Program-made: the position numbers and the translations under genes
Source: Bacteroidales bacterium UBA4331
Lineage (GTDB): Bacteria > Bacteroidota > Bacteroidia > Bacteroidales > Paludibacteraceae
Length of the DNA: 64,000 bases
Reading direction: 5' to 3'
Assembly (NCBI GenBank): GCA_002394395.1
Contig: DGTR01000020.1
Coordinates: 9,032-73,031, forward strand
Shown: piece by piece, positions 1-64,000 of the stretch
Numbering within the stretch: the stretch's first letter is position 1
Layout of the letters: every line of letters begins with the position of its first letter
Notes under the pieces: model-generated
Seen by the model: the letters and a program-made list of their open reading frames with translations, nothing else
Told to the model about the DNA's origin: nothing
The model's database searches: none

Positions 1-1244
1 TCGGTCAGCGCCTCTTCCGCCTGTTTGAGTTTGGGCACATCGATCCGCACGCCGGCAGCCTCCATCTCCCTGAGGACGGGCACCAAGGGCAGTTCGACCT
101 CGTTGTAGAGATTCCAGAGGTCGGCATCGGCTTTGAGAGCCTCCCAGTCGGGTTCTTTATTAGGATTGAACGCCACCTCGGGGTTGAGGAGGTATTGGCA
201 AAGGCGGTTCTCGATGGTGTCAAATGCATTTACCATTTGGTCATTTACCATTTGGTCATTTTGTTCCTCCGGAGCGGCGAAGAGATCGAGCTGATTTTGG
301 TCAGCTGGCGGATTAGGCTTCCTAGACGCCCTAGATGTACTAGATGTACTAGATATACTAGATGTACTAGAAGGACTAGATACCGGAGAGAGTTTGCGGA
401 GCAGGGTGTTGAACTCGAGGTCCTGATAGAGCTTTGTAAGGGCATCGAGGTTGGGTTCTTTTTTTGCCAGGAGCGACTCGTCCAAAGCAATGGGTACATC
501 CGTACGGATGGTAGCCAGGAATTTGGAGAACTTGATTTCTTCAACCTGAGACTCCACTTTGGTACGCAGGGCACCTTTGATCTCGTCCGTATGGGCAAGC
601 ATGTTTTCGATGGAGCCGAACTGCTGGAGCAATGCCACCGCCGTTTTCTCGCCGACGCCTTTGCAGCCGGGTATATTATCGCTGGCATCGCCCATGAGGC
701 CTAAGAGATCGATAACCTGCTCTTTGTGCTGCAGACCGTATTTGTCGCAGACCTCCTTGGGTCCCATGAGTTCGAAACCGCCCGTATGGCGGGGACGATA
801 CATGAACACATGATCGGAAACGAGCTGGCCGTAATCCTTGTCGGGCGTCGCCATATAGACTTCGTATCCGGCTTTTTCGCCCATATGGGAGAGCGTGCCG
901 ATGACGTCATCCGCCTCGAAACCGGGGACTTCGAGAATGGGTATATTCATCGCCTCGAGGAGCTGCTTGATGACGGGAACCGCCTTGCGGATGTCTTCCG
1001 GGGTCTCGGGTCGCTGGGCTTTGTATTGCTCGTACGCCTCGTGGCGGAAAGTGCCTCCTGCAGGGTCAAAAGCCACCCCTATGTGGGTTGGGTTGATCTT
1101 TTTGATGAGGTCATCGAGCGTGATGCAAAAACCAAAGATGGCCGAGGTGTTCTCGCCTTTACTATTCATGCGCGGGGCACGGATAAACGCATAATACGCG
1201 CGGAAAATCATCGCGTAAGCGTCGATAAGAAGCAGTTTTTTCAT
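1..1244 (-). CDS. polA: DNA polymerase I, N-terminal part (5' nuclease domain, repeat-encoded linker, start of polymerase domain); runs off left edge
   Basis: Own translation from ATG at 1244: MKKLLLIDAYAMIFRAYYAF..., GVGEKTAVALLQQFGSIENM (H3TH), later LYNEVELPLVPVLREMEAAGVRID. The frame stays open to position 1. It is absent from the ORF track because there is no stop in the window. Confidence 0.9.
   Translation of the reverse strand, partial: MKKLLLIDAYAMIFRAYYAFIRAPRMNSKGENTSAIFGFCITLDDLIKKINPTHIGVAFDPAGGTFRHEAYEQYKAQRPETPEDIRKAVPVIKQLLEAMNIPILEVPGFEADDVIGTLSHMGEKAGYEVYMATPDKDYGQLVSDHVFMYRPRHTGGFELMGPKEVCDKYGLQHKEQVIDLLGLMGDASDNIPGCKGVGEKTAVALLQQFGSIENMLAHTDEIKGALRTKVESQVEEIKFSKFLATIRTDVPIALDESLLAKKEPNLDALTKLYQDLEFNTLLRKLSPVSSPSSTSSISSTSSTSRASRKPNPPADQNQLDLFAAPEEQNDQMVNDQMVNAFDTIENRLCQYLLNPEVAFNPNKEPDWEALKADADLWNLYNEVELPLVPVLREMEAAGVRIDVPKLKQAEEALT
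227..261. repeat. tandem 15-mer CATTTACCATTTGGT x2.3, inside polA
   Basis: Counted directly: units 227-241 and 242-256, partial 257-261; read in-frame as NDQMV NDQMV. Confidence 0.95.
322..384. repeat. tandem 9-mer CTAGATGTA x7 (4 exact or 1-mismatch, 3 degenerate), inside polA
   Basis: Units start at 322, 331, 340, 349, 358, 367 and 376; read in-frame on the minus strand as PVSSPSSTSSISSTSSTSRASR. Confidence 0.95.
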
Positions 1245-1247
1245 GGT

Positions 1248-1913
1248 TTACCAGTCTATTGGCTCGAGGCCGTTTTTGATGAGATAGTTATTTGCCGCAC
1301 TAAAATGCCCGCAGCCGTCAAAACCGCGATAGACAGAGAGGGGCGAAGGGTGCGAGGTCTGAAGAACCAGATGTTTGCGGCGGTCGATATACTGCCCTTT
1401 GCGCTGCGCGTAGGAGCCCCAGAGCATGAAGACGAGATGGCTGCGCTCTTTATTGAGGGCTGCGATGGCGGCATCGGTCAGTTCTTCCCACCCCTTGCCT
1501 TGATGGCTGCCGGCTTTATACGCCTCGACCGTCAGAGTGGCATTGAGCAGGAGAACACCCTGCTCCGCCCATCGGCGGAGGTCTCCGGACTGCGGGATGG
1601 GTTTGCCTAAATCGCGGTGGATCTCCTTGTAGATATTCATGAGCGACGGGGGGATCTGCACTCCTTCGGGCACAGAGAAAGAGAGTCCCATCGCCTGGCC
1701 TTCCTCATGATAGGGGTCCTGACCGATGATGACGACACGGACGGAGTCGAAAGGACAGGAGTCAAAGGCATTAAAAATCAGACCAGCCGGAGGAAAACAC
1801 CGACGGGTCTGATACTGGGAGCGCACATAAGAAGTGAGGAGTTCGAAATAAGGCTTGTCAAACTCCGTCTGCAAAACGCGCTGCCAAGATGGGTCTATAC
1901 GTACTGTCATCAA
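1248..1913 (-). CDS. ung: uracil-DNA glycosylase
   Basis: 221 aa; family-1 UDG motifs GQDPYH and HPSPLS; 3-nt gap to the polA start. Confidence 0.95.
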   Translation of the reverse strand: MMTVRIDPSWQRVLQTEFDKPYFELLTSYVRSQYQTRRCFPPAGLIFNAFDSCPFDSVRVVIIGQDPYHEEGQAMGLSFSVPEGVQIPPSLMNIYKEIHRDLGKPIPQSGDLRRWAEQGVLLLNATLTVEAYKAGSHQGKGWEELTDAAIAALNKERSHLVFMLWGSYAQRKGQYIDRRKHLVLQTSHPSPLSVYRGFDGCGHFSAANNYLIKNGLEPIDW

Positions 1914-3031
1914 TCTACAATTAACATCGCATCACCGTAGTCGCCAAAACGATAACCTTCCTTGATGGCCTCTTCGTAGGCATGCATGGTCTCTTCGTAA
2001 CCCGCAAAAGCAGCCACCATCAGCAGCTGGCTGGAGCACGGCATGTAGAAATTGACGAAGAAACTATTCGCCACGGAGAAGTGATAAGGCGGGAAGATGA
2101 ATTTGTTAGTCCATCCGTCGTAAGCCTTGAGTTGACCGTTCGTACCCGCCACATGCTCCATAGCGCGCATGACTTCGGTACCGACCGCACAGACACGGCG
2201 TTGGTTCTCGTGGGCTTTGTTGACCGCTTGCGCCATAGCTTCCGGCAAGATGATCTGCTCGGACTCCATCTTATTTTTCGTCAGGTCCTCCACATCGATC
2301 TCCTTGAAGATGCCGAGGGACACATGGCTGGTCATGAAGGTTGCCTCGATACCTTGAATCTCCATGCGTTTGAGGAGTTGTTTGGAGAAATGCAGACCCG
2401 AAGCCGGAGCAGCTACTGCGCCTACGTTGCTGGCGAAAATCGTCTGATAGCGCTCGGTATCCATCTCGCGGACAGGCAGGTCATGGAAGACCTCCTGATA
2501 TTTCTCCAGAGTCTCCGGCGTCATCGGACGACGGATATACTTAGGCAGCGGAGCGCTTCCTAAGGCATAGAGACGCGACACGAACTCCTCGTTGTCGTAG
2601 TCCGTCAGGAAGCGGAACGTACGGCCGCGGCTGGTAGTGTTATCAATAACTTCCGCTACGATAGAAGGGTCGTCCTCGAAGGTGATCTTATTACCGATAC
2701 GGATCTTACGCGCCGGCTCGACCAACACATCCCAGTAACGCGTGCGGTGGTTGAGTTCGCGGAGAAGGAAGACCTCAATCAGAGCGTTGGTCTTCTCCTT
2801 ATAGCCCCATAAACGCGCCGGAAAGACTTTGGAGTCATTGAAGACAAAGAGGTCTCCTTCGTCAAAATATTGCACCAATTCCGGCAAAAGCTTATGTTCG
2901 ATCTCCCCGGTCTTACGGTGGAGAACCATCATTTTTGCGTCATCGCGATAAGGCGCAGGGTACTGAGCGATTAATTCTTCTGGCAGTTTAAACTTAAACT
3001 GACACAGTCTCATATCATTGGATTTGTACAT
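1910..3031 (-). CDS. queA: tRNA preQ1(34) S-adenosylmethionine ribosyltransferase-isomerase
   Basis: FKFKLPEELIAQYPA N-terminus and full-length QueA-like sequence. The true start is more likely the ATG at 3013 (MRLCQFKF...). Confidence 0.92.
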   Translation of the reverse strand: MYKSNDMRLCQFKFKLPEELIAQYPAPYRDDAKMMVLHRKTGEIEHKLLPELVQYFDEGDLFVFNDSKVFPARLWGYKEKTNALIEVFLLRELNHRTRYWDVLVEPARKIRIGNKITFEDDPSIVAEVIDNTTSRGRTFRFLTDYDNEEFVSRLYALGSAPLPKYIRRPMTPETLEKYQEVFHDLPVREMDTERYQTIFASNVGAVAAPASGLHFSKQLLKRMEIQGIEATFMTSHVSLGIFKEIDVEDLTKNKMESEQIILPEAMAQAVNKAHENQRRVCAVGTEVMRAMEHVAGTNGQLKAYDGWTNKFIFPPYHFSVANSFFVNFYMPCSSQLLMVAAFAGYEETMHAYEEAIKEGYRFGDYGDAMLIVD

Positions 3032-3046
3032 AGTCTTTTAGGGCTT

Positions 3047-3074
3047 TCAGCATTCAGTTTTCAGCATTCAGTTT
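3047..3074. repeat. tandem 14-mer TCAGCATTCAGTTT x2 spanning the truB stop codon
   Basis: Exact copies at 3047-3060 and 3061-3074; the truB TGA (3054-3056) lies inside the copy at 3047-3060. Confidence 0.95.
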
Positions 3075-3767
3075 TTCTAAAAATTGTTCGATCGTGTAGC
3101 AGTCCTCCACACGGGTGTCTCCTACACGTGTTCTGCGCAAAGCAGTGAGGTGCGCTCCGGATTGCAGGCGCTCGCCGATGTCACGAGCCAAGGCGCGGAT
3201 GTAGGTGCCTTTAGAGCACACGACACGAATGGTGAGGAGCATTTTCTCTTCGTCAAAACTCAAGACCTCTATCTCGTCAATCACCAAGAGCCTCGGTTTG
3301 AGTTCCACCTCTTCGCCCTTGCGGGCAAACTCATATGCCCGCTTGCCATTGATCTGAATGGCAGAGAAAGCCGGCGGTGTCTGCCATTGTTCTCCCTTAA
3401 AGAGCGGTATCGTCCGGTCGATCAACTCGCGGGTGATATGCTCCGTCGGGTAAGTCTGATCGATCTCTTTCTCTAAGTCATACGAAGGTGTCGTGGCACC
3501 TAACTGAAGTGTAGCGACATATTCCTTCACGTCGTATTGCAGCTGGTCAATCAGTTTCGTTTTGCGTCCCGTGCAGATGATTACCACACCCGTTGCCAAA
3601 GGATCCAAAGTGCCGGAATGACCGACTTTCAGTTTCTTGGTTCCCAGTTTCTTGCAAAGGTTATACCGCACTTTTGCCACCAGATCAAAGGAAGTCCAGT
3701 GCAGAGGCTTGTCAAAAGCCAACACTTCGCCTTGCTCAAAATCCCACATATCAGCAGACGGTAGCAA
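3054..3767 (-). CDS. truB: tRNA pseudouridine(55) synthase
   Basis: [13 protein letters not shown] and [13 protein letters not shown] motifs; 237 aa. Confidence 0.93.
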
Positions 3768-4557
3768 TAATCGTTACGGAACCCACAATAGCGCAGTAGA
3801 TGGCGAACCATACCAGACGCTGGCGGCGGACTATCTCCAGCATGAAACGGCAAGCGAGACATCCGGTGACGAACGCTGCCACAAAACCGACGGCCGCCGG
3901 GAGCAATGCCAGATCGGAGACCTCTTCGCCCTGCAACAACTTCAGCAGGTCGAGAAATGCTTCTCCTAAGATAGGGATGAGTACCATGAGGAAGGAGAAC
4001 TGCGCAACACTCTCTTTCTTGACGCCGCATAACAGGCCAGTAGCAATCGTCGTACCGGAGCGACTTAAGCCGGGCAGTACCGCGCAAGCCTGCGCCAGAC
4101 CGATGATGATCGCATCTTTATAAGTCACTTCGTGTCCGGCATTGCGGCGGCGTTTCTGAAGCCACTCGCTCAAACCGAGCAAAGAAGCCGTGATCAGCAG
4201 GCAGATACCAACAAGCAACAGACCGTTGCCGAAAAGGGCTTCTACCTCATCCTTGAAGAACATACCGATGACAAAAACAGGGATCATCGACACCAGGATT
4301 TTCGCCACATAGTCTTTCTCGGCGTTCCATTTCCAGGTAGTGAAGGTGCCTGTAAAAAGGCTCGCTACCTCACGCCACAAGACGACCAGAGTGGACAAGA
4401 CCGTTGCTGTATGAACGATGATGGCGAAACTGAGATTCTCCTCACCGGAGGTCCCTAACAGTGCCTGACCTATCTCCAGATGCCCTGAAGAAGAAACAGG
4501 CAGAAACTCCGTGAGTCCCTGAACGATGCCTAATATCAGTGCCTCTAACCAACTCAT
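3751..4557 (-). CDS. uppP: undecaprenyl-diphosphate phosphatase
   Basis: 268 aa polytopic membrane protein; BacA motifs LPVSSSGH and PGLSRSG. Confidence 0.93.
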
Positions 4558-4766
4558 TTCTTCTTACCGCGGTATAAAATAGCAAACAACATGCATACAA
4601 ACCCAAACAACGAGATCATCGGACCTACCGTTATTCGGCGGAAAGAGAAGATGTCCGGATTATACACCTCACCAGAAGGCTCTCCGGCCATCAGGGCAAA
4701 TCCCAGAATAATGATCACAAAAGAGACTGCTATCAGGATGAGATTAAGCGTAGGTAAATGTTTCAT
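4554..4766 (-). CDS. small two-TM membrane protein (DUF3098-like)
   Basis: 70 aa, two hydrophobic helices, [11 protein letters not shown] motif; sits in the usual position downstream of ftsX in Bacteroidetes. Confidence 0.65.
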
Positions 4767-4784
4767 AACAAGAAATATAGAAAT

Positions 4785-5645
4785 TTAGATTTCGTACAAC
4801 GAGTTATTATCCATGCGGATATATTTCCCCGTTGCAATAAGAGACGCAAGGAGAGTGATCAGGATTCCAGAACAGAGCACGACGACAGATACAAACGTGA
4901 TATTTTGCCACGTCAACGGGAAGAGAATCATCCCTAACGTCCGCTCCACATAATACACCACTCCGGCCAATATTCCAAGCGCAAAGATGCCTGCGCAGAA
5001 ACCCATCAGCATGTTTCTCAACACAAACGGCTTGCGGATGACCCAAGAGGTAGCGCCGACGAGCGTCATAGTGTTGATGATGAACCGTTGGGAGTAGATC
5101 TGCAGGCGGATGGTGTTGACAATCAACACCAGCGATACCAAAAGGAGCGCAAGCGCAACGCCCATGAGAATGAGCGAGAAATCATGCACATTACTGCTCA
5201 TCAGATCCGCCAGATCACGCGGATAGAGCACCTCCGTCACATACGGGAGCGCCTGCAACTGCGCAGCTATCAGCGCCAAGCTATCCGGCGAACTATAGGC
5301 ATCGGTTGGATGCACTTCATAGCTTGCGGACAGAGGGTTATAGCCCAAGAAAGCGCTGGGGTCCTCTCCCAAAGCGTGCACATGTTCCTCCAGGGCTTGT
5401 TGGGCAGAGACATACGTATAACTGCTGCAACGATTGCCAACCGAGAGAATTTTCTCCAAGCGTGCACATTGCGTACTATCCGCATCCGCAGAGAGCACCG
5501 CCGTGATGGTGATATTCTCGCGCATGCGTGTAACAAGTGCCCCTGCAGAAAGCAGGAGCACACATTCCAAGCCTATAAGGCATAAGACCAGCGAAACGCT
5601 GACTGCGGAAATGAGATATGAATTACGAAATCGATGTTTTCGCAT
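4785..5645 (-). CDS. ftsX: FtsX-like cell-division permease
   Basis: 286 aa; N-terminal TM helix, periplasmic domain and three C-terminal TM helices. Its start codon overlaps the porN stop (TAATG). Confidence 0.8.
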   Translation of the reverse strand: MRKHRFRNSYLISAVSVSLVLCLIGLECVLLLSAGALVTRMRENITITAVLSADADSTQCARLEKILSVGNRCSSYTYVSAQQALEEHVHALGEDPSAFLGYNPLSASYEVHPTDAYSSPDSLALIAAQLQALPYVTEVLYPRDLADLMSSNVHDFSLILMGVALALLLVSLVLIVNTIRLQIYSQRFIINTMTLVGATSWVIRKPFVLRNMLMGFCAGIFALGILAGVVYYVERTLGMILFPLTWQNITFVSVVVLCSGILITLLASLIATGKYIRMDNNSLYEI

Positions 5646-6592
5646 TAATACTCCCAGAGGTCTTGTTCAAAAGTAAGCAACTCGCTCGCGATGCGGGCTT
5701 GTTCTTTCTTCACTTCCGATTCCTCCTTTGCATAGTCCGGAATCCAACGGTTATACATGTTTCCTTCACCTACGATATACGAAGTGAACAGACGTTTCTG
5801 GAAGAACTCGTCGAACGTCACACGCTTCACCTCGTTGCGGTTAGGAATAGCGTACTGCATAGCCAGATAAGGACGCAGCGCATCGAACGGAATCCAGAAC
5901 ATGATCGACTCGCGCAACGAACTCATCACATTCGAGCTGTCACGAGTCGCAATCTTATCCGATTGCAGCGGTGCAATACCCATGATTTTTTGATGCAGAC
6001 GCGAGGTGTGTTTGTCAAAGAACACCACCTCCTGAATCAGATACTTGATCTGGTTCTTCACAATCTTCTCAAATGGATAGAAGTTGAATGACATCTCATC
6101 TGCCACTGAATCATAATGGATTAGCATAGCGTCTGACTGGTCGATTAAGTAGTGTGTCGGATCATCCGAATAATCCGCTAACGGATCATCTACCATGAAC
6201 ATTGGCGGAATACTTGTTTTCGCGATTGGATCTTGTTTGAAATCAGGCTTAATAGTTTCTCCATTACGCTCGTAAATAGGCAGTCCGTCAACCACGGCAT
6301 CGGCAATCACTTTGAATAAGTTACGGTAGTCCGCATCGTCCGATTTTGTCGGGAAATACAACTGATAGTTCTGTTTGTAACGCATATCGATGATACGATA
6401 CACATAACGCGCCCAGATCACATCGTCAATACGGTGATCCACCATGACGATGGTATCGTGTGCTTGCGAAAACTCCTCCGTCTGGATACGGGCACTACCC
6501 ATTTCGTCAAAGAACGAAATCACTTTATGCTGCGCTTGTGCAGCCATTACGCCGCATAGCAGACAGGCGATAATACTTATTTTCTTTAGCAT
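5645..6592 (-). CDS. gldN: T9SS/gliding motility ring protein GldN/PorN
   Basis: 315 aa with signal peptide; VIWARYVYRIIDMRYKQNYQLYFP block typical of GldN; last gene of the porPKLMN order. Confidence 0.85.
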   Translation of the reverse strand: MLKKISIIACLLCGVMAAQAQHKVISFFDEMGSARIQTEEFSQAHDTIVMVDHRIDDVIWARYVYRIIDMRYKQNYQLYFPTKSDDADYRNLFKVIADAVVDGLPIYERNGETIKPDFKQDPIAKTSIPPMFMVDDPLADYSDDPTHYLIDQSDAMLIHYDSVADEMSFNFYPFEKIVKNQIKYLIQEVVFFDKHTSRLHQKIMGIAPLQSDKIATRDSSNVMSSLRESIMFWIPFDALRPYLAMQYAIPNRNEVKRVTFDEFFQKRLFTSYIVGEGNMYNRWIPDYAKEESEVKKEQARIASELLTFEQDLWEY

Positions 6593-6604
6593 ACTTGTAG
6601 AGTA

Positions 6605-8176
6605 TTAATTTAATGTTAGAGGAACCGCAGACAAAGTCACTTCCTGTCCGCCGGGACCTTTGGCTCGAATATCCTTCAAGATGACCGAGTTACCGGGTTT
6701 GAGTTTACCGATACGATCCAACTGCTCACGCGTGAATTTGTTACCGTTAGCCTGAGTCAACATACCATTGATATCAGCCTTGAAACTGGTAATCGTAAAG
6801 TTCAAGTTCAAGAGGCCTTCCGGTCCATATGATGCGATGATTGTAGAGTTCGGATTGATGATTGCACTACGTGGAATCGTTTTATCACCATTGTACTCGT
6901 TGTCACCTGCTTTGAGGTATGCACCAGGTTTCGGAAGCGGCTTGATACGGTAGGTCTCGTTACCCATTTGTTGCATTCTGCCATCCAATTCTGCCATAAC
7001 CGAGATTGTTACATTTTTAGCACCTTGGGATGGCTTAATCATCCAAAGACCTCCTTGCTGCCGAACAGTAGCACCGTTCACGTTCACTTTCACCTTGTCG
7101 TTTGCGACACCTGGCACTGAGATAGAGAACTTGTTCTCATATCCGGCATACATAACGTTCAACTCTACATTGGACATTGTTACTGCAGGCTCTCCAACGC
7201 TGTACTCGCTGCTGAACTGTAGTTGATCCATCTCACCCGTAGAAGGATTCTGATAAGCAATCCAACCGGAGTATTTCTTCAAACCTACACCAGCTGCTGC
7301 AACTTCATAAATACCTTGATCGTTAATACGCTGACCCTCTACATAGTACTCAGGACGTTGCGTAGAGTCAACGGCTGCCAGAATAATCTGCGCAGTATAT
7401 TTACCACCGCGGATGACGTAGTTCGAATTAGGGATCACGTACGCGTTCAGTTTATTCACGCGCAGGTCACCCGCATCCGTACGATCCATGAGGTACTGAA
7501 TCAACTCACTCTCCGTCGAACGAACATCGTTCTGCATCTTCGTCAGGATAGTGATCGAAGCACCTACAGGCATACCGTCGAACACGGCAACCTCCCAGTC
7601 GCAGGAATCTTTCTCGTGTGCATTCCAACCGCGCTCGGTAGCTAATGTTTGCTGAATAGAGGTACGCAACTCGGCATCGTTCTCTGCCAAACCGGCTGCA
7701 TAGTCACGATAGTAAGCCACGATCTCTTTGAGGATCAGACCGTTACCTTGTACTATGGCATATTGTCCGGTCACGTCCAAATTGGAGTTTCCTTCAATAT
7801 GCATCGTCGGATCTTCACCTTGCGCTTTCCATGCATCAACAGTCTTCTGACCGTCGGCGAGGATAGCGATATGCTCCTTGAAATCCTGGATATAGTTAAA
7901 AAGTGAATCCGCACGTTTCTGAACCTCCACAGCCTTATCGAACCACTCTTGCGTCTTCTCAGGGTTATCGGCGTTTGCCGCCTGGAAGTCGCGATAGAGT
8001 TTCGCATTACGCGTATCCGATGCAGCGATAGAGGAGTGCAGACTATTGTCCACCAATGTAAAACCATTGAGGATATCCGTACTTACGTTCAACGCCAACA
8101 TGGCGGTGAGCACCAAGTACATCATACCAATCATCTTTTGTCTCGGGGTTTCCGGACAGTTTTTTGCTCCACCCAT
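6605..8176 (-). CDS. gldM: T9SS/gliding motility protein GldM/PorM
   Basis: 523 aa; N-terminus PRQKMIGMMYLVLTAMLALNVS is the conserved GldM TM segment. Confidence 0.9.
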   Translation of the reverse strand: MGGAKNCPETPRQKMIGMMYLVLTAMLALNVSTDILNGFTLVDNSLHSSIAASDTRNAKLYRDFQAANADNPEKTQEWFDKAVEVQKRADSLFNYIQDFKEHIAILADGQKTVDAWKAQGEDPTMHIEGNSNLDVTGQYAIVQGNGLILKEIVAYYRDYAAGLAENDAELRTSIQQTLATERGWNAHEKDSCDWEVAVFDGMPVGASITILTKMQNDVRSTESELIQYLMDRTDAGDLRVNKLNAYVIPNSNYVIRGGKYTAQIILAAVDSTQRPEYYVEGQRINDQGIYEVAAAGVGLKKYSGWIAYQNPSTGEMDQLQFSSEYSVGEPAVTMSNVELNVMYAGYENKFSISVPGVANDKVKVNVNGATVRQQGGLWMIKPSQGAKNVTISVMAELDGRMQQMGNETYRIKPLPKPGAYLKAGDNEYNGDKTIPRSAIINPNSTIIASYGPEGLLNLNFTITSFKADINGMLTQANGNKFTREQLDRIGKLKPGNSVILKDIRAKGPGGQEVTLSAVPLTLN

Positions 8177-8220
8177 TGCTGAAGTGTTTTATCGTTTATA
8201 TTAAACTGTTTTTCAATAAC

Positions 8221-9165
8221 TTATGCCAAAGCGTTCAGCATGTTACCATAGATACCATTGAGATCAGCTACTTGCTTTTGCAGCTGTTTAGCACCGTTTG
8301 CGAAAGCAACCTGAGCTTCGGCAGCTTCTTTCGCAGCAGCAGCGGCATTCTTCTGTGCCTCAATCTGTGCGTTAACCGCCTGCAGTTGCAACTCATAAAC
8401 AGAATTGAGAGAAGCGATGCTCTTTCCTACCTGCTCAACACCTGCCTTGTAAGCTTTCGTCTCCTCGGCTACGCTCTTCATATCAGCACCAATCTGATTG
8501 TAAGCACCGGAGAGGCCTTGAGTAGCTTGTGCCAAACCATCGGTAGCGATACCTGCATTAGCCAGTTTAGCAGCATATTCAGAGGTTGCAGCTTCTGCAG
8601 CAGCCAGTTTCTCGTTCAGTTTAACACCCGTCTGAGCCACCTTGCCCAGTTCAGCAAACTGCGTAGCTGTTTTAGCCAACTCGTTCAGACCCTCTTTCAG
8701 CGCCTTATAATCCTCATCTTTGAGCCCCGGAGCTTTAGCACCAGCCTCCGCAGCCGCTGCGGGAGCAGCTGTAGCAACTGTAGCAGCAATACCGGTAGCA
8801 GCAACAGGAGCACCTCCGGATACACCAGCACCCAACAAGGTAGGACGGGGTTGATGCGATTTCTCTTCTAACAATTCAGGCTTAGTACCATACTCCAACA
8901 ACTGTGGGAAAACGTTCTCCCAGTGGAACTCCGGATGCGGATGCTCCAATGTACCAATCAAGAACAAGAACGCCTCGGTAAACATACCGACCATCAACAC
9001 CTGGCTGGCACCCGGCCAGTGAAGGATCTTAAACAATGCACCGATAATAACGACGGATGCACCTACTGAGTAAACGATGTTTACAATGTTTTTTCCTTCA
9101 TAAGACTCATACCAATGGAAGAATCTTGCACCAAAACCTTGCTTTGCAGCTTTTTCTGTAGCCAT
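8221..9165 (-). CDS. gldL: T9SS/gliding motility protein GldL/PorL
   Basis: Start taken at ATG 9165 (MATEKAAKQG...), since the track ORF starting at 9240 overlaps gldK. Two N-terminal TM helices (KILHWPGA) and an Ala-rich cytoplasmic tail. Confidence 0.85.
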   Translation of the reverse strand: MATEKAAKQGFGARFFHWYESYEGKNIVNIVYSVGASVVIIGALFKILHWPGASQVLMVGMFTEAFLFLIGTLEHPHPEFHWENVFPQLLEYGTKPELLEEKSHQPRPTLLGAGVSGGAPVAATGIAATVATAAPAAAAEAGAKAPGLKDEDYKALKEGLNELAKTATQFAELGKVAQTGVKLNEKLAAAEAATSEYAAKLANAGIATDGLAQATQGLSGAYNQIGADMKSVAEETKAYKAGVEQVGKSIASLNSVYELQLQAVNAQIEAQKNAAAAAKEAAEAQVAFANGAKQLQKQVADLNGIYGNMLNALA

Positions 9166-9212
9166 AATATTTATTTTGCTTTTAAAGTTTGTTTCTTTAT
9201 TAATAATAAGGA

Positions 9213-10559
9213 TTAATCGCCTATATACGCGCGAACGCAACGGAATCCAATGTACGGACGGCTCTCGTACTGATACTCATACGTACGAACACCGCACTGC
9301 ATGAAGTAACTGATATCTTTCCAACTACCACCTTTTACGACTTTGCGTTTCAGGATGTCCGGATCAGCTTTACGAGCCATATAGCTATAATCCGGATTCA
9401 AGTCATGGATATGCGTATTCGCTGCACTTTGATATGCAGAGTTAGTCCACTCGGACACGTTTCCTGCCATATCAAACAGACCGAAATCATTCGGACGGAA
9501 CTGAGCTACCTTCATCGTGGTAGTTCCGGTATCATCGTTGTATGCACCACGATAAGGTTTGAAGTTAGCAAAGAAGCAACCCTTACCGTCACGTGCATAG
9601 TTACTACCCCAAGGATACATCGCCATCTTGCGGCCGCCACGAGCAGCATACTCCCACTGAGCCTCGGTCGGCAGACGGTACTCGTTCACCTCCAGCGCAG
9701 AATTCATATTAAAGAGTTTGGTACGCCAGTTACAGAAGGCATGCGCCTGCTCCCAAGTCACACCGACAACAGGGTACTCCGAGTAACCGGGGTGCTTGAA
9801 ATACATGTGCAGCAACGGATCATTATACGAGAACTGGAAGTCACGTGCCCATACCAAAGTATCGGGATAGATACAAATGATTTTCTCCGTAAGCAGGTCT
9901 TTCGGCTCACGAAGCGGACGGATGATGGTCGAATCCTGGATCTCATTATTGGCATTAACCCAGAAAGTATCCACACGAGCGGTTGCTCCGGGAGGATAAG
10001 TACTGGTAGCCACATCGAATTTATTACGTTGCGGCAGCGCCTCATCCATATTCACCCAGTTGTAGCGGTAATGCAGATTATTTGTATTCAACCCGCCATC
10101 CGAGTAGAACATCGACGACAAAGCATCAACAACATCTTCCTCTTTGCTTTTCCATGGCACTTTCCTGCTCCAATTGATGCGGAAGTTTTCCTCATCGAAG
10201 TCTTCATCCTTCGGCTGAATAGCATAATCCGTCATGCCGGCTGCAATCAGATTAGTTAAAGCGATGGAGTCACGAACCCAGTCTACGAACTGATGGTACT
10301 CGTTGTTGGTGATTTCAGTCTCATCCATCCAGAAAGCATCGACAGTTACCATAATCACATTGTCCGGCTGCTCAAAGACAGCTGACTGAGTATTGGCACC
10401 CATCATAAAACTACCTTTCTTGATAAACAACATACCATAAGGATTAGCCTCCTTAAAATTGGTAGACTTGCGAACTCCCACGAGTTCACCAGCCGGTTTG
10501 TTGCAACCCGCCATTAACAACGCTAACGCGATGAACGGCAAAATCTTACTCATTTTCAT
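9213..10559 (-). CDS. gldK: T9SS lipoprotein GldK/PorK (FGE-sulfatase fold)
   Basis: 448 aa; lipobox LLMAGC; formylglycine-enzyme-like C-terminus (VVKGGSWKD, GFRCV). Confidence 0.9.
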   Translation of the reverse strand: MKMSKILPFIALALLMAGCNKPAGELVGVRKSTNFKEANPYGMLFIKKGSFMMGANTQSAVFEQPDNVIMVTVDAFWMDETEITNNEYHQFVDWVRDSIALTNLIAAGMTDYAIQPKDEDFDEENFRINWSRKVPWKSKEEDVVDALSSMFYSDGGLNTNNLHYRYNWVNMDEALPQRNKFDVATSTYPPGATARVDTFWVNANNEIQDSTIIRPLREPKDLLTEKIICIYPDTLVWARDFQFSYNDPLLHMYFKHPGYSEYPVVGVTWEQAHAFCNWRTKLFNMNSALEVNEYRLPTEAQWEYAARGGRKMAMYPWGSNYARDGKGCFFANFKPYRGAYNDDTGTTTMKVAQFRPNDFGLFDMAGNVSEWTNSAYQSAANTHIHDLNPDYSYMARKADPDILKRKVVKGGSWKDISYFMQCGVRTYEYQYESRPYIGFRCVRAYIGD

Positions 10560-10561
10560 AC

Positions 10562-11527
10562 TTACAAGTATCTAATTGATTTATATTTATTCGTTCTTTT
10601 AGGCTTCAGGATGTCAAATCCGTATGCTAAATATATTTCGTGACTTCCATAACTCTCCAGCAGCAGTTTGTTGGTGGGCAGTTCACAACTATAGCCCAAC
10701 TGCAGCCCGGAAATAATATCTATACCTAATAGTATATTTACACTACCTAATACGCGATAACCTAATCCCCACCGGTATCGGTCTTTATAATCGCACATCA
10801 GCGTAAGGTTCAAATCCCAACTCTTAAAATCACTCATCAGCATGGCACTCGGTGTCAGAACCCACTCCTTATAATTCTTCAGTCGGAAGCGATAACCACC
10901 GGTTGCATACATCGTTCCTACCAGAGTAACTATCTGTTGTACACCCGTCGTTCCGTCGCTCCAATCAATTTGAGGCCGAATCAGATGGCTGTAGCTCAAC
11001 CCTACCCACCAGACCGGAGTACAGTAATAAACTCCTATTCCCATATCGAACTTCATTCCCGATTTACTTCCCGTAGGAATCGCCTCATCGTTCGTCTCGT
11101 GGTAATCATCGCCCATCTTACTGAGGTTTACCGAATCACCCTTAAACCCCACATTCACGAACCCCAAGTCCAATCCGGCGCTCAAATAGCCTTTCCCTAA
11201 CTTCTGGCGATAAGCATACTGAGCATAGAGCGATTGGGTGGTGAATAAACCGTACCGATCATTCAGGAATCGTACTCCTGCACCATGTGAAGTCTTGCCT
11301 ATCACAAACGGCGAACTGAAACTGAACCAAGTGCTCATCGGTGCGTTGGTAATATCCACATATTGCATGCGGTGCATTCCCGCTACCTTCATCAGATCGC
11401 CTTCTCCCACCGCTGCGGGATTGTAGGCAGCCTGCATATACATATATTGCCCCATTTGCGGGTCAAACTGCGCGCTCGCAGTCAAAACGGCCAAAAGCCC
11501 AAACAAAAGTGCAATACGCCTTTTCAC
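10562..11527 (-). CDS. porP: PorP/SprF-family T9SS outer-membrane protein
   Basis: 321 aa; signal peptide then AQFDPQMGQYMYMQAAYNPAAVG, the PorP/SprF N-terminal signature; directly upstream of porK. Confidence 0.85.
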   Translation of the reverse strand: MKRRIALLFGLLAVLTASAQFDPQMGQYMYMQAAYNPAAVGEGDLMKVAGMHRMQYVDITNAPMSTWFSFSSPFVIGKTSHGAGVRFLNDRYGLFTTQSLYAQYAYRQKLGKGYLSAGLDLGFVNVGFKGDSVNLSKMGDDYHETNDEAIPTGSKSGMKFDMGIGVYYCTPVWWVGLSYSHLIRPQIDWSDGTTGVQQIVTLVGTMYATGGYRFRLKNYKEWVLTPSAMLMSDFKSWDLNLTLMCDYKDRYRWGLGYRVLGSVNILLGIDIISGLQLGYSCELPTNKLLLESYGSHEIYLAYGFDILKPKRTNKYKSIRYL

Positions 11528-11530
11528 TAA

Positions 11531-11758
11531 TTAGTACTCCTCTTCGTTGTACATATAGTCATCATCGTTAGTAGGGAAATCAGGCCAAATATCCAAGATA
11601 CTTTCATACTGTTCTTCGTCATCTCCCTCCAACTCATTCAGGTTCTCAATCACTTCCAAAGGAAGCCCCTCACGATTGGCATAATCCAATAGTTCATCCT
11701 TCGTCGCCGGCCATGGCGCGTCGTCCAATCTTGATGCTAATTCTAATGTCCAATACAT
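11531..11758 (-). CDS. small acidic protein (DUF2795-like)
   Basis: 75 aa, PWPATKDELLDYA motif; first ORF after a TACTTTTG -7 box at 11782-11789. Confidence 0.55.
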   Translation of the reverse strand: MYWTLELASRLDDAPWPATKDELLDYANREGLPLEVIENLNELEGDDEEQYESILDIWPDFPTNDDDYMYNEEEY

Positions 11759-11781
11759 ACGCGTTTATACAAAAAATCGTG

Positions 11782-11789
11782 CAAAAGTA
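11782..11789 (-). promoter_or_regulatory. Bacteroidetes -7 box TACTTTTG for the DUF2795-porPKLMN... operon
   Basis: Matches TAnnTTTG; 23 nt upstream of ATG 11758. Confidence 0.6.
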
Positions 11790-11834
11790 GTAAATTTATT
11801 CGAACCGTGCAAATATTTTATGCAATAATTTACA

Positions 11835-11884
11835 ATTTTCGGCAATTTTTACACCTTATTACCATTTTCCGTCAATTTTTACAC
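11835..11884. repeat. direct repeat ATTTTC(C)GKCAATTTTTACAC x2, period ~30, upstream of the T9SS operon promoter
   Basis: CAATTTTTACAC is exact at 11843-11854 and 11873-11884. Confidence 0.85.
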
Positions 11885-11887
11885 ATA

Positions 11888-12442
11888 TTATGCTTGGTTC
11901 CAGCTATATTCCTCCTCATTAGCAAGATGACTGACATAACGGGCTGAAACGAACAAAAAGTCACTTAAACGGTTGATATATTGGAGTAGTGTCAAATCGG
12001 CATTCGCTGCAATCATTTTTCGCTCTGCGCGACGGCAAACGGTACGGCAAATATGACATCTGCAGACCGGTTCGCTACCCATGGGAAGAATAAATGCTTT
12101 TTGCTTCGGAACGATAGCCTGCATCTCGTCAATCCAAGTCTCCAGAACATGAATATCTTCCTCTGAGATCCACTCTCCGGGCGCCTCGCTAAGTGCAGCT
12201 CCGAGATTGAAGAGTTTGTTTTGCACCCGAGACAGCTGTTCCTGTGTTTTCTTTATAGATTCTGACACTTTCGCAGTACTAAGCACGGTGGAATCCGATA
12301 ATGAAGCCCTAAGCATGCCTACCCAGCTATTGAGTTCATCGACCGTTCCATACGCCTCGATACGAGCGTCTGTCTTGGTTACACGGGCTCCCGAAGCCAG
12401 GGACGTCTCTCCCTTGTCCCCCGTTTTTGTATAAATAGCCAT
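11888..12442 (-). CDS. ATP:cob(I)alamin adenosyltransferase, PduO type
   Basis: 184 aa; IYTKTGDKGETSL and EAYGTVDELNS motifs. Confidence 0.9.
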   Translation of the reverse strand: MAIYTKTGDKGETSLASGARVTKTDARIEAYGTVDELNSWVGMLRASLSDSTVLSTAKVSESIKKTQEQLSRVQNKLFNLGAALSEAPGEWISEEDIHVLETWIDEMQAIVPKQKAFILPMGSEPVCRCHICRTVCRRAERKMIAANADLTLLQYINRLSDFLFVSARYVSHLANEEEYSWNQA

Positions 12443-12470
12443 AAGATGTTTAATATTTGGTATTTAGTGT

Positions 12471-13304
12471 TTATATGCGGATTTTATAGTGGCGTTTAAG
12501 ATAATGAGGATCAACGAATACAAGTCCGAGATGATAAAGATCCATCGTGGTGGTCACACGCGGATCGGCTTTCATTTCATGCCATGCACGCTCCATCTCT
12601 TCGGAATAATGAATATCATCGATAGCCAGTACACCCTTTTGATTCAGCCGTTCCAACAGAAAGTCGGCATATCGCATTGTTGCTTCATACGTATGGTTCG
12701 CGTCCACATAAGCAATATCTACGCGCGCGGGCGCGTTATTTAATAAGGAATGGTCTAAGTTCAATAAAGTTTGGTCGATATTGCCTTCAATCCAACGGAT
12801 ATTCTCCAGTTTAAGCGCTCGCCAGACGCCTTGCGCGACCTTGAGAACCTCGCCGCTTCCTTCGTATGTCTGAACGGCATTTCTACTATCGGCACTTGCC
12901 AAATAAGCAGTCGTAATGCCGAATGACGTTCCTAATTCTACGATCTCCAGCGGCCGTTTCTCATGCTCACCTACCCAGTTAACAAGTCTAAACAAGAGCT
13001 GTCCTACTTCGGGCCGCTCGAGATGGTTTTTTGCTATGTCTGAGACTTTCCTACGAACACGTTTTCCATCTTTGGAACCTTGCGAACCAAAATCCACCAC
13101 ATCCAACTCATCCTCACACGCCTTCAGGAACTCTCGTCTGCGCTCGATATCCGTAAAACAGTAGTAGGCGTTTCGATCCCGTAGGATGAAACGCACCAAC
13201 TCAAATAAATACGGCGAATGGATACCCTCACCGGTGGTATTCCAGGAGGAAAAGAAGTGCTTTATGAAGGCACAGATACTATGAATTTGAGCACTTTTTG
13301 CCAT
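12471..13304 (-). CDS. class I SAM-dependent methyltransferase
   Basis: 277 aa; motif I-like VELGTSFG; O-methyltransferase-like layout. Confidence 0.65.
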   Translation of the reverse strand: MAKSAQIHSICAFIKHFFSSWNTTGEGIHSPYLFELVRFILRDRNAYYCFTDIERRREFLKACEDELDVVDFGSQGSKDGKRVRRKVSDIAKNHLERPEVGQLLFRLVNWVGEHEKRPLEIVELGTSFGITTAYLASADSRNAVQTYEGSGEVLKVAQGVWRALKLENIRWIEGNIDQTLLNLDHSLLNNAPARVDIAYVDANHTYEATMRYADFLLERLNQKGVLAIDDIHYSEEMERAWHEMKADPRVTTTMDLYHLGLVFVDPHYLKRHYKIRI

Positions 13305-13312
13305 TTATGGTG

Positions 13313-13360
13313 CAAAATTACTAAATTATTTGCATATATGCAAAAAAAAGTGTACTTTTG
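13313..13360. promoter_or_regulatory. divergent promoter pair around the TTTGCATATATGCAAA palindrome
   Basis: TAATTTTG (minus, 13313-13320), palindrome 13329-13344, TACTTTTG (plus, 13353-13360). Both boxes are 4-8 nt from their start codons. Confidence 0.6.
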
Positions 13361-13364
13361 TGGC

Positions 13365-14597
13365 ATGATTTTGAATTATATTTGGATTTCGCTCATTTTG
13401 CTGGCCATTTTAATGGGTTTGGTGCAAGCAATTTGTTATGGAAACGTAGATATCTTCTCTACGATTCTCAACTCTACTTTTGATAGTGCCAAGACGGGCT
13501 TTGAGCTGTCTATCGGCCTCACCGGTGTCTTATCGCTTTGGATGGGGATCATGAAGATTGGAGAGAAAGCAGGAGCTGTCAATACGCTGGGTAAAGCCAT
13601 CAATCCGTTCTTCAGTCGCATCTTTCCTGATATACCCAAAGGTCATCCTGTTTTCGGCACAATGTTGATGAATATCGCAGCAAACATGCTTGGATTGGAC
13701 AATGCTGCCACGCCGATGGGACTCAAGGCTATGGGTGAGTTGCAGGAGTTGAATACCGATAAGACGAAGGCTTCCAATGCGATGATCATGTTCGTGGTAT
13801 TAGGAGCAAGCGGCCTGACGCTTATCCCGACGACCATCATGGCTTATCGTGCCCAGTTAGGAGCGGCAAATCCTGCCGATGTCTTCCTGCCGATTCTCAT
13901 CGCTACATACGTAGCGACCTTAGTGGGGCTCATTTGCGTCTGCATCGCCCAAAAGATCAAAATGAAAGACCCCGTCGTAATCGGAACCTTGGTTGGTCTG
14001 ACGGCTTTGGTTGGACTCTTGGTTTGGGCGGCTACCCTACTCTCTCCGCATGCGCTCTCCGTCGTTTCGGCCGCCATCGCAGCAATCCTGCTGTTAGGCG
14101 TGATCTGTTGGTTTATCATCCAGGCGATGTGCAAGAAGATCAACGTCTATGATGCTTTTATCGACGGAGCGAAAGGTGGTTTCCAGACGGCCATCGGTAT
14201 TATTCCTTACCTCATTGCAATCTTGGTGGCAGTCGGTATGTTCCGTGCTTGCGGCGCGATGGATTTGTTGGAGCGGGGTATCGCCTGGTGTTTCGCGGCA
14301 TGCGGCATCAATCCTGATCTGGCAGGCGCAGTACCGACCGCGCTAATGAAACCCCTCTCCGGCAGCGGAGCACGAGGGCTGATGTTGGAAGCCATGACGA
14401 CGCACGGAGCCGATAGTCTCGTAGGACGGCTATGCTGTATCCTACAAGGCACGACGGACACGACGTTCTATGTACTCGCCGTCTATTTTGGCTCCGTGAA
14501 TATTAAAGATACACGGCACGCCGTGGCATGTTGTTTGTTGGCAGATTTAGCAGGAGCTATTGCGGCTTTTGCCATCGCTCCGGTCTTTTTTGGATGA
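13365..14597 (+). CDS. nucleoside-recognition-domain membrane protein (SpmA/SpmB-like fusion)
   Basis: Start taken at ATG 13365 (MILNYIWISL...), just after the -7 box at 13353-13360. Polytopic membrane protein; the track ORF from 13218 overlaps the divergent gene. Confidence 0.7.
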   Translation: MILNYIWISLILLAILMGLVQAICYGNVDIFSTILNSTFDSAKTGFELSIGLTGVLSLWMGIMKIGEKAGAVNTLGKAINPFFSRIFPDIPKGHPVFGTMLMNIAANMLGLDNAATPMGLKAMGELQELNTDKTKASNAMIMFVVLGASGLTLIPTTIMAYRAQLGAANPADVFLPILIATYVATLVGLICVCIAQKIKMKDPVVIGTLVGLTALVGLLVWAATLLSPHALSVVSAAIAAILLLGVICWFIIQAMCKKINVYDAFIDGAKGGFQTAIGIIPYLIAILVAVGMFRACGAMDLLERGIAWCFAACGINPDLAGAVPTALMKPLSGSGARGLMLEAMTTHGADSLVGRLCCILQGTTDTTFYVLAVYFGSVNIKDTRHAVACCLLADLAGAIAAFAIAPVFFG

Positions 14598-14616
14598 CAA
14601 AGAGACAATTACTCCA

Positions 14617-14641
14617 GTATTATATACTGTGTATATAATAC
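14617..14641 (+). terminator. AT-rich perfect hairpin after the SpmA/B-like gene
   Basis: GTATTATATAC-TGT-GTATATAATAC, 11-bp stem; no T-tract. Confidence 0.35.
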
Positions 14642-14676
14642 CAACGATATAAAGAGCGACCATTACCGCGTGAAAC

Positions 14677-14720
14677 GTTAGAGATTAGTTAGTTATAAGT
14701 TAGATATTAGTTAGATATTA
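14677..14720. repeat. tandem 11-mer GTTAGATATTA x4 (2 exact, 2 degenerate), intergenic upstream of ybeY
   Basis: Units at 14677, 14688, 14699 and 14710. The same unit family recurs at 49068-49111. Confidence 0.95.
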
Positions 14721-14753
14721 CCGGAGGGTATTCGGAATAATTACAGGATAAAT

Positions 14754-15167
14754 ATGGTATCATTCATAGCGGATAGTATAGAAATGCCTGCACTCGATGA
14801 GCGCAAGGTGACTCGTTGGATCCGGTCGGTAGCCGCCGATTATAACTTTGCCGTGGGAAACATCAATTATATCTTCTGCTCTGATGAGCGGGAGTTGGAG
14901 GTCAACCGCCAGTTTCTGGGACATGACTATTACACGGATGTCATCACCTTCGACTACTCCACTCCCTCTACCCTGAGCGGCGACATCTTCATTTCTCTGG
15001 ACACCGTCCGCTCCAATGCGGAAATGGTCGGCACTTCTTTTGAGAACGAACTGCTCCGCATCCTCATCCACGGTGTGCTACATCTAACGGGACAGGGCGA
15101 CAAAACCCCCGAGACAAAGGCGCAGATGACTGCCAAAGAAGAACACGCGTTGGCGTTGTATAAATAA
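14754..15167 (+). CDS. ybeY: rRNA maturation endoribonuclease YbeY
   Basis: 137 aa; metal-binding motif HGVLHLTGQGD. Confidence 0.9.
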   Translation: MVSFIADSIEMPALDERKVTRWIRSVAADYNFAVGNINYIFCSDERELEVNRQFLGHDYYTDVITFDYSTPSTLSGDIFISLDTVRSNAEMVGTSFENELLRILIHGVLHLTGQGDKTPETKAQMTAKEEHALALYK

Positions 15168-15186
15168 GAACATAATTTACTTAGAT

Positions 15187-16833
15187 ATGAAAAAGGTATT
15201 ACTTATTGCAAGTCTGTTTTGGATGGTTTCATCCGTGAGCGCAGTCACTTACTGCGCGAGTGCCCCATGGGGTTATGGCAAGAGCGCTACCGGAGGCGGC
15301 AATGCCACTCCTATGCTGGTCTCTACAGAGAGTGGACTGAAGTCTGCATTGAAGAATGACAACAAAGTGATCATCATCACGCAGAATATCTCTCTCAGCG
15401 GTTCGCAGATCGAATGCTCCAAGAGCAATATCACCCTCATGGCTCTGCCGGGAGTGAAACTGATCTCAACCAAACAGACCCAAAATACATCGGGTATCTT
15501 GTCCTTCAAAGGCTCGAATATCATCCTGCGGAACCTCACATTTGAAGGGCCCGGCGCATATGACGTGAACGGCAATGACAACCTGACGCTAAGTGGTGCA
15601 AAGAACGTCTGGGTGGACCATTGCGATTTCCAGGATGGTATGGACGGTAACTTCGACATCAACGGTAAAGCCGATAATATCACCGTCACATGGTGCCGAT
15701 TCCGATACTTCAAAGACCCTAAATCCGGCGGATCGGGAGGTGCCAGCGACCACCGCTTTACGAACCTCATCGGCTCTGACAGTGGCGATAAGCCTGCTGA
15801 CGGCACATATAACATCACCTACGGCTATTGCTGGTGGGACGAAGGCTGCCGCGAACGTATGCCGCGTGTTCGCAATGCGAGTCTGCATTTCGTCAATTGC
15901 TACTGGAACAGTTCCGTAGCGAACTACTATATCGGTCCGGAGAACGCGGATTGCCGTTTTGAGGGTTGTACTTTCGAAGGTGCACCCAAGACCGCTAAGA
16001 TATTCTACCAGAACTACGGAGGAACAAACGGTTCCATCTATACCAACTGCGTGGCAACCAAAGGTCTTCCGTCGAATGTAACGGGCAGAACGGTTGCATC
16101 CATCAGTTATACATATCCGGAAGTATTGAGTGCCGCGGATGGCAAGACGGCGGTAACCAACAACACCTGCGGTGCAGGCGCCACGCTGAGTGTGACGAAC
16201 GAAGGCGCCGTCTCCTCTTCCTGCGATAGCGGAGAAGGCGGTGGTGAAGGCGGCGGTCAAGGCGGCGGTCAAGGCGGCGACCCTATCATCGTTGATGGAG
16301 ACTGCTGTGTCAGCTTAGCGAAAGGCGCAGAACCGAGTGTGGCGAACGGAGGAATCCCCACGGACTTTGCCCAATTGGCCATCACGGTCAATAACACTGG
16401 TAGCACATGGGAGGCAGACTACTTCAACATGGGTAAGAACGCTGACTACATCACCTTTGATTTCTCTGCTTACGCTGCGTCTATAGAGGCGGTAGAGTTC
16501 GATGTGACTATCCCGAATTGGGCGGAAAACAAGAACACCATCGCCTATCATTGGAACAACAACGCCAACACAACCTATACTATCTCAAGTTCCGCCAAAG
16601 AAATGGTACAGTTGACCGCACCGGAAGGAGCCAAATCCTTCACTATCCAGCGCTCGGCAGGTACTGGCACACGGATCAGTGAGGTGTGCTTCCAGATAGA
16701 AGGCAACGAGCCCACAGAGAACATCCAACCGGTAGTTTCCAAACCAACAGCGCGTAAAATAATTCGCGATGGAAGGATCCTAATCATTCGCGATGGAAAG
16801 ACGTATGACATATTAGGAAGACCTGTGAGATAA
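15187..16833 (+). CDS. secreted pectate lyase (PL1-like) with extra C-terminal domain and T9SS-type tail
   Basis: Signal peptide; VWVDHCDF..DG and RMPRVR...HFVNCYW blocks; Gly-rich linker; tail KIIRDGRILIIRDGKTYDILGRPVR. Confidence 0.8.
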   Translation: MKKVLLIASLFWMVSSVSAVTYCASAPWGYGKSATGGGNATPMLVSTESGLKSALKNDNKVIIITQNISLSGSQIECSKSNITLMALPGVKLISTKQTQNTSGILSFKGSNIILRNLTFEGPGAYDVNGNDNLTLSGAKNVWVDHCDFQDGMDGNFDINGKADNITVTWCRFRYFKDPKSGGSGGASDHRFTNLIGSDSGDKPADGTYNITYGYCWWDEGCRERMPRVRNASLHFVNCYWNSSVANYYIGPENADCRFEGCTFEGAPKTAKIFYQNYGGTNGSIYTNCVATKGLPSNVTGRTVASISYTYPEVLSAADGKTAVTNNTCGAGATLSVTNEGAVSSSCDSGEGGGEGGGQGGGQGGDPIIVDGDCCVSLAKGAEPSVANGGIPTDFAQLAITVNNTGSTWEADYFNMGKNADYITFDFSAYAASIEAVEFDVTIPNWAENKNTIAYHWNNNANTTYTISSSAKEMVQLTAPEGAKSFTIQRSAGTGTRISEVCFQIEGNEPTENIQPVVSKPTARKIIRDGRILIIRDGKTYDILGRPVR

Positions 16834-16850
16834 CACCTCGGGTACAAACA

Positions 16851-16912
16851 ACAAGAATGGCGGCTCTTATGTGAGTCGCCATTCTTGTATAGATCAGCCA
16901 TGCTTGGCTGAT
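16851..16912. terminator. two hairpins between convergent genes (pectate lyase / sdhB)
   Basis: ACAAGAATGGCG...CGCCATTCTTGT (16851-16888) and ATCAGCCA-TGCT-TGGCTGAT (16893-16912). Confidence 0.6.
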
Positions 16913-16914
16913 AC

Positions 16915-17670
16915 TTAGTCTTTGAATTTCGCAGCGAGGAACTCGCGGTTGAGGCGAGCGATGTTCGCGAGCGAAACAGACTTAGGACACTCTGCAGCAC
17001 ATGCACCGGTGTTGGTACAGTTACCAAAACCGAGTTCGTCCATCTTAGCCACCATCGCTTTGGCACGAGCAGCAGCCTCGATCTTACCTTGCGGCAGGAG
17101 TGCAAGTTGGCTTACCTTCGCAGCAACGAAGAGCATTGCGGAACCATTCTTACAAGCCGCAGCACAGGCGCCGCAACCGATACAAGATGCCGCATCCATC
17201 GCCTCGTCAGCAACTGGCTTTGGAATAGGAATTGCGTTTGCGTCGGGTACACCGCCGGTATTGACGGAAACGAATCCGCCGGCTTGCATAATCTTGTCAT
17301 ACGCGCCACGATCTACCATCAGGTCTTTGATTACCGGGAACGCACGGCTGCGCCACGGCTCAACGGTGATGGTCTCGCCGTCGTGGAACTTACGCATGTG
17401 CAGCTGGCATGTAGTGATGGCGCTGTCTGGTCCGTGCGGGTGTCCGTTAACGTACATCGAGCACATTCCGCAGATACCCTCACGACAGTCGTGATCATAG
17501 GTAACAGGGTCTTTATGCTCAGCAACAAGTTGCTCGTTGAGAATATCGATCATCTCCAGGAACGAAGCACCTTGGAATACATGTTTCAGCTCGTAGGTCT
17601 CGAAATGACCTTGCGCTTTAGGGCCGGCCTGACGCCATACCCGTACTTTGATATCAATATACTGATCCAT
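16915..17670 (-). CDS. sdhB: succinate dehydrogenase/fumarate reductase iron-sulfur subunit
   Basis: 251 aa; Cys clusters [20 protein letters not shown] and [12 protein letters not shown]. Confidence 0.93.
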
Positions 17671-17675
17671 AAAAC

Positions 17676-17710
17676 TATTTACGATTTAATCATTTACCAT
17701 TTGGTCATTT
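17676..17710. repeat. second locus of the CATTTACCATTTGGT 15-mer (1 exact, 1 degenerate, 1 partial), in the sdhA-sdhB spacer
   Basis: Exact copy at 17691-17705, degenerate copy at 17676-17690 (11/15), partial CATTT at 17706-17710. Confidence 0.9.
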
Positions 17711-19832
17711 AGTTCTTATAGTTACGGGTCTTACGTTCCGTGAATTCGTAGTCCAGCGGCTCTTTGATGAGTTGCGGCTCTTGGTCCTCACCCATATATT
17801 TCCAGCAGCCTACGTAAGAGAACTTGTCGTCCTGACGGAGAGCCTCGCCTTCCGGCGTCTGGTATTCCTCGCGGAAGTGACCGCCGCAAGACTCCTCACG
17901 ATGGAGGGCATCGACAGCCATCAGACGGCCTATCTCAATGAAGTCCGCCAGACGGAGCGCTTTCTCCAGCTCGTTGTTCAGGCTGTTAGCCTCACCCGGG
18001 ATATAGACGTTGGTCCAGAACTCTTTCTTGATGGCGTCAATCTTCTTAATGCCTTCTTTCAAGCCCTCTGCGGTACGTCCCATGCCGACGAAGTCCCACA
18101 TCACGAGACCGAGCTCTTTGTGGATGGAGTCCACAGAACGGTTACCCTTGATAGCCATCAGTTTGTCAATCTTGTCCTGAACAGCTTTCTCTGCCTCTGC
18201 GAACTCCGGCAGGTCGGTACTCATACGAGGTACGCTGATCTGGTCTGCGAGGTAGTTCTGGATAGTGTAAGGCAGTACGAAATAGCCGTCAGCGAGACCT
18301 TGCATGAGGGCGGAAGCTCCGAGACGGTTGGCTCCGTGGTCGGAGAAGTTCGCCTCACCGATACAGAACAGACCCTTGACGGATGTCTGCAACTCGTAGT
18401 CCACCCAGATACCGCCCATCGTATAGTGGATAGCCGGGAAGATCATCATCGGGTTCTCATACGGGTTCTCGTCCACGATCTTCTCGTACATCTGGAAGAG
18501 GTTACCATATTTCTGAGCTACGACATCTTTGCCCAGACGCTGGATTGCTTCGCTGAAATCGAGGAACACAGCGAGACCGGTGTTGTTCACGCCGTAGCCT
18601 TTGTCGCAACGCTCTTTGGCAGCACGAGAAGCGACGTCACGAGGAACGAGGTTACCGAACGCTGGATAGCGACGCTCCAAGTAGTAATCGCGATCTTCCT
18701 CGGGGATATCACGTCCCTTGATCTCGCCTGCTTGCAGACGTTTAGCGTCCTCTAATTTCTTCGGCACCCAGATTCGTCCGTCGTTACGCAGCGACTCGGA
18801 CATAAGGGTCAACTTACTCTGGAAATCACCGTGCTTCGGAATACAGGTCGGGTGGATCTGTGCGTAGCAGGGGTTAGCGAAATATGCTCCGTGGCGGTAC
18901 ATCTGCATAGCAGCTGAACCGTTGGAAGCCATCGCGTTGGTAGAGAGGAAGAAGGTGTTACCATAACCACCGGAACCTACTACCACTGCGTGTGCGAAGA
19001 AGCGCTCAATGCGGCCGGTAACAAGGTTACGAGCGATGATACCGCGAGCACGTTTCTCGCCGTTCTCATCAGCGATGAGCACGATATCGAGCATCTCATA
19101 GCGGGTGTACATCTTCACTTTGCCCTTACCAATCTGGCGGCTCAGAGCACTATATGCGCCGAGCAGCAACTGCTGACCGGTCTGACCTTTGGCGTAGAAC
19201 GTACGGCTTACCTGTGCGCCACCGAAAGAACGGTTGTCAAGCAGACCACCGTATTCGCGTGCGAAAGGAACGCCCTGTGCTACACACTGGTCGATGATGT
19301 TATTGGAAACCTCTGCCAGACGATAAACGTTCGCCTCACGAGCGCGGTAGTCTCCACCTTTGATGGTATCGTAGTAGAGACGATAGACGGAGTCGCCGTC
19401 ATTCTGATAGTTTTTCGCTGCGTTGATACCGCCTTGTGCGGCGATAGAGTGTGCACGGCGGGGTGAGTCCTGGATACAGAAGTTGAGGACGTTAAATCCC
19501 ATCTCTGCAAGGGAGGCAGCAGCCGAAGCACCAGCCAGACCGGTACCTACTACGATCACGTCCAGACGGCGTTTGTTAGCCGGGTTCACCAGTTTCTGGT
19601 GGTTCTTGTAATTGGTCCATTTCAACTCCAGCGGTCCCTCCGGGATCTTCGCGTCCTTCGGAGTGATGACCGGAGTCGTTGCCTCTTTGACAGCCTCTGC
19701 GGCAGCAGCCTGAACCTGCTCGGTTACTTCTGCCGCCTTGTCCAGCACTTTCTCTGCCACGTCCAGAGCTGCCTCTGCTGCCTTCACTGCTACTTTTTTC
19801 GCAGCGTCTAATATTTCTTCTTTCTTTGCCAT
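17709..19832 (-). CDS. sdhA: succinate dehydrogenase/fumarate reductase flavoprotein subunit, with ~58-aa N-terminal extension
   Basis: 707 aa; FAD fold [18 protein letters not shown] and HYTMGG motifs; Ala/Lys/Glu-rich leader before KIPEGP. Confidence 0.93.
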
Positions 19833-19886
19833 AAATAGGTAGAATTTATATATGTTTGCTATTTTCTACGTTAAGTACTCGTACTC

Positions 19887-21545
19887 TTATAACCGGATAA
19901 CATGCATTCCGTCTATAGTATAAGTTTCTCCGTCCTGGCGTCGTATATACAGATGATTATCAATCATCAGCTTTTCCGCTTTCTTTATTGCCTGCGAGGG
20001 TTCCGTATGAATATCTGTGGGATTGCTTCCCGCGAATAGAGGTTCATACGTGACATCCCCATCCACTTGAATAAGTCGTGGATTTGTCTGGTCTCCATCG
20101 CTCCATCCGACAAAAGTGTATCCCTCATCCGCTACGGCGGTGATTGTCACCCACTCGTCACAGGCATACTTTCCTTCTCCTGTTGCCATGCCTCCTTCAG
20201 CAGTTGCTACACTTACTTGCGGGCGTTCCTTACGGAACTTATATCCCGCCCAACTGCTGTTAGCAGCATAGGCAAGCGAGTCCACCGAACAGCCGATCAG
20301 CACATTATACCGGGAATATAAACCGGTATAGTTATACTCAAACCATCTGTAAAAGCATTGCGCTTCAAGTTGCGGAGGAGTGACCGCATCGGAGATGATG
20401 GTACGCATGGAGTCGCAGTCATAAAATGCCATTTTTCCTACTTTTTCGCACGCTTCGGGCAGTCGTATCGTCTGCACATTGGGAAGGTGGTAGAAACCGC
20501 CCTCTTCAATCGTGCGGAGCGAGTCGGACAGCGTGACAGAATTAAGTCCCAGACACCCGGAGAAGGCATATTTGCCGACCGTTCGGGCTGTGTCCGGCAA
20601 CACGAGGTCTGTCACACGTTGGCCGCCTACATATAAATAATTATTGTATAGCGGACTTGCTTCATCATGCTCGCAAGTGATGGCGGCATACGCAGCAAGA
20701 TCCTCCACGTGTATCCGTATGCTGTCGGTACTGGAAAAACCGATTAGTCCTACATAACGGAGCGAACGGGGGATATGCAACTCCTTGATGCCTCTTAAAG
20801 CCTGCAGACCACCGGTCATGATGCTGTCCAGCATAGGCGGCAATTCCAGTTCGGTCAGACGCGGGCAGGCACGAAAGGCATACTCGCCGATTACACGAAC
20901 GGATTGACCCATACGCACATAGTGGAGAGAATCCATTTGGTAGCACAGGTTAGAAGGGATATACAGCACCGAGTCGCCGATGAACATGCTGTCTATATGC
21001 GTGCTCCAGTTGCCGGTACTGCCATTATATCCCAATGCGGATGACATACTTCCACCCCTGCAATTCTTGGCGTTGAAATGTACGACCTTCAGTTTGCCGG
21101 CGTTAGCAAAGAGTCCGCTCGGCACAGATTGTACATCTTCGCCAAAAATGACTTCGCGCAAGTTTAACGGTTTGAGCCAGTAACTATTGACAGTGCATTT
21201 TACAGCATTGTAGTACATCTTGGTGAGGCTATGACAGCCTTCGAACGCCCGTTCGCCTATTTTGGTAATAGTCGTAGGGATAACCACCGATTCTACATCA
21301 CTGTACCTCAGTGCCCATTCTCCGATTTCGGTAACGGTATATTGCACGCCGTTATGTGTTATTTGTTCGGGTATGACGACATGACCGGCATAAGCGGAAG
21401 TATTAAAATAGTCTTCCTGCGTGACAGTCGCTGTACGGGTAGAGTTATTGAGGTTATAAAAGATACCATTGATTTCCACGTCGTAGGCGAGAGCCAAGAG
21501 ATTGGCACCCAGACAGAGAACAAATATCAATAGCCGTTTATTCAT
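19887..21545 (-). CDS. BspA-like leucine-rich-repeat surface protein with T9SS-type tail
   Basis: 552 aa; signal peptide; repeated IGE.AF..C..L units; GYTFVGWSDG B-repeat; C-terminal ...GETYTIDGMHVIRL. Confidence 0.8.
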   Translation of the reverse strand: MNKRLLIFVLCLGANLLALAYDVEINGIFYNLNNSTRTATVTQEDYFNTSAYAGHVVIPEQITHNGVQYTVTEIGEWALRYSDVESVVIPTTITKIGERAFEGCHSLTKMYYNAVKCTVNSYWLKPLNLREVIFGEDVQSVPSGLFANAGKLKVVHFNAKNCRGGSMSSALGYNGSTGNWSTHIDSMFIGDSVLYIPSNLCYQMDSLHYVRMGQSVRVIGEYAFRACPRLTELELPPMLDSIMTGGLQALRGIKELHIPRSLRYVGLIGFSSTDSIRIHVEDLAAYAAITCEHDEASPLYNNYLYVGGQRVTDLVLPDTARTVGKYAFSGCLGLNSVTLSDSLRTIEEGGFYHLPNVQTIRLPEACEKVGKMAFYDCDSMRTIISDAVTPPQLEAQCFYRWFEYNYTGLYSRYNVLIGCSVDSLAYAANSSWAGYKFRKERPQVSVATAEGGMATGEGKYACDEWVTITAVADEGYTFVGWSDGDQTNPRLIQVDGDVTYEPLFAGSNPTDIHTEPSQAIKKAEKLMIDNHLYIRRQDGETYTIDGMHVIRL

Positions 21546-21557
21546 TGCATGTTACAG

Positions 21558-22256
21558 TTATGCGGCACAGAGTATCCCGATGCCCATGCCCAGGTAATAC
21601 AATACAACAATAGTGAACGGCAGTACAACGAGGGTAGCTACGACCGTACTGATGACCTCAACGCGTTTCTGCCACTTGAGGTTGTTGAGTCCCATGGAGG
21701 TCATCGCCGAGCCCACACCATGATTGAGGTGGAGCCAGAGAACAACGAGCCAAAGGAGGTAGAGCACGCAGTAGATCTGTCCCCAAACCGGAGTAGTGAA
21801 CAGCTCCTTGACGTAAGCCGCGCCGTTCTGCGGGTCAAACGCACCGGTCTCAATGCCGGAAAGCTCCGCAAACTGCATCTTGAACCAGAAGTTGTAGAGG
21901 TGCAAGCATAGGAAACCGAGGATGGTGAAGCCGAGGACGAGCATATTCTCGCTCTCCCAGGTCACACCGGGTTTCTTGTCGGTTACCGCATAGCGGTCGT
22001 TACCACGTGCTGCTCGGTTCTGAATGGTCAGATACAGACCATAGCAGAAATGCACCAAAACGAGGAACGCAATACCGAGCGAACCGATCACTGCGTACCA
22101 GTTAGCGCCGAGGAAACGGCAGATGGCGTTGTAAGCCTCCTCGCTGAATACCAGCGCAAGGTTCATGCAGCCGTGGAAAAGCAGGAAGAAAACCAACGCT
22201 GCTCCACTAAGCGCCATGACGAACTTACGGCCAATAGAAGAATCTTTTAACCACAT
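21558..22256 (-). CDS. sdhC: succinate dehydrogenase/fumarate reductase cytochrome b subunit
   Basis: 232 aa, five hydrophobic helices with conserved His residues; preceded by a TAATTTTG -7 box at 22319-22326. Confidence 0.85.
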   Translation of the reverse strand: MWLKDSSIGRKFVMALSGAALVFFLLFHGCMNLALVFSEEAYNAICRFLGANWYAVIGSLGIAFLVLVHFCYGLYLTIQNRAARGNDRYAVTDKKPGVTWESENMLVLGFTILGFLCLHLYNFWFKMQFAELSGIETGAFDPQNGAAYVKELFTTPVWGQIYCVLYLLWLVVLWLHLNHGVGSAMTSMGLNNLKWQKRVEVISTVVATLVVLPFTIVVLYYLGMGIGILCAA

Positions 22257-22318
22257 AAGATTGTTTGTGTTTTTAGATAAATAATATTGTTAATTAATGA
22301 TGATTCGTATTTCGGCTG

Positions 22319-22326
22319 CAAAATTA
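22319..22326 (-). promoter_or_regulatory. -7 box TAATTTTG upstream of sdhC
   Basis: TAnnTTTG match in the context ATTTCGGCTGCAAAATTACTA, which is also seen upstream of malQ (31660-31685). Confidence 0.6.
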
Positions 22327-22365
22327 CTAAAAAAAAATGACATACGCAAGCGCGCACGTCATTTT
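22326..22365 (-). terminator. rho-independent terminator after the acid phosphatase gene
   Basis: Minus strand AAAATGAC...GTCATTTT followed by a T-run. Confidence 0.65.
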
Positions 22366-22373
22366 CTTAAGAA

Positions 22374-23093
22374 TTATTTAATATTCGCTCGATTTTTGCG
22401 TCGAAATTCCTTTTGTGCCTTCTTCAGTTGCTTGAGATAAGCCTTGCTGGTATGAAGTTTGGCAAAGGCTGCACTCGCCACTACGCGTGCGGCATCGACA
22501 TCGCTCTGCCAGTGAAAGCCGGCGATGACGCGGCTCTGTCCGTATTCGAATCCCTCCTTCAGGAGCGCATCTTGTGCCTTAGGATGGATCTCGCATAAGA
22601 TGAGCGCCGTGCTCCATCCCAAGGTCGTATGGCCGGAAGGATACGAACCGTTATGGCTCAACTCCTCCTCATCTTCGGGCACGAGCGTAGGCTCATGGAA
22701 GACCATATACGGACGCTTACGCATGTAAGTGATCTTCGCGCTGTCGCATGCGAAACTGGTCGTTTTGGTCGCGTCCGTCAGCAGTTTCCACAGTTGGGGA
22801 GTGTTGGTCTCGGATATCTGCACACCCATGATCGGAGAGAAAATCTCCGCCATCCGCTGGACGCTATAAGCGGCGTCGAGCCGTGCTTTCTGTCCGCGGG
22901 GGGTGTTGCGGACACTTTTGCCCCATTGATATTGGGCGGTATCGTAGGCGTAACGCATCTCGTTGGTCTTAGGCGGCGCAGGCAGATAACGCAGAGCGTT
23001 CGGCATCTCCGGGGTCGTAAAATACGGGGTCACGTCCTCTGCAAACACGCAGATCGCAACCAGAAGAAAAGGAATAATAAGGGTACGTTTCAT
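22374..23093 (-). CDS. class A (PAP2) acid phosphatase
   Basis: 239 aa; signal peptide; KRPY, PSGHT and SRVIAGFHWQSD motifs. Confidence 0.85.
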   Translation of the reverse strand: MKRTLIIPFLLVAICVFAEDVTPYFTTPEMPNALRYLPAPPKTNEMRYAYDTAQYQWGKSVRNTPRGQKARLDAAYSVQRMAEIFSPIMGVQISETNTPQLWKLLTDATKTTSFACDSAKITYMRKRPYMVFHEPTLVPEDEEELSHNGSYPSGHTTLGWSTALILCEIHPKAQDALLKEGFEYGQSRVIAGFHWQSDVDAARVVASAAFAKLHTSKAYLKQLKKAQKEFRRKNRANIK

Positions 23094-23118
23094 AATGTTT
23101 TTTTTATTTATCCAGCTG

Positions 23119-23186
23119 CAAAGGTACGAAAAAAATTACATATATGCAAATAAATTTGCACAATTCAAAAAAAAGCAGTAATTTTG
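23119..23186. promoter_or_regulatory. divergent promoters (acid phosphatase / porQ)
   Basis: TACCTTTG (minus, 23119-23126), near-palindrome TGCAAATAAATTTGCA (23145-23160), TAATTTTG (plus, 23179-23186). Confidence 0.55.
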
Positions 23187-23210
23187 TAGCCGAATTTAAA
23201 ATGCCGTAGT

Positions 23211-24308
23211 GTGGCTATCAGAAAAAAAATAGTAACCCTTGTACTTTGTACCTTGTCCCTTTGTACGTATGGTCAGGTATCGAATGCAGGGCGGTCGGTG
23301 TTCTCGTTTATGGGGCTGCCGGTATCGTCGCGCATCAACGCCTTGGGCGGATCGAACGTCTCACTCAGCGATGGGGATATCGCAATGGGCATGTGCAACC
23401 CGGCGTTGCTGCATGCCAATAGCCACATGATGCTGCAACTCAACTATAGCTACTACCTGCCGGGAACGATGTTCGGTAGCGTGCTGTATGGGCATAATTT
23501 CGGGCGTTCTAAAATAGAGAAACCGGCAGAGGGTGAACCCGACAAGCCGAATTATTTCGCGGTGGGTATTCATTACTTGGACTACGGAAAGATGTACTAC
23601 GCGGACAAAGACGGCAATAAGACCGGTGGTTCGTTTGGTGCTCGGGACATCTTGATAGACGTGATGTACGCGCGTCAGTTAGGACGGATGTTCAAGGTCG
23701 GCGTGACACTCAAGCCGGTCTATTCAATCTATGAGAGTTATAGTTCGTTTGCGTTAGGCGCGGACGTAGGAGCGCATTTCCAAAGCCCGGACTCGACATT
23801 CCAGATGGGTCTGGTGCTGCAGAACATAGGATGGCAGTTGAAGGGATTCTACTCGGAGGAAGGCGGAACGAATCATGAGATGCTGCCGCTGAACCTGCAG
23901 TTGGGTCTGACGTACCGCGTGAAGCACGCGCCGTTGCGGTTCCATCTGCAGGCGCATAACCTGCAGACATGGTACCTGAACTACGAATGGACGGGTATCG
24001 ACAAGAACGTCACGACCGGTGACTTCATCCCCCATAACGTCAAATGGTACGACATGTTGTTCCGGCACACGATATGGACGATAGAGGTAGTAGATAAACG
24101 CGAGCGGTTCTACATCGCTTTCTCATATAACCACCGCCGCCGCGCGGAGTTAAATCTCGCTGATCAGCGGTCGTTAGCAGGATTCGCGTTAGGTCTCGGC
24201 GTACGAATCAAACAGGCGCATGTGGATTTTGCGATCAGTCAGATGACCAAGTCCAACTTCTCGTACCAGGTCGGATTGACATTAGATATAAACTCGCTCA
24301 TGAAATAA
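23211..24308 (+). CDS. porQ: T9SS outer-membrane protein PorQ-like
   Basis: 365 aa, GTG start; signal peptide then GRSVFSFMGLPVSSRINALGGSNV, which I recall as PorQ-like; beta-barrel-like alternation. Confidence 0.65.
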   Translation: MAIRKKIVTLVLCTLSLCTYGQVSNAGRSVFSFMGLPVSSRINALGGSNVSLSDGDIAMGMCNPALLHANSHMMLQLNYSYYLPGTMFGSVLYGHNFGRSKIEKPAEGEPDKPNYFAVGIHYLDYGKMYYADKDGNKTGGSFGARDILIDVMYARQLGRMFKVGVTLKPVYSIYESYSSFALGADVGAHFQSPDSTFQMGLVLQNIGWQLKGFYSEEGGTNHEMLPLNLQLGLTYRVKHAPLRFHLQAHNLQTWYLNYEWTGIDKNVTTGDFIPHNVKWYDMLFRHTIWTIEVVDKRERFYIAFSYNHRRRAELNLADQRSLAGFALGLGVRIKQAHVDFAISQMTKSNFSYQVGLTLDINSLMK

Positions 24309-24320
24309 ATAAATGCGAAA

Positions 24321-25013
24321 ATGAGTAAATGCGAAAATAAAATCATTGTTGCTATAGACGGATATTCGTCGTGCGGGAAATCAACGATAGCCAAGGCGCT
24401 GGCGAAACATGCGCACGCAACCTATGTAGATACCGGCGCTATGTACCGGGCTATTGCGTTGTACGTATTAGTCGAAAGTCGAAAGTCGAAAGTCGAAAAA
24501 TTGAGCGAGGAGGAGATCGTAGCGCTCTTGCCCAAGATCAAGGTAGGTTTTGTGCGGGTCGGCGATGCGCAGCACGTGACGCTGAACGGCGAAGATGTGG
24601 AGGGTCAGATACGGACACTCGAGGTCGGCAACCGCGCTTCGGAGATCTCGCAGATCAAAGAGGTGCGTGCTTTCCTTGTCGCGCAGCAACAGGCGATGGG
24701 TGCCAACCAGAGCATCGTCATGGACGGCCGCGATATCGGAACAGTTGTCTTCCCGAAGGCTGATCTGAAGTTGTTCCTCACGGCTCGGCCGGAGGTTCGC
24801 GCGCAACGGCGGTACGACGAGTTGGTAGCCAAAGGTGAGAAGCCTGTCTATGAAGAAGTATTGGCGGATGTCAACGACCGCGACTACCGCGACACGCATC
24901 GCGCCGAGAGCCCGTTACGGCAGGCTGAAGATGCCATCGTTGTAGATAACAGCGACATGACGCCGGAAGAGCAGATGCAAGTCATTTATGATCTGTACGA
25001 TAGACTCCAATAG
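24321..25013 (+). CDS. cmk: cytidylate kinase
   Basis: 230 aa; P-loop IDGYSSCGKST; DGRDIGTVVFP. Confidence 0.93.
   Translation: MSKCENKIIVAIDGYSSCGKSTIAKALAKHAHATYVDTGAMYRAIALYVLVESRKSKVEKLSEEEIVALLPKIKVGFVRVGDAQHVTLNGEDVEGQIRTLEVGNRASEISQIKEVRAFLVAQQQAMGANQSIVMDGRDIGTVVFPKADLKLFLTARPEVRAQRRYDELVAKGEKPVYEEVLADVNDRDYRDTHRAESPLRQAEDAIVVDNSDMTPEEQMQVIYDLYDRLQ
24470..24497. repeat. tandem heptamer AGTCGAA x4 inside cmk
   Basis: Four exact units counted; translated VESRKSKVEK. Confidence 0.95.
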
Positions 25014-25920
25014 CGGTTTCTGCTTCGGTGTGACACGCGCCATCCGGACAGCGGAAGAAGAGCTCCGGAAGGGGGCTCTTTGTTGCTTGGGGGACATCGT
25101 GCATAACGGTCAGGAGGTTGTGCGGTTAGAGGGCTTAGGGCTGGAAACGATTGACAACGACGACCTGCGTTCACTACCACCCCACTCGCGCGTGCTGCTA
25201 CGGGCTCACGGCGAACCGCCAAGCACGTACTGGATAGCCGAGCAAAGAGAAATAGAGGTTATCGACGCGACCTGTCCTGTTGTAAAAAAGCTACAGGACC
25301 GTATCCACGCCTGCTACGAGCAGCATAAGAACGACGAAGCCGTCCCTCCGCAGATTGTCATCTACGGCAAACGCGGTCATGCCGAGGTCATCGGGCTGCA
25401 AGGCCAAACGAACAACACCGCCATCGTAATCGAGCGCGAGGAGGAGTTGAACCAACTCGATTTCTCAAGACCAATCTACCTCTTCTCGCAGACCACAAAG
25501 AGCGTGGAAGGTTTTCAGAGCCTTGTCAAGGCGATTGAAGCGCGTCGTTCGTTATTACGTAATAACGTAATTACGTCATCACGAGAAGATTATAGCGCGC
25601 CGTTCGAGTATCACGATACCATCTGCCGGTCGGTAGCGAACCGCGTGGCGCTGTTGCAGGCCTTTGCGAAGGCGCAGGACCTCGTGATCTTCGTCGGTGG
25701 AGGCAAGAGTTCCAACGCGAAGGTGCTATATCAGCATTGCGTAGAGGCGAACCCGAAGACGATCTTTGTCTCGTCACAGGACGAGTTGGAAGACAAGCTT
25801 GCGGAGTACCGCGAGCAGATACAAACAAATCCCGACTGGAAAGTCGGGATCTGTGGTGCTACAAGTACACCGTTATGGTTAATGGAAAAGTGCAAGGCAT
25901 CAATAGAGGAGGTGCGATAG
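24988..25920 (+). CDS. ispH: 4-hydroxy-3-methylbut-2-enyl diphosphate reductase
   Basis: 310 aa; SGFCFGV, ATCPVV, GHAEV and SSN motifs; overlaps the cmk 3' end by 26 nt. Confidence 0.93.
   Translation: MICTIDSNSGFCFGVTRAIRTAEEELRKGALCCLGDIVHNGQEVVRLEGLGLETIDNDDLRSLPPHSRVLLRAHGEPPSTYWIAEQREIEVIDATCPVVKKLQDRIHACYEQHKNDEAVPPQIVIYGKRGHAEVIGLQGQTNNTAIVIEREEELNQLDFSRPIYLFSQTTKSVEGFQSLVKAIEARRSLLRNNVITSSREDYSAPFEYHDTICRSVANRVALLQAFAKAQDLVIFVGGGKSSNAKVLYQHCVEANPKTIFVSSQDELEDKLAEYREQIQTNPDWKVGICGATSTPLWLMEKCKASIEEVR
25551..25578. repeat. overlapping perfect palindromes / TTACGTAA-like octamers x3 inside ispH
   Basis: GTTATTACGTAATAAC (25551-25566) and ACGTAATTACGT (25565-25576) are both self-complementary. 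Confidence 0.9.
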
Positions 25921-28900
25921 CTACTTTACCTTCTGCCCTGTCACTGTATATACTTTTTCTCCGAGAAGTACATATACTTGCCCATCGCGAATAACTTTCC
26001 GCGGAGTTTCTCCATTAGAAGAAGGGGAGGCAAAGGATGTTGGAGTGCTATCATTATAGACTGCGCGAACCGTTATACCGTCTTCTATATCTCCAGCGAC
26101 AGCCTGCCAGCCGACAAAGACCTTCTCTGCTACAATAGGTGCTGCGGGTACTGCGTCTGTAATGTGAGATGTCATTATCAGTTGATTATTTGCATCTACA
26201 AAATGTACTTTCAGAGCAGTTGAAGCATCTAAGCTATATAATGCAATAACATATAAATCTTTCGTCACATTTGACAAATCGCGGCTCCATCCGTCGAATA
26301 GATAGCCCTCTCGCATAGGCGATACCGGCGCCATAGCTTCTGATCCTTCCTCTACTTTTACTACGCCTAACTCATCTCCGTTCCAATCTAAGAAAGTTAG
26401 AGCATGGATAGGTACGGCACGGAATGTAGCAATATAAGTAGCATTGCCGGTTACGATTTCTATTGCCGGTTGCCAGCCATCAAAATGGTAAGCGAAGTGT
26501 TCTGTACTCTCTTTAGAAGGTTCCTCGCAAGAAGGCATCTCACCATATGCCCACTTACGCGAGAAAATATCAGAGCCATCTTCGTTTCGGAAAGTAATGG
26601 TATATTCGTTGACTACACTATCATAATGAGCAGTATAACGAGTGTCTGCCAAAGCCGGCACGATTTCGGGTTCCCAGCCTGTGAATGTATAGGTATATTG
26701 AGCTGTTGCCTGTCTAGTTGGCGCTTCCGGTACTGAAGGAAGTGTATTGTAAAGTACTTCATCTTCCTGTAAAACAGTACCATTCCAATCTACAAACTGA
26801 ATTGCGAATGTCTGTACTTTGAAACTTGCCACCAAGGTTGTATCTTGGGTCACTAACAGGGTGCGCAGAGGTTCAGTGTTACCATCACTCCAAGTTTCAA
26901 AAATAAATCCGGTATTAGGAACAGCCTCGATCTGCATCATTCCCGTCGAACAATCAAGTTCGCCTTGACTTACTACTCCCATCGACTCATCAGCAGAACT
27001 GATAGTAACAGTGAAAGGTGAGTATTCATCAAACTGAGTGAAATAATTATCCCAAGTTGTACTGACATACGCGCTCATGCTTCCGCAGGGAACACGTAAC
27101 ATCGCATTTTCCGCAATAGAAGAAAATACTCCACTTTCTAAGGTAGCAGGAGTGCTACTTTCACAAGTTACTGTTTTGAGGCTTTCACAGGAACCAAAAG
27201 CATAACTATTAAGTTTGGTTATATTCTTTGGAATAGTCACTTTCTTTAGCGATGTACAAATTGCGAAAGCGCTTGCCCCAATCTCTTTAACGCTGGCAGG
27301 GAATGAAACGGAAGGTAAATTTTCAGCACCGTCACATAAATGAGCAGGGATATATTCTACGGAGTTACCAAAAGTTATTTTTGTCAGTAAATCAAATGTG
27401 TAAAGATTTGTAGGACCATCATTGGCCTGCTTGGCGTTCCACACAAGGGTCTTTACTGGGGAGCTTTCAAATGCTGTATTACAGATGGTTTTTATAGCTT
27501 TCCCGATTGTAACGGAAGTCAAAGAATCACAATCGGAGAAGGAATAACACCCGATCTTGGTAACTTTATTGGGGATAACAATTTTCTTTAGCGATTTACA
27601 CCCATCGAATGCTAAGTCGTCTATTTCCTTGAGGCTGGAAGGAAAAGTAACTGTCTTTAGTTTTACTGCTTTATAGCAAAATTGTTCGGGAATAAACTCC
27701 ACTTCATTACCAAAAGTAACACTCTCCAAGTTAGGAAGACCTGCGTATGATATAGCATAACCTCCGGCCCTATCTATCACATGTTTTGCATTAAAGGTGA
27801 GTTTTTTTACATACCGAGGATCAAAAGCATCCCATATATCCATATCCACTACCGCTTTACCGATGGTAATATCGGTCAACACCTGACAACCTTCAAATGC
27901 ATCATCTTTAATCGTTGTTACATTATCCGGAATAACGACAGAGGTCAGCCGCTTGCAGTTGTAAAATGCATTATCTTCTATCGTTTGTAACCCACTTCCA
28001 AAGGAAACAGAGACTATTCTTTGGCAACCGCTGAATGTAAACATACCGATTCTGGTCAGCGCGTCAGGAAATTGGAGTTGTGTAATAACCGTGTTTTCAA
28101 AAGCATTATCGTCTATTTCCAATAAAGATGAGCCAAAGGTAACCGAACTTAAGCTGGAGCAAAGTCCAAATGCATTTTCATTTATATACACTAATGAATT
28201 AGGAAGCGTAACGCTTGTAACCGGCATTCCGCTAAACGCATCCTCGGCAATAATGACTGTTCCGTCTTTTATAGTAGCGGCTCCGGAGAAATTATCGCCT
28301 CCGCGGATACACGCCTTGTCCACATAGAAAATATTATTCTTCCAGTTCTTACTATCCAGTTCCAACGCCGTATTATAGAATGCATCTAAATGAATTGTTC
28401 GAACACCTGTTCCTAACGTCACATTGGTAAGAGCTGTACAACCGAAAAATGCGTCTCTACCGATTGTTTTAATATTGTTCGGAATAACGATTTGTTGCAG
28501 GGAAGTACAATTGGAACACATAGAAATAGGTATTTCCTCCAAAGCATTGGATAGAGTAAGTGATCTCAACATCCGGCAGTTGGAAAAAGCAGATGTCTCT
28601 ATATAATGCAAATTCGATGGAAGTGTAAGCGTTGTAATTGCGCTATTACAAAAACTCGAATTACAAATAGAATCCAGTGTGCTCGGCAGAGTAACGGAAG
28701 TGAGGTTTTCAAAACCATAGAACGCATTAGTACCTGCGGATGTTATACCCTCATTGATAACCACCTTTTTAACGGATTCATAATAATCATCCCAAGGATA
28801 CGCCTCACCACCCATATACACATCTTCCATACTGCCGGAGCCCGATATAGTCAACAATCCGGTAGTAGTAGTAAGAGACCATGTAATGCTGTTTCCGTAC

Positions 28901-28974
28901 GTACCGGAATAAGTAGCCGCTTGGGCGAAAATCACACTTGCCAAAGCAAGTATGAATGTAAAGATTCTTTTCAT
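25921..28974 (-). CDS. large BspA-like leucine-rich-repeat surface protein with T9SS-type tail
   Basis: 1017 aa; signal peptide; more than 15 LRR units (I...AF..C.SL..V); B-repeat-like modules; tail KVIRDGQVYVLLGEKVYTVTGQKVK. Confidence 0.8.
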   Translation of the reverse strand: MKRIFTFILALASVIFAQAATYSGTYGNSITWSLTTTTGLLTISGSGSMEDVYMGGEAYPWDDYYESVKKVVINEGITSAGTNAFYGFENLTSVTLPSTLDSICNSSFCNSAITTLTLPSNLHYIETSAFSNCRMLRSLTLSNALEEIPISMCSNCTSLQQIVIPNNIKTIGRDAFFGCTALTNVTLGTGVRTIHLDAFYNTALELDSKNWKNNIFYVDKACIRGGDNFSGAATIKDGTVIIAEDAFSGMPVTSVTLPNSLVYINENAFGLCSSLSSVTFGSSLLEIDDNAFENTVITQLQFPDALTRIGMFTFSGCQRIVSVSFGSGLQTIEDNAFYNCKRLTSVVIPDNVTTIKDDAFEGCQVLTDITIGKAVVDMDIWDAFDPRYVKKLTFNAKHVIDRAGGYAISYAGLPNLESVTFGNEVEFIPEQFCYKAVKLKTVTFPSSLKEIDDLAFDGCKSLKKIVIPNKVTKIGCYSFSDCDSLTSVTIGKAIKTICNTAFESSPVKTLVWNAKQANDGPTNLYTFDLLTKITFGNSVEYIPAHLCDGAENLPSVSFPASVKEIGASAFAICTSLKKVTIPKNITKLNSYAFGSCESLKTVTCESSTPATLESGVFSSIAENAMLRVPCGSMSAYVSTTWDNYFTQFDEYSPFTVTISSADESMGVVSQGELDCSTGMMQIEAVPNTGFIFETWSDGNTEPLRTLLVTQDTTLVASFKVQTFAIQFVDWNGTVLQEDEVLYNTLPSVPEAPTRQATAQYTYTFTGWEPEIVPALADTRYTAHYDSVVNEYTITFRNEDGSDIFSRKWAYGEMPSCEEPSKESTEHFAYHFDGWQPAIEIVTGNATYIATFRAVPIHALTFLDWNGDELGVVKVEEGSEAMAPVSPMREGYLFDGWSRDLSNVTKDLYVIALYSLDASTALKVHFVDANNQLIMTSHITDAVPAAPIVAEKVFVGWQAVAGDIEDGITVRAVYNDSTPTSFASPSSNGETPRKVIRDGQVYVLLGEKVYTVTGQKVK

Positions 28975-29027
28975 TCAACTATTACTAATAAGGTTATGCC
29001 AATTGTGCTTGCCAAGTATTACAAATA

Positions 29028-31631
29028 TTAGCGAACGCTTGTCAGTTTTTTGATCTTCTCATTCAGTTTCTTTTCCTGCAGCAGCTGTTCAATGGTCAGG
29101 TGCATTCTGTAATTCCAGAAATGGCGCGGGTTAGCGGGCACATTGATGCGGTCCGCGAACTGGTCTTTGATACGTACATCGCCGTCAATAGCGAGCCAGT
29201 CTTGCAGCGGCAGAATGGTCCACATAGCAGGCGAATACATGTGCTGGTTGATGATGAACTCGGCAATCTCCGGCGTCATCTCTTTGGGTGCATCGCCCCA
29301 CCAACCCATCTGCTCGTTGTAGAACTGCTGGGTTACCGCGCGGTCTTCTTCCCACCATGCACGCAGCGGGTTCATGTCGTGCGTACCGGTGGTGCAGACA
29401 GACTGATACGGAGCGTCGGCTGGGTGCGCGAACTTAACCGTCGGATCCTTCGGCATTCGTTGGATCTCGAGGCTGAGAATCTGCAGCTCATGCATCACAT
29501 CGGGCACGCAAGCGGGCACCATGCCGAGGTCCTCGCCGCAGCAGAGCATCTTCGTTGCGCCGATAAGCGTCGGCAGTTTGCGCATCGCCGAGTCACGCCA
29601 GAACTGCGTATGACGACGATAGAAATACTCATTATAGATACGCATGAGCACCTCTTTCTGGTCGGAATAGAGTTCATTGAAAGAGTGGCTCTGGTAGATC
29701 GAGATACGCGGATGGAGCCATCCCGGACGGCGTTGATCCTCGACCATCAGCACTTCGCAATGGAGATAAATCAAGCCGTTGCAGATATTCTTCGCTGCCT
29801 CTTTGCTCAGACCTGCTGCTTTGAGTTGCTTCGGATCCTCCATCAGGCGGTCGTACCACTCCTGCACTTTGACTTGCGTATCAAACTCCGGACGGAACCA
29901 ATAGACGTATCCATCGCGGGTCTGAAGGGCATTCTTCTTCGCCCACTCAGTATCATACCCCAAGACGTCGCCTAAGAAATTCGAGCGGATATAAGGCTTG
30001 GTCATACGGTCCCAGTCGAGGCAAATACCCTGCGCACAGAGGTCATCATAGCTGTACGGCAGCGCCGGAACGAAATGACCGCAGAGGCCCCACACGTCGG
30101 TCTTGCGCATCTGCCATATACGGAAGAAACCGAGGATATGATCTACGCGGTAAGCATCGAAATAGTCCTGCATCTTACGGAACCGTTTCTGCCACCAAGC
30201 GAAGTTATCCTCCGCCATCTTATCCCAGTTATAGGTCGGGAATCCCCAGTTCTGGCCGGAGATAGAGAAATCATCGGGCGGTGCACCGGCAGACGCATCG
30301 AGGTTAAAGAGCTCCGGATAAACGGCTGCATCCACAGAGTCGGGGCTGATGCCGATAGGTATATCTCCCTTCATAGCCACGCCGATTGAGTGGGCGTAAG
30401 CCACTGCGTCCGCCAGCTGCTTGTCGGCATGGAACTGAAGGAAATAGTAGTACTCCTTCGGCTGCTTGTCGCGCTTATGAAGGAACTCGGCGTACGGCTC
30501 CAGCCACTCGCGATTCTTCGCAAAGAAAGCCTTGTACTCCTCGGAGGAGAAGAGGGCATCCTTGTCCTGTTTAAAGAGCGCCTTGAAAAAAACGGTCTTG
30601 GCGTCATAGACGTTCTGGTAATCAGCGATCTTGAGGGCGTTGAACTCCGCCTTCTGCGCTTCGTATTTCTTCTTCTGCGCCGGCGTCAGGCGACCCATCT
30701 TCTCGATATTGATATATATCGGATGGAGCGCGAAGACGGAAACGGCGTTGTAAGGATAACTGTCGAGGTTGTTATGACGGAGCGTGGTATCGTTGATCGG
30801 CAGGGTCTGGATCATCTTCTGACCCGTAGCCGCAGCCCAGTCTGCCATCTTCTTGAGATCCTGAAACTCACCGATACCGAACCCTTCTTCCGTACGGAGA
30901 GAGAAGACCGGAACAGCTACGCCGGCACCTTTCCATCGCGGTTGCGTGCGGCGGAAACCACGGTCGTTCTGGCAGATGACCATACCCTTCTCGATGCCCC
31001 AGATCTGGCGGTTCTCACCCCACTCCATATCTACCTGCGCACCGGTCTTGAGGTCATAAACGAGGTATTTATACTCGATGATCTGCAATTCCGAGACCTT
31101 GATGTCGGCTTTCCAAACGGGGAACTCCGCATCGCTCATGATGAGCTTGTTATCGACATTCCAGTCGCCTAACTCCGGGCAGTTACCGACGATCGCCACT
31201 CCCTGCGTCGGCAGGATCTGCGGCAGATCGATAGAGAAACGGACGTTACCCTTTGGAGCCTTCACTTTGGCGGGGTTATGGCGCATAAAAAGGGACTTGA
31301 GGAAGGCGGTCGTATAGAAACTATCCTCATAGGTGCTCGCCTGCCAAGCGTCGCGAACAACGAGTCGCTTGTCCGCGGCTTTGAGGGTTAACGTACGGGG
31401 TTCGCCTGCCTCATAGATATACCGACCGTCCTGCAGACGAATCGCATATTTGTACTGAATACTGCCGGCAAAATCACTGATAGGGACATTAGCCTGCCAG
31501 AAATCGGTCCCTTGGCAATTCAGCACCAACGGGTCCTTCTCTGTCCATCCCAAAATCGACTCTTGCGTCTCAATCACGCAAAGACTCTGGCCGTACTCGG
31601 CACGATAATGAATCTGAAAATTGATGTTCAT
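29028..31631 (-). CDS. malQ: 4-alpha-glucanotransferase (GH77) with N-terminal starch-binding modules
   Basis: 867 aa; GIGEFQDL, RVDHILGF and CGEDLGMVP catalytic blocks. Confidence 0.9.
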   Translation of the reverse strand: MNINFQIHYRAEYGQSLCVIETQESILGWTEKDPLVLNCQGTDFWQANVPISDFAGSIQYKYAIRLQDGRYIYEAGEPRTLTLKAADKRLVVRDAWQASTYEDSFYTTAFLKSLFMRHNPAKVKAPKGNVRFSIDLPQILPTQGVAIVGNCPELGDWNVDNKLIMSDAEFPVWKADIKVSELQIIEYKYLVYDLKTGAQVDMEWGENRQIWGIEKGMVICQNDRGFRRTQPRWKGAGVAVPVFSLRTEEGFGIGEFQDLKKMADWAAATGQKMIQTLPINDTTLRHNNLDSYPYNAVSVFALHPIYINIEKMGRLTPAQKKKYEAQKAEFNALKIADYQNVYDAKTVFFKALFKQDKDALFSSEEYKAFFAKNREWLEPYAEFLHKRDKQPKEYYYFLQFHADKQLADAVAYAHSIGVAMKGDIPIGISPDSVDAAVYPELFNLDASAGAPPDDFSISGQNWGFPTYNWDKMAEDNFAWWQKRFRKMQDYFDAYRVDHILGFFRIWQMRKTDVWGLCGHFVPALPYSYDDLCAQGICLDWDRMTKPYIRSNFLGDVLGYDTEWAKKNALQTRDGYVYWFRPEFDTQVKVQEWYDRLMEDPKQLKAAGLSKEAAKNICNGLIYLHCEVLMVEDQRRPGWLHPRISIYQSHSFNELYSDQKEVLMRIYNEYFYRRHTQFWRDSAMRKLPTLIGATKMLCCGEDLGMVPACVPDVMHELQILSLEIQRMPKDPTVKFAHPADAPYQSVCTTGTHDMNPLRAWWEEDRAVTQQFYNEQMGWWGDAPKEMTPEIAEFIINQHMYSPAMWTILPLQDWLAIDGDVRIKDQFADRINVPANPRHFWNYRMHLTIEQLLQEKKLNEKIKKLTSVR

Positions 31632-31671
31632 GATATTGTGTTTTATTTAAGTTTTCTTCGGATTTCGGCTA

Positions 31672-31679
31672 CAAAATTA
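31672..31679 (-). promoter_or_regulatory. -7 box TAATTTTG upstream of malQ
   Basis: TAnnTTTG match about 40 nt upstream of ATG 31631. Confidence 0.55.
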
Positions 31680-31720
31680 CTACAATTTTTCGAAATATAC
31701 AAGATTTTGCTAAAAAAAAA

Positions 31721-32653
31721 TTATTTATGCTTGTATAAAATAATATCTTTTTTAAAAAAGAACCATCCGAGGCAGGGAAGGAGGGTGTTTATAACCCACA
31801 GCAGGACGCCGGCAAAGGCGGCGTTAATCGATCCGAAAACCACGATCGCCCATGCGCCGCGAACGCCCACTTCCGCAATCGGCACATTCGGCGTGATGGT
31901 CACCAGCAGATAATAAATCAGAAATCCGTAACCCATAACCCGTAACCCATAACCCGTAACTGCCCCCAACGCCCAAAGCACCAAGGCTAACTGCACACAC
32001 CAACATAGCAAACGCACAAAACTCTGACCTAAACTGCGGAAGAGCAGCTTCTGGTTCACTTCAGCGTATTTCTTCAGGGCTCTGGGCGCCAACGCAAAAG
32101 CAATCACCAAGAGTAAAATAACGGCTGCGAGGGCGTAGAGATAACTGTCGCCTAACTGCGTTCGGATCGCCGGAGAGAACGCCAGCGCCACCACGCCGGC
32201 GATGACGATCGCTGCCGTCATCGTAGCACTACCGACGGCCCCCATACTCAACACCCGCGGCCAGACAGGATCACTCATCAACACCCCTCTCGCCGGGTAT
32301 TCGCCGAGCCGCCAGGGAGTGATGAGTCCGGCGAGTTTGGAATAATAAACCTGCCGCTGCGCCTCTCTAAACGATAATCGTTCATCCGTTAACTCGTTCA
32401 CTTCACCATTTGCACCATTAAGCGTGGCGTCACCATTCCATAAAGTCATCCACCGCCATGCCTCGATCGCCATGTTCACCGGCATCAGTGCAACACACAG
32501 GCCGAGCGCCAGATAGTGCTGCCACGCCATGCCACGAAGACTCTCCCACAAGGCAGGATAGGCCTCGAAAGTGACCAGTTTATAGCCCAGAAATGCGCAC
32601 GCTGCGAGCGCCACGGCCCACTCGATTATATGATAAAGCGTCTTTTTGTCCAT
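31721..32653 (-). CDS. polytopic membrane protein (UPF0104 / lysyl-PG-synthase-TM-like)
   Basis: 310 aa, about 8 hydrophobic helices; the family call rests on overall resemblance only. Confidence 0.45.
   Translation of the reverse strand: MDKKTLYHIIEWAVALAACAFLGYKLVTFEAYPALWESLRGMAWQHYLALGLCVALMPVNMAIEAWRWMTLWNGDATLNGANGEVNELTDERLSFREAQRQVYYSKLAGLITPWRLGEYPARGVLMSDPVWPRVLSMGAVGSATMTAAIVIAGVVALAFSPAIRTQLGDSYLYALAAVILLLVIAFALAPRALKKYAEVNQKLLFRSLGQSFVRLLCWCVQLALVLWALGAVTGYGLRVMGYGFLIYYLLVTITPNVPIAEVGVRGAWAIVVFGSINAAFAGVLLWVINTLLPCLGWFFFKKDIILYKHK
31926..31960. repeat. tandem heptamer CCRTAAC x5 inside the UPF0104-like ORF
   Basis: CCGTAAC/CCATAAC alternate five times; translated on the minus strand as VTGYGLRVMGYG. 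Confidence 0.95.
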
Positions 32654-32663
32654 AAAAACGCTG

Positions 32664-32711
32664 CAAAGTTACGAAAAATTTTGCATTAATGCAAAATATT
32701 TTGTACTTTTG
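32664..32711. promoter_or_regulatory. divergent promoter pair around a 20-bp perfect palindrome
   Basis: TAACTTTG (minus, 32664-32671), ATTTTGCATTAATGCAAAAT (32678-32697), TACTTTTG (plus, 32704-32711). Confidence 0.6.
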
Positions 32712-34734
32712 TGCCGTGAAACGACAAATACGAGTCATAATAATCATTTTATTCCTCCTCCCTTCCTTTCAGGGAAGGGCCGAGGATGCCCCTTTCAACC
32801 TTCATCCTTCAACGTTCACCTTAGACGAAGTCATACTGGACATCTACAATGCCGTGACGGAGTTCAGCGAAGTGGATTACGAGCAGCTGCAGACGGATCT
32901 GTACGCGCTGCATGACGCGCCGATAGACCTGAATAACACTTCGGACGAAGAGCTCTCGCAACTATATTTTCTCTCGCCGCAGCAGATAGATGATATCCTC
33001 GCCTACGCCGGCAGACACCCGTTCGAATCGCTGTATGAGTTACGGCTCATCCCGTCGCTGACGGAGTACGAGATCCGCGACCTATTGCCGTTCGTCCAAA
33101 TCAGAAATCATAAATCAGAAATCATAAATCAAAAATTGTATCCCCGCGAGGTCTTTGCGCACGCGACACATGAGGTTATCACGCGCGTGGACGCGCGTAA
33201 TATAGAAGGAGTGGAAGGTACGGACCCGATGTACGCGCAGGGACGTTACCGGTTTGATTACCAAAGGAAGGTCACGTTCGGTGCGCAGTTGAGACGGCCG
33301 GTGGGAGGTATAGCGAAGGATCTGCAATACGGCGCGTACCTGCAACTACGCGACATAACGCCCCATCTGCACACGGTGGTAGGGGGTAATTTTCAGGCCT
33401 CTTTCGGGCAGGGTTTGGTGCTCGCGCCGGTCTTTCATTCCGGCAAGAGTTCGTATGTCTCTTCGGTCGGCATGCAGCAGCAGGGCCTGCGGTATTACTC
33501 GTCGGTCGATGGCGAAGGACTGCACGGCGTAGGAGCTACCATCCGCCATGCTTTCTCATCGCAGACGAGGCTGGACGCCACTGCACTCTACTCCATGCGC
33601 CGCGCGAATGACTCCACCTGGCACCACCTGATTGGCGCCAACCTCACGCTGCGACATAAACGGCTGGAAGTCCAGCTGACAGCGATAGAGAACCTCTGGT
33701 CGGACAGTATTCACCCCTACCGCAACGCCAAGTACAACCGCCATTATTTCCGCGGCCGCAACCAGGCAGTCATAGGCGCTTCGTTCCGGTACAACCACGG
33801 CTGGTTTGATGCCTTCGGAGAGGTGGCTACAGCGCAAAATTATAAACGCTTCGAAGAAGCACTAAACGGCGAAGCCATAAACCCTATAAACGGCGAAGCC
33901 GTAAACTCGCCCCACTGGGGCCTCGGTGCTCTCATAGGCAGCCGGTTCTATCCTACGCAGGGCGTCTCGCTTGTGGCGCTGTACCGCTATTACTCGCCGT
34001 ATTTCGATAACGACTTGGGTTACGCTTTCTCCGAGACCTCGCGCATCAACGACGAGAACGGCGGGTACTTGGGTTTTGAGATCACCCGCTGGCGCAACTG
34101 GCGGATTTCTGGTTACGGGGATGTGTTCTATTTCAGCGGCTACAAGTACGGTCTGGGGGATGCAGTTAAGACACTGGGATACGATGCCATGGCAGAATTG
34201 CAGTATCATCATTCCACCATTTCATCATTCAGCGAAGCGGCTCATTCCGTCATTCCCCAATGGCGGCTTTCTCTCCGCCTGAGGGCGCGGCAGAAAGGCG
34301 ATGCCACCTACTCCACCCGTGCGCAGTTCGATTGGGCTCAGGGCAGCTGGTCGCTGCGTACCACCGCGGAAGCCAACCTGGTTAATCAATCACCAATAAC
34401 CTACGGTTTCACCATATTCCAAGACATCTCTTACTCCCTTCCTTTAAGGGAAGGGCGGGGGTTAGGCTTTCGCCTCCGGCTCCAGGGCTTCGACGCCCGC
34501 GAGTGGGCGAACCGCATCTATACCTACGAGCACGATGTGCTGTTCGCTTTTTCTATCCCTGCGACTTATGGTTTGGGCGGCAGGGCATACCTATGCCTGC
34601 GGTGGCAGATTATCCCGCAACTGACGCTCTATTTCCGCGCCTCCGAGACTGTCTATGCAAAGCAGTGGGCGACCGCTCACGATCGCCCACAAACCCGCAC
34701 AGACCTTCATCTGCTCCTTCGTGCCAAGTTATAG
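32689..34734 (+). CDS. helix-hairpin-helix N-terminal domain plus predicted beta-barrel outer-membrane protein
   Basis: 681 aa; ELSQLYFLSPQQIDDILAY and LRLIPSLTEYEIRDLLPFV HhH-like pairs; Tyr/Gly/Arg-rich alternating C-terminal part. The likely real start is GTG 32716, downstream of the -7 box at 32704-32711. Confidence 0.5.
   Translation: MQNILYFCAVKRQIRVIIIILFLLPSFQGRAEDAPFNLHPSTFTLDEVILDIYNAVTEFSEVDYEQLQTDLYALHDAPIDLNNTSDEELSQLYFLSPQQIDDILAYAGRHPFESLYELRLIPSLTEYEIRDLLPFVQIRNHKSEIINQKLYPREVFAHATHEVITRVDARNIEGVEGTDPMYAQGRYRFDYQRKVTFGAQLRRPVGGIAKDLQYGAYLQLRDITPHLHTVVGGNFQASFGQGLVLAPVFHSGKSSYVSSVGMQQQGLRYYSSVDGEGLHGVGATIRHAFSSQTRLDATALYSMRRANDSTWHHLIGANLTLRHKRLEVQLTAIENLWSDSIHPYRNAKYNRHYFRGRNQAVIGASFRYNHGWFDAFGEVATAQNYKRFEEALNGEAINPINGEAVNSPHWGLGALIGSRFYPTQGVSLVALYRYYSPYFDNDLGYAFSETSRINDENGGYLGFEITRWRNWRISGYGDVFYFSGYKYGLGDAVKTLGYDAMAELQYHHSTISSFSEAAHSVIPQWRLSLRLRARQKGDATYSTRAQFDWAQGSWSLRTTAEANLVNQSPITYGFTIFQDISYSLPLREGRGLGFRLRLQGFDAREWANRIYTYEHDVLFAFSIPATYGLGGRAYLCLRWQIIPQLTLYFRASETVYAKQWATAHDRPQTRTDLHLLLRAKL
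32760..32779. repeat. GC-rich hairpin CCCTTCC-N6-GGAAGGG, copy 1 (inside ORF 32689..34734)
   Basis: Stem 32760-32766 / 32773-32779; context CTCCCTTCCTTTCAGGGAAGGGCCGAGG. Confidence 0.9.
33099..33133. repeat. tandem heptamer AATCAKA x5 inside ORF 32689..34734
   Basis: AATCAGA, AATCATA, AATCAGA, AATCATA, AATCAAA; translated RNHKSEIINQK. Confidence 0.95.
33864..33911. repeat. tandem 24-mer x2 inside ORF 32689..34734
   Basis: AAACGGCGAAGCC is exact at 33864-33876 and 33888-33900; in-frame NGEAINPI / NGEAVNSP. Confidence 0.9.
34436..34455. repeat. GC-rich hairpin CCCTTCC-N6-GGAAGGG, copy 2 (same ORF)
   Basis: Stem 34436-34442 / 34449-34455; context CTCCCTTCCTTTAAGGGAAGGGCGGGGG. Confidence 0.9.
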
Positions 34735-34742
34735 GTCTATCA

Positions 34743-35156
34743 TCATTCTATCGTTTTTTCCGCGCGATATTTTCGGAAACATGCATACGCAAACGCCAGC
34801 AGCATCAGCGGGAAAAAGACATCACCTACAGGCATAGGCTCACCGGGAAGTTTTGTATCCTCGCCGTCATCTCCCCATCCTTCATCCTCACCTATGCGAC
34901 GTATATGCCCCGGGCGATAGGATGCAGGCGCATTTGCCGATGGGACACTACCGGATACCATAGTGACGCCGGTAGCCGCAGCCATCGGAAGGGTAGATCC
35001 GGAATAAGCCATAACGGACGTAGAGCGCATCTGCACAACAGGTTGTTTTCCCCATTCCTTATCAAAGATTTGAGCATTGGCGCTCAGGACACTCACCAAA
35101 CTCATTATGATCAATAAATATCTCAATGCTTTCATATTCTCAATTTCTTTAAACAT
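34743..35156 (-). CDS. small secreted/tail-anchored hypothetical protein
   Basis: Likely start ATG 35135 (MKALRYLLIIMSLVSVLSANAQ signal peptide). Ala/Ser-rich middle and acidic patch. C-terminal PMPVGD + TM helix + RKYR. Confidence 0.5.
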   Translation of the reverse strand: MFKEIENMKALRYLLIIMSLVSVLSANAQIFDKEWGKQPVVQMRSTSVMAYSGSTLPMAAATGVTMVSGSVPSANAPASYRPGHIRRIGEDEGWGDDGEDTKLPGEPMPVGDVFFPLMLLAFAYACFRKYRAEKTIE

Positions 35157-35176
35157 TAAACACTAAACATTAAACA
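35149..35176. repeat. tandem heptamer TTAAACA x4, intergenic
   Basis: Units at 35149, 35156, 35163 (CTAAACA) and 35170; lies between the stop of the 1431-aa gene and the small downstream ORF. Confidence 0.95.
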
Positions 35177-35177
35177 T

Positions 35178-38100
35178 TTATTTCACTTTCTTGCCTGTTG
35201 CGTCATAAATTATGCCGTTATGCCAAATATAGACATTTTCATGATAGATGAATTTAACCGGTCCATTGCCCTTGTTTCCTTCGCCAATGACATCTATTGC
35301 TGTCGGTGTCTGGCGGGTACCCACAACCGCATTGATTGCGAACCGTCCGTTTATCGTTCCGGCAGAGGTGATAAATGTATAATTTTCCTCTATCAGGTTC
35401 GTGATCTGATCATTATTCGCATAGTCGATCAGATAAACACCTTCCAGATTCTCCACCACGCTGGCGTTATCGAGCGAGAAGGTATATTCTCCTTCCACCG
35501 GTATGCGTACTTGGACAGGGATCCACTCTTGTGCCAGAACCGGAGAGATAGCCAGATAAGCCATATTCTGCTCGCCGTAATACATGTACGTACGCAAGGT
35601 GTTGCTATTGCTCAGCAGTTTGGCCAGATCGGCGTTTGTCTCATATTCTGCGGTGTAGTTTTCGCCTACCAGAATACCCATCATATCTTCGGCTCCATCT
35701 CCTGCGAGCGTGATGTACGCACGCTGGATAGGCATCGTCTCGTCTGCAACCTCTTTGCGATAACTCGGAGCTGATGCCTGTCGGTTCACCTCGCCGAATG
35801 TCACCGTTCCGTTCTTAGGCGCTTGGATCAGGAATCCGCTTGCCGGCTTCAGTTTGGTGGAAACAATCGGCACTTGGTCGTATTCCTGGAAATCGATATC
35901 CGGGATATTGGCATACTCGATTGCTCCTTCATCCGTATAACTCAGTGCGCCTTTATACAGCGACATGTACGGGTTGGCGATGAAATTCCATCCTTTGGCA
36001 TAAGAGGGGGTAGATGCGTCACCATAAGCCAAGACGGTTACTTGGTCTTTGTGCGTGCTTTCCAATACACCTTTTTCCCCTCCTGTGGTCCACGCTGCTG
36101 AAGGGATTGTCAGCGGCATACGGATGATGGAGAAGGCTTTTCCGGCAGGACGTTTCGCCGTCATGGCATAAGCTTTGCTGGGTTCTAACTTGACAGGAAT
36201 AGGATTGCATCCGTCATCTCCGTATAGTTTCCAGTTCGCACTCTCGCCTACACCTACTTGCACATTGGCTGCGCGGCTTGCGCCGTCGTAGTAACGCAGG
36301 CGAACCGAACCGGTTGTGGTTCCGATGAGGGCTTTTGACTTGGTATTCTTGTACCATATCTTGGATCCGTCATTGACACTCAGATCTACCTCCCATGGTA
36401 CGGCTATCGGATAGTATTGGTCGAAATCAATGTACCAGTCGGCATAAGCGTTAGTCGCTTGCAAGTTGCCGTTCGTCGGCGTGATATACAGCCGTGCTAC
36501 ATCGTATTTCTTGTCTCCGTTCAACCGGTTCCAACCGTTGCGCATCACTAAGGTAGTGGCTTTCAGTGTTCCGGTGGTCACATTGACTGTCGCGCCCGGA
36601 TAGATATTCAGTTCCTTAATAGTGACATCCGAATTATCGTAAGCACTAGCGTCCACAGTCACAGTCACGTTCGGGAGGACGTGTACCTCCGTATTCCAAG
36701 CACTCTTGAGAGAGTAGTTTGTTTTATTGATAGTAATGTCGCTTGCTACGATAGTAGGTACTATAATGTTGCTTACCGCAATCATCACGTCGCTGCTGTT
36801 GTACCATTCGAGTGTCAGCATCTGGCCTTCGTTCGCTGCGAAATCAATCACATCGCCGAAGGCTACGGTGTAGTCATACTTGGTAGCACCGGTTCCATTG
36901 CTTGTCTTGGTCTCTGCCAGAGTAATCAAACTGCTCTCAGCGCCGTTCAGTAAGGCTTTCACCTTTTCGGCTGCAACACCTGTTCCGCCGGCATTGGCTT
37001 TATCCACTTCCACTATCGCATTATGGTGTCCCCAGGCGACAATCTCCGCTTCCGTAAATACCACACTGCTCGCAGGAATAAGCCGCAACTCTTCTACACC
37101 GCTGGCAAATAGTCCCCAATCCGGATTGCCGGCATTATCACGCAAGCTTAAAGAACTGGTATTATTGGCGCAATAGATGGTGTATTTGGCATCCTGCGGG
37201 TTGGTGATGGAGGTGTTTGTCTGCTTCAACTGCCACCACCATCCGGCACTCAAATCGCTCGTTGCTTTCGCGTTATTGCTCTTACCTAATGTTCTGGTAC
37301 CTGTCGCACTACCGAACAACGGAGCCGGACCGGCAGGGTCATTTCCATCTTCAATACTCATCGTCAGACGGATATATTGACCGTTGCCGCCGGAAATATT
37401 GGATGCGGTTGGAGCCGCCAAACCATATTTGTTGCTTGCGTCGGTATATGCAACACTCGGGTTGTTGATATCATTTACTGCTATCTCGGATGGTTTAGGA
37501 TTCGTGGTAGAAGCCATATCCGATGGCAGAGCCCACCATTTACCATCTTTCTTTGCCGCAATCACGAAGTCTGCCGGCAAGTGACGGCCGATGATATCTT
37601 GTGTCAGATTAACCGTCTTGGGTTTCGCACCGCCAACACTCACCGTAATACCGGTTAACTCATCCAATCCGTCGTCCGTATCACCTACTGCCGGCGTATA
37701 GAAAATATATGCCACGGCATTAATCGCACCGGAAGCATCGGTAGCTAAAGCCGCTCCCGTACGGCTCTTTATCTCGAATTTCGCAGGCAGGTCAGGGAAT
37801 GTCAGTGTCTGGCCGGGAGTCAGACCGCTACCGACAATCAGGATCGAGTCTTGCGAACGAACCTTCTTGCCTGCCGCCGACGTAATGAACATAGGTGCGT
37901 CTGCTGTCACTAATTTAGGTGTCAGCGTCAGCTCCGCACAAGAGAACACATAGTCGGTATAACTTGCATCCCTCCAAAGAGCATAGAAAGTAATATTGCC
38001 CGTTACGGTGTGGTCATACGGCAAAGTGCGTTTCGTGCCTCCTGCCGAACCTTCAGCCCAACCGTCAAACACCTTCCCGCTCGGAGCAGTGAACCCGCAT

Positions 38101-39473
38101 GCCGGCAAGGCATAACTGCTGCCGTAGTCTTTTTCCACACCGTCCATGCTTCCGCTTCCACCGTTGGCATTGAAGGAAACGGTGTAGGTGTTTAATGCCC
38201 AATGTGCATAGAGGGTAACATCATCACTGGTATTGCTCCATTTGCCATCGGTAATGTATCCCGTTACATCTGTTGCCGCAAAAGATCCATCTGCTTCCAG
38301 TACTTTGACGGGCGTGGCGTCATTGGTATAGTATCCATCCAGATGGTAACCGCTATTCGTATTGGTGGCGTGTTCTATCTCACTCAAAGAGGCCGCATTT
38401 TGAACTACAGTAGCCAAACCGTCTTCTGAACCGGCTTCCGAGTTGTTTTTCGCTAATTCTATATCGTATTCCGCTAAAGTGGTGAAAGAAATTGTCTTGT
38501 CAATCGCGCTATTATATCCATCGTCGCAACTATTGATTGCCTGCCACCATATAGTATATGTAGTTCCGGCAGTTAAGCCCGTTACGTCCCATAAGGTACT
38601 ACTACCATCATAAGCGTCAATGGTTTTCTCTTTCTCATCCACGATTAATAGTTGATATGTTGCAGCACCACTAACTGCATTCCATGATATACGTGCCGCG
38701 CTATTTGTGATAGAAGATGCGGCAAGATTGGAAGGGGTTACTTCGGATAGATCAGCTCCAATACAGAATGAAGTTCCTTCTTCAGATTCGTTCACTGCGC
38801 AATAGGTTTCTCCATCTCCTTTTGCATAAACCGACCATGTGTAGTTTCCTGTTGGCAGATCTCCTTTCATGTATAATTGCTCAGCAGTTCGGTTATAAGA
38901 CTGTGTGATAGTACCATCCTTTGTTACTGTTAGTACATAGCCTGAAGCATTGGTTACGGCATTCCAACCAAAACGCGTTTTCCCATGAGTTGCGTCTGCA
39001 TTCTCTGTCAAAGATAAACCCGTTGGTTTTGATAGAGGAGTACAATCTAATAATTCTGTAAATTGTACATCTGGTGCAGTAGTGTAATAGCCTCCGTATG
39101 AATATACCGCATACAATATTGTCGCATCACCATTATAATATTGGTTAGGGTAACCATATTGATTATAGTAGGTACTTCCATTATTACCTCCACCATTTGT
39201 GGGAAAACTGGTATCCGTTGTTTGTGTGCCGGGAGCCCATGCAATAACAGAAAGATAGCCGTCTGAATGTGTTCCAACTCCATCCCCAGGTTTGTTTCCC
39301 TTTTCGAATGTCCCGATATCCACATAAGAGCTGGTGGATTTATTCCATGCTTTAAGTGTGATTGTTACTCCCCACGCGTTCACGTTCACGCCTACTAATA
39401 GAAGGAGTGCGCAAATATATTTAATTGCATTTTTCATAACGTTGTTGTTTTGCAAATTTAAAACGGTTTTCAT
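35178..39473 (-). CDS. giant cell-surface protein (Fn3-like and Listeria-Bacteroides repeats) with T9SS-type tail
   Basis: 1431 aa; likely start 39437 (MKNAIKYICALLLLVGVNVNAWG); YTVSFNANGGSG...FYALW B-repeat; tail VKFIYHENVYIWHNGIIYDATGKKVK. Confidence 0.75.
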   Translation of the reverse strand: MKTVLNLQNNNVMKNAIKYICALLLLVGVNVNAWGVTITLKAWNKSTSSYVDIGTFEKGNKPGDGVGTHSDGYLSVIAWAPGTQTTDTSFPTNGGGNNGSTYYNQYGYPNQYYNGDATILYAVYSYGGYYTTAPDVQFTELLDCTPLSKPTGLSLTENADATHGKTRFGWNAVTNASGYVLTVTKDGTITQSYNRTAEQLYMKGDLPTGNYTWSVYAKGDGETYCAVNESEEGTSFCIGADLSEVTPSNLAASSITNSAARISWNAVSGAATYQLLIVDEKEKTIDAYDGSSTLWDVTGLTAGTTYTIWWQAINSCDDGYNSAIDKTISFTTLAEYDIELAKNNSEAGSEDGLATVVQNAASLSEIEHATNTNSGYHLDGYYTNDATPVKVLEADGSFAATDVTGYITDGKWSNTSDDVTLYAHWALNTYTVSFNANGGSGSMDGVEKDYGSSYALPACGFTAPSGKVFDGWAEGSAGGTKRTLPYDHTVTGNITFYALWRDASYTDYVFSCAELTLTPKLVTADAPMFITSAAGKKVRSQDSILIVGSGLTPGQTLTFPDLPAKFEIKSRTGAALATDASGAINAVAYIFYTPAVGDTDDGLDELTGITVSVGGAKPKTVNLTQDIIGRHLPADFVIAAKKDGKWWALPSDMASTTNPKPSEIAVNDINNPSVAYTDASNKYGLAAPTASNISGGNGQYIRLTMSIEDGNDPAGPAPLFGSATGTRTLGKSNNAKATSDLSAGWWWQLKQTNTSITNPQDAKYTIYCANNTSSLSLRDNAGNPDWGLFASGVEELRLIPASSVVFTEAEIVAWGHHNAIVEVDKANAGGTGVAAEKVKALLNGAESSLITLAETKTSNGTGATKYDYTVAFGDVIDFAANEGQMLTLEWYNSSDVMIAVSNIIVPTIVASDITINKTNYSLKSAWNTEVHVLPNVTVTVDASAYDNSDVTIKELNIYPGATVNVTTGTLKATTLVMRNGWNRLNGDKKYDVARLYITPTNGNLQATNAYADWYIDFDQYYPIAVPWEVDLSVNDGSKIWYKNTKSKALIGTTTGSVRLRYYDGASRAANVQVGVGESANWKLYGDDGCNPIPVKLEPSKAYAMTAKRPAGKAFSIIRMPLTIPSAAWTTGGEKGVLESTHKDQVTVLAYGDASTPSYAKGWNFIANPYMSLYKGALSYTDEGAIEYANIPDIDFQEYDQVPIVSTKLKPASGFLIQAPKNGTVTFGEVNRQASAPSYRKEVADETMPIQRAYITLAGDGAEDMMGILVGENYTAEYETNADLAKLLSNSNTLRTYMYYGEQNMAYLAISPVLAQEWIPVQVRIPVEGEYTFSLDNASVVENLEGVYLIDYANNDQITNLIEENYTFITSAGTINGRFAINAVVGTRQTPTAIDVIGEGNKGNGPVKFIYHENVYIWHNGIIYDATGKKVK

Positions 39474-39490
39474 ATCTGTCTCCCTTTCTA

Positions 39491-42400
39491 TTATTCTATC
39501 TTACTCCATACCGCGTAGAAGGTCTTGCCGTTCTGCGCCTCTACATCTATACTTGCTCCGGCGGTGTAGAACACGTCTGCACCTGCACCGGCAATCTCGC
39601 TATGCGTAGCGTTCGGGTGCTCGTCCGCCCAGCCGCTCTCTATCCAGCCCACCAAGTGTTCATGCTGCTCCTCGCACGTGTTATATGTCGTGCCGGAGAA
39701 ATCGCTTGTCGTCGGCGTGGTCTTCGTCAGATAGACAACCCGTTTGTCCGACTCGCCGATAGTGGCTGCTACAGCACTGAATACCACGCTATGTACATGA
39801 TCTTCAAACGTAACAGACGGCAGAGCCTTAATCTGTATATTGATCACTTCTTGAACCGAACTGTTGCTGGTCGAGGTCAGCGTCAGCGTAGTGCTCTCTA
39901 CTGCTGCTTTGGCATCCGCCTTGTAATAATCAGCGGCTTTGGCGTTCTGCGTAAGATACGCATCCTCTTTCGCCACTCCATAACCTTTCTTTTTGGCTAA
40001 TACATCGCTCGGGTCATATTCTATTAAATCAAACTCGGCTCTTTGTCCTACATAAAGCACCACCTTTGACGGAATAGCAATCGACTCATCCGGCAGTGCC
40101 TGTTTCCATGTCCAGCCGGTTAACTCTTTCTCCGTGATACTTGCACTGACGGTAATTGCGTAAGCCGGCATGGAGAAGGCAGGTGGCGTGAGTGAAGAAG
40201 CATTAGCGCCCAGAAGCGTACTTGTCACATCTTGCGTCAGGTCAGCGGTTTTCTTGATGGTCCATCCGTTGAACTGATAACCGGTACTTACCACAGCCTC
40301 TAACTCAACGCTCTTGCCCTCGCAAGCACTGTTATAATTGCTGCTCAGCGTACCGCCGGTAACCGCCGTTCCGCTCTTCGTCACACCAGTAATGTCATAC
40401 CGCGTGCAGAACTGTGTCATGTATTCTACCGTCGCAGAAGCGTAGTAGATGTCGATATAATATGTCTTGTATGCTGTCCCATTGTCACCCCTAACCATAA
40501 GGTACTGAGTGTTGGCAGGCATCGTATATACATACGGATCGGTTGCACCGCGTGTTCCGGCAGTAATAGCATCTCCCGATATAGTACCGGCAGCCGAACA
40601 AGCATATACTTTGACATTAGAATCCGCATTTTTGTATGCTACTACCACTTTAAGAATATTAGAAAGAGCATCCGAATTATAGATTCTTCCGTAATATGTG
40701 GCATCCTTTTTGAATTGCAGGAACGGATTCACACCGCCTGTTTCATTTTGATAAATCAAATAGTTTACCTTGAATCCCTTGCCTCCTACAGTTATGCTCG
40801 CATCTGCCGAACTTGCGGATGGATAACTTGTGGATACACCGGTGCTTGTCTTGTCTAATCGGATGACATTCAGATTCGTATAAACCGCATAGTATATCTT
40901 CTCCGCATTGATGGTCGGAGTGCCGGTGACGAGTGTCGGTTCGCTTGTCTGTGCGCCGAACTCGGTCTCGCTCCAGCCGACGAAGTTCGGGTAACTGTCA
41001 TCGGGTATATCCATGCCCTGCGCTGTCATCTCCGTTGCCAATTCACTGGCTGTCGGCAGCGTCGTTGTCTCGCTTTGATACACATTCTGTGTCAGACCGG
41101 TCACGGTTACACCATCGACTTTGTAATATACCTTCACTTGCACCGCATCCGCATAATCCACACGCACCGTCACATTACCGGTCGCGTTGGTGATGGTATA
41201 GGTGCCGTCGCCGTTGTCTATCTTGTCCGCGTTCCCGCTGGTGACAGTCACCGTATAAGTCTTATGATCGCCCAGACCGGTTACGGTCACTTTGTTGTCG
41301 GTCTTGCCGGCTGTACCGTAGGTGTCGTTCGTACCTTCGGTTACCGTCAGGGTATAGACATCGATAGCTTGGTCTGCGGTCTTATCTACCTCGCAAAGAC
41401 TATAGGTCGCGCGTACCGCAGTTTGGTCAGACAGTTTGGTACTGAGGCTCGGGCTGAAGGTGCAGTCGCTTGTCACATCTTCTGTACTGCCGTCAGCCAT
41501 CGTAGCAGTGACAACCATGCCTGTCTTGTCGAATGTCTCGCCTTCTACATATTTCGTCTTGGTCGGCGCAGTAGTGATAGCAATACTTCTGACGCCCTTT
41601 GTCCAGAAGTTCTGCGAACCGCTGTATACTGTTCCGTGACGGTTAGTCGCGTATGCACGGATATAATAATGTGTGCCTTTGGTCAGACCCGTTGCGTCAT
41701 ACGAGAAATCGGCACCTATCGTCGGGTTCGTAGTACCCACTTGCAGTTTGTTCACACCCACACCTCCGATAGTAGGGTTGTCGGTCGTACCAATCACAAA
41801 ACCGTAATCGCTTACATTACATCCGTCTGCGCCTAATGTTGCCAAACCGTCTGTTGCCGTCAGTGTTGCCGCATCGCAATCAATCGCACTCACCTCAGGT
41901 GTCGTGTTCGTGAATGTCGCATCCGCATCGCACGAAGAGCAGGAAGTTACGTAGTTACTGTAGGTTTTTGCACATCCGGTTAGTGTAATATCATCTACAC
42001 GGGATGCATTAGCTGCCAACGTGGAGAATTTTACTTGTAACGCTCCAGTACTTCCATTTGATATATTATAAGAGCAAGCATGCCAATCTTGGTCTTGAAT
42101 TGTTGAGACGGAAATCAAGTTGCTTGTCCAACTTTCTCCATCATCTCCACTAACATAACAACCAATAGTACGATTCGTATTCTTTCCTGCTTCATTTTTA
42201 AAATTAAAAGATAATTGCAAATCCACATATGAACTCTTGTCCCCGAAATCAAATACTATATCTTTGTCGGAAGATCCGCAGAGCATATGCGAACCACCTG
42301 ATGCACCGTCATTATCCGAGGGATTAGTAGTATATTTTGAGACTTGCCAATTGGTTGTTGTGGTAATAGAGGCCGTACTTGCATTATAAAAATAGGAACT

Positions 42401-45400
42401 TGCACTTGCCCATGCCGTATTAGTGCCACATGTTCCTGTGAAGGGTTCGCTGTATAAAGTAGTACGCGTAGCCTTGCCTTCATCCGCAAACACTGCATAG
42501 AAAGTGGTGTTTCCTGTAATAGCAGGCGAAGCGGCTTGGGTGGTGAAGATGCTACCCGGGTTAGCGGCACTCACTCCGTCAATCTCCGTACTCCGCCAAC
42601 CTACAAACACTTTCGCGTCATCGCAATCGCTGCTCGTCGGTGCTGCCGGCAATGCGGCTACTTGTTCGCCGCTCACCACTTGCTCGGTAGTCGTCTCGCC
42701 GTTCACGCTCCATGTCACTGTGTAACTCGGTTTCCAGTAGGCGTGCAACTCGATATTATTCGCATAAATCCATTGCTTGATGGCACTCGTGTAACTTGTC
42801 ACACTCGCATTCACATTTCCGTTCTCGTCAATAATCTGCGTGCCGCTGCCATCTTCTTCTGTATAATAACCGCCGAATTTATAACCGTCTTTTACCGGTT
42901 TCGTGATAGCGCTTGTCAGGTTGGTATTGGCATCAAAGGTGACGGAGATACTTTCCGTTCCTTCTTTGCCGCTGTCTGCGCCTTCGTTATTCAGCGTGAT
43001 CGTATAGTTCTTCGCCGTCCATTGGGCATAGAGTGTCTTTGCATCGGCTACATCCCATGTGTGGGCACTGCTTCCGTCGGCTGCATAGTACTGCGTGCCT
43101 GCTCCGCCTTCCGAACCATAATAACCGCCGAAAGTATAACCGCTGCGTGTCGGCATCGTCGCACTCGGCATGTCGGCATCATATGTAGCCGATACGTTTT
43201 CCGAACCGCCGCTACCGCTCTGCTGGTCTAATGTCACCGTATAACTCTTTGCGTCCCATACGGCATCCAGCGTAATGTTTGCATTGACGGCAGATGAGAA
43301 ACTGTAATCCGCTCCGTTCAGTTGCCATTTCACGAAGTCATAACCCGTGCGTGTCGGGGCGGAAGGCTGAGAAACCGTACTTCCGCTGTTCACATAGGCT
43401 GTAGCCACTGCGCTTCCGCCGTTACTGTCGAAGGTCACGCTCCGCGGAGTGAAGGAACTCTCTGCACTATAACCTGTATTTTCTCCGGTATTGGTTGCAA
43501 AGGCACGGAATGTATATGTGTTTCCTGCAACAAATGTACTGCTTAATGCTGTTGAGAAAGAACCGGAACTATAGTCACCTGTGGAGATAGCAATTTTAGT
43601 CACTCCTGTATCGCCTATTTTCTTGTCGCTTGCAGTTCCTTCGTACCAAATAAAGCCATAGTCCCCGCTTTCAACTGCACAATAACTGACCGGGGTGATA
43701 CCAGCGCAACTTATCCCCACCGAACTGAGACTGAAAGCACCGCTGAGACTTGCTGCGCCCAATGTAGGCGTTGCGCTGCATGAATGTGCAACACTGACAA
43801 CCGCGATAGTAATGTCTCCCGTTTGTTTAGCGGTAGGAATCGTTAATGTACCGACGCCCTCAGAAACCGCCCATGTGTAGTCTGTGCCTGATGTAGCAGG
43901 ACTACCACCGATAGTAACGGTTACGCCACTTGCTGTTGGCAGTTCGTATGCCTCGTTGGCAGCCTCAAAAGTTGCGACGTAATTACCTGACGCGCAAGCG
44001 GTTGCGTTGCCAGTAAGCTTCGTTGTTCCTGTCAAGATCGGGAAAGTTACATTATAACTATTTGTTGTGCAACTGCTTGATGTACCAATCAGTCCGCCTT
44101 CGCAATATGGAGAGCCACTACTAACAGTATATAACTTCACGTAGTATTCCGTGCAAGGAGTCAGTCCTGTTATCTCGCTGCCGGATGTGTAGTTGTTGAT
44201 GGTCTTAACAAGGGTATTGCTGCTGTTATATACTTCCAAAGTATAAGATGCAATACCTGTTTCGGCGTTCATTGCCCACGTAGCTTTCAACTTCGTCGGG
44301 TCCGATGTCGCCAACTGGGTCAAAGAAACCGACCCGTTTATTGTGCCCAATGGAGTGCAGCAGTTTGGATCAGAGCAATAATAGGTCGTGCTTGACGGAG
44401 CTAAATATGTAACAGCTATTGCTGATAATTTAGTTGTCCCCCCGACATTAAAAGTAATAGAACTTACACCTGATGCATACGTCCACGTCTCAGAAGATAA
44501 GGTTCCGGATTCTCCACTTTTTACAGATAAATTAAAATCGGAACTTTTAGTGAATTCGATTTTCGTAATATTGCCAATACTTGATGAAATAGTTAATTCA
44601 GAGCCACTATACATGCGCCATGTTCCCGGAGAAGTAGTGTAATATTTGGGGTTATTAGTGGTTCCTTCTGTTGCAGTCGCAGTAATACCGGTATATATCG
44701 TAACACTTGTTAAGTCCGAACCATTACTTGCATAAGTTGTACCAAAAGTCAATGGTTTTTCTGTTGGTGTCGTCCCTCCGCCTTTTGTCTTACTAAACAC
44801 TGCATACAATGTTTCTCCATTGGAAGAAGGATAATAGGTCGATCCTGCTGCATAGAGAGTTCCCGGATTAGTAGTTGTAGAGTCGGCTGTGGCTATAGCT
44901 GACGTTCTCCAACCTGCAAAAGTTGTCCAGCCTTTGCACACGCCGCTTGCTGTAACGTTCGGAAGAACAATACCCGAACCATCACAATCCTCTGTGAGTG
45001 ATGTGGTTGCGCAAACACCTGCTCCGGCATCGAAATTCACAGTTTTACCAGCGGATTTCTCTTGGAAATTAATGGTTACGGTGGTATTTGCGCTCGGAGT
45101 TACGGTAAAAGCGTTACCAACTTGACTAACCGTAGCCGATCCTGCCGGCGAAACAGTATATGCCGGGCTTGCATATTCGCAGCACGCAGCAGGAGTAGCT
45201 GTAATAGTTGTTCCGCTAAGCGAAACATTTCCATAGGAATCATTATTACGTGCTGCGGTTATAGTATAAGCTGGTACATCTGCTTCCCATTGAGCATAAA
45301 GAGTTTCAGAGACAGTTGGAGTATATGTATCACCCACATTGCCTCGTTTCGTGCCACCAGAAGATGCTGTGTACCATCCTGTACAAGTGAAACCGCTGCG

Positions 45401-46099
45401 GTTAGGGGTAGGAAGAGTAATAGAGGAATTTGCTGTTGCTTGTGTGAGATTTGATGTGGCGCACGATCCTTCGTTTGCATTGAAAGTGACTTTGCCTAAA
45501 TATGTAACAACGATTTGTGTTATTCGTGCCTGTTTACCCGAACTTCCACTGGTAGCAGACTTATTCCACGATGTTGTAGATAAACCACTAACACTATATG
45601 AGTTTGATGATCCATTCCATCCCCCATTATTACTTCCGTTAGTAAATGTAAAGGATAATGCCGTAATGTTGGATGTTGCCGAGATTGTCAATTTTGCTCC
45701 TTTGTACAATCGTAAATCAGATGCTTGTACAGAGCCAAAACCACTAACAGTAACTTCATTTTTTGTTAAACTTCCTCCTGAGAAAGATGAATAGTCACTT
45801 GATGATGTAAACGTGACACTCGCTCCCCACACATTTCCAACTCCGATCCAGAGTAATACCAGTATAGTGGCTGCGAATCGTACACTTTTCCGCAACCCTT
45901 GCGCTACCCTTGCGCTACTTTTTTGCAGCCACTCTCGCGCCACTCTCACGTCACTTGCTTTGCAATGACGTAGCACCGAGGTCATGTTTGCCCGTCTGTT
46001 GACCGCCGGTTGCCCGTCGTAATTGATAGTTTCCGCTCTCATTCCACTCATTGCTGACACCCTTTGCAATAAGTTTGATAAAAAGTCAAACTTTTTCAT
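39491..46099 (-). CDS. giant cell-surface protein with many Listeria-Bacteroides (InlB B-type) repeats; no T9SS-type tail seen
   Basis: About 2200 aa; more than 8 modules of the type VTF.ANGG...GY.F.GW.....LYAQW. The start is ambiguous: ATG 46099, or TTG 45895 just before the signal-peptide-like RKSVRFAATILVLLWIGVGNVWG. Confidence 0.75.
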   Translation of the reverse strand: MKKFDFLSNLLQRVSAMSGMRAETINYDGQPAVNRRANMTSVLRHCKASDVRVAREWLQKSSARVAQGLRKSVRFAATILVLLWIGVGNVWGASVTFTSSSDYSSFSGGSLTKNEVTVSGFGSVQASDLRLYKGAKLTISATSNITALSFTFTNGSNNGGWNGSSNSYSVSGLSTTSWNKSATSGSSGKQARITQIVVTYLGKVTFNANEGSCATSNLTQATANSSITLPTPNRSGFTCTGWYTASSGGTKRGNVGDTYTPTVSETLYAQWEADVPAYTITAARNNDSYGNVSLSGTTITATPAACCEYASPAYTVSPAGSATVSQVGNAFTVTPSANTTVTINFQEKSAGKTVNFDAGAGVCATTSLTEDCDGSGIVLPNVTASGVCKGWTTFAGWRTSAIATADSTTTNPGTLYAAGSTYYPSSNGETLYAVFSKTKGGGTTPTEKPLTFGTTYASNGSDLTSVTIYTGITATATEGTTNNPKYYTTSPGTWRMYSGSELTISSSIGNITKIEFTKSSDFNLSVKSGESGTLSSETWTYASGVSSITFNVGGTTKLSAIAVTYLAPSSTTYYCSDPNCCTPLGTINGSVSLTQLATSDPTKLKATWAMNAETGIASYTLEVYNSSNTLVKTINNYTSGSEITGLTPCTEYYVKLYTVSSGSPYCEGGLIGTSSSCTTNSYNVTFPILTGTTKLTGNATACASGNYVATFEAANEAYELPTASGVTVTIGGSPATSGTDYTWAVSEGVGTLTIPTAKQTGDITIAVVSVAHSCSATPTLGAASLSGAFSLSSVGISCAGITPVSYCAVESGDYGFIWYEGTASDKKIGDTGVTKIAISTGDYSSGSFSTALSSTFVAGNTYTFRAFATNTGENTGYSAESSFTPRSVTFDSNGGSAVATAYVNSGSTVSQPSAPTRTGYDFVKWQLNGADYSFSSAVNANITLDAVWDAKSYTVTLDQQSGSGGSENVSATYDADMPSATMPTRSGYTFGGYYGSEGGAGTQYYAADGSSAHTWDVADAKTLYAQWTAKNYTITLNNEGADSGKEGTESISVTFDANTNLTSAITKPVKDGYKFGGYYTEEDGSGTQIIDENGNVNASVTSYTSAIKQWIYANNIELHAYWKPSYTVTWSVNGETTTEQVVSGEQVAALPAAPTSSDCDDAKVFVGWRSTEIDGVSAANPGSIFTTQAASPAITGNTTFYAVFADEGKATRTTLYSEPFTGTCGTNTAWASASSYFYNASTASITTTTNWQVSKYTTNPSDNDGASGGSHMLCGSSDKDIVFDFGDKSSYVDLQLSFNFKNEAGKNTNRTIGCYVSGDDGESWTSNLISVSTIQDQDWHACSYNISNGSTGALQVKFSTLAANASRVDDITLTGCAKTYSNYVTSCSSCDADATFTNTTPEVSAIDCDAATLTATDGLATLGADGCNVSDYGFVIGTTDNPTIGGVGVNKLQVGTTNPTIGADFSYDATGLTKGTHYYIRAYATNRHGTVYSGSQNFWTKGVRSIAITTAPTKTKYVEGETFDKTGMVVTATMADGSTEDVTSDCTFSPSLSTKLSDQTAVRATYSLCEVDKTADQAIDVYTLTVTEGTNDTYGTAGKTDNKVTVTGLGDHKTYTVTVTSGNADKIDNGDGTYTITNATGNVTVRVDYADAVQVKVYYKVDGVTVTGLTQNVYQSETTTLPTASELATEMTAQGMDIPDDSYPNFVGWSETEFGAQTSEPTLVTGTPTINAEKIYYAVYTNLNVIRLDKTSTGVSTSYPSASSADASITVGGKGFKVNYLIYQNETGGVNPFLQFKKDATYYGRIYNSDALSNILKVVVAYKNADSNVKVYACSAAGTISGDAITAGTRGATDPYVYTMPANTQYLMVRGDNGTAYKTYYIDIYYASATVEYMTQFCTRYDITGVTKSGTAVTGGTLSSNYNSACEGKSVELEAVVSTGYQFNGWTIKKTADLTQDVTSTLLGANASSLTPPAFSMPAYAITVSASITEKELTGWTWKQALPDESIAIPSKVVLYVGQRAEFDLIEYDPSDVLAKKKGYGVAKEDAYLTQNAKAADYYKADAKAAVESTTLTLTSTSNSSVQEVINIQIKALPSVTFEDHVHSVVFSAVAATIGESDKRVVYLTKTTPTTSDFSGTTYNTCEEQHEHLVGWIESGWADEHPNATHSEIAGAGADVFYTAGASIDVEAQNGKTFYAVWSKIE
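45895..45949. repeat. two adjacent tandem 11-mers (ACCCTTGCGCT x2; GCCACTCTCRC x2)
   Basis: 45895-45905 / 45906-45916 are exact; 45928-45938 / 45939-45949 have 1 mismatch. Confidence 0.9.
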
Positions 46100-46130
46100 A
46101 TTATTTTGATTTTTATATTTATTTCGTTTT

Positions 46131-47333
46131 TTAGTTTTTACTTGACTCATGAGTAACTTGTTTCTCCACCGAGGATACAATATCTTTCTCTATAGGATAG
46201 ATAGTCGCCTTGGATATATTCATTTTTTTTAGCATAGGCTTTATCTGTGTTCTAATGAGTTTCTTGCTTATATCCACACAATGCAAAGTGGGTAAATGTA
46301 GATACGTATTGTTATGTGACCAAAAATCTTCTAAGGGTATATTGCTTTCGTTTGGATTGTACAGCATAAAACATCCTTCTTGGGCTGTGATGTTAAGATT
46401 TGTAAGTTTGACGTTCTGAATAATAGCATTATATAGTTTTTCATAATACTCATTGTATAAAGCGGAATGACGCGTCAATTTCCCTATTTTAACATCATTT
46501 ACAAATTTAGCAATAAAATCGTTATATTCTTTTTTCGTTGTTTTGGGTATAATAGGGACTCTTTTGTCGGTTATATATCCTAACTCTATACGATTGATTC
46601 CTTCGCCGCGATTACTAGGGTCTGCCCACAAAAGAAAATTCTCCCAATTAAGAATAGAAACATCAAGATGAATGCCCGGATGGTGGGTTAGGACATTGAT
46701 TATACCATCAAGGGCTTGCTCTAATTGATCTGCATACCACTTTATAATGTCAATAAGTTCGAATCCACGTTCACCCAAATCAATCCAATATATAGAGACA
46801 TATTTACTAATATCGTTGCCAAATAAACAATACTTATATTTATCTTGTGCAAAAAATAACGCTTTGTCCAAGGAGTAACTAAAATCCAAGAAAGGGGTTT
46901 TAGCGCTATAATGTTGCATCAGACTCAAATATAAGAAGTCCGTCTCGTCCACTCCAAGAGCCTCAAAATATCGAGGGAATAATCTGTCATTAGACTTTTT
47001 TAGAGCAATTATCTCCCGAGCGATAAAATGTCGAGGCGCGATAGATGTCATGTCCAAAAGATAATGCACTTGCGCAGAGGTAAATATTTTATACTTAGCA
47101 TCATTAATGCCTCGGAAAATACAATTAGGTTTCTCCACTAACACGCTATGAAAATCCTCAAATTGCGCTTCGTCATCTATTCTACAATAGTCTAAATGTG
47201 GATTGTGCTGAGAATCTCTCCAGAAACGCTCCTTTTCGGCTAATGAGAAGTAGTTCTTTATTGACAAAGTATATGCAAACTTTCTATCTGGGTTATACAA
47301 CTCAAATGGGTTTACGGGATCTGTCGCTTTCAT
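46131..47333 (-). CDS. FRG-domain protein
   Basis: 400 aa; IFRGINDAKYKI, LMQHYSAKTPFLDFSYS and NLNITAQEGCFMLY match the FRG-domain signature blocks as I recall them; AT-rich gene. Confidence 0.8.
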   Translation of the reverse strand: MKATDPVNPFELYNPDRKFAYTLSIKNYFSLAEKERFWRDSQHNPHLDYCRIDDEAQFEDFHSVLVEKPNCIFRGINDAKYKIFTSAQVHYLLDMTSIAPRHFIAREIIALKKSNDRLFPRYFEALGVDETDFLYLSLMQHYSAKTPFLDFSYSLDKALFFAQDKYKYCLFGNDISKYVSIYWIDLGERGFELIDIIKWYADQLEQALDGIINVLTHHPGIHLDVSILNWENFLLWADPSNRGEGINRIELGYITDKRVPIIPKTTKKEYNDFIAKFVNDVKIGKLTRHSALYNEYYEKLYNAIIQNVKLTNLNITAQEGCFMLYNPNESNIPLEDFWSHNNTYLHLPTLHCVDISKKLIRTQIKPMLKKMNISKATIYPIEKDIVSSVEKQVTHESSKN

Positions 47334-47390
47334 AGTCTTTGCCCTTTTTTAGTGCGGACGACACATTTTTGTTAATATTCATTTTGCATT

Positions 47391-47431
47391 AAAAAAAACC
47401 TAGACTATCTTTCTGCCAGTTATAGATAGTC
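47391..47431 (-). terminator. hairpin plus T8 after the 94-aa ORF
   Basis: Minus strand GACTATCT-N13-AGATAGTC, then TAGG and TTTTTTTT. Confidence 0.55.
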
Positions 47432-47491
47432 CCCTTGCGGGTAAAATTGTTGTTTGCACTTTGACGTGCGGCATCTTGTGGTATTACTTTT

Positions 47492-47776
47492 TTAACACAG
47501 GTAAGCCATTAAGAGTTTAATTATTCCTCCAATTATAACAGGCGATAGGGCCGATAATAATGCAATGAATAATTGCCAAATCCAATCACTGGGGATTTTA
47601 GATGGTTTCTCTTGAGACTCTAATCCTTTTTGAACATTAATGATGTTCTTATTATTTGATTTACTATGCGAACCATTATTATAAGTAGGCTGATAGACAT
47701 TGTATGTTGGCTTGTACAGATAACTATATCTATTCCCTTTATGGTTCTTCCTTAAAATAGACTTTGAATGTTTCAT
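47492..47776 (-). CDS. small hypothetical protein with C-terminal TM helix
   Basis: 94 aa; basic/Asn-Tyr-rich N-terminus, one hydrophobic helix; followed by a hairpin plus T8 terminator at 47391-47431. Confidence 0.4.
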   Translation of the reverse strand: MKHSKSILRKNHKGNRYSYLYKPTYNVYQPTYNNGSHSKSNNKNIINVQKGLESQEKPSKIPSDWIWQLFIALLSALSPVIIGGIIKLLMAYLC

Positions 47777-48005
47777 ACTCTGTTTGATTGAATTTAAATT
47801 TTTGTATTATTTTTTTCATAACTTTAAAATCTCTTTGGGGGCAAGTTTGACTTGCCGTTACTAATCTATTTGTATAACCGCTAACATCAGGTAGCGGAGC
47901 AGGCGATGCCATTCAACAACAATTTCAAAGGTCACTTGCTGTGTTTTTCAGTTCCACAGCCGAACTATATTTCTTTTGCTCTCTTAGTCCGTGCGCATAG
48001 GGTTA

Positions 48006-48302
48006 TCATAAATTATACCTCTTTCTCTCCCCTTCGTCTAACAAAATGTTTAGTTCCAAAGAGTACACCTCATGTGTGTATGTTTCCGTGTCTGTATTAT
48101 GAATACTCTTATACACAATAGTGTTCTCATTTTTACAATGAGGACATTCAATCTTTTGCATGATACCAGTCTCTGGATAGCCGGACTTACTATCACCGGC
48201 TTCCATCTCAACAGCGTGCTCCCACTCTAAATCCTCAGTCGCGACATCAAACATTCGTCCGCATTTCGCGCATTTGATCTTATTTATCACTTGTCTTCCC
48301 AT
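48006..48302 (-). CDS. small zinc-ribbon hypothetical protein
   Basis: 98 aa; CAKCG ... CPHCK (CxxC x41 CxxC). Confidence 0.45.
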   Translation of the reverse strand: MGRQVINKIKCAKCGRMFDVATEDLEWEHAVEMEAGDSKSGYPETGIMQKIECPHCKNENTIVYKSIHNTDTETYTHEVYSLELNILLDEGERKRYNL

Positions 48303-48537
48303 AATCGTTTCCTTCCTTTTATATGTTTATCTTATCAGATTTCTTCTCCATTCATTATCCCGGAATCTTATTCCGCTTTTTTTGAGCCCCGTTTTTTTTA
48401 TTGGTCTGATGGTGTCTGATACGAATCTCGGACGCTCGTCGGAGTTGCATGCTATCATACCACCTTATATATACTATGTATATATCCCGTGATTCTCATT
48501 CTTTCATCCTTTCAATCCTTCATTCTGATACTCTTTT

Positions 48538-48721
48538 ACTTGTTCCTTTTGGACTTAGCCTGTTCCTTTTTTGCCGGCCTGTTCCTTTTTTCACGCTCCA
48601 TCACTCAAAAGCCTGTTCCTTTTTTCAACTCTCCCACGCTCTTAAAACTTTCACTTCATCTTCTTCCAGCCTGTTCCTTTTTTTACAATCTGACCGTTTC
48701 TACACAGCCTGTTCCTTTTTT
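48538..48721. repeat. six same-orientation copies of AGCCTGTTCCTTTTTT with irregular spacing
   Basis: Copies start at 48538 (variant), 48557, 48576, 48610, 48668 and 48706. The last one overlaps the final codons (KKEQA) of the decayed wHTH ORF. Confidence 0.9.
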
Positions 48722-48975
48722 GAAAGTTCTTCTAAATACTCCAAACCTTTTGCAGTTAATCTATAGGCTTGTTCAGGAATACTTGGATGTTCGGGACATT
48801 GCATCGTCACCAAACCTCTTGCTGTCGCCGGCTTCATATAATTGTCATAAAAGTTCCTGCGAGACTCTTGCCGTAAGCCCAGCGCAGCCATCAATTAACG
48901 TCTCGAATGTGCCTCTCTCCCAATTACCACCACCAATTTCTGCACTCTCTCCTCTATTTTAACTTTTGTATTCAT
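48700..48975 (-). pseudogene. remnant of the C-terminal winged-helix region of an AAA/AlbA_2-type 'putative transcriptional regulator', interrupted by an in-frame TAA
   Basis: ATG 48975 gives MNTKVKIEERVQKLVVVIGREAHSRR, then TAA (48895-48897), then in the same frame LMAALGLRQESRRNFYDNYMKPATARGLVTM...YRLTAKGLEYL. This resembles the C-terminal ~90 aa of much longer Bacteroides proteins. Confidence 0.5.
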
Positions 48976-48980
48976 ATTCC

Positions 48981-49034
48981 AGCCTGTTCTTTTTTTTCAG
49001 CCTATTCCTTTTCGGACTAAGCTTGTGTCTGTTT
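48981..49034. repeat. ~50-nt module: two CCTGTTCC-type motifs plus GGACTAAGCTTGTGTCT
   Basis: Aligns with 49384-49437 with a few mismatches; lies immediately upstream (minus strand) of ATG 48975. Confidence 0.85.
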
Positions 49035-49067
49035 CCAACTCAACTTCGAGGTTCTTACCTTCCAATC

Positions 49068-49111
49068 GTTAGTTATTAGTTAGATATTCGTTCGTTATTC
49101 GTTAGATATTC
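49068..49111. repeat. tandem 11-mer GTTAGATATTC x4, second locus of the 14677 family
   Basis: Units at 49068, 49079, 49090 and 49101. Confidence 0.95.
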
Positions 49112-49162
49112 AGCTACCCACAGACTACCGTCACCTACCCCATTCAACGCAAAAATTGGCTT

Positions 49163-49226
49163 TGCACTTTTTGCACTTTCTGCACTTTTGCAAAAAATGT
49201 CGTGTCGCTTTGTCGCTTTGTCGCTT
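49163..49226. repeat. tandem TGCACTTTY x3, then tandem TGTCGCTT x3
   Basis: 49163-49189 and 49203-49226, counted directly. Confidence 0.95.
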
Positions 49227-49249
49227 TTCTTTTTTTGTGCGTGAGACTG

Positions 49250-49320
49250 TTGAAACTTTGAGACTTTCGCACATATCTCTCTCATTTACAAGCTCTTACA
49301 AAGTCTCATCAAAGTTTCAA
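49250..49320. repeat. imperfect inverted repeat TTGAAACTTTGAGACTTT / AAAGTCTCA(TC)AAAGTTTCAA
   Basis: Arms at 49250-49267 and 49300-49320. The outer arms TGTCGCTTTGTCGC (49203-49224) and GCGACATAGCGACAT (49350-49364) are also complementary. Confidence 0.8.
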
Positions 49321-49383
49321 AGTTCCATCTTTTTTTCTTCTTTTCAATAGCGACATAGCGACATTATTTATGTTCTTTTATCC

Positions 49384-49437
49384 AGCCTGTTCCTTTTTTC
49401 TGCCTGTTCCTTTTCAGACTAAGCTTATGTCTTTTTT
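49384..49437. repeat. ~50-nt module, second copy (see 48981-49034)
   Basis: AGCCTGTTCCTTTTTTCTGCCTGTTCCTTTTCAGACTAAGCTTATGTCTTTTTT. Confidence 0.85.
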
Positions 49438-49744
49438 ATCTACCTTGTGTCTTTTTTACCCAAAACCTCTCTCAAGAACAGTTTCAGGAGTTGGTTATGT
49501 TCTGTTTTGCCTTTTCTCGGGAGATGATCCCGTGATGGTCGCGTTAAAATGTCTATTTTTTCCGCTTATACATAAAAAGAAAAAAGGCAAAACCCATTTT
49601 GGTATTACCTCTTCTTTACGCAGTCACCCATTCTGCATTGCTGTACTCAGCATTGCGGGATATAAATAAGAAATATGTAGTAGCTTTCGTCATGCGCAAA
49701 AGTAGTGTCTTAACCGTTGGTACTTCTGTTTCAAAAAAGCGTTG

Positions 49745-49752
49745 CAAAGGTA
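49745..49752 (-). promoter_or_regulatory. orphan -7 box TACCTTTG pointing into the repeat-rich non-coding region
   Basis: Same GCAAAGGTAC + T-run context as the rplS, pnp and acid phosphatase promoters; a second box TACTTTTG lies at 49696-49703. Confidence 0.5.
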
Positions 49753-49859
49753 CAATTTTTTTTTGAATTGCGCAATAGTCAGAGAGCTTTTTTTTGAAAA
49801 ATTTACGATTTGTCTAATTTATTTAACAAATTAGCGGTTTTTTGGTACTTTTAACTATG

Positions 49860-51914
49860 TTAATCTTGCAACGTCTGGAGCTTGTTCTGCATCTCCAACA
49901 TTTCGTCCCGAAGCCGTGCAGCCATCTCAAAATCAGTAGCTTTCGCCGCTGCGAGCATCTGTTTGCGTTTGTTATCTATCGCTTTCTGCAAGGTCTGCAC
50001 ATTCATCTTCTGCCACTCGGCAGTCTTCCAACTCTCGCGGATCGCTTCTTCTACCTTCCGTTTCTCCGCCTCCGGGTCCTTGTAGAGCGATGCGAGGGCC
50101 GAAGTGTTGATCTCTTTCTTAATCGCCGTCGGCGTGATGCCATGCTCGGCGTTATACCGCATCTGGATGGTTCGGCGGCGGTTGGTCTCATCGATGGTGG
50201 CCTGCATTGCCGGCGTGATCTTATCGCCGTAGAGGATCGCCTTGCCGTTCACATGCCGCGCAGCACGACCTACCGTCTGTGTCAGACTTCGCTGGTCACG
50301 CAGGAATCCGGACTTATCCGCATCGAGAATCGCCACGAGCGACACCTCCGGCAGATCGAGTCCCTCACGCAGCAGGTTCACACCCACCAAGACGTCATAC
50401 TCGCCTTTGCGCAAGTCCTCCATGATCTTCACGCGCTCGATAGTATCTATATCCGAATGGATATAGGCAGACTTGACTCCATAGCGACGGAGGTACTCAT
50501 CCAACTCCTCCGCCATCCTTTTTGTCAGCGTCGTGACGAGGATACGTTCGTTGCGATGAATTCGGAAACGTATCTCGTCCATGAGGTCGTCCACCTGGTT
50601 CTCTGTCGGTCTCACTTCAATCTCCGGATCCAGCAGACCTGTCGGCCGGATGAGCTGGTCGATGACGATTCCTTCGCTCTTATTCAGTTCGTACTCATCC
50701 GGCGTCGCAGAAACGAAGATGGTGGCCCCTTGCCGGCCTTCCCCTTGAGGGGAAGGAGTTAATCCCACTTTCGCCTCGAACTCATCGAATTTCAGCGGTC
50801 GGTTGTCGCGCGCCGCAGGAAGCCTGAATCCGTAGTTGACAAGGTTTTCCTTACGGGCTTTATCACCTCCGTACATACCCCGGATTTGCGGAACGGTCAC
50901 ATGGCTCTCGTCGATGACAAGAAGCATATCTTTCGGGAAATAATCGAGCAGACAATACGGCGGCGTGCCTTCTTCACGGCCGTCAAAATAGCGGCTGTAG
51001 TTCTCCACTCCGGAGCAATAACCGAGTTCGTCCAGCATCTCCAGATCATACTTCACGCGCTCCTCTATACGCTTTGCGTATAACTCTTCGCCGATGGAGA
51101 TGAAATACTCAATCTGCTTCGCCAAGTCGGCTTTGATCTGTTCTTTCGCTGCAGCAATACGATCTGCGGAAGTCAAGAAGATCGTCGCCGGCGAGAGGTT
51201 ATAGGAGTCGAACTCCTCCAACACCTGTCCGGAGATCGGATCGACCGTCAGGATAGCGTCTATCTCATTGCCGAAAAACTCCACCCGCACAAGATAATCC
51301 GCGTACGCCAGCGCAATATCGACGGTATCTCCCTTGACGCGGAATCGTCCGCGCGCGAGTTCTATATCGTTACGCGTGTATTGCGCGCCCACGAGCGATT
51401 TTAATAAGGTGTCCATCTGGATCTTCTCTCCGCGACGAAGGGAAACGACATTCGCCGTGAAATCCTGCGGACTGCCCAAACCATAGATACAGCTGACCGA
51501 AGAGACGATGATCACATCTTTCCGTCCGCTCAACAACGCCGCTACGGCAGAGAGCCGCAGTCGGTCGATCTCCTCGTTGATCGAGAGGTCCTTCTCGATA
51601 TATAGATCGGTCGAAGGGATATACGCCTCGGGCTGGTAGTAGTCATAATAACTCACGAAATACTCCACCGCATTATGCGGAAAGAACGCCTTCATCTCCG
51701 AGTACAACTGCGCTGCGAGGGTCTTGTTATGGCTCATGATGAGCGTCGGCCGGTTCAGTTCCTTAATGACATTCGCTACCGTGAACGTCTTTCCCGAACC
51801 GGTCACACCCAAAAGCACCTGCGCAGGAGCACCGGCTTTGATTCCTTCGACTAAGGCCTCAATCGCTTGCGGCTGATCGCCCGTCGGCTTATATGGAGAT
51901 TCTAATTGAAACAA
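49860..51914 (-). CDS. uvrB: excinuclease ABC subunit B
   Basis: 684 aa; YKPTGDQPQAI, GVTGSGKT, helicase motifs and C-terminal UVR domain; apparent TTG start. Confidence 0.95.
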   Translation of the reverse strand: MFQLESPYKPTGDQPQAIEALVEGIKAGAPAQVLLGVTGSGKTFTVANVIKELNRPTLIMSHNKTLAAQLYSEMKAFFPHNAVEYFVSYYDYYQPEAYIPSTDLYIEKDLSINEEIDRLRLSAVAALLSGRKDVIIVSSVSCIYGLGSPQDFTANVVSLRRGEKIQMDTLLKSLVGAQYTRNDIELARGRFRVKGDTVDIALAYADYLVRVEFFGNEIDAILTVDPISGQVLEEFDSYNLSPATIFLTSADRIAAAKEQIKADLAKQIEYFISIGEELYAKRIEERVKYDLEMLDELGYCSGVENYSRYFDGREEGTPPYCLLDYFPKDMLLVIDESHVTVPQIRGMYGGDKARKENLVNYGFRLPAARDNRPLKFDEFEAKVGLTPSPQGEGRQGATIFVSATPDEYELNKSEGIVIDQLIRPTGLLDPEIEVRPTENQVDDLMDEIRFRIHRNERILVTTLTKRMAEELDEYLRRYGVKSAYIHSDIDTIERVKIMEDLRKGEYDVLVGVNLLREGLDLPEVSLVAILDADKSGFLRDQRSLTQTVGRAARHVNGKAILYGDKITPAMQATIDETNRRRTIQMRYNAEHGITPTAIKKEINTSALASLYKDPEAEKRKVEEAIRESWKTAEWQKMNVQTLQKAIDNKRKQMLAAAKATDFEMAARLRDEMLEMQNKLQTLQD
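50737..50756. repeat. GC-rich hairpin CCTTCCCC-N4-GGGGAAGG, copy 3 (inside uvrB)
   Basis: Stem 50737-50744 / 50749-50756; minus-strand context CTCCTTCCCCTCAAGGGGAAGGCCGG. Confidence 0.9.
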
Positions 51915-51932
51915 ACTTTCAAACTTTCAAAC
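51913..51932. repeat. tandem octamer AAACTTTC x2.5 overlapping the uvrB start codon
   Basis: Units 51913-51920 and 51921-51928, partial 51929-51932. Confidence 0.9.
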
Positions 51933-51960
51933 AAAAAAGGGATCTCTGACGAGACCCCTT
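51931..51960 (-). terminator. rho-independent terminator after rplS
   Basis: Minus strand AAGGGGTCTC-GTCA-GAGATCCCTT followed by TTTTTTG. Confidence 0.7.
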
Positions 51961-51965
51961 TGAGC

Positions 51966-52319
51966 TTACTTAACGCGGCGCTCTTGAATGCGGGCTTTCT
52001 TACCCGTACGCTCGCGGAGGTAATACAGTTTCGAACGACGTACTTTACCGTACTTGTTCACTGTAATGCTCTCGATGAAGGGGCTGTCCATCGGGAAGAT
52101 ACGCTCTACACCAACGTTGCCGCTCATCTTACGAACCGTAAAGCGTTTCTTGTCGCCGCTACCGTGAATGCAGATGACATCACCGCGGAACTCCTGAACA
52201 CGCTCTTTGTTACCCTCTTTAATACGATAACCGATGGTTACCTGATCGCCGGCCTTGAATGCCGGGAACTCTTTTTTCTCGCCGGCAAATGCTTGCTCAG
52301 CTACTTTAATCAAATCCAT
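51966..52319 (-). CDS. rplS: 50S ribosomal protein L19
   Basis: 117 aa; FKAGDQV...IQEFRGDVI...RKMS.GVGVERIFP. Confidence 0.95.
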   Translation of the reverse strand: MDLIKVAEQAFAGEKKEFPAFKAGDQVTIGYRIKEGNKERVQEFRGDVICIHGSGDKKRFTVRKMSGNVGVERIFPMDSPFIESITVNKYGKVRRSKLYYLRERTGKKARIQERRVK

Positions 52320-52434
52320 TCTCGTTTCTTTTTTATGGATTCATACTAATCCTAATAAGCATATACTACTATTCGGACGAACCTAATGCAATCGCCAGAG
52401 GCTTACTACGATGCTTTTCACGCAAAAAAGCGTG

Positions 52435-52442
52435 CAAAGGTA
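52435..52442 (-). promoter_or_regulatory. -7 box TACCTTTG upstream of rplS (about 110-nt leader)
   Basis: TAnnTTTG match; ATG at 52319. Confidence 0.55.
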
Positions 52443-52536
52443 CTGCTTTTTTATGAAACTACCAAATATTTTTGCAAAAAAATACAAAAAAAATTGAAAA
52501 AATGGCATTTTATTTGTGTAAATCAAAAAATAGTAG

Positions 52537-52544
52537 TAATTTTG
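52537..52544 (+). promoter_or_regulatory. -7 box TAATTTTG upstream of tamB
   Basis: TAnnTTTG match about 33 nt before ATG 52577. Confidence 0.55.
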
Positions 52545-52576
52545 TAGGCTAATTATACGCACACCTGCATACGCAC

Positions 52577-55500
52577 ATGAAACGTTTTCTATACATATTA
52601 GGGGTTCTGCTTGTCAGTTTGGTACTGGTGAGCGGGATGTTAGTATGTGTATTGATGAGCGATGAAGTGGAGACCGCAGCGGTTCGTTTGGTAACAGCAG
52701 AGTTGTCGAATATCTTAGGAACCGACGCACATGTAGGCGCAGTAGAATACCGATTCCCGGCAAAGATTGCGATTAAAGATGTATATTTGGAGGACCAACA
52801 GGGCGACACCTTGGGATATATTGGTGAGTTGAACGGTCATTTTGCACCTTTGGCATTGCGGAAAGGCGAGATTCGATTCAGCCATGTGCGGCTGCGGGAC
52901 GTAGTTGCGAATATATACCAGGTAGAAAGCGAAGGGGCGAAAGTATGGAACTACCAGTTCCTCGTCGATGCATTCAAGAGCAAGAACAAAAAGAAGAGCG
53001 ATCCGCTCCAGAGTCTGATAACCGTGCGCGACGTGCAACTCGATAACATCCGTGTGCGGTACGAAGATTACAAGGCCTTATTGAGCCACGCGGAGATGGA
53101 TCTGCATGGACTGAGCGCGGACAAGTTCGACGCGGAGATAAGCCGGATGGCGATGGTGGTGAAGAAGTATTCTGCTTTCAGCAATCAGTATTCAGAAATG
53201 GAGGTGGAGAATCTAAAGGCACATGTCATCCTGACGGACAGCCTGATCCAGATACCAACGATGATGGCTAAACTGCCACAATCGAAATTAGAGTTAAGCA
53301 GTATAGAGATCGCGATGGCGGATAAGGAGCTGCGGTTGATTTCGCCGTTTAAGATCGATGCGCAGTTGGTACCGACGGATGTGCGGTTGGTCGTTCCTCG
53401 ATTCAGCGGTTTCAAACGGACTATCGCTCTGTCGGGCGAGTTGGACGGCCGGTTAGACTCTTTGTCGGTTCGTCAGATGGAGTTGCGGTATAACGGTCTG
53501 ACGATCCTGGAAGGCGACATCGCAGCAATCGGTCTGACGAAGACCGAGAACCCGTATCTACGCGCCAACCTCACGGATCTGCGGGCATCAGCAGCGCAAA
53601 TACAGGATTTCCTGTCGCAGTTCTACGGCAAGCCTGTCAAACTGCCGGCAGAGGTACATCGTTTGGGAACGATCCATTACCGCGGTCTGGCAGAAGGAGA
53701 GTTGCGGGAGATGACGCTTCATGGCGCCTTCCGCACGGCGTTAGGCGCAATCACGACGGATGGTACGCTGCGTAGCGACTCAGCCTTTGACCATATGGAA
53801 TACGATGCGCAAGTTGAAGGAAGAAACTTCCGTTTGGGACATCTGTTAGCCAACTCCCAGATAGGAACCGTGACACTGGAGGTAGCGTCCAAAGGAAGAG
53901 TGGATAAAGGTCAGGTACACGGCGACGTGAAGGCGCATGTACGCAAACTGACGTACAATAACTACACTTATGCTGACATACATCTGGACGGCACGTACGC
54001 ACCGAAACGGTATGAGGGTTCCGCGTGGATACGTGACCCGCATCTAAACGCCTCTTTCGACGGTGTCGTGGATCTGCATGATATCAATCCGGAGATTAAT
54101 TGTAAGTTGCAATGCAAGCATTTCGACTCCGCCCCATTAGGATCGAAACTATTAGGTGACCAACTGCGCACACGGTTCACCGTCGAGGTCGATCTAAGCG
54201 GCGCGAAGGCGGATGAGATAAGCGGCTATCTGGAGATAGACTCCCTGTTCCTCGCCACAGCCCGCGACTCGGCGACGATGCAACAGATGGTGTTGATTGT
54301 GGAAGCCGACGGCGAACGGGACAAGTCCATCTCGCTCACGACGGACTACCTGCAAGCCCAATTGGACGGTTCGTTCCGCTACGGAGATATCGTCCCTGCC
54401 GCTCAGGCGATGATGCATCATTACCTGCCGACTGCGGTAAAAGCGCCCGAGAAGAGCTGGCAACCGGTAGAGTTCGAGATACGAGCAGACGGAGAACGGC
54501 TGCGAGACGTACAGCGGCTCTTCAATGCCCCGTTGACGTTAAGCGACCACCCTACTCTTCATGCCGAAGGACAGATAGAGGAGGACGAAGAGCCTTGGTT
54601 CGCGATGCGGTTCTTTGCGCCGGGTGTACGTGCCGGCAACACGCCTGTTCATGACCTAACGATCACGCTGAACACAATCGACACGTTGCGTCATACACAA
54701 GAAGCGGGGTCGGGGCTGGCGTTGAGCGTATCTGCGGAGGCAATGCAGATGCACACAGTGATCTCCACGTTGGCGTTCCGGGACACCTTACTGACCCAGA
54801 TCACACTTCGACAGCAGGCGCAAATGAACGAGTTGCTGCCGGAAGGATGGGAAAGTCTCACGCCACGGGAGTTACAACGTGCGTTGAGCGACGACCTCTC
54901 CAATGCAGAGCGGCATAAAGCACTATTGGCGGCGCAACGGGCAGGAGACTACGGCGGGGATCTGAAATTCATCACCCATTTCTCAAAATATAACCACAAG
55001 CCGTTGATAGATTTACATTTCCTGCCTGGCACGTTATTGTTGCGCGACTCGATCTATTCGTTAGGCGAGAGTTATCTGACCTACTGCGCAGCGGACACAA
55101 CGGTGCAAGTAGAGCAGTTCTCGTTTGAGGGCGGCGGACAGCATATCCGCGCTAACGGTCTGGCATCCCGGCGAAGCAGAGACACACTGCATGTCGATCT
55201 GCAGAAGATTGATGCATCCTACGTCGTGCCGTTCTTGCTGCCGGTGCAGACAATCATGTTCAATGGTCTGTTGACCGGGCAAGCGAGCATCTCCGGGGTA
55301 TTCAAGAAAGCTAAAGTGGATACGCAGATACATATCGACTCGATGGGTCTGAATAACTGCTGGTTCGGCGATGCAGAGGTCGCCTTGCATATCACCGACA
55401 GCCTCGCTTTCCACGCAGATGTCTATCGACCGGATCGGAAAGTAGTGGATCTGAAGGGCAAGGCACTTTTCGACGGCAGCGGTGTATGGGAGTTGGATAT

Positions 55501-57091
55501 GATGGCGGATTCGGTACCGCTGGCCTTTGTCAACCATTGGACCTCATCGGTACTGACGGATCTGGACGGCAATGGCACAGGGCGCGTAGTAGTAGGCGGA
55601 CGAAAGGGACTGACCTACGTACTCCTCCGCTGCGCTGCGCAGAACGCATCGCTCACTCTGCCATGGACCGGTGCACGATACACCATTGCTGAGGATACTA
55701 TCATCATGGACACGACGGCTATCCTCTTCCCGAATGTTCATCTGACAGACGTAGAGGGCAACAAAGTGGAGGTGAACGGAGGTGTTTATCATGACCAGTT
55801 CAAAGATTTCACGCTGGACCTGCATGTCGATGCGCACGATGCGCTGGTGTTTGACAACAACAAGAAAGGCGAGATGCTGCAAGGTTCTGTCTATGCGACA
55901 GGGCATGTCGATGTGACGGGTAACGAAGATGATATATTGGTTTTTGCAGACGCAAGGACCTCCAAGAACTCGCGGTTCAGGCTAAGTATCGACAACGTGT
56001 CTTCAGCTTACGAATCAGCATTCGTGCATTTCGTTGAGCACCCGGAGTTGGCAAAAGTGGACACAACACAAGAGAGCGATCTGGATAATATCGATGTAGC
56101 AGCCCCTATACATGAGATCGACTCGACGATCTTTAAGAGAGCCGGAAGATGTTTGGTTAAACTGAATTTAGAAGTCAATCCGATGCTGAATTTCCAATTA
56201 GTCTTAGGCGAACGGAACGGCGATATTATTCAAGCGAGAGGTAGCGGAGCGTTGCAATTAGCGTACGACACGCAGACAGGCGATGTATCGCTCTTGGGTA
56301 CATACGACATTGACCAAGGCACCCTCTCCTACACCATCGCCAACATGATCCGCAAGGAGTTTACCGTAGGCGAAGGATCGACAATCGCTTTCTCCGGTGA
56401 TGCGACGAATCCGCAGCTGAACGTGACAGCGAAGTACCGCGTGACGGCGAACCTGCGCGACCTGTTCGGCAGCGATGCGGACCAATTAGCCACCTCGCGA
56501 AGCAATATCCCTGTGATGACCTGCCTGCACATGACCGGCACACTCAATAACCCGATTTTGTCGTTCTCGTTAGAGTTCCCGCTGTCCGATCAGGCGATCC
56601 AGCAACAGGTACGGCAAGTAATCAATACGGATGAGATGTTGATGAGGCAAGTGATTTATCTGTTGGTCTTCAACCGCTTCTTCACGCCGGATTACATGTC
56701 CAACACCCAGTACGCGACGCTGAACTCCACCTATTCGCTGCTGTCCTCAACTGTGACAAGCCAGATCAACGCGTGGTTGTCCAAACTGACGGACATGCTG
56801 ACGCTCGGCGTTGCTATCCGAAGAGACGGTGAGGGAGCTAATGCCAGCTCCGAATACGAGGCGCAGTTCCAGTTACAGCCGGTTGATCGGCTCGTGATCA
56901 ACGGTAATGTAGGATACCGGTATAACGATATCTCCAACCAACCCTTCTTCGGTGATCTGGATGTAGAGGTCAAACTGACTGAGGATGGGCAGCTCCGCAT
57001 GAAGGGCTACACCCACACGGTGGATAAGTACTCGCTCCGTCAGGCGTCCACGATCCAAGGTGTCGGTCTCATCTGGAAGAAAGACTTCTAA
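52577..57091 (+). CDS. tamB: translocation/assembly module protein TamB-like (DUF490 C-terminus)
   Basis: 1504 aa; N-terminal TM anchor, long beta-rich body; the C-terminal ~300 aa resemble TamB/DUF490. Confidence 0.75.
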   Translation: MKRFLYILGVLLVSLVLVSGMLVCVLMSDEVETAAVRLVTAELSNILGTDAHVGAVEYRFPAKIAIKDVYLEDQQGDTLGYIGELNGHFAPLALRKGEIRFSHVRLRDVVANIYQVESEGAKVWNYQFLVDAFKSKNKKKSDPLQSLITVRDVQLDNIRVRYEDYKALLSHAEMDLHGLSADKFDAEISRMAMVVKKYSAFSNQYSEMEVENLKAHVILTDSLIQIPTMMAKLPQSKLELSSIEIAMADKELRLISPFKIDAQLVPTDVRLVVPRFSGFKRTIALSGELDGRLDSLSVRQMELRYNGLTILEGDIAAIGLTKTENPYLRANLTDLRASAAQIQDFLSQFYGKPVKLPAEVHRLGTIHYRGLAEGELREMTLHGAFRTALGAITTDGTLRSDSAFDHMEYDAQVEGRNFRLGHLLANSQIGTVTLEVASKGRVDKGQVHGDVKAHVRKLTYNNYTYADIHLDGTYAPKRYEGSAWIRDPHLNASFDGVVDLHDINPEINCKLQCKHFDSAPLGSKLLGDQLRTRFTVEVDLSGAKADEISGYLEIDSLFLATARDSATMQQMVLIVEADGERDKSISLTTDYLQAQLDGSFRYGDIVPAAQAMMHHYLPTAVKAPEKSWQPVEFEIRADGERLRDVQRLFNAPLTLSDHPTLHAEGQIEEDEEPWFAMRFFAPGVRAGNTPVHDLTITLNTIDTLRHTQEAGSGLALSVSAEAMQMHTVISTLAFRDTLLTQITLRQQAQMNELLPEGWESLTPRELQRALSDDLSNAERHKALLAAQRAGDYGGDLKFITHFSKYNHKPLIDLHFLPGTLLLRDSIYSLGESYLTYCAADTTVQVEQFSFEGGGQHIRANGLASRRSRDTLHVDLQKIDASYVVPFLLPVQTIMFNGLLTGQASISGVFKKAKVDTQIHIDSMGLNNCWFGDAEVALHITDSLAFHADVYRPDRKVVDLKGKALFDGSGVWELDMMADSVPLAFVNHWTSSVLTDLDGNGTGRVVVGGRKGLTYVLLRCAAQNASLTLPWTGARYTIAEDTIIMDTTAILFPNVHLTDVEGNKVEVNGGVYHDQFKDFTLDLHVDAHDALVFDNNKKGEMLQGSVYATGHVDVTGNEDDILVFADARTSKNSRFRLSIDNVSSAYESAFVHFVEHPELAKVDTTQESDLDNIDVAAPIHEIDSTIFKRAGRCLVKLNLEVNPMLNFQLVLGERNGDIIQARGSGALQLAYDTQTGDVSLLGTYDIDQGTLSYTIANMIRKEFTVGEGSTIAFSGDATNPQLNVTAKYRVTANLRDLFGSDADQLATSRSNIPVMTCLHMTGTLNNPILSFSLEFPLSDQAIQQQVRQVINTDEMLMRQVIYLLVFNRFFTPDYMSNTQYATLNSTYSLLSSTVTSQINAWLSKLTDMLTLGVAIRRDGEGANASSEYEAQFQLQPVDRLVINGNVGYRYNDISNQPFFGDLDVEVKLTEDGQLRMKGYTHTVDKYSLRQASTIQGVGLIWKKDF

Positions 57092-57150
57092 CAAAAACAG
57101 CGCCGTGAGTTACGACGCTGTTTTTGTTATATCGACCGCGCATGGTCGAT
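57090..57150. terminator. two hairpins between convergent genes (tamB / pnp)
   Basis: AACAAAAACAGCG...CGCTGTTTTTGTT (57090-57128) and ATCGACC-GCGCAT-GGTCGAT (57131-57150). Confidence 0.65.
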
Positions 57151-57154
57151 TCGA

Positions 57155-59413
57155 TTAGTGACGCTCAGGCTTCGGGCCACGACGCTCAGGACGAGGTCCT
57201 CGGTCGAGTTTTGCTCCGTCACGGTCACCACGCGGTGCGCGAGCAGGACGCTCCGGCTCCTGATAGCCTTCGGGTTTCTCTTTGAGAGCACGAGCGCTCA
57301 GACGGAACTTACCGGTCTTCGGATCTACCTCCAGCAATTTGATGCGGATGTGGTCACCCTCTTTGATTCCGGTCTCTTCCATGGTCTCGTAGCGCTTCCA
57401 ATCAATCTCGGAAATGTGCAGCAGACCTTCCTTACCCGGCATGAACTCTACGAAGCAGCCGTACGGCATGAGGCTTTTAACAACAGAGTCGTACTCTTCG
57501 CCTACCTCCGGCAGGGCAACAATCGCTTTGATCTTCGCGATAGCTGCAGCCATTGCTTCGCCGTTGTTGGAAGCAACCTCCACCTTGCCGCCCTTCTCAT
57601 CTTCGTCGATGGAGATGACAGCTCCGGTCTCAGCCTGGATGCCTTGGATAATCTTACCGCCCGGGCCAATAACAGCGCCGATCATATCTTTCGGGATATA
57701 GAAAGAGGTGATACGCGGTGCGTGCGGTTTGAGGTCAGCACGCGGAGCAGGCATGCACTCGAGGATCTTACCGAGGATGAACATACGTGCCTCGTGCGCC
57801 TGTGCGAGCGCGTTCTCTAATATTTCATAGGAAAGACCATCTACCTTGATATCCATCTGGCAAGCGGTCAGACCGTCCTTCGTGCCGGTGGTCTTGAAGT
57901 CCATGTCGCCGAGGTGGTCCTCATCGCCGAGGATATCACTAAGAATAGCGTAATTCTTACCTTGGTTCTCGGAGATCAGACCCATTGCGATACCGGAAAC
58001 GGGTTTCTTCATCGGAACACCAGCGTCCATGAGGGCGAGGGTACCTGCGCAAACGGTAGCCATCGAGCTGGAACCGTTGGACTCGAGGATGTCAGAAACG
58101 ACACGTACGGTATAAGGGAAATCCTCCGGGATCATGTTCTTGAGCGCGCGGCAAGCCAAGTTACCGTGACCGATCTCGCGACGTCCTACACCACGCTGTG
58201 CTTTTGCCTCTCCGGTGGAGAACGGCGGGAAGTTATAGTGCAGGAGGAACTTATCTGTGCCTTGAATTAATGCCTCATCCACGATCTTCTCATCGCGGCT
58301 GGTACCGAGAGTAACGGTCGAGAGCGACTGAGTCTCGCCACGGGTGAAGATAGAGGATCCGTGAGGGCCGGGCAGGTAACCCACCTCACACCAGATCGGA
58401 CGGATCTCCGTGGTCTTACGACCATCGAGACGCTTGCCCTCATCGAGCACAGCACGACGCATTGCCTCTTTCTCTACATCATGATAGTAACGATCTACAA
58501 GAGCAGCTACCTCATCGATGTCGATGCCGAGAGCCTCAGCGCGGGCAGCCATGTAGTCTGCTTTCTCCGTCTTGAAATCTTCGCAGATCTGGCTAAACAT
58601 CTCCTCGCGGTGATGTTTGTCGGTATCAGCAGCAGTAGCTTGTGCATAAGCACGTGCGTAAGAGTAGTCATGTACAGCCTGCTTCAACTCATCGTCGTTC
58701 ACCTCGTGGCAGTACTCACGTTTAGTCTCCTTGCCATAAGCTTTCATCATCTCGTTGATTGCCAGACACTGCGGCTTGATAGCCTCGTGTGCAGCCTTAA
58801 TAGCCTCCAGCATAACGGACTCCGGCACCTCTTTCATCTCGCCTTCCACCATCATAATGTTGTCATACGTAGCAGCCACCATGAGCTCGAGGTCAGCGTG
58901 CTCGCATTGCTCGAAGGTCGGGTTGATGACCATCTTGCCATCTACACGTGCTACACGTACCTCACTTACCGGACCCTCGAAAGGAATATCCGAGCATGCC
59001 AAAGCAGCTCCTGCAGCGAGTCCGGCAATGCTCTCCGGCATGTCGATGCCGTCAGCCGAATACATGGTGACGTTAACGAACGTCTCTGCGTGATAGTTAG
59101 AAGGGAAGAGGGGACGAAGGGCACGGTCGATAAGACGTGCAATCAGGATCTCATAATCCGATGCTTTGCCCTCGCGGCGGGTAAAACCGCCCGGGAAGCG
59201 TCCTGCGGACGCAAATTTCTCTTTGTACTCTACGGTCAAGGGCATAAAATCTGTACCAGGAACCGCATCTTTGGCGGAGCAGACAGTAGCTAAGATCATC
59301 GTGTTGCCGAGCGTCGCCATCACAGCGCCATCAGCTTGTTTAGCCAATTTGCCTGTCTCCAGTTTGATCACTCGTCCATCGGGGAGAGCAATCTCTTTGG
59401 TTACAATATTCAT
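57155..59413 (-). CDS. pnp: polyribonucleotide nucleotidyltransferase (PNPase) with Arg/Pro-rich C-terminal tail
   Basis: 752 aa; two RNase PH domains, KH (GPGGK) and S1 (YGCFVEF) domains. Confidence 0.95.
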
Positions 59414-59480
59414 TATTTATTCGTCATTTTTGGCCGCCGTTTGCGACCGGTTAATTTGATAAGACCCATAAAAAGTCGGA

Positions 59481-59579
59481 CAAAGGTACTGCTTTTTTTT
59501 GAGATACACAAATTTTTTTTTATTTTTCCCGAAAAAATGCAATTTAATTTGCGTAAGTGCAAAAAAAGTTGTATCTTTG
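59481..59579. promoter_or_regulatory. divergent promoters (pnp / mlaE)
   Basis: TACCTTTG (minus, 59481-59488) and TATCTTTG (plus, 59572-59579). Confidence 0.55.
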
Positions 59580-59602
59580 CACGCTTTTTAATATACTTAG
59601 CG

Positions 59603-60340
59603 ATGCGTTTATTTCAACACATAGGCGAATACACCCTCCTGATGGGTAAAGTATTGCGTTTGCCGGACCGGCAGCGGATGTTTTGGCGGCAGTATAGCAG
59701 GGAGTTAGAGAAACAAGGTCTGCAGAGTCTGCCGATTGTTCTGATTATCTCGGTCTTTATCGGCGCGATCCTGACTATTCAGGCAAAGACGAACACGGAG
59801 AACCCGTTATTGCCGACCTATACGGTAGGTCTGCTGACGAGAGAGACTTTGTTGTTAGAGTTCTCAAGTACGATCCTGTGCCTCATTCTGGCAGGCAAAG
59901 TGGGATCGAATATCGCCTCGGAGATCGGTACGATGCGTATTACCGAGCAAATCGATGCGATGGAGATCATGGGCGTGAATAGCGCCAACTACCTGATTTT
60001 ACCGAAGATCTTAGCGTTTGTAACGATGATGCCGATGCTGGTCATCATCTCCACGGCAGTGGGATTAGTAGGCGGATGGGCGGTAGGTGCGTTCACGGAT
60101 ATCATCACGGTGCACGACTATCTCATAGGCGTACAATACGCCTTCAACCCTTACTATGTATGGTACGGCATTATTAAGAGCGTAGTGTTTGCGTTCGTGA
60201 TCACGAGTATGGCGAGTTACTATGGCTATTTTGCACGCGGGGGCGCGCTGGACGTAGGTCGCGCGAGTACGAATGCGGTAGTGAACAGTAATATCATGAT
60301 TTTGTTCCTCGACTTGGTTTTAAGTAAGTTACTGCTATGA
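59603..60340 (+). CDS. mlaE: MlaE-family ABC transporter permease
   Basis: Start taken at ATG 59603 (MRLFQHIGEY...), after the TATCTTTG box at 59572-59579; EIGTMRITEQIDAMEIMG signature. Confidence 0.85.
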   Translation: MRLFQHIGEYTLLMGKVLRLPDRQRMFWRQYSRELEKQGLQSLPIVLIISVFIGAILTIQAKTNTENPLLPTYTVGLLTRETLLLEFSSTILCLILAGKVGSNIASEIGTMRITEQIDAMEIMGVNSANYLILPKILAFVTMMPMLVIISTAVGLVGGWAVGAFTDIITVHDYLIGVQYAFNPYYVWYGIIKSVVFAFVITSMASYYGYFARGGALDVGRASTNAVVNSNIMILFLDLVLSKLLL

Positions 60341-61095
60341 TTGAAGTTAAAGATGTAGTAAAGAGTTTCGACGGGAACGTGGTACTGAACCACGTGAGTA
60401 CGGAGATGCGGGACGGCGAGGTGAACATGATCATCGGTCAGTCCGGCAGCGGTAAGACGGTACTGATGAAGAGCCTGATCGGTCTGCACGATGTCGATAG
60501 CGGACATATCTTATACGACGGCCGCGACTTGGCACAGATGAAGAGCAAGGATATCCGTTTGTTGCATCGGGAAGTGGGCATGTTGTTTCAAGGTAGCGCC
60601 TTATTCGACTCCATGACGGTAATGGAGAATGTGTTGTTTCCGATGGAGATGTTCTCTCAAAAGAGCCGCGAAGAGATGCGGGAGCGCGCGGAGTTCTGCT
60701 TACGACGAGTAGAGATGCCTGAACGGGTTTGGAACTTGATGCCAAGTGAGATCAGCGGTGGTCAGCAGAAACGTGTAGCGATTGCCCGGGCGATTGTATT
60801 GGAGCCTAAGTACCTCTTCTGCGACGAACCCAACTCCGGTCTGGATCCACGAACGAGTCTGGTGATTGATGCGCTGATACAGGATATCACAAAGGAGTAT
60901 AATATCTGCACCATCGTCAACAGCCACGACATGAACTCTATTATGGAGATAGGCGATAACATCCTCTTCCTCAAAGGCGGCAAGAAAGAGTGGCAAGGTT
61001 CACGCCACGAGATCATGACGAGCGACAACGAGGCGCTGAACGATTTCGTTTTCGCCAGTGAGTTATTTAAGAAAGTCAAACAAGCCAATAGTTAA
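60337..61095 (+). CDS. mlaF: MlaF-like ABC transporter ATP-binding protein
   Basis: 252 aa; Walker A GQSGSGKT, signature ISGGQQKR, Walker B LFCDEP. Confidence 0.85.
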   Translation: MIEVKDVVKSFDGNVVLNHVSTEMRDGEVNMIIGQSGSGKTVLMKSLIGLHDVDSGHILYDGRDLAQMKSKDIRLLHREVGMLFQGSALFDSMTVMENVLFPMEMFSQKSREEMRERAEFCLRRVEMPERVWNLMPSEISGGQQKRVAIARAIVLEPKYLFCDEPNSGLDPRTSLVIDALIQDITKEYNICTIVNSHDMNSIMEIGDNILFLKGGKKEWQGSRHEIMTSDNEALNDFVFASELFKKVKQANS

Positions 61096-61106
61096 TATAA
61101 TACGAT

Positions 61107-62564
61107 ATGAGAAAAGCATTTTCCCTTTTGATAGTTTTCAGTTTAAGCCTCTCCGCGTGGGCTATCGTGCCCCCGCGCCATATAGCTGACACAGCGGCTT
61201 ATCATCGGCAGGTTCGCATGATGCAAAAGACCACCGATATGCAAGCACCCGCTCGCGAGCAACAAGTGGGCACGAGGAAGATTTTTCCCCGCGTGCCGGT
61301 GATCTTGGTAAACTATCCCGACATGCGTTATCGCGTGAGCCGCGCCGACGTGGACTCGATGTTCAATGGTGTACACTTCACGAAAGACGGTGCGACGGGT
61401 TCGGTAAGGCAGTATTTCTACGACCAGTCCTACGGAGAATATAATCCGCAGTTCGATATCTACGGCCCGGTGACAGTCAGCCAAAACTACGCGCATTATG
61501 CGAATCGCGCTTCAGAGTTGGTACTGGAGGCGTGTACACTGATGGACGACTCGTTGGATTTTACTCTATATAATTTGGACGGCGATAACCAAGTTGATTT
61601 GATGTACTGTCTTTTTGCCGGTCCTCCTCAAAGTGATGCCGCATACATAGATCGCAATTGGATCAGCAACCCGAGCCAACTCATCTGGCCGCATTATTGG
61701 GTCATTTCTGAGGCAGGCAGTTATGGAAAACCTACCGTCTTTGACGGCTTGACAATAGAAGATTATGAGGTCAGCAACGAATTGGACGGCATGTATAGCA
61801 ATGCCACCACAACGGTGATGGCGGGTGTCGGCGTAGCATGTCATGAGTTCGGGCATGGTATGGGTCTGCCGGACATCTACTCAACGAACGAACAGACCAC
61901 CCACAAGACTTCCGGATTATGGGAGATAATGGACTATTGTTACGCGAATGACGCCAAGACCCCTGCCGCTTATTCCGCATACGAGCGGTGGTTTATGGGG
62001 TGGCTCGAACCGGCACTCATCAACTCTGCCTCCACAGACACCCTTCCGGATTTGAATATTACTCCGAAGGCATACTACATGACCGAGAACGGAGAGCCGG
62101 TGATGGATATAACAAACCCGAGTCCCACAACCTTCTACCTGTTAGAAAACCGGCAAAATGCCGGATGGGACACCTATCTCCCCGGACATGGAATGCTTGT
62201 CACGAGGATTAACTACAACTATTCCAAATGGACCGGGAACACGGTAAATAACGATGCGAACAATCTCGGCATCGACATTCTCGAGGCGGACGGTTTAGCC
62301 CCCGCCTATCCCAGCGCGAGTTGGTACGGCAAACCAGGCGATGCATATCCTACAGGCAGCACCTCGTTCACTAGGGTGAGCAACTATCAGGTGACAGACA
62401 TCGCAGAGGTGAACGACGTGATTACCTTCAACGTGAACGGCGGTACTCCGACCGGCATCGAGAAGACAAGTTCTTCCAACACACCACGGAAAATACTGCG
62501 CGATGGTCGCGTGGTGATTCTGCGCGGAGAGAAAGAATATGATATTTTAGGCAGAGTGTTATGA
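61107..62564 (+). CDS. M6-family (immune inhibitor A-like) metalloprotease with T9SS-type tail
   Basis: 485 aa; signal peptide; [11 protein letters not shown] zinc motif; tail [24 protein letters not shown]. Confidence 0.8.
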
Positions 62565-63322
62565 AAATCATTAGTTATAATTTGAATGGTATCCGCTCGG
62601 CTATTGGCAAAGGATTGCTGGAGTGGTTACAGAGTGAGAGTCCTGATGTCTTTTGTATCCAGGAGAGCAAAGCGCAGCCGGAACAGATTGACGTGATGGC
62701 GTTTCAAGAGTTGGGGTATCACAGTTATATCCACTCCGCGGAGAAAAAAGGCTACTCGGGCGTGTGTATCTTCACGAAGCAAGAGCCGGATAAAGTGGTC
62801 GTCGGCATGGGCAACCCCAAATACGACCGCGAGGGACGTGTGCTGCGCGTCGATTTCGGCGATCTGACCATCGTCGATGCCTATATCCCCAGCGGCACGA
62901 CAGGCGATGTACGACAAGATTTCAAGATGGAGTTTCTCGAGGATTTCCTCGTTTGGGTCAATGAGTTGCGTAAAGAGCGACCGAACATCGTCATCTGCGG
63001 CGATTATAATATCTGTCATAAACCGATTGATATTAACCACCCTGAGCGGCAGATTGGTGTATCGGGTTTCTTACCCGAAGAGCGCGAGTGGATGGATCGA
63101 TGGGAAGCCAGCGGTCTGGTGGACTCTTTCCGTGTGTTTGACCAGAGTGCCGAGCGGTATAGCTGGTGGTCGTGGCGAGCAGGTGCAAGAGCAAGAAACG
63201 TAGGATGGCGGATTGACTACTTGTGGGTCAGCGAGAGCCTGCGCGGAAGACTGAAAGACGGGAAGATCTTAACCGACGCCGTTCATTCCGACCATTGTCC
63301 GGTGATGGTAGAAATCGCATAA
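62561..63322 (+). CDS. xth: exodeoxyribonuclease III
   Basis: 253 aa; [20 protein letters not shown] and SDHCPV motifs; ATGA overlap with the upstream gene. Confidence 0.92.
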
Positions 63323-63411
63323 ATTAAACTTCACGGGATAATATACGTAGTATATTATAGGGTGGTGCAGGATACGATATACATAGGACATAGTAAGGAC
63401 ATGCATAGTTT

Positions 63412-64000
63412 ATGGATAAATTACGAACAGAACATCTGATCAAAAAATACGGCAAGAGGACCGTGGTGGATGATGTCTCTATCCAGCTGGAACAGGGGGA
63501 GATAGTGGGTCTGCTGGGTCCTAACGGAGCCGGTAAGACGACGACGTTCTATATGACAACCGGTCTGGTGGCTGCCAATAACGGTAAGATCTTCCTCAAC
63601 GATCAGGATATCACTTCATACCCGATGTACAAGCGGGCGAAGATGGGTATCGGCTACCTGCCGCAAGAGGCGAGTGTGTTCCGCAAGATGACCGTAGAGG
63701 ATAATATCCGCTCGGTTTTGGAGCTGACAGATTTCAGCAAGGAGTACCAGGAGGAGAAATTAGAGAGCCTGATCAAGGAGTTTAACCTGGCGCACGTTCG
63801 TACGAATCTCGGTGACCGTCTGAGTGGTGGCGAGAGACGAAGGACGGAGATCGCCCGGTGTCTGGCTATCGAACCGAAGTTCGTCATGCTCGACGAACCT
63901 TTTGCGGGTGTCGATCCTATCGCCGTGCAGGAGATTCAGGATGTCGTATGGAGGCTCAAAGACAAGAATATCGGCATCCTCATTACCGACCATAACGTGG
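63412..64000 (+). CDS. lptB: LPS export ABC transporter ATP-binding protein, runs off right edge
   Basis: Own translation: [23 protein letters not shown]...[12 protein letters not shown]...[16 protein letters not shown]...[11 protein letters not shown]; no stop before 64000. Confidence 0.9.

Follow-up and report, generated by a model that had tools for sequence, protein, structure and literature searches.

Cyanobacterial STRR arrays are long, mostly intergenic runs of a few fixed units, and Elhai is said to have described in 2008 small dispersed repeats nested within these heptamer repeats in Calothrix, Anabaena and Nostoc. Rickettsia palindromic elements are 100-150 bp long and form one palindromic family specific to Rickettsia. 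Long simple sequence repeats with 5-11-nt units, heptamers being dominant, were found in several phyla by Mrázek, Guo and Shah (2007), as far as the summaries in two later papers go, and the explanation proposed there is polymerase slippage, the polymerase holding about 7 nt of DNA (PMC4679880, PMC4692102). TAACTGA direct repeats occur in marine Beggiatoaceae, some cyanobacteria and five Bacteroidetes; Beggiatoaceae heptamer repeats upstream of start codons were proposed to be S1, Csp or Csr sites, and each CspB protein binds a single heptamer (PMC4679880). Defective Okazaki-fragment maturation leads to simple-repeat indels biased towards insertion, to duplications between direct repeats and to template switches that form palindromes (PMC5677150). 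Here we describe short tandem arrays in a 64,000-nt window of Bacteroidales bacterium UBA4331 (contig DGTR01000020.1, positions 9,032 to 73,031), the whole stretch of DNA analysed, and in related genomes.

Array census and clade distribution

Arrays were called with TRF (period 6-30, score >=40), neighbouring calls were merged into loci, and the window was compared with 30 dinucleotide-preserving shuffles. The window holds 24 array loci vs 1.2 +/- 1.0 in the shuffles, and 14 vs 0.3 at the stricter score of >=50, so that the tandem duplications noted by the first-pass annotation are real. Sixteen of the 18 loci it listed were recovered at score >=40; 25551 is weak (8-mer x2.5, TRF score 33, partly palindromic), and 33864, a 13-nt direct repeat with 24-nt spacing, is visible by eye and was unreported by TRF. 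TRF added 16235, 23237, 24311, 32794, 46093, 49242, 49299, 49347 and 52476. Although the window is 91% coding, fourteen of the 24 arrays fall between genes or at gene boundaries, which is an enrichment in spacers and leaders; the other ten lie in frame within genes, among them the polA linker, cmk, ispH, porQ, a membrane protein and an HhH protein. The earlier assignments of polA, of the truB 3' end, cmk and ispH (NCBIfam) and of uvrB (Pfam) held, and the array placed inside the uvrB start lies upstream of that ORF instead. Pfam and NCBIfam searches gave no match for the protein called UPF0104-like and only a sub-threshold HHH_3 match for the one called HhH. The features are as follows.

1..1244, minus strand: 5' part of polA (first 414 aa; the gene runs off the left window end), in the order 5'-nuclease domain, repeat-built linker, polymerase-domain start (translation)
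227..261, minus strand: 15-mer x2.3 (sense AATGACCAAATGGTA) encoding NDQMVNDQMVN in the PolA linker (TRF, translation); kept in four relatives about 93% identical
322..384, minus strand: 9-mer x6-7 (sense TCTAGTNNA) encoding, in frame, the Ser-rich PolA linker (TRF; family D4)
3043..3075, minus strand: heptamer/14-mer array that supplies the final 7 codons and the stop of truB as well as the queA leader (TRF, translation)
11830..11890, no strand: 29-mer x2.1, intergenic (TRF; family D18)
14677..14720, no strand: 11-mer x4 (GTTAGATATTA), intergenic, unit family as in 49066-49111 (TRF; family D7); conserved in L002
16235..16279, plus strand: 12-mer x3.8 in the Gly-rich linker (EGGGEGGGQGGGQGG) of a pectate-lyase-like ORF (TRF, translation); copy number varies between species
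17677..17711, minus strand: 15-mer/heptamer array filling the sdhA-sdhB spacer (alignment; family D9); this junction has different arrays, or none, in other species
23237..23266, plus strand: heptamer x3.9 in the porQ signal-peptide region (TLVLCTLSLCT; TRF, translation)
24311..24338, plus strand: 8-mer x3.5 across the porQ stop and cmk start, extending the cmk N-terminus (TRF, translation); missing in L004, L005 and L009
24468..24503, plus strand: cmk cassette of AGTCGAA x4 (LVESRKSKVEK), adding a net 18 nt vs L006-L015 (TRF, alignment); its family also occurs at malQ sites and in further genes of relatives
25551..25580, plus strand: weak 8-mer, about x2.5-3, in the ispH loop (TRF; ispH by NCBIfam); other species have AAATCTC x4, AAATCAC x3, a 15-17-mer x3 or an 84-nt hairpin element there
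31926..31960, minus strand: heptamer/14-mer x2.5 in the membrane-protein ORF (VTGYGLRVMGYG; TRF, translation)
32753..32822, plus strand: small palindromic element (CCCTTCCTTTCAGGGAAGGG...) and, after it, heptamer x4.3, in frame within the HhH-like ORF (family D11)
33098..33136, plus strand: AAATCAG/AAATCAT x5.6 in the HhH-like ORF (QIRNHKSEIINQKL; TRF, translation); L010 and L012 have CACCAAT-type arrays instead
33864..33900, plus strand: in-frame duplication of 24-nt period (NGEAINPINGEA; sequence inspection, translation); missing in L002, L003 and L009
34434..34470, plus strand: second copy of the palindromic element (CTCCCTTCCTTTAAGGGAAGGGCGGGGGTTAGGCTTT); a related copy is found in L300
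35149..35178, minus strand: TTAAACA x4.3 in the spacer that separates two genes of the minus strand (TRF); fewer copies in L002, none in L009
45891..46140, no strand: three arrays, two of 11-mers and an AT-rich one of 6/18-mers, upstream of a 2229-aa ORF or within its doubtful 5' end (TRF)
49066..49111, no strand: 11-mer x4.2 (TCGTTAGATAT) in a non-coding island (TRF); conserved in L007
49161..49364, no strand: 9-mer array, then TGTCGCTTT x3 and TGAGACTTT x3, then their inverted complements (TRF)
51912..51932, minus strand: 8-mer x2.6 directly upstream of uvrB (TRF; uvrB by Pfam)
52476..52502, no strand: A-rich 11-mer x2.5 with a borderline score, within a promoter region (TRF; families D1, D8)

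The repeats of 49161..49364 together make a nested inverted repeat conserved in L007 (z -4.45; z -3.67); the arrays at 49203-49364 are its arms, and this feature is of another kind than the stutter arrays, among which 49203 was earlier counted. The 'repeats' at 1739 (ung) and 24431 (the cmk DTGAMYRA motif) are probably chance, because they lie within conserved protein motifs and show no insertion.

About 20 kb per related genome was compared. The 19 related loci L002-L020 (339 kb), from uncultured Paludibacteraceae-like rumen/gut MAGs, carry 153 arrays, or about 4.5 per 10 kb, vs 12 arrays, or about 0.44 per 10 kb, in 230 kb of other Bacteroidales of similar GC, a roughly ten-fold difference (Mann-Whitney p = 1.5e-6). 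Outside the window the same strain has 8 arrays in 8 kb, and the excess is a property of the lineage; what had been noted as a window-wide family extends across genome and clade. Among 177 arrays the commonest periods are 7 nt (73), 11 nt (31), 8 nt (18) and 12 nt (16), and the 73 period-7 arrays fall into 38 heptamer classes, most arrays being singletons; this diversity, with the spread of periods, points to a process rather than one element. The syndrome is also widespread in unrelated metagenomic contigs of 31-73% GC, with 7.3 arrays per 10 kb, 57% of them of period 7, which match the heptamer-rich class of long simple sequence repeats (PMC4679880, PMC4692102).

Array copying, copy-number behaviour and PolA

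Distant orthologues are without the inserted peptide segments, and the arrays are therefore DNA-level insertions, not conserved protein features. The two recurrences of units between distant loci reported earlier were both found again: 228-266 and 17677-17715 have 39 nt in common at 90% identity, flank included (family D9), and GTTAGATATT units occur at both 14677 and 49068. Cassettes of 32-39 nt with equal ends stand at non-orthologous sites within and between genomes. The TTAGTMGAAAGTC...GAAAGAC cassette occurs in cmk, in one L011 gene and at 3-4 sites of malQ; the 38-nt GGGCTTTCAGCATTCAG...TTTTTCT cassette precedes queA in the window and, at 92% identity, an rpmE-like gene in L010. An 84-nt hairpin-rich element, in frame in L008 ispH, also stands at L004:8684; L011 ispH and the sequence upstream of L008 cmk share a 56-nt hairpin-plus-heptamer module; and the palindromic element recurs across the clade, L300 included. 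A 10-mer is common to both members in 9.4% of within-genome pairs of heptamer arrays (distinct sites) vs 3.1% of between-genome pairs (non-syntenic), and many of the within-genome partners are 0.1-4 kb apart. Equal ends and equal order of unit variants at non-orthologous loci argue for copying between sites, not only local slippage, and suggest that some arrays were copied between distant sites. Some of the interspecies sharing is explained by homologous recombination that carried the flanks along (the flanks in L004 match those in L012, and those in L003 match L006).

Whole arrays are gained, lost or replaced at identical sites between species: three malQ sites hold CAGCCGT/CAGCATT units, also present elsewhere in that genome, in L010 and AGTCGAA units in L012 and L004, and at malQ site C the ancestral sequence AAGGTCTCGGAA is similar to the unit of the array that appears there. 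Slippage-type variation is seen as well, in the polA 9-mer, the truB-terminal 14-mer and the 12-mer at 16235. The earlier proposal of a dispersed or templated process in place of independent slippage is partly supported, by the shared cassettes. The polA 9-mer array is polymorphic among relatives about 93% identical (PolA of 782 or 785 aa, with differing unit orders), and L297 is without one 14-nt unit of the truB-terminal array, which alters the truB tail (231 vs 241 aa). This extreme C-terminus is the sole copy-number variation seen for a non-3n coding unit. Coding arrays with such units, heptamers and 14-mers included, have constant copy number in every carrier among the relatives of 88-94% identity, contrary to the frameshift hazard supposed at first, and are therefore no phase-variation switches. 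Unit changes at 31926 occur in both copies in L005 and L009, which indicates concerted evolution.

Coding arrays sit in the PolA linker, the cmk and ispH loops, the porQ signal peptide and the truB tail; A-rich units give hydrophilic peptides, and the AGTCGAA cassette is in sense orientation at 7/7 independent coding sites. Some in-gene arrays are conserved better than their flanks (that at 33098 is identical in six species while its flanks diverge) and could have a function at the nucleotide level.

The complete PolA (782 aa) was taken from the identical strain L296. Its residues 3-293 align with Taq 13-293 and residues 367-781 with Taq 417-830, the alignment gives nothing for the 3'-5' exonuclease domain, and PF01612 is missing from the Pfam listings of about 100 close homologues. 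The whole exonuclease domain is absent, as the first-pass annotation had suspected, and the 5'-nuclease domain looks intact. The link it drew from this PolA to the repeats is unproven, because exo-less lineages span 0.9 to 7.4 arrays per 10 kb (0.9 in L035, 1.7 in L299, then 4.1, 4.4 and 7.4) vs 1.2 and 1.7 in exo-plus ones; the linker of the exo-plus L036 polA itself contains two arrays. Nostoc, Xanthomonas and Burkholderia, the classic heptamer-rich genomes, have a PolA with the exonuclease domain. The exo-less PolA is a candidate contributor to the syndrome, with no demonstrated causal role.

Explanations and known systems

Our preference, held with slightly better than even confidence, is for a lineage with a heritable mutational syndrome of polymerase stutter and template switching, followed by a selective filter. 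We infer the stutter and the template switching. Replication or repair synthesis would often stutter on short templates, chiefly in units of about 7 nt but also of 8, 11 and 12 nt, and would switch templates over short homologies, giving short tandem arrays, occasional small palindromes and 30-40-nt cassette copies at other sites. In genes, products would survive only with a net length divisible by three, at tolerant positions (inter-domain linkers, surface loops, signal peptides, protein termini) and oriented to encode a harmless peptide, whereas spacers and 5' leaders would tolerate most products, so that arrays would accumulate there. Once fixed in a gene, a non-3n array would be frozen in copy number, while 3n-unit arrays and those at protein termini or in spacers would go on slipping. 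The distribution of the arrays is as expected from such a filter. An in-frame heptamer array in an essential gene is unreachable by one-unit slippage, and multi-unit or cassette events must therefore be assumed; the equal cassette length and ends at at least five sites could equally reflect a dedicated mobile element.

Arrays and palindromes may instead be very small mobile elements (STRR/SDR- or REP/RPE-like), inserted as pre-formed 30-85-nt cassettes by a dedicated enzyme or by homing into existing arrays, with the periodicity intrinsic to the element; we regard this as possible but doubtful. It would account for the defined ends of the TTAGTMGAAAGTC and GGGCTTTCAGCATTCAG cassettes at non-orthologous sites, the match of 228-266 to 17677-17715, the 84-nt and 56-nt modules at two sites each, the recurrent palindromic element and the malQ sites filled by different units. 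Filled and empty sites, however, show neither terminal inverted repeats nor target-site duplications, and no transposase is associated with arrays in the examined loci. The 38 heptamer classes, the predominance of singleton arrays, the slippage-type variation within arrays and the plausible local seed at malQ site C also speak against it, and recombination carrying flanks explains part of the interspecies sharing.

It is improbable that the arrays are selected functional elements, whether A/U-rich unstructured translation leaders, DNA curvature or arrays for single-strand-binding proteins, for which cold-shock or S1-domain proteins are candidates. Bacteroidetes mRNAs lack Shine-Dalgarno sequences, and many arrays lie directly upstream of starts or fill junctions of only 2-5 nt in relatives (sdhA/sdhB, truB/queA, porQ/cmk, 35149, uvrB), but orthologous junctions in close relatives work without them, and array presence is independent of gene identity. 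An AAAT(C/G)NN theme is common to many units, yet unit sequences are highly diverse and an Rfam search matched no family; the perfect conservation at 33098 fits a function, while leader or binding roles are unlikely for the ten arrays inside coding sequences.

Contingency loci, in which slippage would toggle genes as in host-adapted pathogens, are very improbable and largely refuted by the constant copy number of the non-3n coding arrays: heptamer, 8-mer and 14-mer units would frameshift and several arrays lie in promoter or leader regions, but arrays have 2-6 copies only, the affected genes are housekeeping (cmk, ispH, polA, sdh), neither surface nor restriction, and the one 14-mer by which truB differs in L297 alters a dispensable C-terminal tail. 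Chance low-complexity sequence or metagenome assembly error has almost no claim, since, weak or motif-bound cases aside (1739, 18446, 24431, 25551, 52476), it is refuted by the twenty-fold excess over shuffles, the ten-fold excess over outgroup loci of equal GC and the recurrence of arrays in other species and independent assemblies, L296 being 100% identical to the window across 13 kb.

Among known systems, Rickettsia palindromic elements likewise sit in frame within housekeeping genes, at surface positions that tolerate insertion, whereas the insertions here are mostly 20-45-nt tandem arrays, only 32753, 34434 and the 84-nt element being palindromic. STRR repeats also combine tandem heptamers with tiny dispersed or palindromic sequences and differ in presence at orthologous sites, but belong to the cyanobacterial phylum; here there are dozens of units in 2-6 copies, many of them coding. 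TTGGTCA, the STRR2 unit, lies inside some arrays, at window 227-261, L010:16720 and L012:15850. TAACTGA repeats are similar as 2-6-copy heptamers just upstream of starts, as one unit in unrelated phyla and in that stop codons limit orientation in genes, and differ in having one dominant unit vs many here (PMC4679880); no TAACTGA array was seen within the window. GGGAATC and GGGGA(T/C)T of Xanthomonas and Nostoc are intergenic, lie between the same genes across related species and vary widely in length and sequence, but are G-rich and quadruplex-capable, whereas the units here are mostly A/T-rich and have no G-runs (PMC4692102). The yeast rad27/FEN1 signature resembles ours in insertion-biased indels, short-direct-repeat duplications and palindrome-creating template switches, and comes from laboratory eukaryote mutants, whereas ours is read from sequence in a lineage whose PolA is missing only the 3'-5' exonuclease domain (PMC5677150).

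The long simple sequence repeats of Mrázek and colleagues, as far as the summaries describe them, share the genome-wide excess of short arrays, the heptamer as commonest period, the patchy lineage-specific spread and the diverse units, so that the class is not, as first supposed, undescribed (PMC4679880, PMC4692102). The carriers named there are Burkholderia, cyanobacteria, actinobacteria and Xanthomonas; here they are Bacteroidales, whose housekeeping genes contain in-frame heptamer arrays in blocks of about 21-36 nt, and identical cassettes recur at different loci. The heptamer repeats of this lineage are a new example of a described but unexplained class, for which the in-gene arrays and copy-paste features are unusual.

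Tandem arrays in the window and its relatives

Tandem repeat prediction with TRF returned 55 rows for the window, merging to 24 loci (period 6-30, score of at least 40), compared with 1.2 (+/- 1.0) arrays in 30 dinucleotide-preserving shuffles of the same sequence; at a score of at least 50 the values are 14 and 0.3, respectively. The short tandem repeats are thus real, and 16 of the 18 loci listed in the first-pass annotation were recovered by TRF at a score of at least 40, while that at 25551 is weak and that at 33864 is a 13-nt repeat at 24-nt spacing. A 14-mer in ung (1739) and a 13-mer in cmk (24431, the DTGAMYRA motif) were set aside as conserved motifs with no insertion, probably due to chance and outside the phenomenon. 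The window sequence is reproducible, since 13 kb of it recur with 100% identity in a second assembly (L296). The identical QueA is found on 23 contigs. Period 7 is the commonest (73 of 177 arrays), followed by periods 11 (31), 8 (18), 12 (16), and 14 (11).

Ten of the window's arrays are coding, four lie across a gene end, and ten are intergenic; as the window is 91% coding, arrays are strongly enriched in spacers. Units are heptamers or 14-mers in six of the ten coding arrays. An array previously placed in the start of uvrB lies upstream of that ORF. The coding and boundary arrays are as follows.

Coding and boundary arrays of the window
polA, inter-domain linker: two coding arrays, encoding SSPSSTSSISSTSSTS and NDQMVNDQMVN
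cmk, loop: coding array, encoding VESRKSKVEK
ispH, loop: coding array
porQ: coding array forming the hydrophobic core of the signal peptide
Pectate-lyase-like protein: coding array (12-mer at 16235) forming a Gly-rich linker
Membrane protein: coding array forming one segment
HhH-like protein: three segments formed by coding arrays
Boundary arrays: last seven codons of truB; first codons of cmk; operon spacers

Arrays can therefore make new coding sequence in housekeeping enzymes (linkers, loops, signal-peptide cores, and protein termini), and those who annotate Paludibacteraceae MAGs from rumen and gut should be prepared for in-frame insertions specific to the lineage, and sometimes for split or extended genes, at such arrays.

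The window also carries very large surface-protein genes with leucine-rich, Listeria-Bacteroides, and fn3 repeats (19887-21545, 25921-28974, and 35178-46180), alongside the type IX secretion genes porK/L/M/N, porP, and porQ (4785-11527 and 23211-24308). Upstream of genes on both strands (13311-13368, 23117-23194, 32662-32719, 52424-52552, and 59470-59587) there is a dispersed motif, approximately 40-58 nt in length, of the type TTTGCA...AAAAAAGCAGTAATTTTG; it looks ordinary and fits Bacteroidetes promoters (TTTG, TAnnTTTG).

The cmk protein has an identical copy on a 92-kb ENA metagenome scaffold. In a cmk scan of species-representative genomes, protein identity is highest (95-98%) for MAGs of uncultured Bacteroidales and Paludibacteraceae from rumen and gut, RUG225 and UBA3717 among them; a second tier lies at 65-80%, and Rikenellaceae follow at 50-53% together with other Bacteroidales. 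Array counts were compared in regions around cmk, about 20 kb each, between a clade of 19 relatives (cmk at least 65% identical) and an outgroup of 14 more distant genomes of equal GC content. Clade loci hold 153 arrays in 339 kb (4.5 per 10 kb, median 4.8) and outgroup loci 12 arrays in 230 kb (0.44 per 10 kb, median 0.24; Mann-Whitney p = 1.5e-6). Eight further arrays are present in the 8 kb past the window's left end in the same strain. Together with the clade excess, this goes against the case that would have refuted the first-pass view, a lack of excess in the rest of the genome. The heptamer-dominated repeat syndrome is real and lineage-wide.

Scanning metagenomes for AGTCGAA-type arrays gave over 120 contigs, whose GC contents span 31-73%; these contigs are themselves array-rich (7.3 arrays per 10 kb, 57% of period 7), indicating that the syndrome is widespread. 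Exact threefold heptamers in IMG/VR number 46 for AGTCGAA, 33 for TTGGTCA, 30 for AATCCGA (an arbitrary control), 10 for AAATCAG, and 7, 5, 4, and 1 for four others. The eight counts are spread broadly with no clean split, and AGTCGAA as a universal special unit was dropped as an argument.

Turnover and recurrence of arrays

Each array site was aligned with the related loci. In cmk the array amounts to a net insertion of 18 nt, which relatives of the 75-80% tier lack; between sdhA and sdhB, five species have a junction of 2-5 nt, and others hold four unrelated arrays there; and the ispH loop carries, depending on the species, an 8-mer array, AAATCTC x4, AAATCAC x3, a 15-17-mer x3, or an 84-nt hairpin-rich insert. 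Turnover between species is alike at the membrane-protein and HhH sites. The arrays are DNA-level insertions of high turnover and not conserved peptides. The many sequenced close relatives make array gains, losses, and replacements datable site by site in this Bacteroidales example.

The first-pass annotation had also expected copy-number change to frameshift essential genes, an expectation not borne out, as coding heptamer and 14-mer arrays have a constant copy number in all carrier relatives that are 88-94% identical. At 31926 both copies of a 14-mer carry the same substitutions in the related locus L005, and again in L009, which indicates concerted evolution. Copy-number change was seen at harmless places: the polA-linker 9-mer, a multiple of three, varies (PolA of 782 or 785 aa, with differing unit orders), the 12-mer at 16235 differs in copy number between species, the spacer array at 35149 is variable between relatives, and at the truB terminus a further assembly (L297) lacks one 14-mer and has an altered tail. 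The arrays are thus not phase-variation switches, and phase-variable contingency loci were rejected as an explanation.

Some array flanks (at the sdhB 5' end between L003 and L006, and in malQ between L004 and L012, all related MAG loci) agree better with a much more distant species than with close relatives, which suggests homologous recombination between clade species. Judging from these flanks, part of the sharing of arrays between species appears to be homologous recombination with the flanks carried along.

The recurrence of units at distant loci was confirmed for both reported pairs: 228-266 in the polA linker and 17677-17715 in the sdh spacer share 39 nt at 90% identity, flanking bases included, and the 11-mer arrays at 14677 and 49066 have units in common. 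The 38-nt array at the truB/queA junction has a 92% identical copy in L010, another related locus, upstream of a non-orthologous gene beginning MKKGIHPENY, presumably rpmE. A cassette of about 33-36 nt, TTAGTMGAAAGTC(N)AAAGTCGAAAGTCGAAAGAC, lies in cmk of the window group, at 3-4 loop sites of the malQ CBM20 region (L012, L004, and L005), and twice in one gene of L011, always in sense orientation and encoding VESxKSKVE(R/K). The malQ sites hold CAGCCGT/CAGCATT arrays in L010, where the units are present at three other places too, a third array type in L006, and none in the window; at malQ site C, AAGGTCTCGGAA is a plausible local seed of one array. When heptamer arrays at distinct sites are paired, a shared 10-mer is present in 9.4% of pairs from one genome and in 3.1% of non-syntenic pairs from different genomes, both far above the approximately 0.1% estimated for random heptamer units, and many such partners are 0.1-4 kb apart. 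By these comparisons some arrays did not arise in place, and simple local slippage leaves identical cassettes at unrelated loci unexplained.

Two types of small palindromic sequence recur as well. An 84-nt hairpin-rich element occupies non-orthologous sites at L008:3449-3532 (in frame in ispH) and L004:8684-8770, with two copies only among the loci examined. The other, CCCTTCCTTTMAGGGAAGGG(C)GGGGTTAGGCTTT, has two copies in the HhH gene and recurs in several relatives, the distant L300 among them. In the window this palindromic element (CCCTYCCYTNNARGGRAGGG followed by GGGGTTAGGCTTT) lies at 32753-32785 and 34434-34470, in frame in the HhH-like ORF, and in low copy number it is also found in L002, L003, L005, L008, L009, L012, and L300 (as a tandem pair in the last).

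The arrays at 49161-49364 are a different feature from the others. Here arrays of 8-9-mers, TGTCGCTTT x3 and TGAGACTTT x3, precede their own inverted complements in a nested inverted repeat, of which 181 nt (49190-49370) fold as one long hairpin (z -4.45), and the architecture is kept at another genomic position in L007:17385-17570 (reverse strand, z -3.67). The 2.5 kb in which it sits are low in GC, pyrimidine-skewed, and poor in ORFs, and hold AGCCTGTTCCTTTTTT nine times. More broadly, 46000-49860 is ORF-poor (GC 34-40%) and strongly pyrimidine-skewed, with iteron-like AGCCTGTTCCTTTTTT copies, and has as neighbours an FRG-domain gene (46131-47333, reverse strand) and small ORFs of zinc-ribbon-like type. 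This stretch was probably acquired as an island, or else resembles an origin. A replication origin at the array-rich 46-50 kb was considered and rejected, there being no DnaA-box cluster and a skew change that tracks gene orientation.

PolA and proposed origins of the arrays

PolA is 782 aa at full length (gene at L296:11788-14136; window part 1-1244, reverse strand). Its residues 3-293 correspond to the 5'-nuclease domain of Taq and 367-781 to the polymerase domain; a 74-aa low-complexity linker, largely made of the two arrays, stands in for the 3'-5' exonuclease domain, which spans about 190 aa in Klenow and 124 aa in Taq. PF01612 is missing in approximately 100 close homologues and present in more distant homologues from Paludibacteraceae, Prevotellaceae, and Bacteroides. 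The apparent lack of the exonuclease reported at first pass is therefore a loss of the whole domain.

Array density in loci with exo-less and exo-plus PolA (arrays per 10 kb)
Window clade: exo-less, 4.4
L298: exo-less, 4.1
L300: exo-less, 7.4
L299: exo-less, 1.7
L035: exo-less, 0.9
L036: exo-plus, 1.7 (both arrays in its own polA linker)
L037: exo-plus, 1.2

The proposed link between PolA and the repeats is weak on these densities (0.9-7.4 in exo-less versus 1.2-1.7 in exo-plus loci), which are mixed over loci from three lineages with the exonuclease and further ones without it. As a cause of the arrays, exo-less PolA is a candidate worth noting, neither established nor excluded. To our knowledge the classic heptamer-rich genomes have a normal PolA. 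Exo-less polA was also seen as two ORFs (380+417 aa and 587+212 aa) or truncated (618 aa) at L300:10001-12371, L035:10001-12429, and L298:10001-11857, with the break at or beyond the linker made of repeats. The gene may truly be split there, or a frameshift or assembly error may account for the break.

We lean, modestly, towards polymerase stutter with short-range template switching, filtered by selection, as the best-supported model. In yeast experiments, faulty Okazaki-fragment maturation leaves a signature of repeat indels biased towards insertion, duplications between direct repeats, and template switches that form palindromes (PMC5677150); by analogy only, this lends support to a replication-and-repair mechanism for the arrays. 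The main rival is a dedicated nano-mobile-element system, which would fit the cassettes at non-orthologous sites; we consider such a system unlikely. The marks of a MITE or insertion-sequence derivative are missing: filled and empty sites show no terminal inverted repeats or target-site duplication, and no transposase adjoins arrays in the window. Known RNA genes were rejected separately, as no Rfam covariance model matches at gathering score anywhere in the window and no tRNA was found in it.

Somewhat less likely still is a copy-and-paste process active in the lineage. Polymerase stutter and template switching would write short heptamer-periodic cassettes and small palindromes; these would then be recopied to other loci, in frame into essential genes included; and a PolA without its proofreading domain, its own linker built of arrays, would favour the process. 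If this were true, the exo-less and exo-plus sister lineages within Paludibacteraceae would serve as a natural experiment on how bacterial heptamer repeats originate.

Comparison with known repeat systems

Reports of heptamer-dominated tandem repeats in scattered bacterial phyla date from 1990 and 2007, and no mechanism or function is generally accepted for them. Cyanobacterial STRR are one specific case, in which heterocystous cyanobacteria carry long intergenic arrays built from a small set of fixed heptamers (CCCCAGT, TTGGTCA, CAACAGT). The arrays here differ in having 38 heptamer unit classes at 2-6 copies per array in a Bacteroidales host, TTGGTCA occurring only as part of some units. Where REP/RAYT-type repeats are high-copy extragenic palindromes with a conserved tag and a RAYT gene in the genome, the palindrome CCCTYCCYTNNARGGRAGGG was counted 2-3 times in the window and once or twice in each related locus, always intra-ORF. 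Rickettsia palindromic elements have in-frame insertion in common with the arrays, which differ from them in size (RPE of approximately 100-150 bp) and in single-family structure.

The first-pass view that the repeats belong to no described class does not hold, as heptamer-rich long simple sequence repeats (LSSR) are already described (PMC4679880, PMC4692102). According to these two papers, Mrázek et al. (2007) described genomes rich in 5-11-nt repeats, heptamers being the commonest, and suggested that the polymerase holds a stretch of about 7 nt of DNA. Specific cases of the class are repeats of the unit TAACTGA in Beggiatoaceae, cyanobacteria, and Bacteroidetes (PMC4679880) and of GGGAATC in Xanthomonas (PMC4692102). 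For the polymerase-based explanation in the literature, exo-less PolA is a concrete, testable candidate, with a weak correlation in the loci compared here. The arrays resemble LSSR in their head-to-tail 5-11-nt units beyond chance (24 versus 1.2 in the window), in their lineage-wide excess (4.5 versus 0.44 per 10 kb in loci of about 20 kb), and in the predominance of heptamers, but while genic LSSR units are mainly divisible by three, most coding arrays of the window are built of heptamers or 14-mers. The less usual features are arrays of units not divisible by three that are frozen in frame in housekeeping genes, sites of recurrent gain and replacement, and cassettes copied between loci.

What the first reader, a model, noticed from the sequence alone, without database searches (positions are those of the whole stretch)
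32758..32782. A GC-rich hairpin element is read through in different frames at three ORF positions
CTCCCTTCCTTTCAGGGAAGGGCCG (32758-32782) and CTCCCTTCCTTTAAGGGAAGGGCGG (34434-34458) lie in one ORF. CTCCTTCCCCTCAAGGGGAAGGCCGG lies on the coding strand of uvrB (50735-50760). All three share a 7-8 bp stem (CCCTTCC/GGAAGGG). They are translated LPSFQGRA, SLPLREGRG and PSPQGEGRQ. The stem is read in at least two different phases, so what is conserved is the DNA or RNA palindrome, not a peptide. This behaviour resembles REP or Rickettsia-palindromic-element-type intrusions into coding sequence, which I am not aware of being described for Bacteroidales.
Basis: seen in the sequence. Interest (0 to 1): 0.65.

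Follow-up and report, generated by a model that had tools for sequence, protein, structure and literature searches.

The report
Triplex-type mini-repeats inserted inside genes
The three hairpins are copies of a tiny (about 36-base) repeated DNA element, of a kind known from E. coli as BoxC or triplex motifs, that here sits in frame inside working genes (including the repair gene uvrB) and that elsewhere forms the two ends of small cassettes carrying a DUF559 nuclease gene, which may be what moves it.

Summary
All three hairpins exist at the stated coordinates, against 0.03 expected by chance. In uvrB the unit is a 36-nt, 12-residue insertion just before helicase motif III. It is absent from alleles about 95% identical in DNA and from solved UvrB structures. 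The 681-aa outer-membrane-type ORF is a hotspot: its homologues carry such units at 7 or more different positions, 0 to 4 per protein. A public-genome scan found the same hairpin in rumen Bacteroidales, Chloroflexota, Planctomycetia and other phyla. It is nearly always followed by a G-rich tail that was not in the query. In Bacteroidales about two thirds of copies lie in long ORFs, in both orientations and at least 5 reading phases. The tail mirrors the purine arm, which makes the unit a class II intrastrand-triplex motif (BoxC/PIT/TM, already described). I found no report of two further points: the in-frame intragenic habit in Bacteroidales, and a strong link to DUF559 nuclease genes. Those genes are bracketed by inverted copies of such units, and whole cassettes sit in frame inside recG, aminoacyl-tRNA synthetase and glycosyltransferase genes. 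Mobilisation by DUF559 is inferred, not shown.

The parts
32757..32792 (+). Unit A: T1-type hairpin (CCCTTCC tttcag GGAAGGG, 32760-32779) with a decayed tail (CCGAGGATGCC). It is read as L-P-S-F-Q-G-R-A-E-D at the end of the predicted signal peptide of the 681-aa ORF.
   Evidence: sequence; covariance model, 36.3 bits, E 3e-7; the orthologous copy in L007 keeps the full tail CTGGGGTTAGGCC; mirror tail only 5/8; one homologue, P0169, lacks the segment.
34433..34470 (+). Unit B: complete T1-type unit, ACT CCCTTCC tttaa GGGAAGGG cg GGGGTTAGGC TTT, read as S-L-P-L-R-E-G-R-G-L-G, one base out of phase with A.
   Evidence: 56.6 bits, E 2e-12; mirror tail 7/8; alternative alleles FDLTPYTVHHTPLS or FDFAQSGLSAKGKPIPLS at the same loop.
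50724..50759 (-). Unit C in uvrB: a 36-nt indel, ACTCCTTCCCCTCAAGGGGAAGGCCGGCAAGGGGCC on the coding strand. It comprises the hairpin CCTTCCCC tcaa GGGGAAGG plus the tail ccggc AAGGGG. It encodes T-P-S-P-Q-G-E-G-R-Q-G-A immediately before helicase motif III (TIFVSATP).
   Evidence: alignment with the empty allele L001; filled and empty alleles among relatives; 12-residue gap against PDB 2fdc; mirror tail 7/8; by my reading of the sequence it is perfect in the L005-type allele, GGGGAAGG tcg GGAAGGGG.
32689..34734 (+). Host gene 1: a 681-aa protein with a weak helix-hairpin-helix match and a probable outer-membrane beta-barrel. Its loops are a hotspot for mini-insertions.
49860..51914 (-). Host gene 2: uvrB (excinuclease ABC subunit B).

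Best explanation
The three hairpins are solo copies of a family of about 36-nt repeat units. Each unit has a 7-8 nt pyrimidine arm, a 4-5 nt loop, the complementary purine arm, a 2-5 nt turn, and a G-rich tail. The tail is the mirror image of the purine arm (G opposite G, T or A opposite A). This is a class II intrastrand-triplex motif of the BoxC/PIT/TM kind. Inverted copies of the same units, tails outermost, bracket small genes for DUF559 nucleases (Vsr-like, PD-(D/E)XK fold). I infer that the units are the ends of a selfish DUF559 cassette, and that the many solo and doublet copies are non-autonomous derivatives. In that model the nuclease acts on the folded hairpin or triplex end, or on target DNA, to spread them, much as REP/REPIN sequences depend on RAYT transposases. 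When a unit lands in a coding region, only copies that add a multiple of three bases, contain no stop codon and fall in a tolerant loop survive. That filtering yields 12-13 extra residues rich in P, G, S, E and R. The following points are shown: membership in a dispersed family, multiple reading phases, presence/absence polymorphism, the mirror-tail architecture, and the enrichment of units around DUF559 genes. The following points are inferred: that DUF559 is the mobilising enzyme, that a triplex actually forms in the cell, and the biochemical route of insertion.
For: 1. Non-chance: 3 hairpins against 0.03 expected.
2. uvrB indel: relatives at 97-99% protein identity split into 684-aa (filled) and 672-aa (empty, VGQ) forms. 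At DNA level the empty allele L001 and the filled allele L006 are equally distant from the window, 103 and 105 mismatches. Filled and empty alleles interleave on the UvrB tree.
3. Host gene 1: unit-encoded peptides occur at 7 or more positions, 0-4 per protein, among 120 homologues. DNA shows T1 (CCCTTCC..GGGGTTAGGC) at 4 sites and T2 (CCCCTCC..GGGGGTAGG) at 2 sites.
Of 131 matches, 101 have the unqueried tail. Stem type predicts tail type: T1 with TTAGG 50 against GTAGG 1; T2 with GTAGG or GTGGG 42 against TTAGG 0.
5. In Bacteroidales about 30 of 46 copies lie in open frames of 150 or more codons, on both strands and in at least 5 phases.
6. DUF559 link: all 3 DUF559 genes in the hairpin-selected loci lie within 60 nt of a unit. 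In 80 DUF559 loci fetched independently from metagenomes, a perfect hairpin of 6 bp or more lies within 150 nt in 62 loci and on both sides in 43. Density is 4.90 per kb near the gene against 0.23 per kb further away. The arrangement is tail-hairpin-gene-hairpin-tail.
7. T1 is the right end of the rumen Bacteroidales cassette in 5 different host genes.
8. Mirror tail: 74 of 104 informative units are perfect mirrors against 10 perfect direct matches. Permuted tails never reach the observed mean (0 of 1000).
9. The DUF559 profile matches PDB 3r3p, the homing endonuclease I-Bth0305I (E 1e-7), and 3hrl (E 1e-35).
10. E. coli K-12 ycjD (DUF559) is followed by a decayed unit, a duplicated 3' gene fragment and a full BoxC.
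Against: No DUF559 gene lies in the 64-kb window, and only 3 of 119 hairpin-selected loci hold one. Solo copies therefore vastly outnumber any autonomous copy, and no activity in trans has been shown. The uvrB junction is not a clean insertion: GGG CAG in the empty allele corresponds to GGA TTA in filled alleles, and there is no target-site duplication. At site B the unit replaces a segment rather than adding to one. Filled uvrB alleles carry their own flanking residues (V...TIF against T...TIY) into other clades. Homologous recombination between strains therefore explains at least part of the patchy distribution. Solo copies carry only one tail, which is not what simple excision of a cassette would leave. 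Triplex formation by TM_ECO was shown in vitro, but DMS footprinting did not support it in vivo (PMC4666352).
Confidence: 0.6

Rival explanations
1. The units are an independent repeat family that spreads by some other route, or hardly at all. DUF559 cassettes are a separate homing-type element that preferentially inserts into or next to such units, for example into the spacer of inverted doublets. The association would then reflect target choice, not mobilisation of the units.
For: Gene-less inverted doublets with spacers of about 60 nt exist in Chloroflexota. The DUF559 family is related to a homing endonuclease. Solo copies greatly outnumber cassettes. Cassettes sometimes carry extra nested units.
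Against: In five different host genes the rumen cassette has the same T1 junction directly after the DUF559 C-terminus, and those host genes do not otherwise carry a unit there. Hairpin and tail sequence differs between DUF559 lineages as expected for cognate ends.
Confidence: 0.2
2. They are classical REP elements mobilised by a RAYT (Y1/HUH tyrosine transposase), like the GTAG/CGTC REPs already reported inside uvrA, uvrB and other genes.
For: Intragenic REPs, including copies in uvrB, uvrA and pseudouridine synthase genes, are documented (PMC3733652). The T2 tail contains GTAG. Inverted doublets resemble REPINs.
Against: In GTAG REPs the tetranucleotide sits at one end, directly abutting the stem. 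Here TAGG or GTAG lies 3' of the hairpin, 6-8 nt away, inside a mirror tail, and in T1 it reads TTAG. The gene found next to the units is DUF559, not a transposase. That survey reported GTAG REPs in no Bacteroidetes. A direct search for Y1 transposase genes was not done.
Confidence: 0.08
3. There is no mobility. The sequences are locally evolved hairpins (template-switch or quasipalindrome mutations) or selected peptide linkers that merely look alike.
For: The hairpin region of uvrB is unusually variable between near-identical alleles (SPQ, APS, APSW). Only the window allele is a perfect palindrome, which could reflect quasipalindrome correction.
Against: Near-identical units of 31-36 nt, with a tail that covaries with the stem, recur at unrelated loci, in several phyla, in both orientations and in several frames. 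The chance expectation in the window is 0.03.
Confidence: 0.04
4. The units are host-beneficial signals (recombination hotspots, DNA-uptake-like sequences, replication or transcription pause sites) kept by selection, and their presence in genes is functional.
For: Sites bearing TM_ECO are more rearranged between E. coli strains (PMC4666352). Host gene 1 is a surface-type protein whose loops vary strongly.
Against: The same sequence occurs across distant phyla, which argues against a species-specific signal. Earlier work found no promoter, terminator or conjugation effect for PIT elements (as summarised in PMC4666352). The decayed copies (unit A, most uvrB alleles) show no purifying selection on the structure.
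Confidence: 0.08

Closest known systems
BoxC / PIT elements / intrastrand triplex motifs (TM, TM_ECO). Holder et al. 2015 NAR (PMC4666352); earlier Hoyne...Maher 2000 and the E. coli BoxC papers, as cited there.
   Same: The architecture is identical: a 5' pyrimidine domain, loop, purine domain, a loop of about 3 nt, then a reverse-Hoogsteen G/T/A domain (class II). Compare TM_ECO, CCCTCNCCC N3-6 GGGNGAGGG N3 GGGNGAGGG, with the window's CCCTTCC TTTAA GGGAAGGG CG GGGGTTAGG. Both are about 36 nt, multicopy, found in many phyla, and associated with variable loci.
   Different: TM_ECO was reported as always intergenic and as not associated with mobile elements. Here the copies are intragenic and in frame, and the units bracket DUF559 nuclease genes. 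That includes E. coli ycjD itself, which that paper does not mention.
Intragenic REPs and Rickettsia palindromic elements (RPE). Di Nocera et al. 2013 (PMC3733652); Ogata et al. 2000 (from my own knowledge).
   Same: Both are short palindromic repeats inserted in frame in functional genes, adding a dozen or more residues. DNA-repair genes (uvrA, uvrB, recBCD) and pseudouridine synthase genes are among the hosts. Presence and absence vary between relatives.
   Different: The units here have a different sequence logic: no terminal GTAG or CGTC tag abutting the stem, and a mirror-repeat tail. RPE-1 is about 100-150 bp. The associated gene is DUF559 rather than a RAYT. GTAG REPs were not reported in Bacteroidetes.
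REP/REPIN-RAYT systems (Bertels & Rainey 2011, PMC3116915; Nunvar 2010 from my own knowledge).
   Same: In both, one or a few protein genes are flanked by the same short structured repeats that occur as many solo copies or inverted doublets across the genome. Repeat sequence co-varies with the lineage of the protein.
   Different: The protein fold and chemistry differ: a PD-(D/E)XK Vsr-like nuclease against an HUH Y1 transposase. Nothing is known about DUF559 activity on these repeats.
Vsr-like (EDxHD) homing endonucleases such as I-Bth0305I (PDB 3r3p), and the 'fractured genes' of Dassa et al. 2009 (PMC2677866).
   Same: The nuclease family is related (profile match E 1e-7). Both are selfish genes lodged within conserved host genes.
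   Different: Those endonucleases sit in group I introns or between split-intein halves, which repair the host product. The DUF559 cassettes here have no intron or intein and are simply translated through.
Small dispersed repeats (SDR) of cyanobacteria (Elhai et al. 2008; from my own knowledge, not held in the library searched).
   Same: Both are very small hairpin repeats (about 21-27 nt for SDR) judged mobile from presence/absence at orthologous sites, including sites inside genes.
   Different: The sequence families differ. No triplex-type tail or nuclease partner has been described for SDR.

Membership tests
Class II intrastrand triplex motif (BoxC/PIT/TM) | 5' homopyrimidine domain and complementary homopurine domain forming a hairpin | tested here: met
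   A and B: CCCTTCC/GGAAGGG. C: CCTTCCCC/GGGGAAGG.
Class II intrastrand triplex motif (BoxC/PIT/TM) | 3' reverse-Hoogsteen domain: a G/T/A-rich mirror image of the purine domain after a short loop | tested here: met
   B scores 7/8 and C scores 7/8 on the coding strand (by my reading of the sequence the mirror is perfect in the L005-type uvrB allele); A is decayed at 5/8. Family-wide, 74 of 104 units are perfect mirrors against 10 direct matches, and 0 of 1000 permutations reach the observed score.
Class II intrastrand triplex motif (BoxC/PIT/TM) | Actual folding into a triple helix | not testable with these tools
   Shown in vitro for TM_ECO by CD and NMR, but not supported in vivo (PMC4666352). 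The ViennaRNA energy model has no triplex term.
Class II intrastrand triplex motif (BoxC/PIT/TM) | Multicopy and conserved across genomes | tested here: met
GTAG/CGTC REP superfamilies | Terminal GTAG or CGTC tetranucleotide directly abutting the stem | tested here: not met
   There is no such tag 5' of the stem (the flank is ..YCT). TAGG or GTAG lies 6-8 nt 3' of the stem, within the tail, and reads TTAG in T1.
GTAG/CGTC REP superfamilies | Association with RAYT (Y1 transposase) genes | not tested
   No search with a Y1_Tnp profile was run. The only gene family seen adjacent to units was DUF559.
Rickettsia palindromic elements (RPE) | Sequence similarity to RPE families; size about 100-150 bp (RPE-1) | tested here: not met
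   The unit is 36 nt. Rfam at gathering threshold gave no hit in the window. Only the behaviour (in-frame insertion) is shared.
Ends of DUF559 nuclease cassettes (proposed here) | The same unit type found as inverted copies bracketing a DUF559 ORF, tails outward | tested here: met
   T1-type units bracket DUF559 in L018 and L147 (rumen Bacteroidales), L032 (T1 left, T2 right) and L089. Not shown for the uvrB subtype.
Ends of DUF559 nuclease cassettes (proposed here) | A cognate DUF559 gene present in the same genome as the solo copies | tested here: inconclusive
   None is present in the 64-kb window or in L001-L009. The rest of the source genome was not available.
Ends of DUF559 nuclease cassettes (proposed here) | Nuclease acts on the unit or on its target | not testable with these tools
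   Needs biochemistry.

The most novel reading that the evidence does not exclude
BoxC/PIT/TM 'triplex repeats', known for 30 years without an explanation for their spread, would be the structured ends and orphan derivatives of a previously unrecognised, phylum-spanning class of selfish elements built around a DUF559 (Vsr-like) nuclease. These elements would colonise even essential genes (recG, ileS, valS, leuS, uvrB) by being translated through in frame, without any intron or intein. In rumen Bacteroidales this would be a major source of protein length variation.
Probability: 0.45. Interest if true: 0.85.

Novelty: new variant of a known kind. Interest (0 to 1): 0.68.

Why it matters
The work matters for four reasons.

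1. It gives a concrete, testable candidate for what moves BoxC/PIT/TM repeats. Earlier work characterised their structure but found no link to mobile elements. It also assigns a likely biological role to DUF559, a very widespread domain of unknown function.

2. It shows that in uncultured rumen and gut Bacteroidales small DNA parasites are tolerated inside housekeeping and surface-protein genes. They create strain-level protein length polymorphism: a 12-residue difference in UvrB and 585-710 residues in one outer-membrane-type protein. This affects orthologue calling, strain typing and MAG assembly, since many cassette copies sit on very short contigs.

3. Whole nuclease cassettes read through in frame within RecG and aminoacyl-tRNA synthetases would be a way of invading essential genes different from introns and inteins.

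4. The mirror-tail covariation is a natural data set for testing whether purine-motif triplexes have a biological role.

Tried and rejected
- Rfam at gathering threshold and tRNA scans of the window found nothing.
- Extended flank homology between the three copies was tested and rejected: similarity stops at about 36 nt.
- A search for further copies of the uvrB subtype in 1.05 Mb of fetched loci found only uvrB alleles. Dispersal of that exact subtype is therefore not shown.
- The covariance model R1 is narrow, because it was built from pattern-selected copies, and it does not detect the uvrB unit.
- An integron attC reading (GTTAGGC fits the GTTRRRY core) was considered and dropped. T2 has GGTAGGC, and no inverse core site exists.
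- An IS200/IS605-style target (TTAC) was considered for site B and uvrB, but flanks of other copies share only ..CT.
- A G-quadruplex reading was considered. The mirror covariation of the non-G positions fits a triplex instead.
- I sought a clean empty site for the E. coli ycjD cassette in O157:H7. The whole sap-ycjD side is replaced there, so no junction could be read.
- Literature searches for a link between DUF559 and repeats found none. The library lacks most subscription journals.
- Structure prediction and fold search were not used.
Full report
**1. Observation**

The three quoted sequences are at the stated coordinates.
- Unit A: 32760-32779, CCCTTCC tttcag GGAAGGG.
- Unit B: 34436-34455, CCCTTCC tttaag GGAAGGG.
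- Both lie in one ORF, 32689-34734(+), 681 aa. The ORF has a weak helix-hairpin-helix match and homologues named 'helix-hairpin-helix domain-containing protein [Paludibacteraceae]'.
- Unit C: 50737-50756, CCTTCCCC ttga GGGGAAGG. It lies in uvrB, 49860-51914(-).

A scan for all perfect hairpins shows that these three are the only pyrimidine-arm/purine-arm hairpins of 7 bp or more in the window. Dinucleotide-preserving shuffles give a mean of 0.03, and none of 200 shuffles reaches 3. Rfam and tRNA scans find nothing in the window.

**2. The uvrB copy is a real, polymorphic insertion**

UvrB proteins of relatives at 97-99% protein identity fall into two forms.
- The 684-aa form reads VGLTP[AS]P[SQ][GW]EGRQGA before TIFVSATP.
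- The 672-aa form reads only VGQ at that point.

Most other Paludibacteraceae UvrB proteins read TGQ. Three other lineages at about 90% identity carry variants of the insert: ..APSGEGREGAS, ..DPAGEGRERAS and ..APEGEGREGAS.

At DNA level the difference is a 36-nt block. It is ACTCCTTCCCCTCAAGGGGAAGGCCGGCAAGGGGCC on the coding strand, window 50724-50759. A changed codon sits at the left junction: GGG CAG in the empty allele and GGA TTA in the filled ones. The empty allele L001 and the filled allele L006 are equally distant from the window, at 103 and 105 mismatches over about 2 kb. There is no cluster of substitutions around the indel.

Against the solved Bacillus caldotenax UvrB structure (2fdc) the window protein has a 12-residue insertion exactly between ..FEQKIN and QIIYVSATP, just before helicase motif III.

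On a UvrB tree with the insert masked, filled and empty alleles interleave. One filled allele (P0028) sits inside an otherwise empty clade but carries the V...TIF flanks typical of filled alleles. Recombination between strains therefore spreads the insert, and this accounts for part of its patchy distribution. The hairpin is perfect only in the window allele. Most alleles have one or two stem mismatches, as expected for an old, decaying copy.

**3. The 681-aa ORF is a hotspot**

Its 120 closest homologues (76-96% identity) range from 585 to 710 residues. Unit-encoded peptides occur at seven or more positions, with 0-4 per protein:
- LPSFQGRA[EG] near residue 23
- SLPFREGSG near residue 140
- HPSLQGGDG near residue 375
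- HPSFQGGDG near residue 500
- SLPFREGSG near residue 560
- SLPLREGRG near residue 580
- YPSFQGGDG near the C-terminus

DNA from three relatives (L007-L009) shows two unit types of identical geometry:
- T1: (A)CT CCCTTCC TTTWA GGGAAGGG YSG GGGTTAGGC
- T2: CCCCTCC TTTCA GGGAGGGG AT GGGGGTAGG

The orthologue of unit A in L007 still has the complete tail (CTGGGGTTAGGCC), while the window's copy has lost it. At site B the unit alternates with unrelated loop sequences rather than with a simple gap.

**4. A dispersed family across phyla**

I scanned one genome per species in the public collection with the hairpin alone (CCCYTCCTTTNAGGGARGGG). Carriers include:
- many rumen and gut Paludibacteraceae, Bacteroidales and Prevotella MAGs;
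- Chloroflexota, where single MAGs contribute 9-12 stretches;
- Planctomycetia, Zixibacteria and others.

Of 131 matches, 101 are followed by a G-rich tail that was not part of the query. Stem type predicts tail type. T1 stems pair with TTAGG tails 50 times and with GTAGG once. T2 stems pair with GTAGG or GTGGG 42 times and never with TTAGG.

In Bacteroidales loci about 30 of 46 copies lie inside open frames of 150 or more codons. Forward reads are ..[ST][LP]PFREG.G[LV]G (12 copies)..LPSFQG..G.RL (2) and PLLLGRGGG (1). Reverse reads are KP[TN]P.PSLKG[GR]E (14) and PQPLPERRGE (1).

The remaining frames contain stop codons created by the loop or by TAG in the tail (my reading of the consensus). 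The observed phases are therefore those that selection would let through.

**5. Architecture: a class II intrastrand triplex motif**

The tail is the mirror image of the purine arm, with G opposite G and T or A opposite A. Examples:
- T1: arm 3'-GGGAAGGG, tail 5'-GGGTTAGG
- T2: arm 3'-GGGGAGGG, tail 5'-GGGGTAGG
- Other lineages: GGGGGAG with GTGGGGG, GGAGAGGGG with GGGGTGAGG, and GGAGAAGGG with GGGATGAGG

Among 104 informative units (asymmetric purine arm containing A), the tail is a perfect mirror in 74 and a perfect direct match in 10. The mean mirror score is 0.946 against 0.820 ± 0.008 for permuted tails, and no permutation of 1000 reaches the observed value.

This is the geometry of a purine-motif (reverse-Hoogsteen) intramolecular triplex. 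It is exactly the 'class II' motif described as BoxC, PIT elements and TM in E. coli and more than 260 other genomes. The TM_ECO consensus is CCCTCNCCC N3-6 GGGNGAGGG N3 GGGNGAGGG. It forms a triplex in vitro, but DMS footprinting did not support one in vivo. It was reported as 'always intergenic', and no association with mobile elements was found (PMC4666352).

In the window, unit B scores 7/8 for the mirror tail, the uvrB unit scores 7/8 on the coding strand, and unit A is decayed at 5/8. By my reading of the sequence, the L005-type uvrB allele has a perfect mirror tail, GGGGAAGG tcg GGAAGGGG.

**6. Link to DUF559 nuclease genes**

In a Chloroflexota locus (L032) a 124-aa ORF matches Pfam DUF559 (E 1e-32). 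An inverted T1 lies on its left and a direct T2 on its right, with tails outward. A profile search of all hairpin-selected loci found three DUF559 genes. All three lie within 60 nt of a unit.

One of the three is in a Paludibacteraceae MAG (L018). There a GT2 glycosyltransferase ORF carries, in frame, T1(-), a T2-like unit, the DUF559 domain, T1(+) and another T2-like unit.

As an independent test I fetched 80 DUF559 loci from metagenomes, using a DUF559 alignment as the query.
- A perfect pyrimidine/purine hairpin of 6 bp or more lies within 150 nt of the domain in 62 of 80 loci.
- Hairpins lie on both sides of the domain in 43 of 80 loci.
- Hairpin density is 4.90 per kb near the domain against 0.23 per kb beyond 250 nt.
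- The arrangement is uniformly [C-rich tail][hairpin]-DUF559-[hairpin][G-rich tail].
- The hairpin sequences differ between DUF559 lineages.

The rumen Bacteroidales lineage uses T1. The junction ...TL-PS[LF][KQ]GR.G[DEN]RL follows the nuclease C-terminus in five different host genes.

Whole cassettes are read through in frame in several host genes:
- RecG, between the DEAD and Helicase_C domains
- IleRS, ValRS and LeuRS
- UDP-GlcNAc 2-epimerase
- GT2 glycosyltransferase

T1 and T2 are probably the two ends of one element. L032 has T1-gene-T2, and gene-less Chloroflexota doublets have T2(-), about 60 nt of spacer, then T1(+).

The DUF559 profile matches PDB 3hrl (E 1e-35) and the homing endonuclease I-Bth0305I, 3r3p (E 1e-7).

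In E. coli K-12 the DUF559 gene ycjD is followed by three features: a decayed unit overlapping its stop codon, a duplicated 3' gene fragment with a tail remnant, and a complete BoxC about 170 nt downstream. The ycjD region is at least 80% covered in 3378 of 5426 complete E. coli genomes.

A survey of programmed inversions lists 'DUF559 domain-containing protein' as enriched among its predicted targets, with an odds ratio of 14 (PMC9881135). This is an independent sign of flanking inverted repeats. Only 25 papers in the library mention DUF559, and none that I read links it to repeats.

**7. Interpretation and limits**

Shown:
- The three hairpins are copies, of different ages, of a dispersed family of triplex-motif units.
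- They are inserted in frame.
- They are polymorphic between close relatives.
- The same units form the inverted ends of DUF559 cassettes.

Inferred:
- DUF559 mobilises the units, by analogy with REP/RAYT systems or with homing endonucleases.
- The folded hairpin or triplex is what the nuclease recognises.

Points against the inference, or still open:
- There is no DUF559 gene in the window.
- Solo copies far outnumber cassettes and carry only one tail.
- The junctions are not clean and show no target duplication.
- Recombination clearly contributes to the distribution.
- Per-genome copy numbers could not be measured.

As a rough extrapolation of mine, the roughly 170 kb of Paludibacteraceae sequence fetched without regard to the motif (the window plus L001-L006) holds about eight triplex-type units. 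That is about one per 20 kb.

The alternative that the cassettes merely target pre-existing units remains open.

**8. Comparison with known families, and verdict**

- The unit is a member of the BoxC/PIT/TM class: the defining features that could be tested were met.
- It is not a GTAG/CGTC REP, because the tag feature is not met.
- It is not an RPE.
- Its behaviour inside genes matches intragenic REPs and RPEs, which are already known in uvrA and uvrB (PMC3733652).

Two things appear new relative to the literature I could search. The first is the in-frame intragenic habit in Bacteroidales. The second, more important, is the DUF559 association, which offers a mechanism for a long-unexplained repeat class.

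Novelty: new variant of a known kind. Interest: 0.68.

Noticed in passing
window 34207-34260: A second kind of mini-cassette sits in the same ORF. The peptide HHSTISSFSEAAHSVIPQ is absent from many homologues (which read SRHA instead). The same STISSFSEAAHS segment occurs at a different position (near alignment column 590) in other homologues such as P0152. Its DNA contains the GCGAAGC mini-hairpin motif.
   Followed up: partly
window 33841-33915: The YKRFEEALNGEAINPINGEAVNSPH loop is built from two direct repeats of ATAAACGGCGAAGCC(A/G)TAAAC, each with a GGC-GAA-GCC mini-hairpin. The segment is missing or shortened in many homologues, and a related REAINGNAINREA segment occurs at another site in P0153.
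   Followed up: partly
window 33103-33135: An A-rich repeat, AAATCA(G/T)AAATCATAAATCA, encodes RNHKSEIINQK. In some relatives this loop is replaced by a T1 unit (L007, L008) or by other variants.
   Followed up: partly
L018 about 4580-4620 and homologues of the 681-aa ORF (P0136 etc.): The peptide TPYT[VL]HHTP appears both in alleles of site B of the outer-membrane-type ORF (DLTPYTVHHTPLS) and in an unrelated GT2 glycosyltransferase (STPYTLHHTPS). This suggests yet another short mobile coding insert in these genomes.
   Followed up: no
L004 15368-15440; L002 14357-14390; L004 13975-14005: In relatives, triplex-type units also sit in frame in a pseudouridine synthase gene and at two different positions of the pnuC (NMN transporter) gene. 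The pseudouridine synthase carries an inverted doublet and is 324 aa, against 309 aa in L002.
   Followed up: partly
L140 about 2520-2640: A ValRS gene that carries a full DUF559 cassette also has a second pair of units (APLNPPGGGT ... HPSLGGVGGGF) bracketing about 30 residues further downstream. This may be a gene-less doublet or a native segment captured between two units.
   Followed up: no
L209 7200-7420 (E. coli K-12, ycjD-fabI spacer): Downstream of ycjD there is a partial duplication of the gene's last 50 nt or so (GGAGACGGTGCTGGAGAATATTC...CTGAACCG), followed by a tail remnant (GGGTTAGGGG) and then a complete BoxC. In O157:H7 the whole ycjD-sap side is replaced by a TetR/RND efflux locus, and homology resumes about 50 nt beyond the BoxC position.
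   Followed up: partly
(P0241-P0353, L129-L208): Many DUF559 homologues lie on very short contigs (0.5-2 kb), as expected if the cassettes are repeated and break metagenome assemblies. This may bias MAG gene content and ORF calls around them.
   Followed up: no
window 50737-50756 compared with L006, L002, L004, L005: Within otherwise 99%-identical UvrB alleles the hairpin region differs at 3 of 20 bases, and only the window allele is a perfect palindrome. This could reflect elevated mutation or quasipalindrome correction at the hairpin.
   Followed up: no
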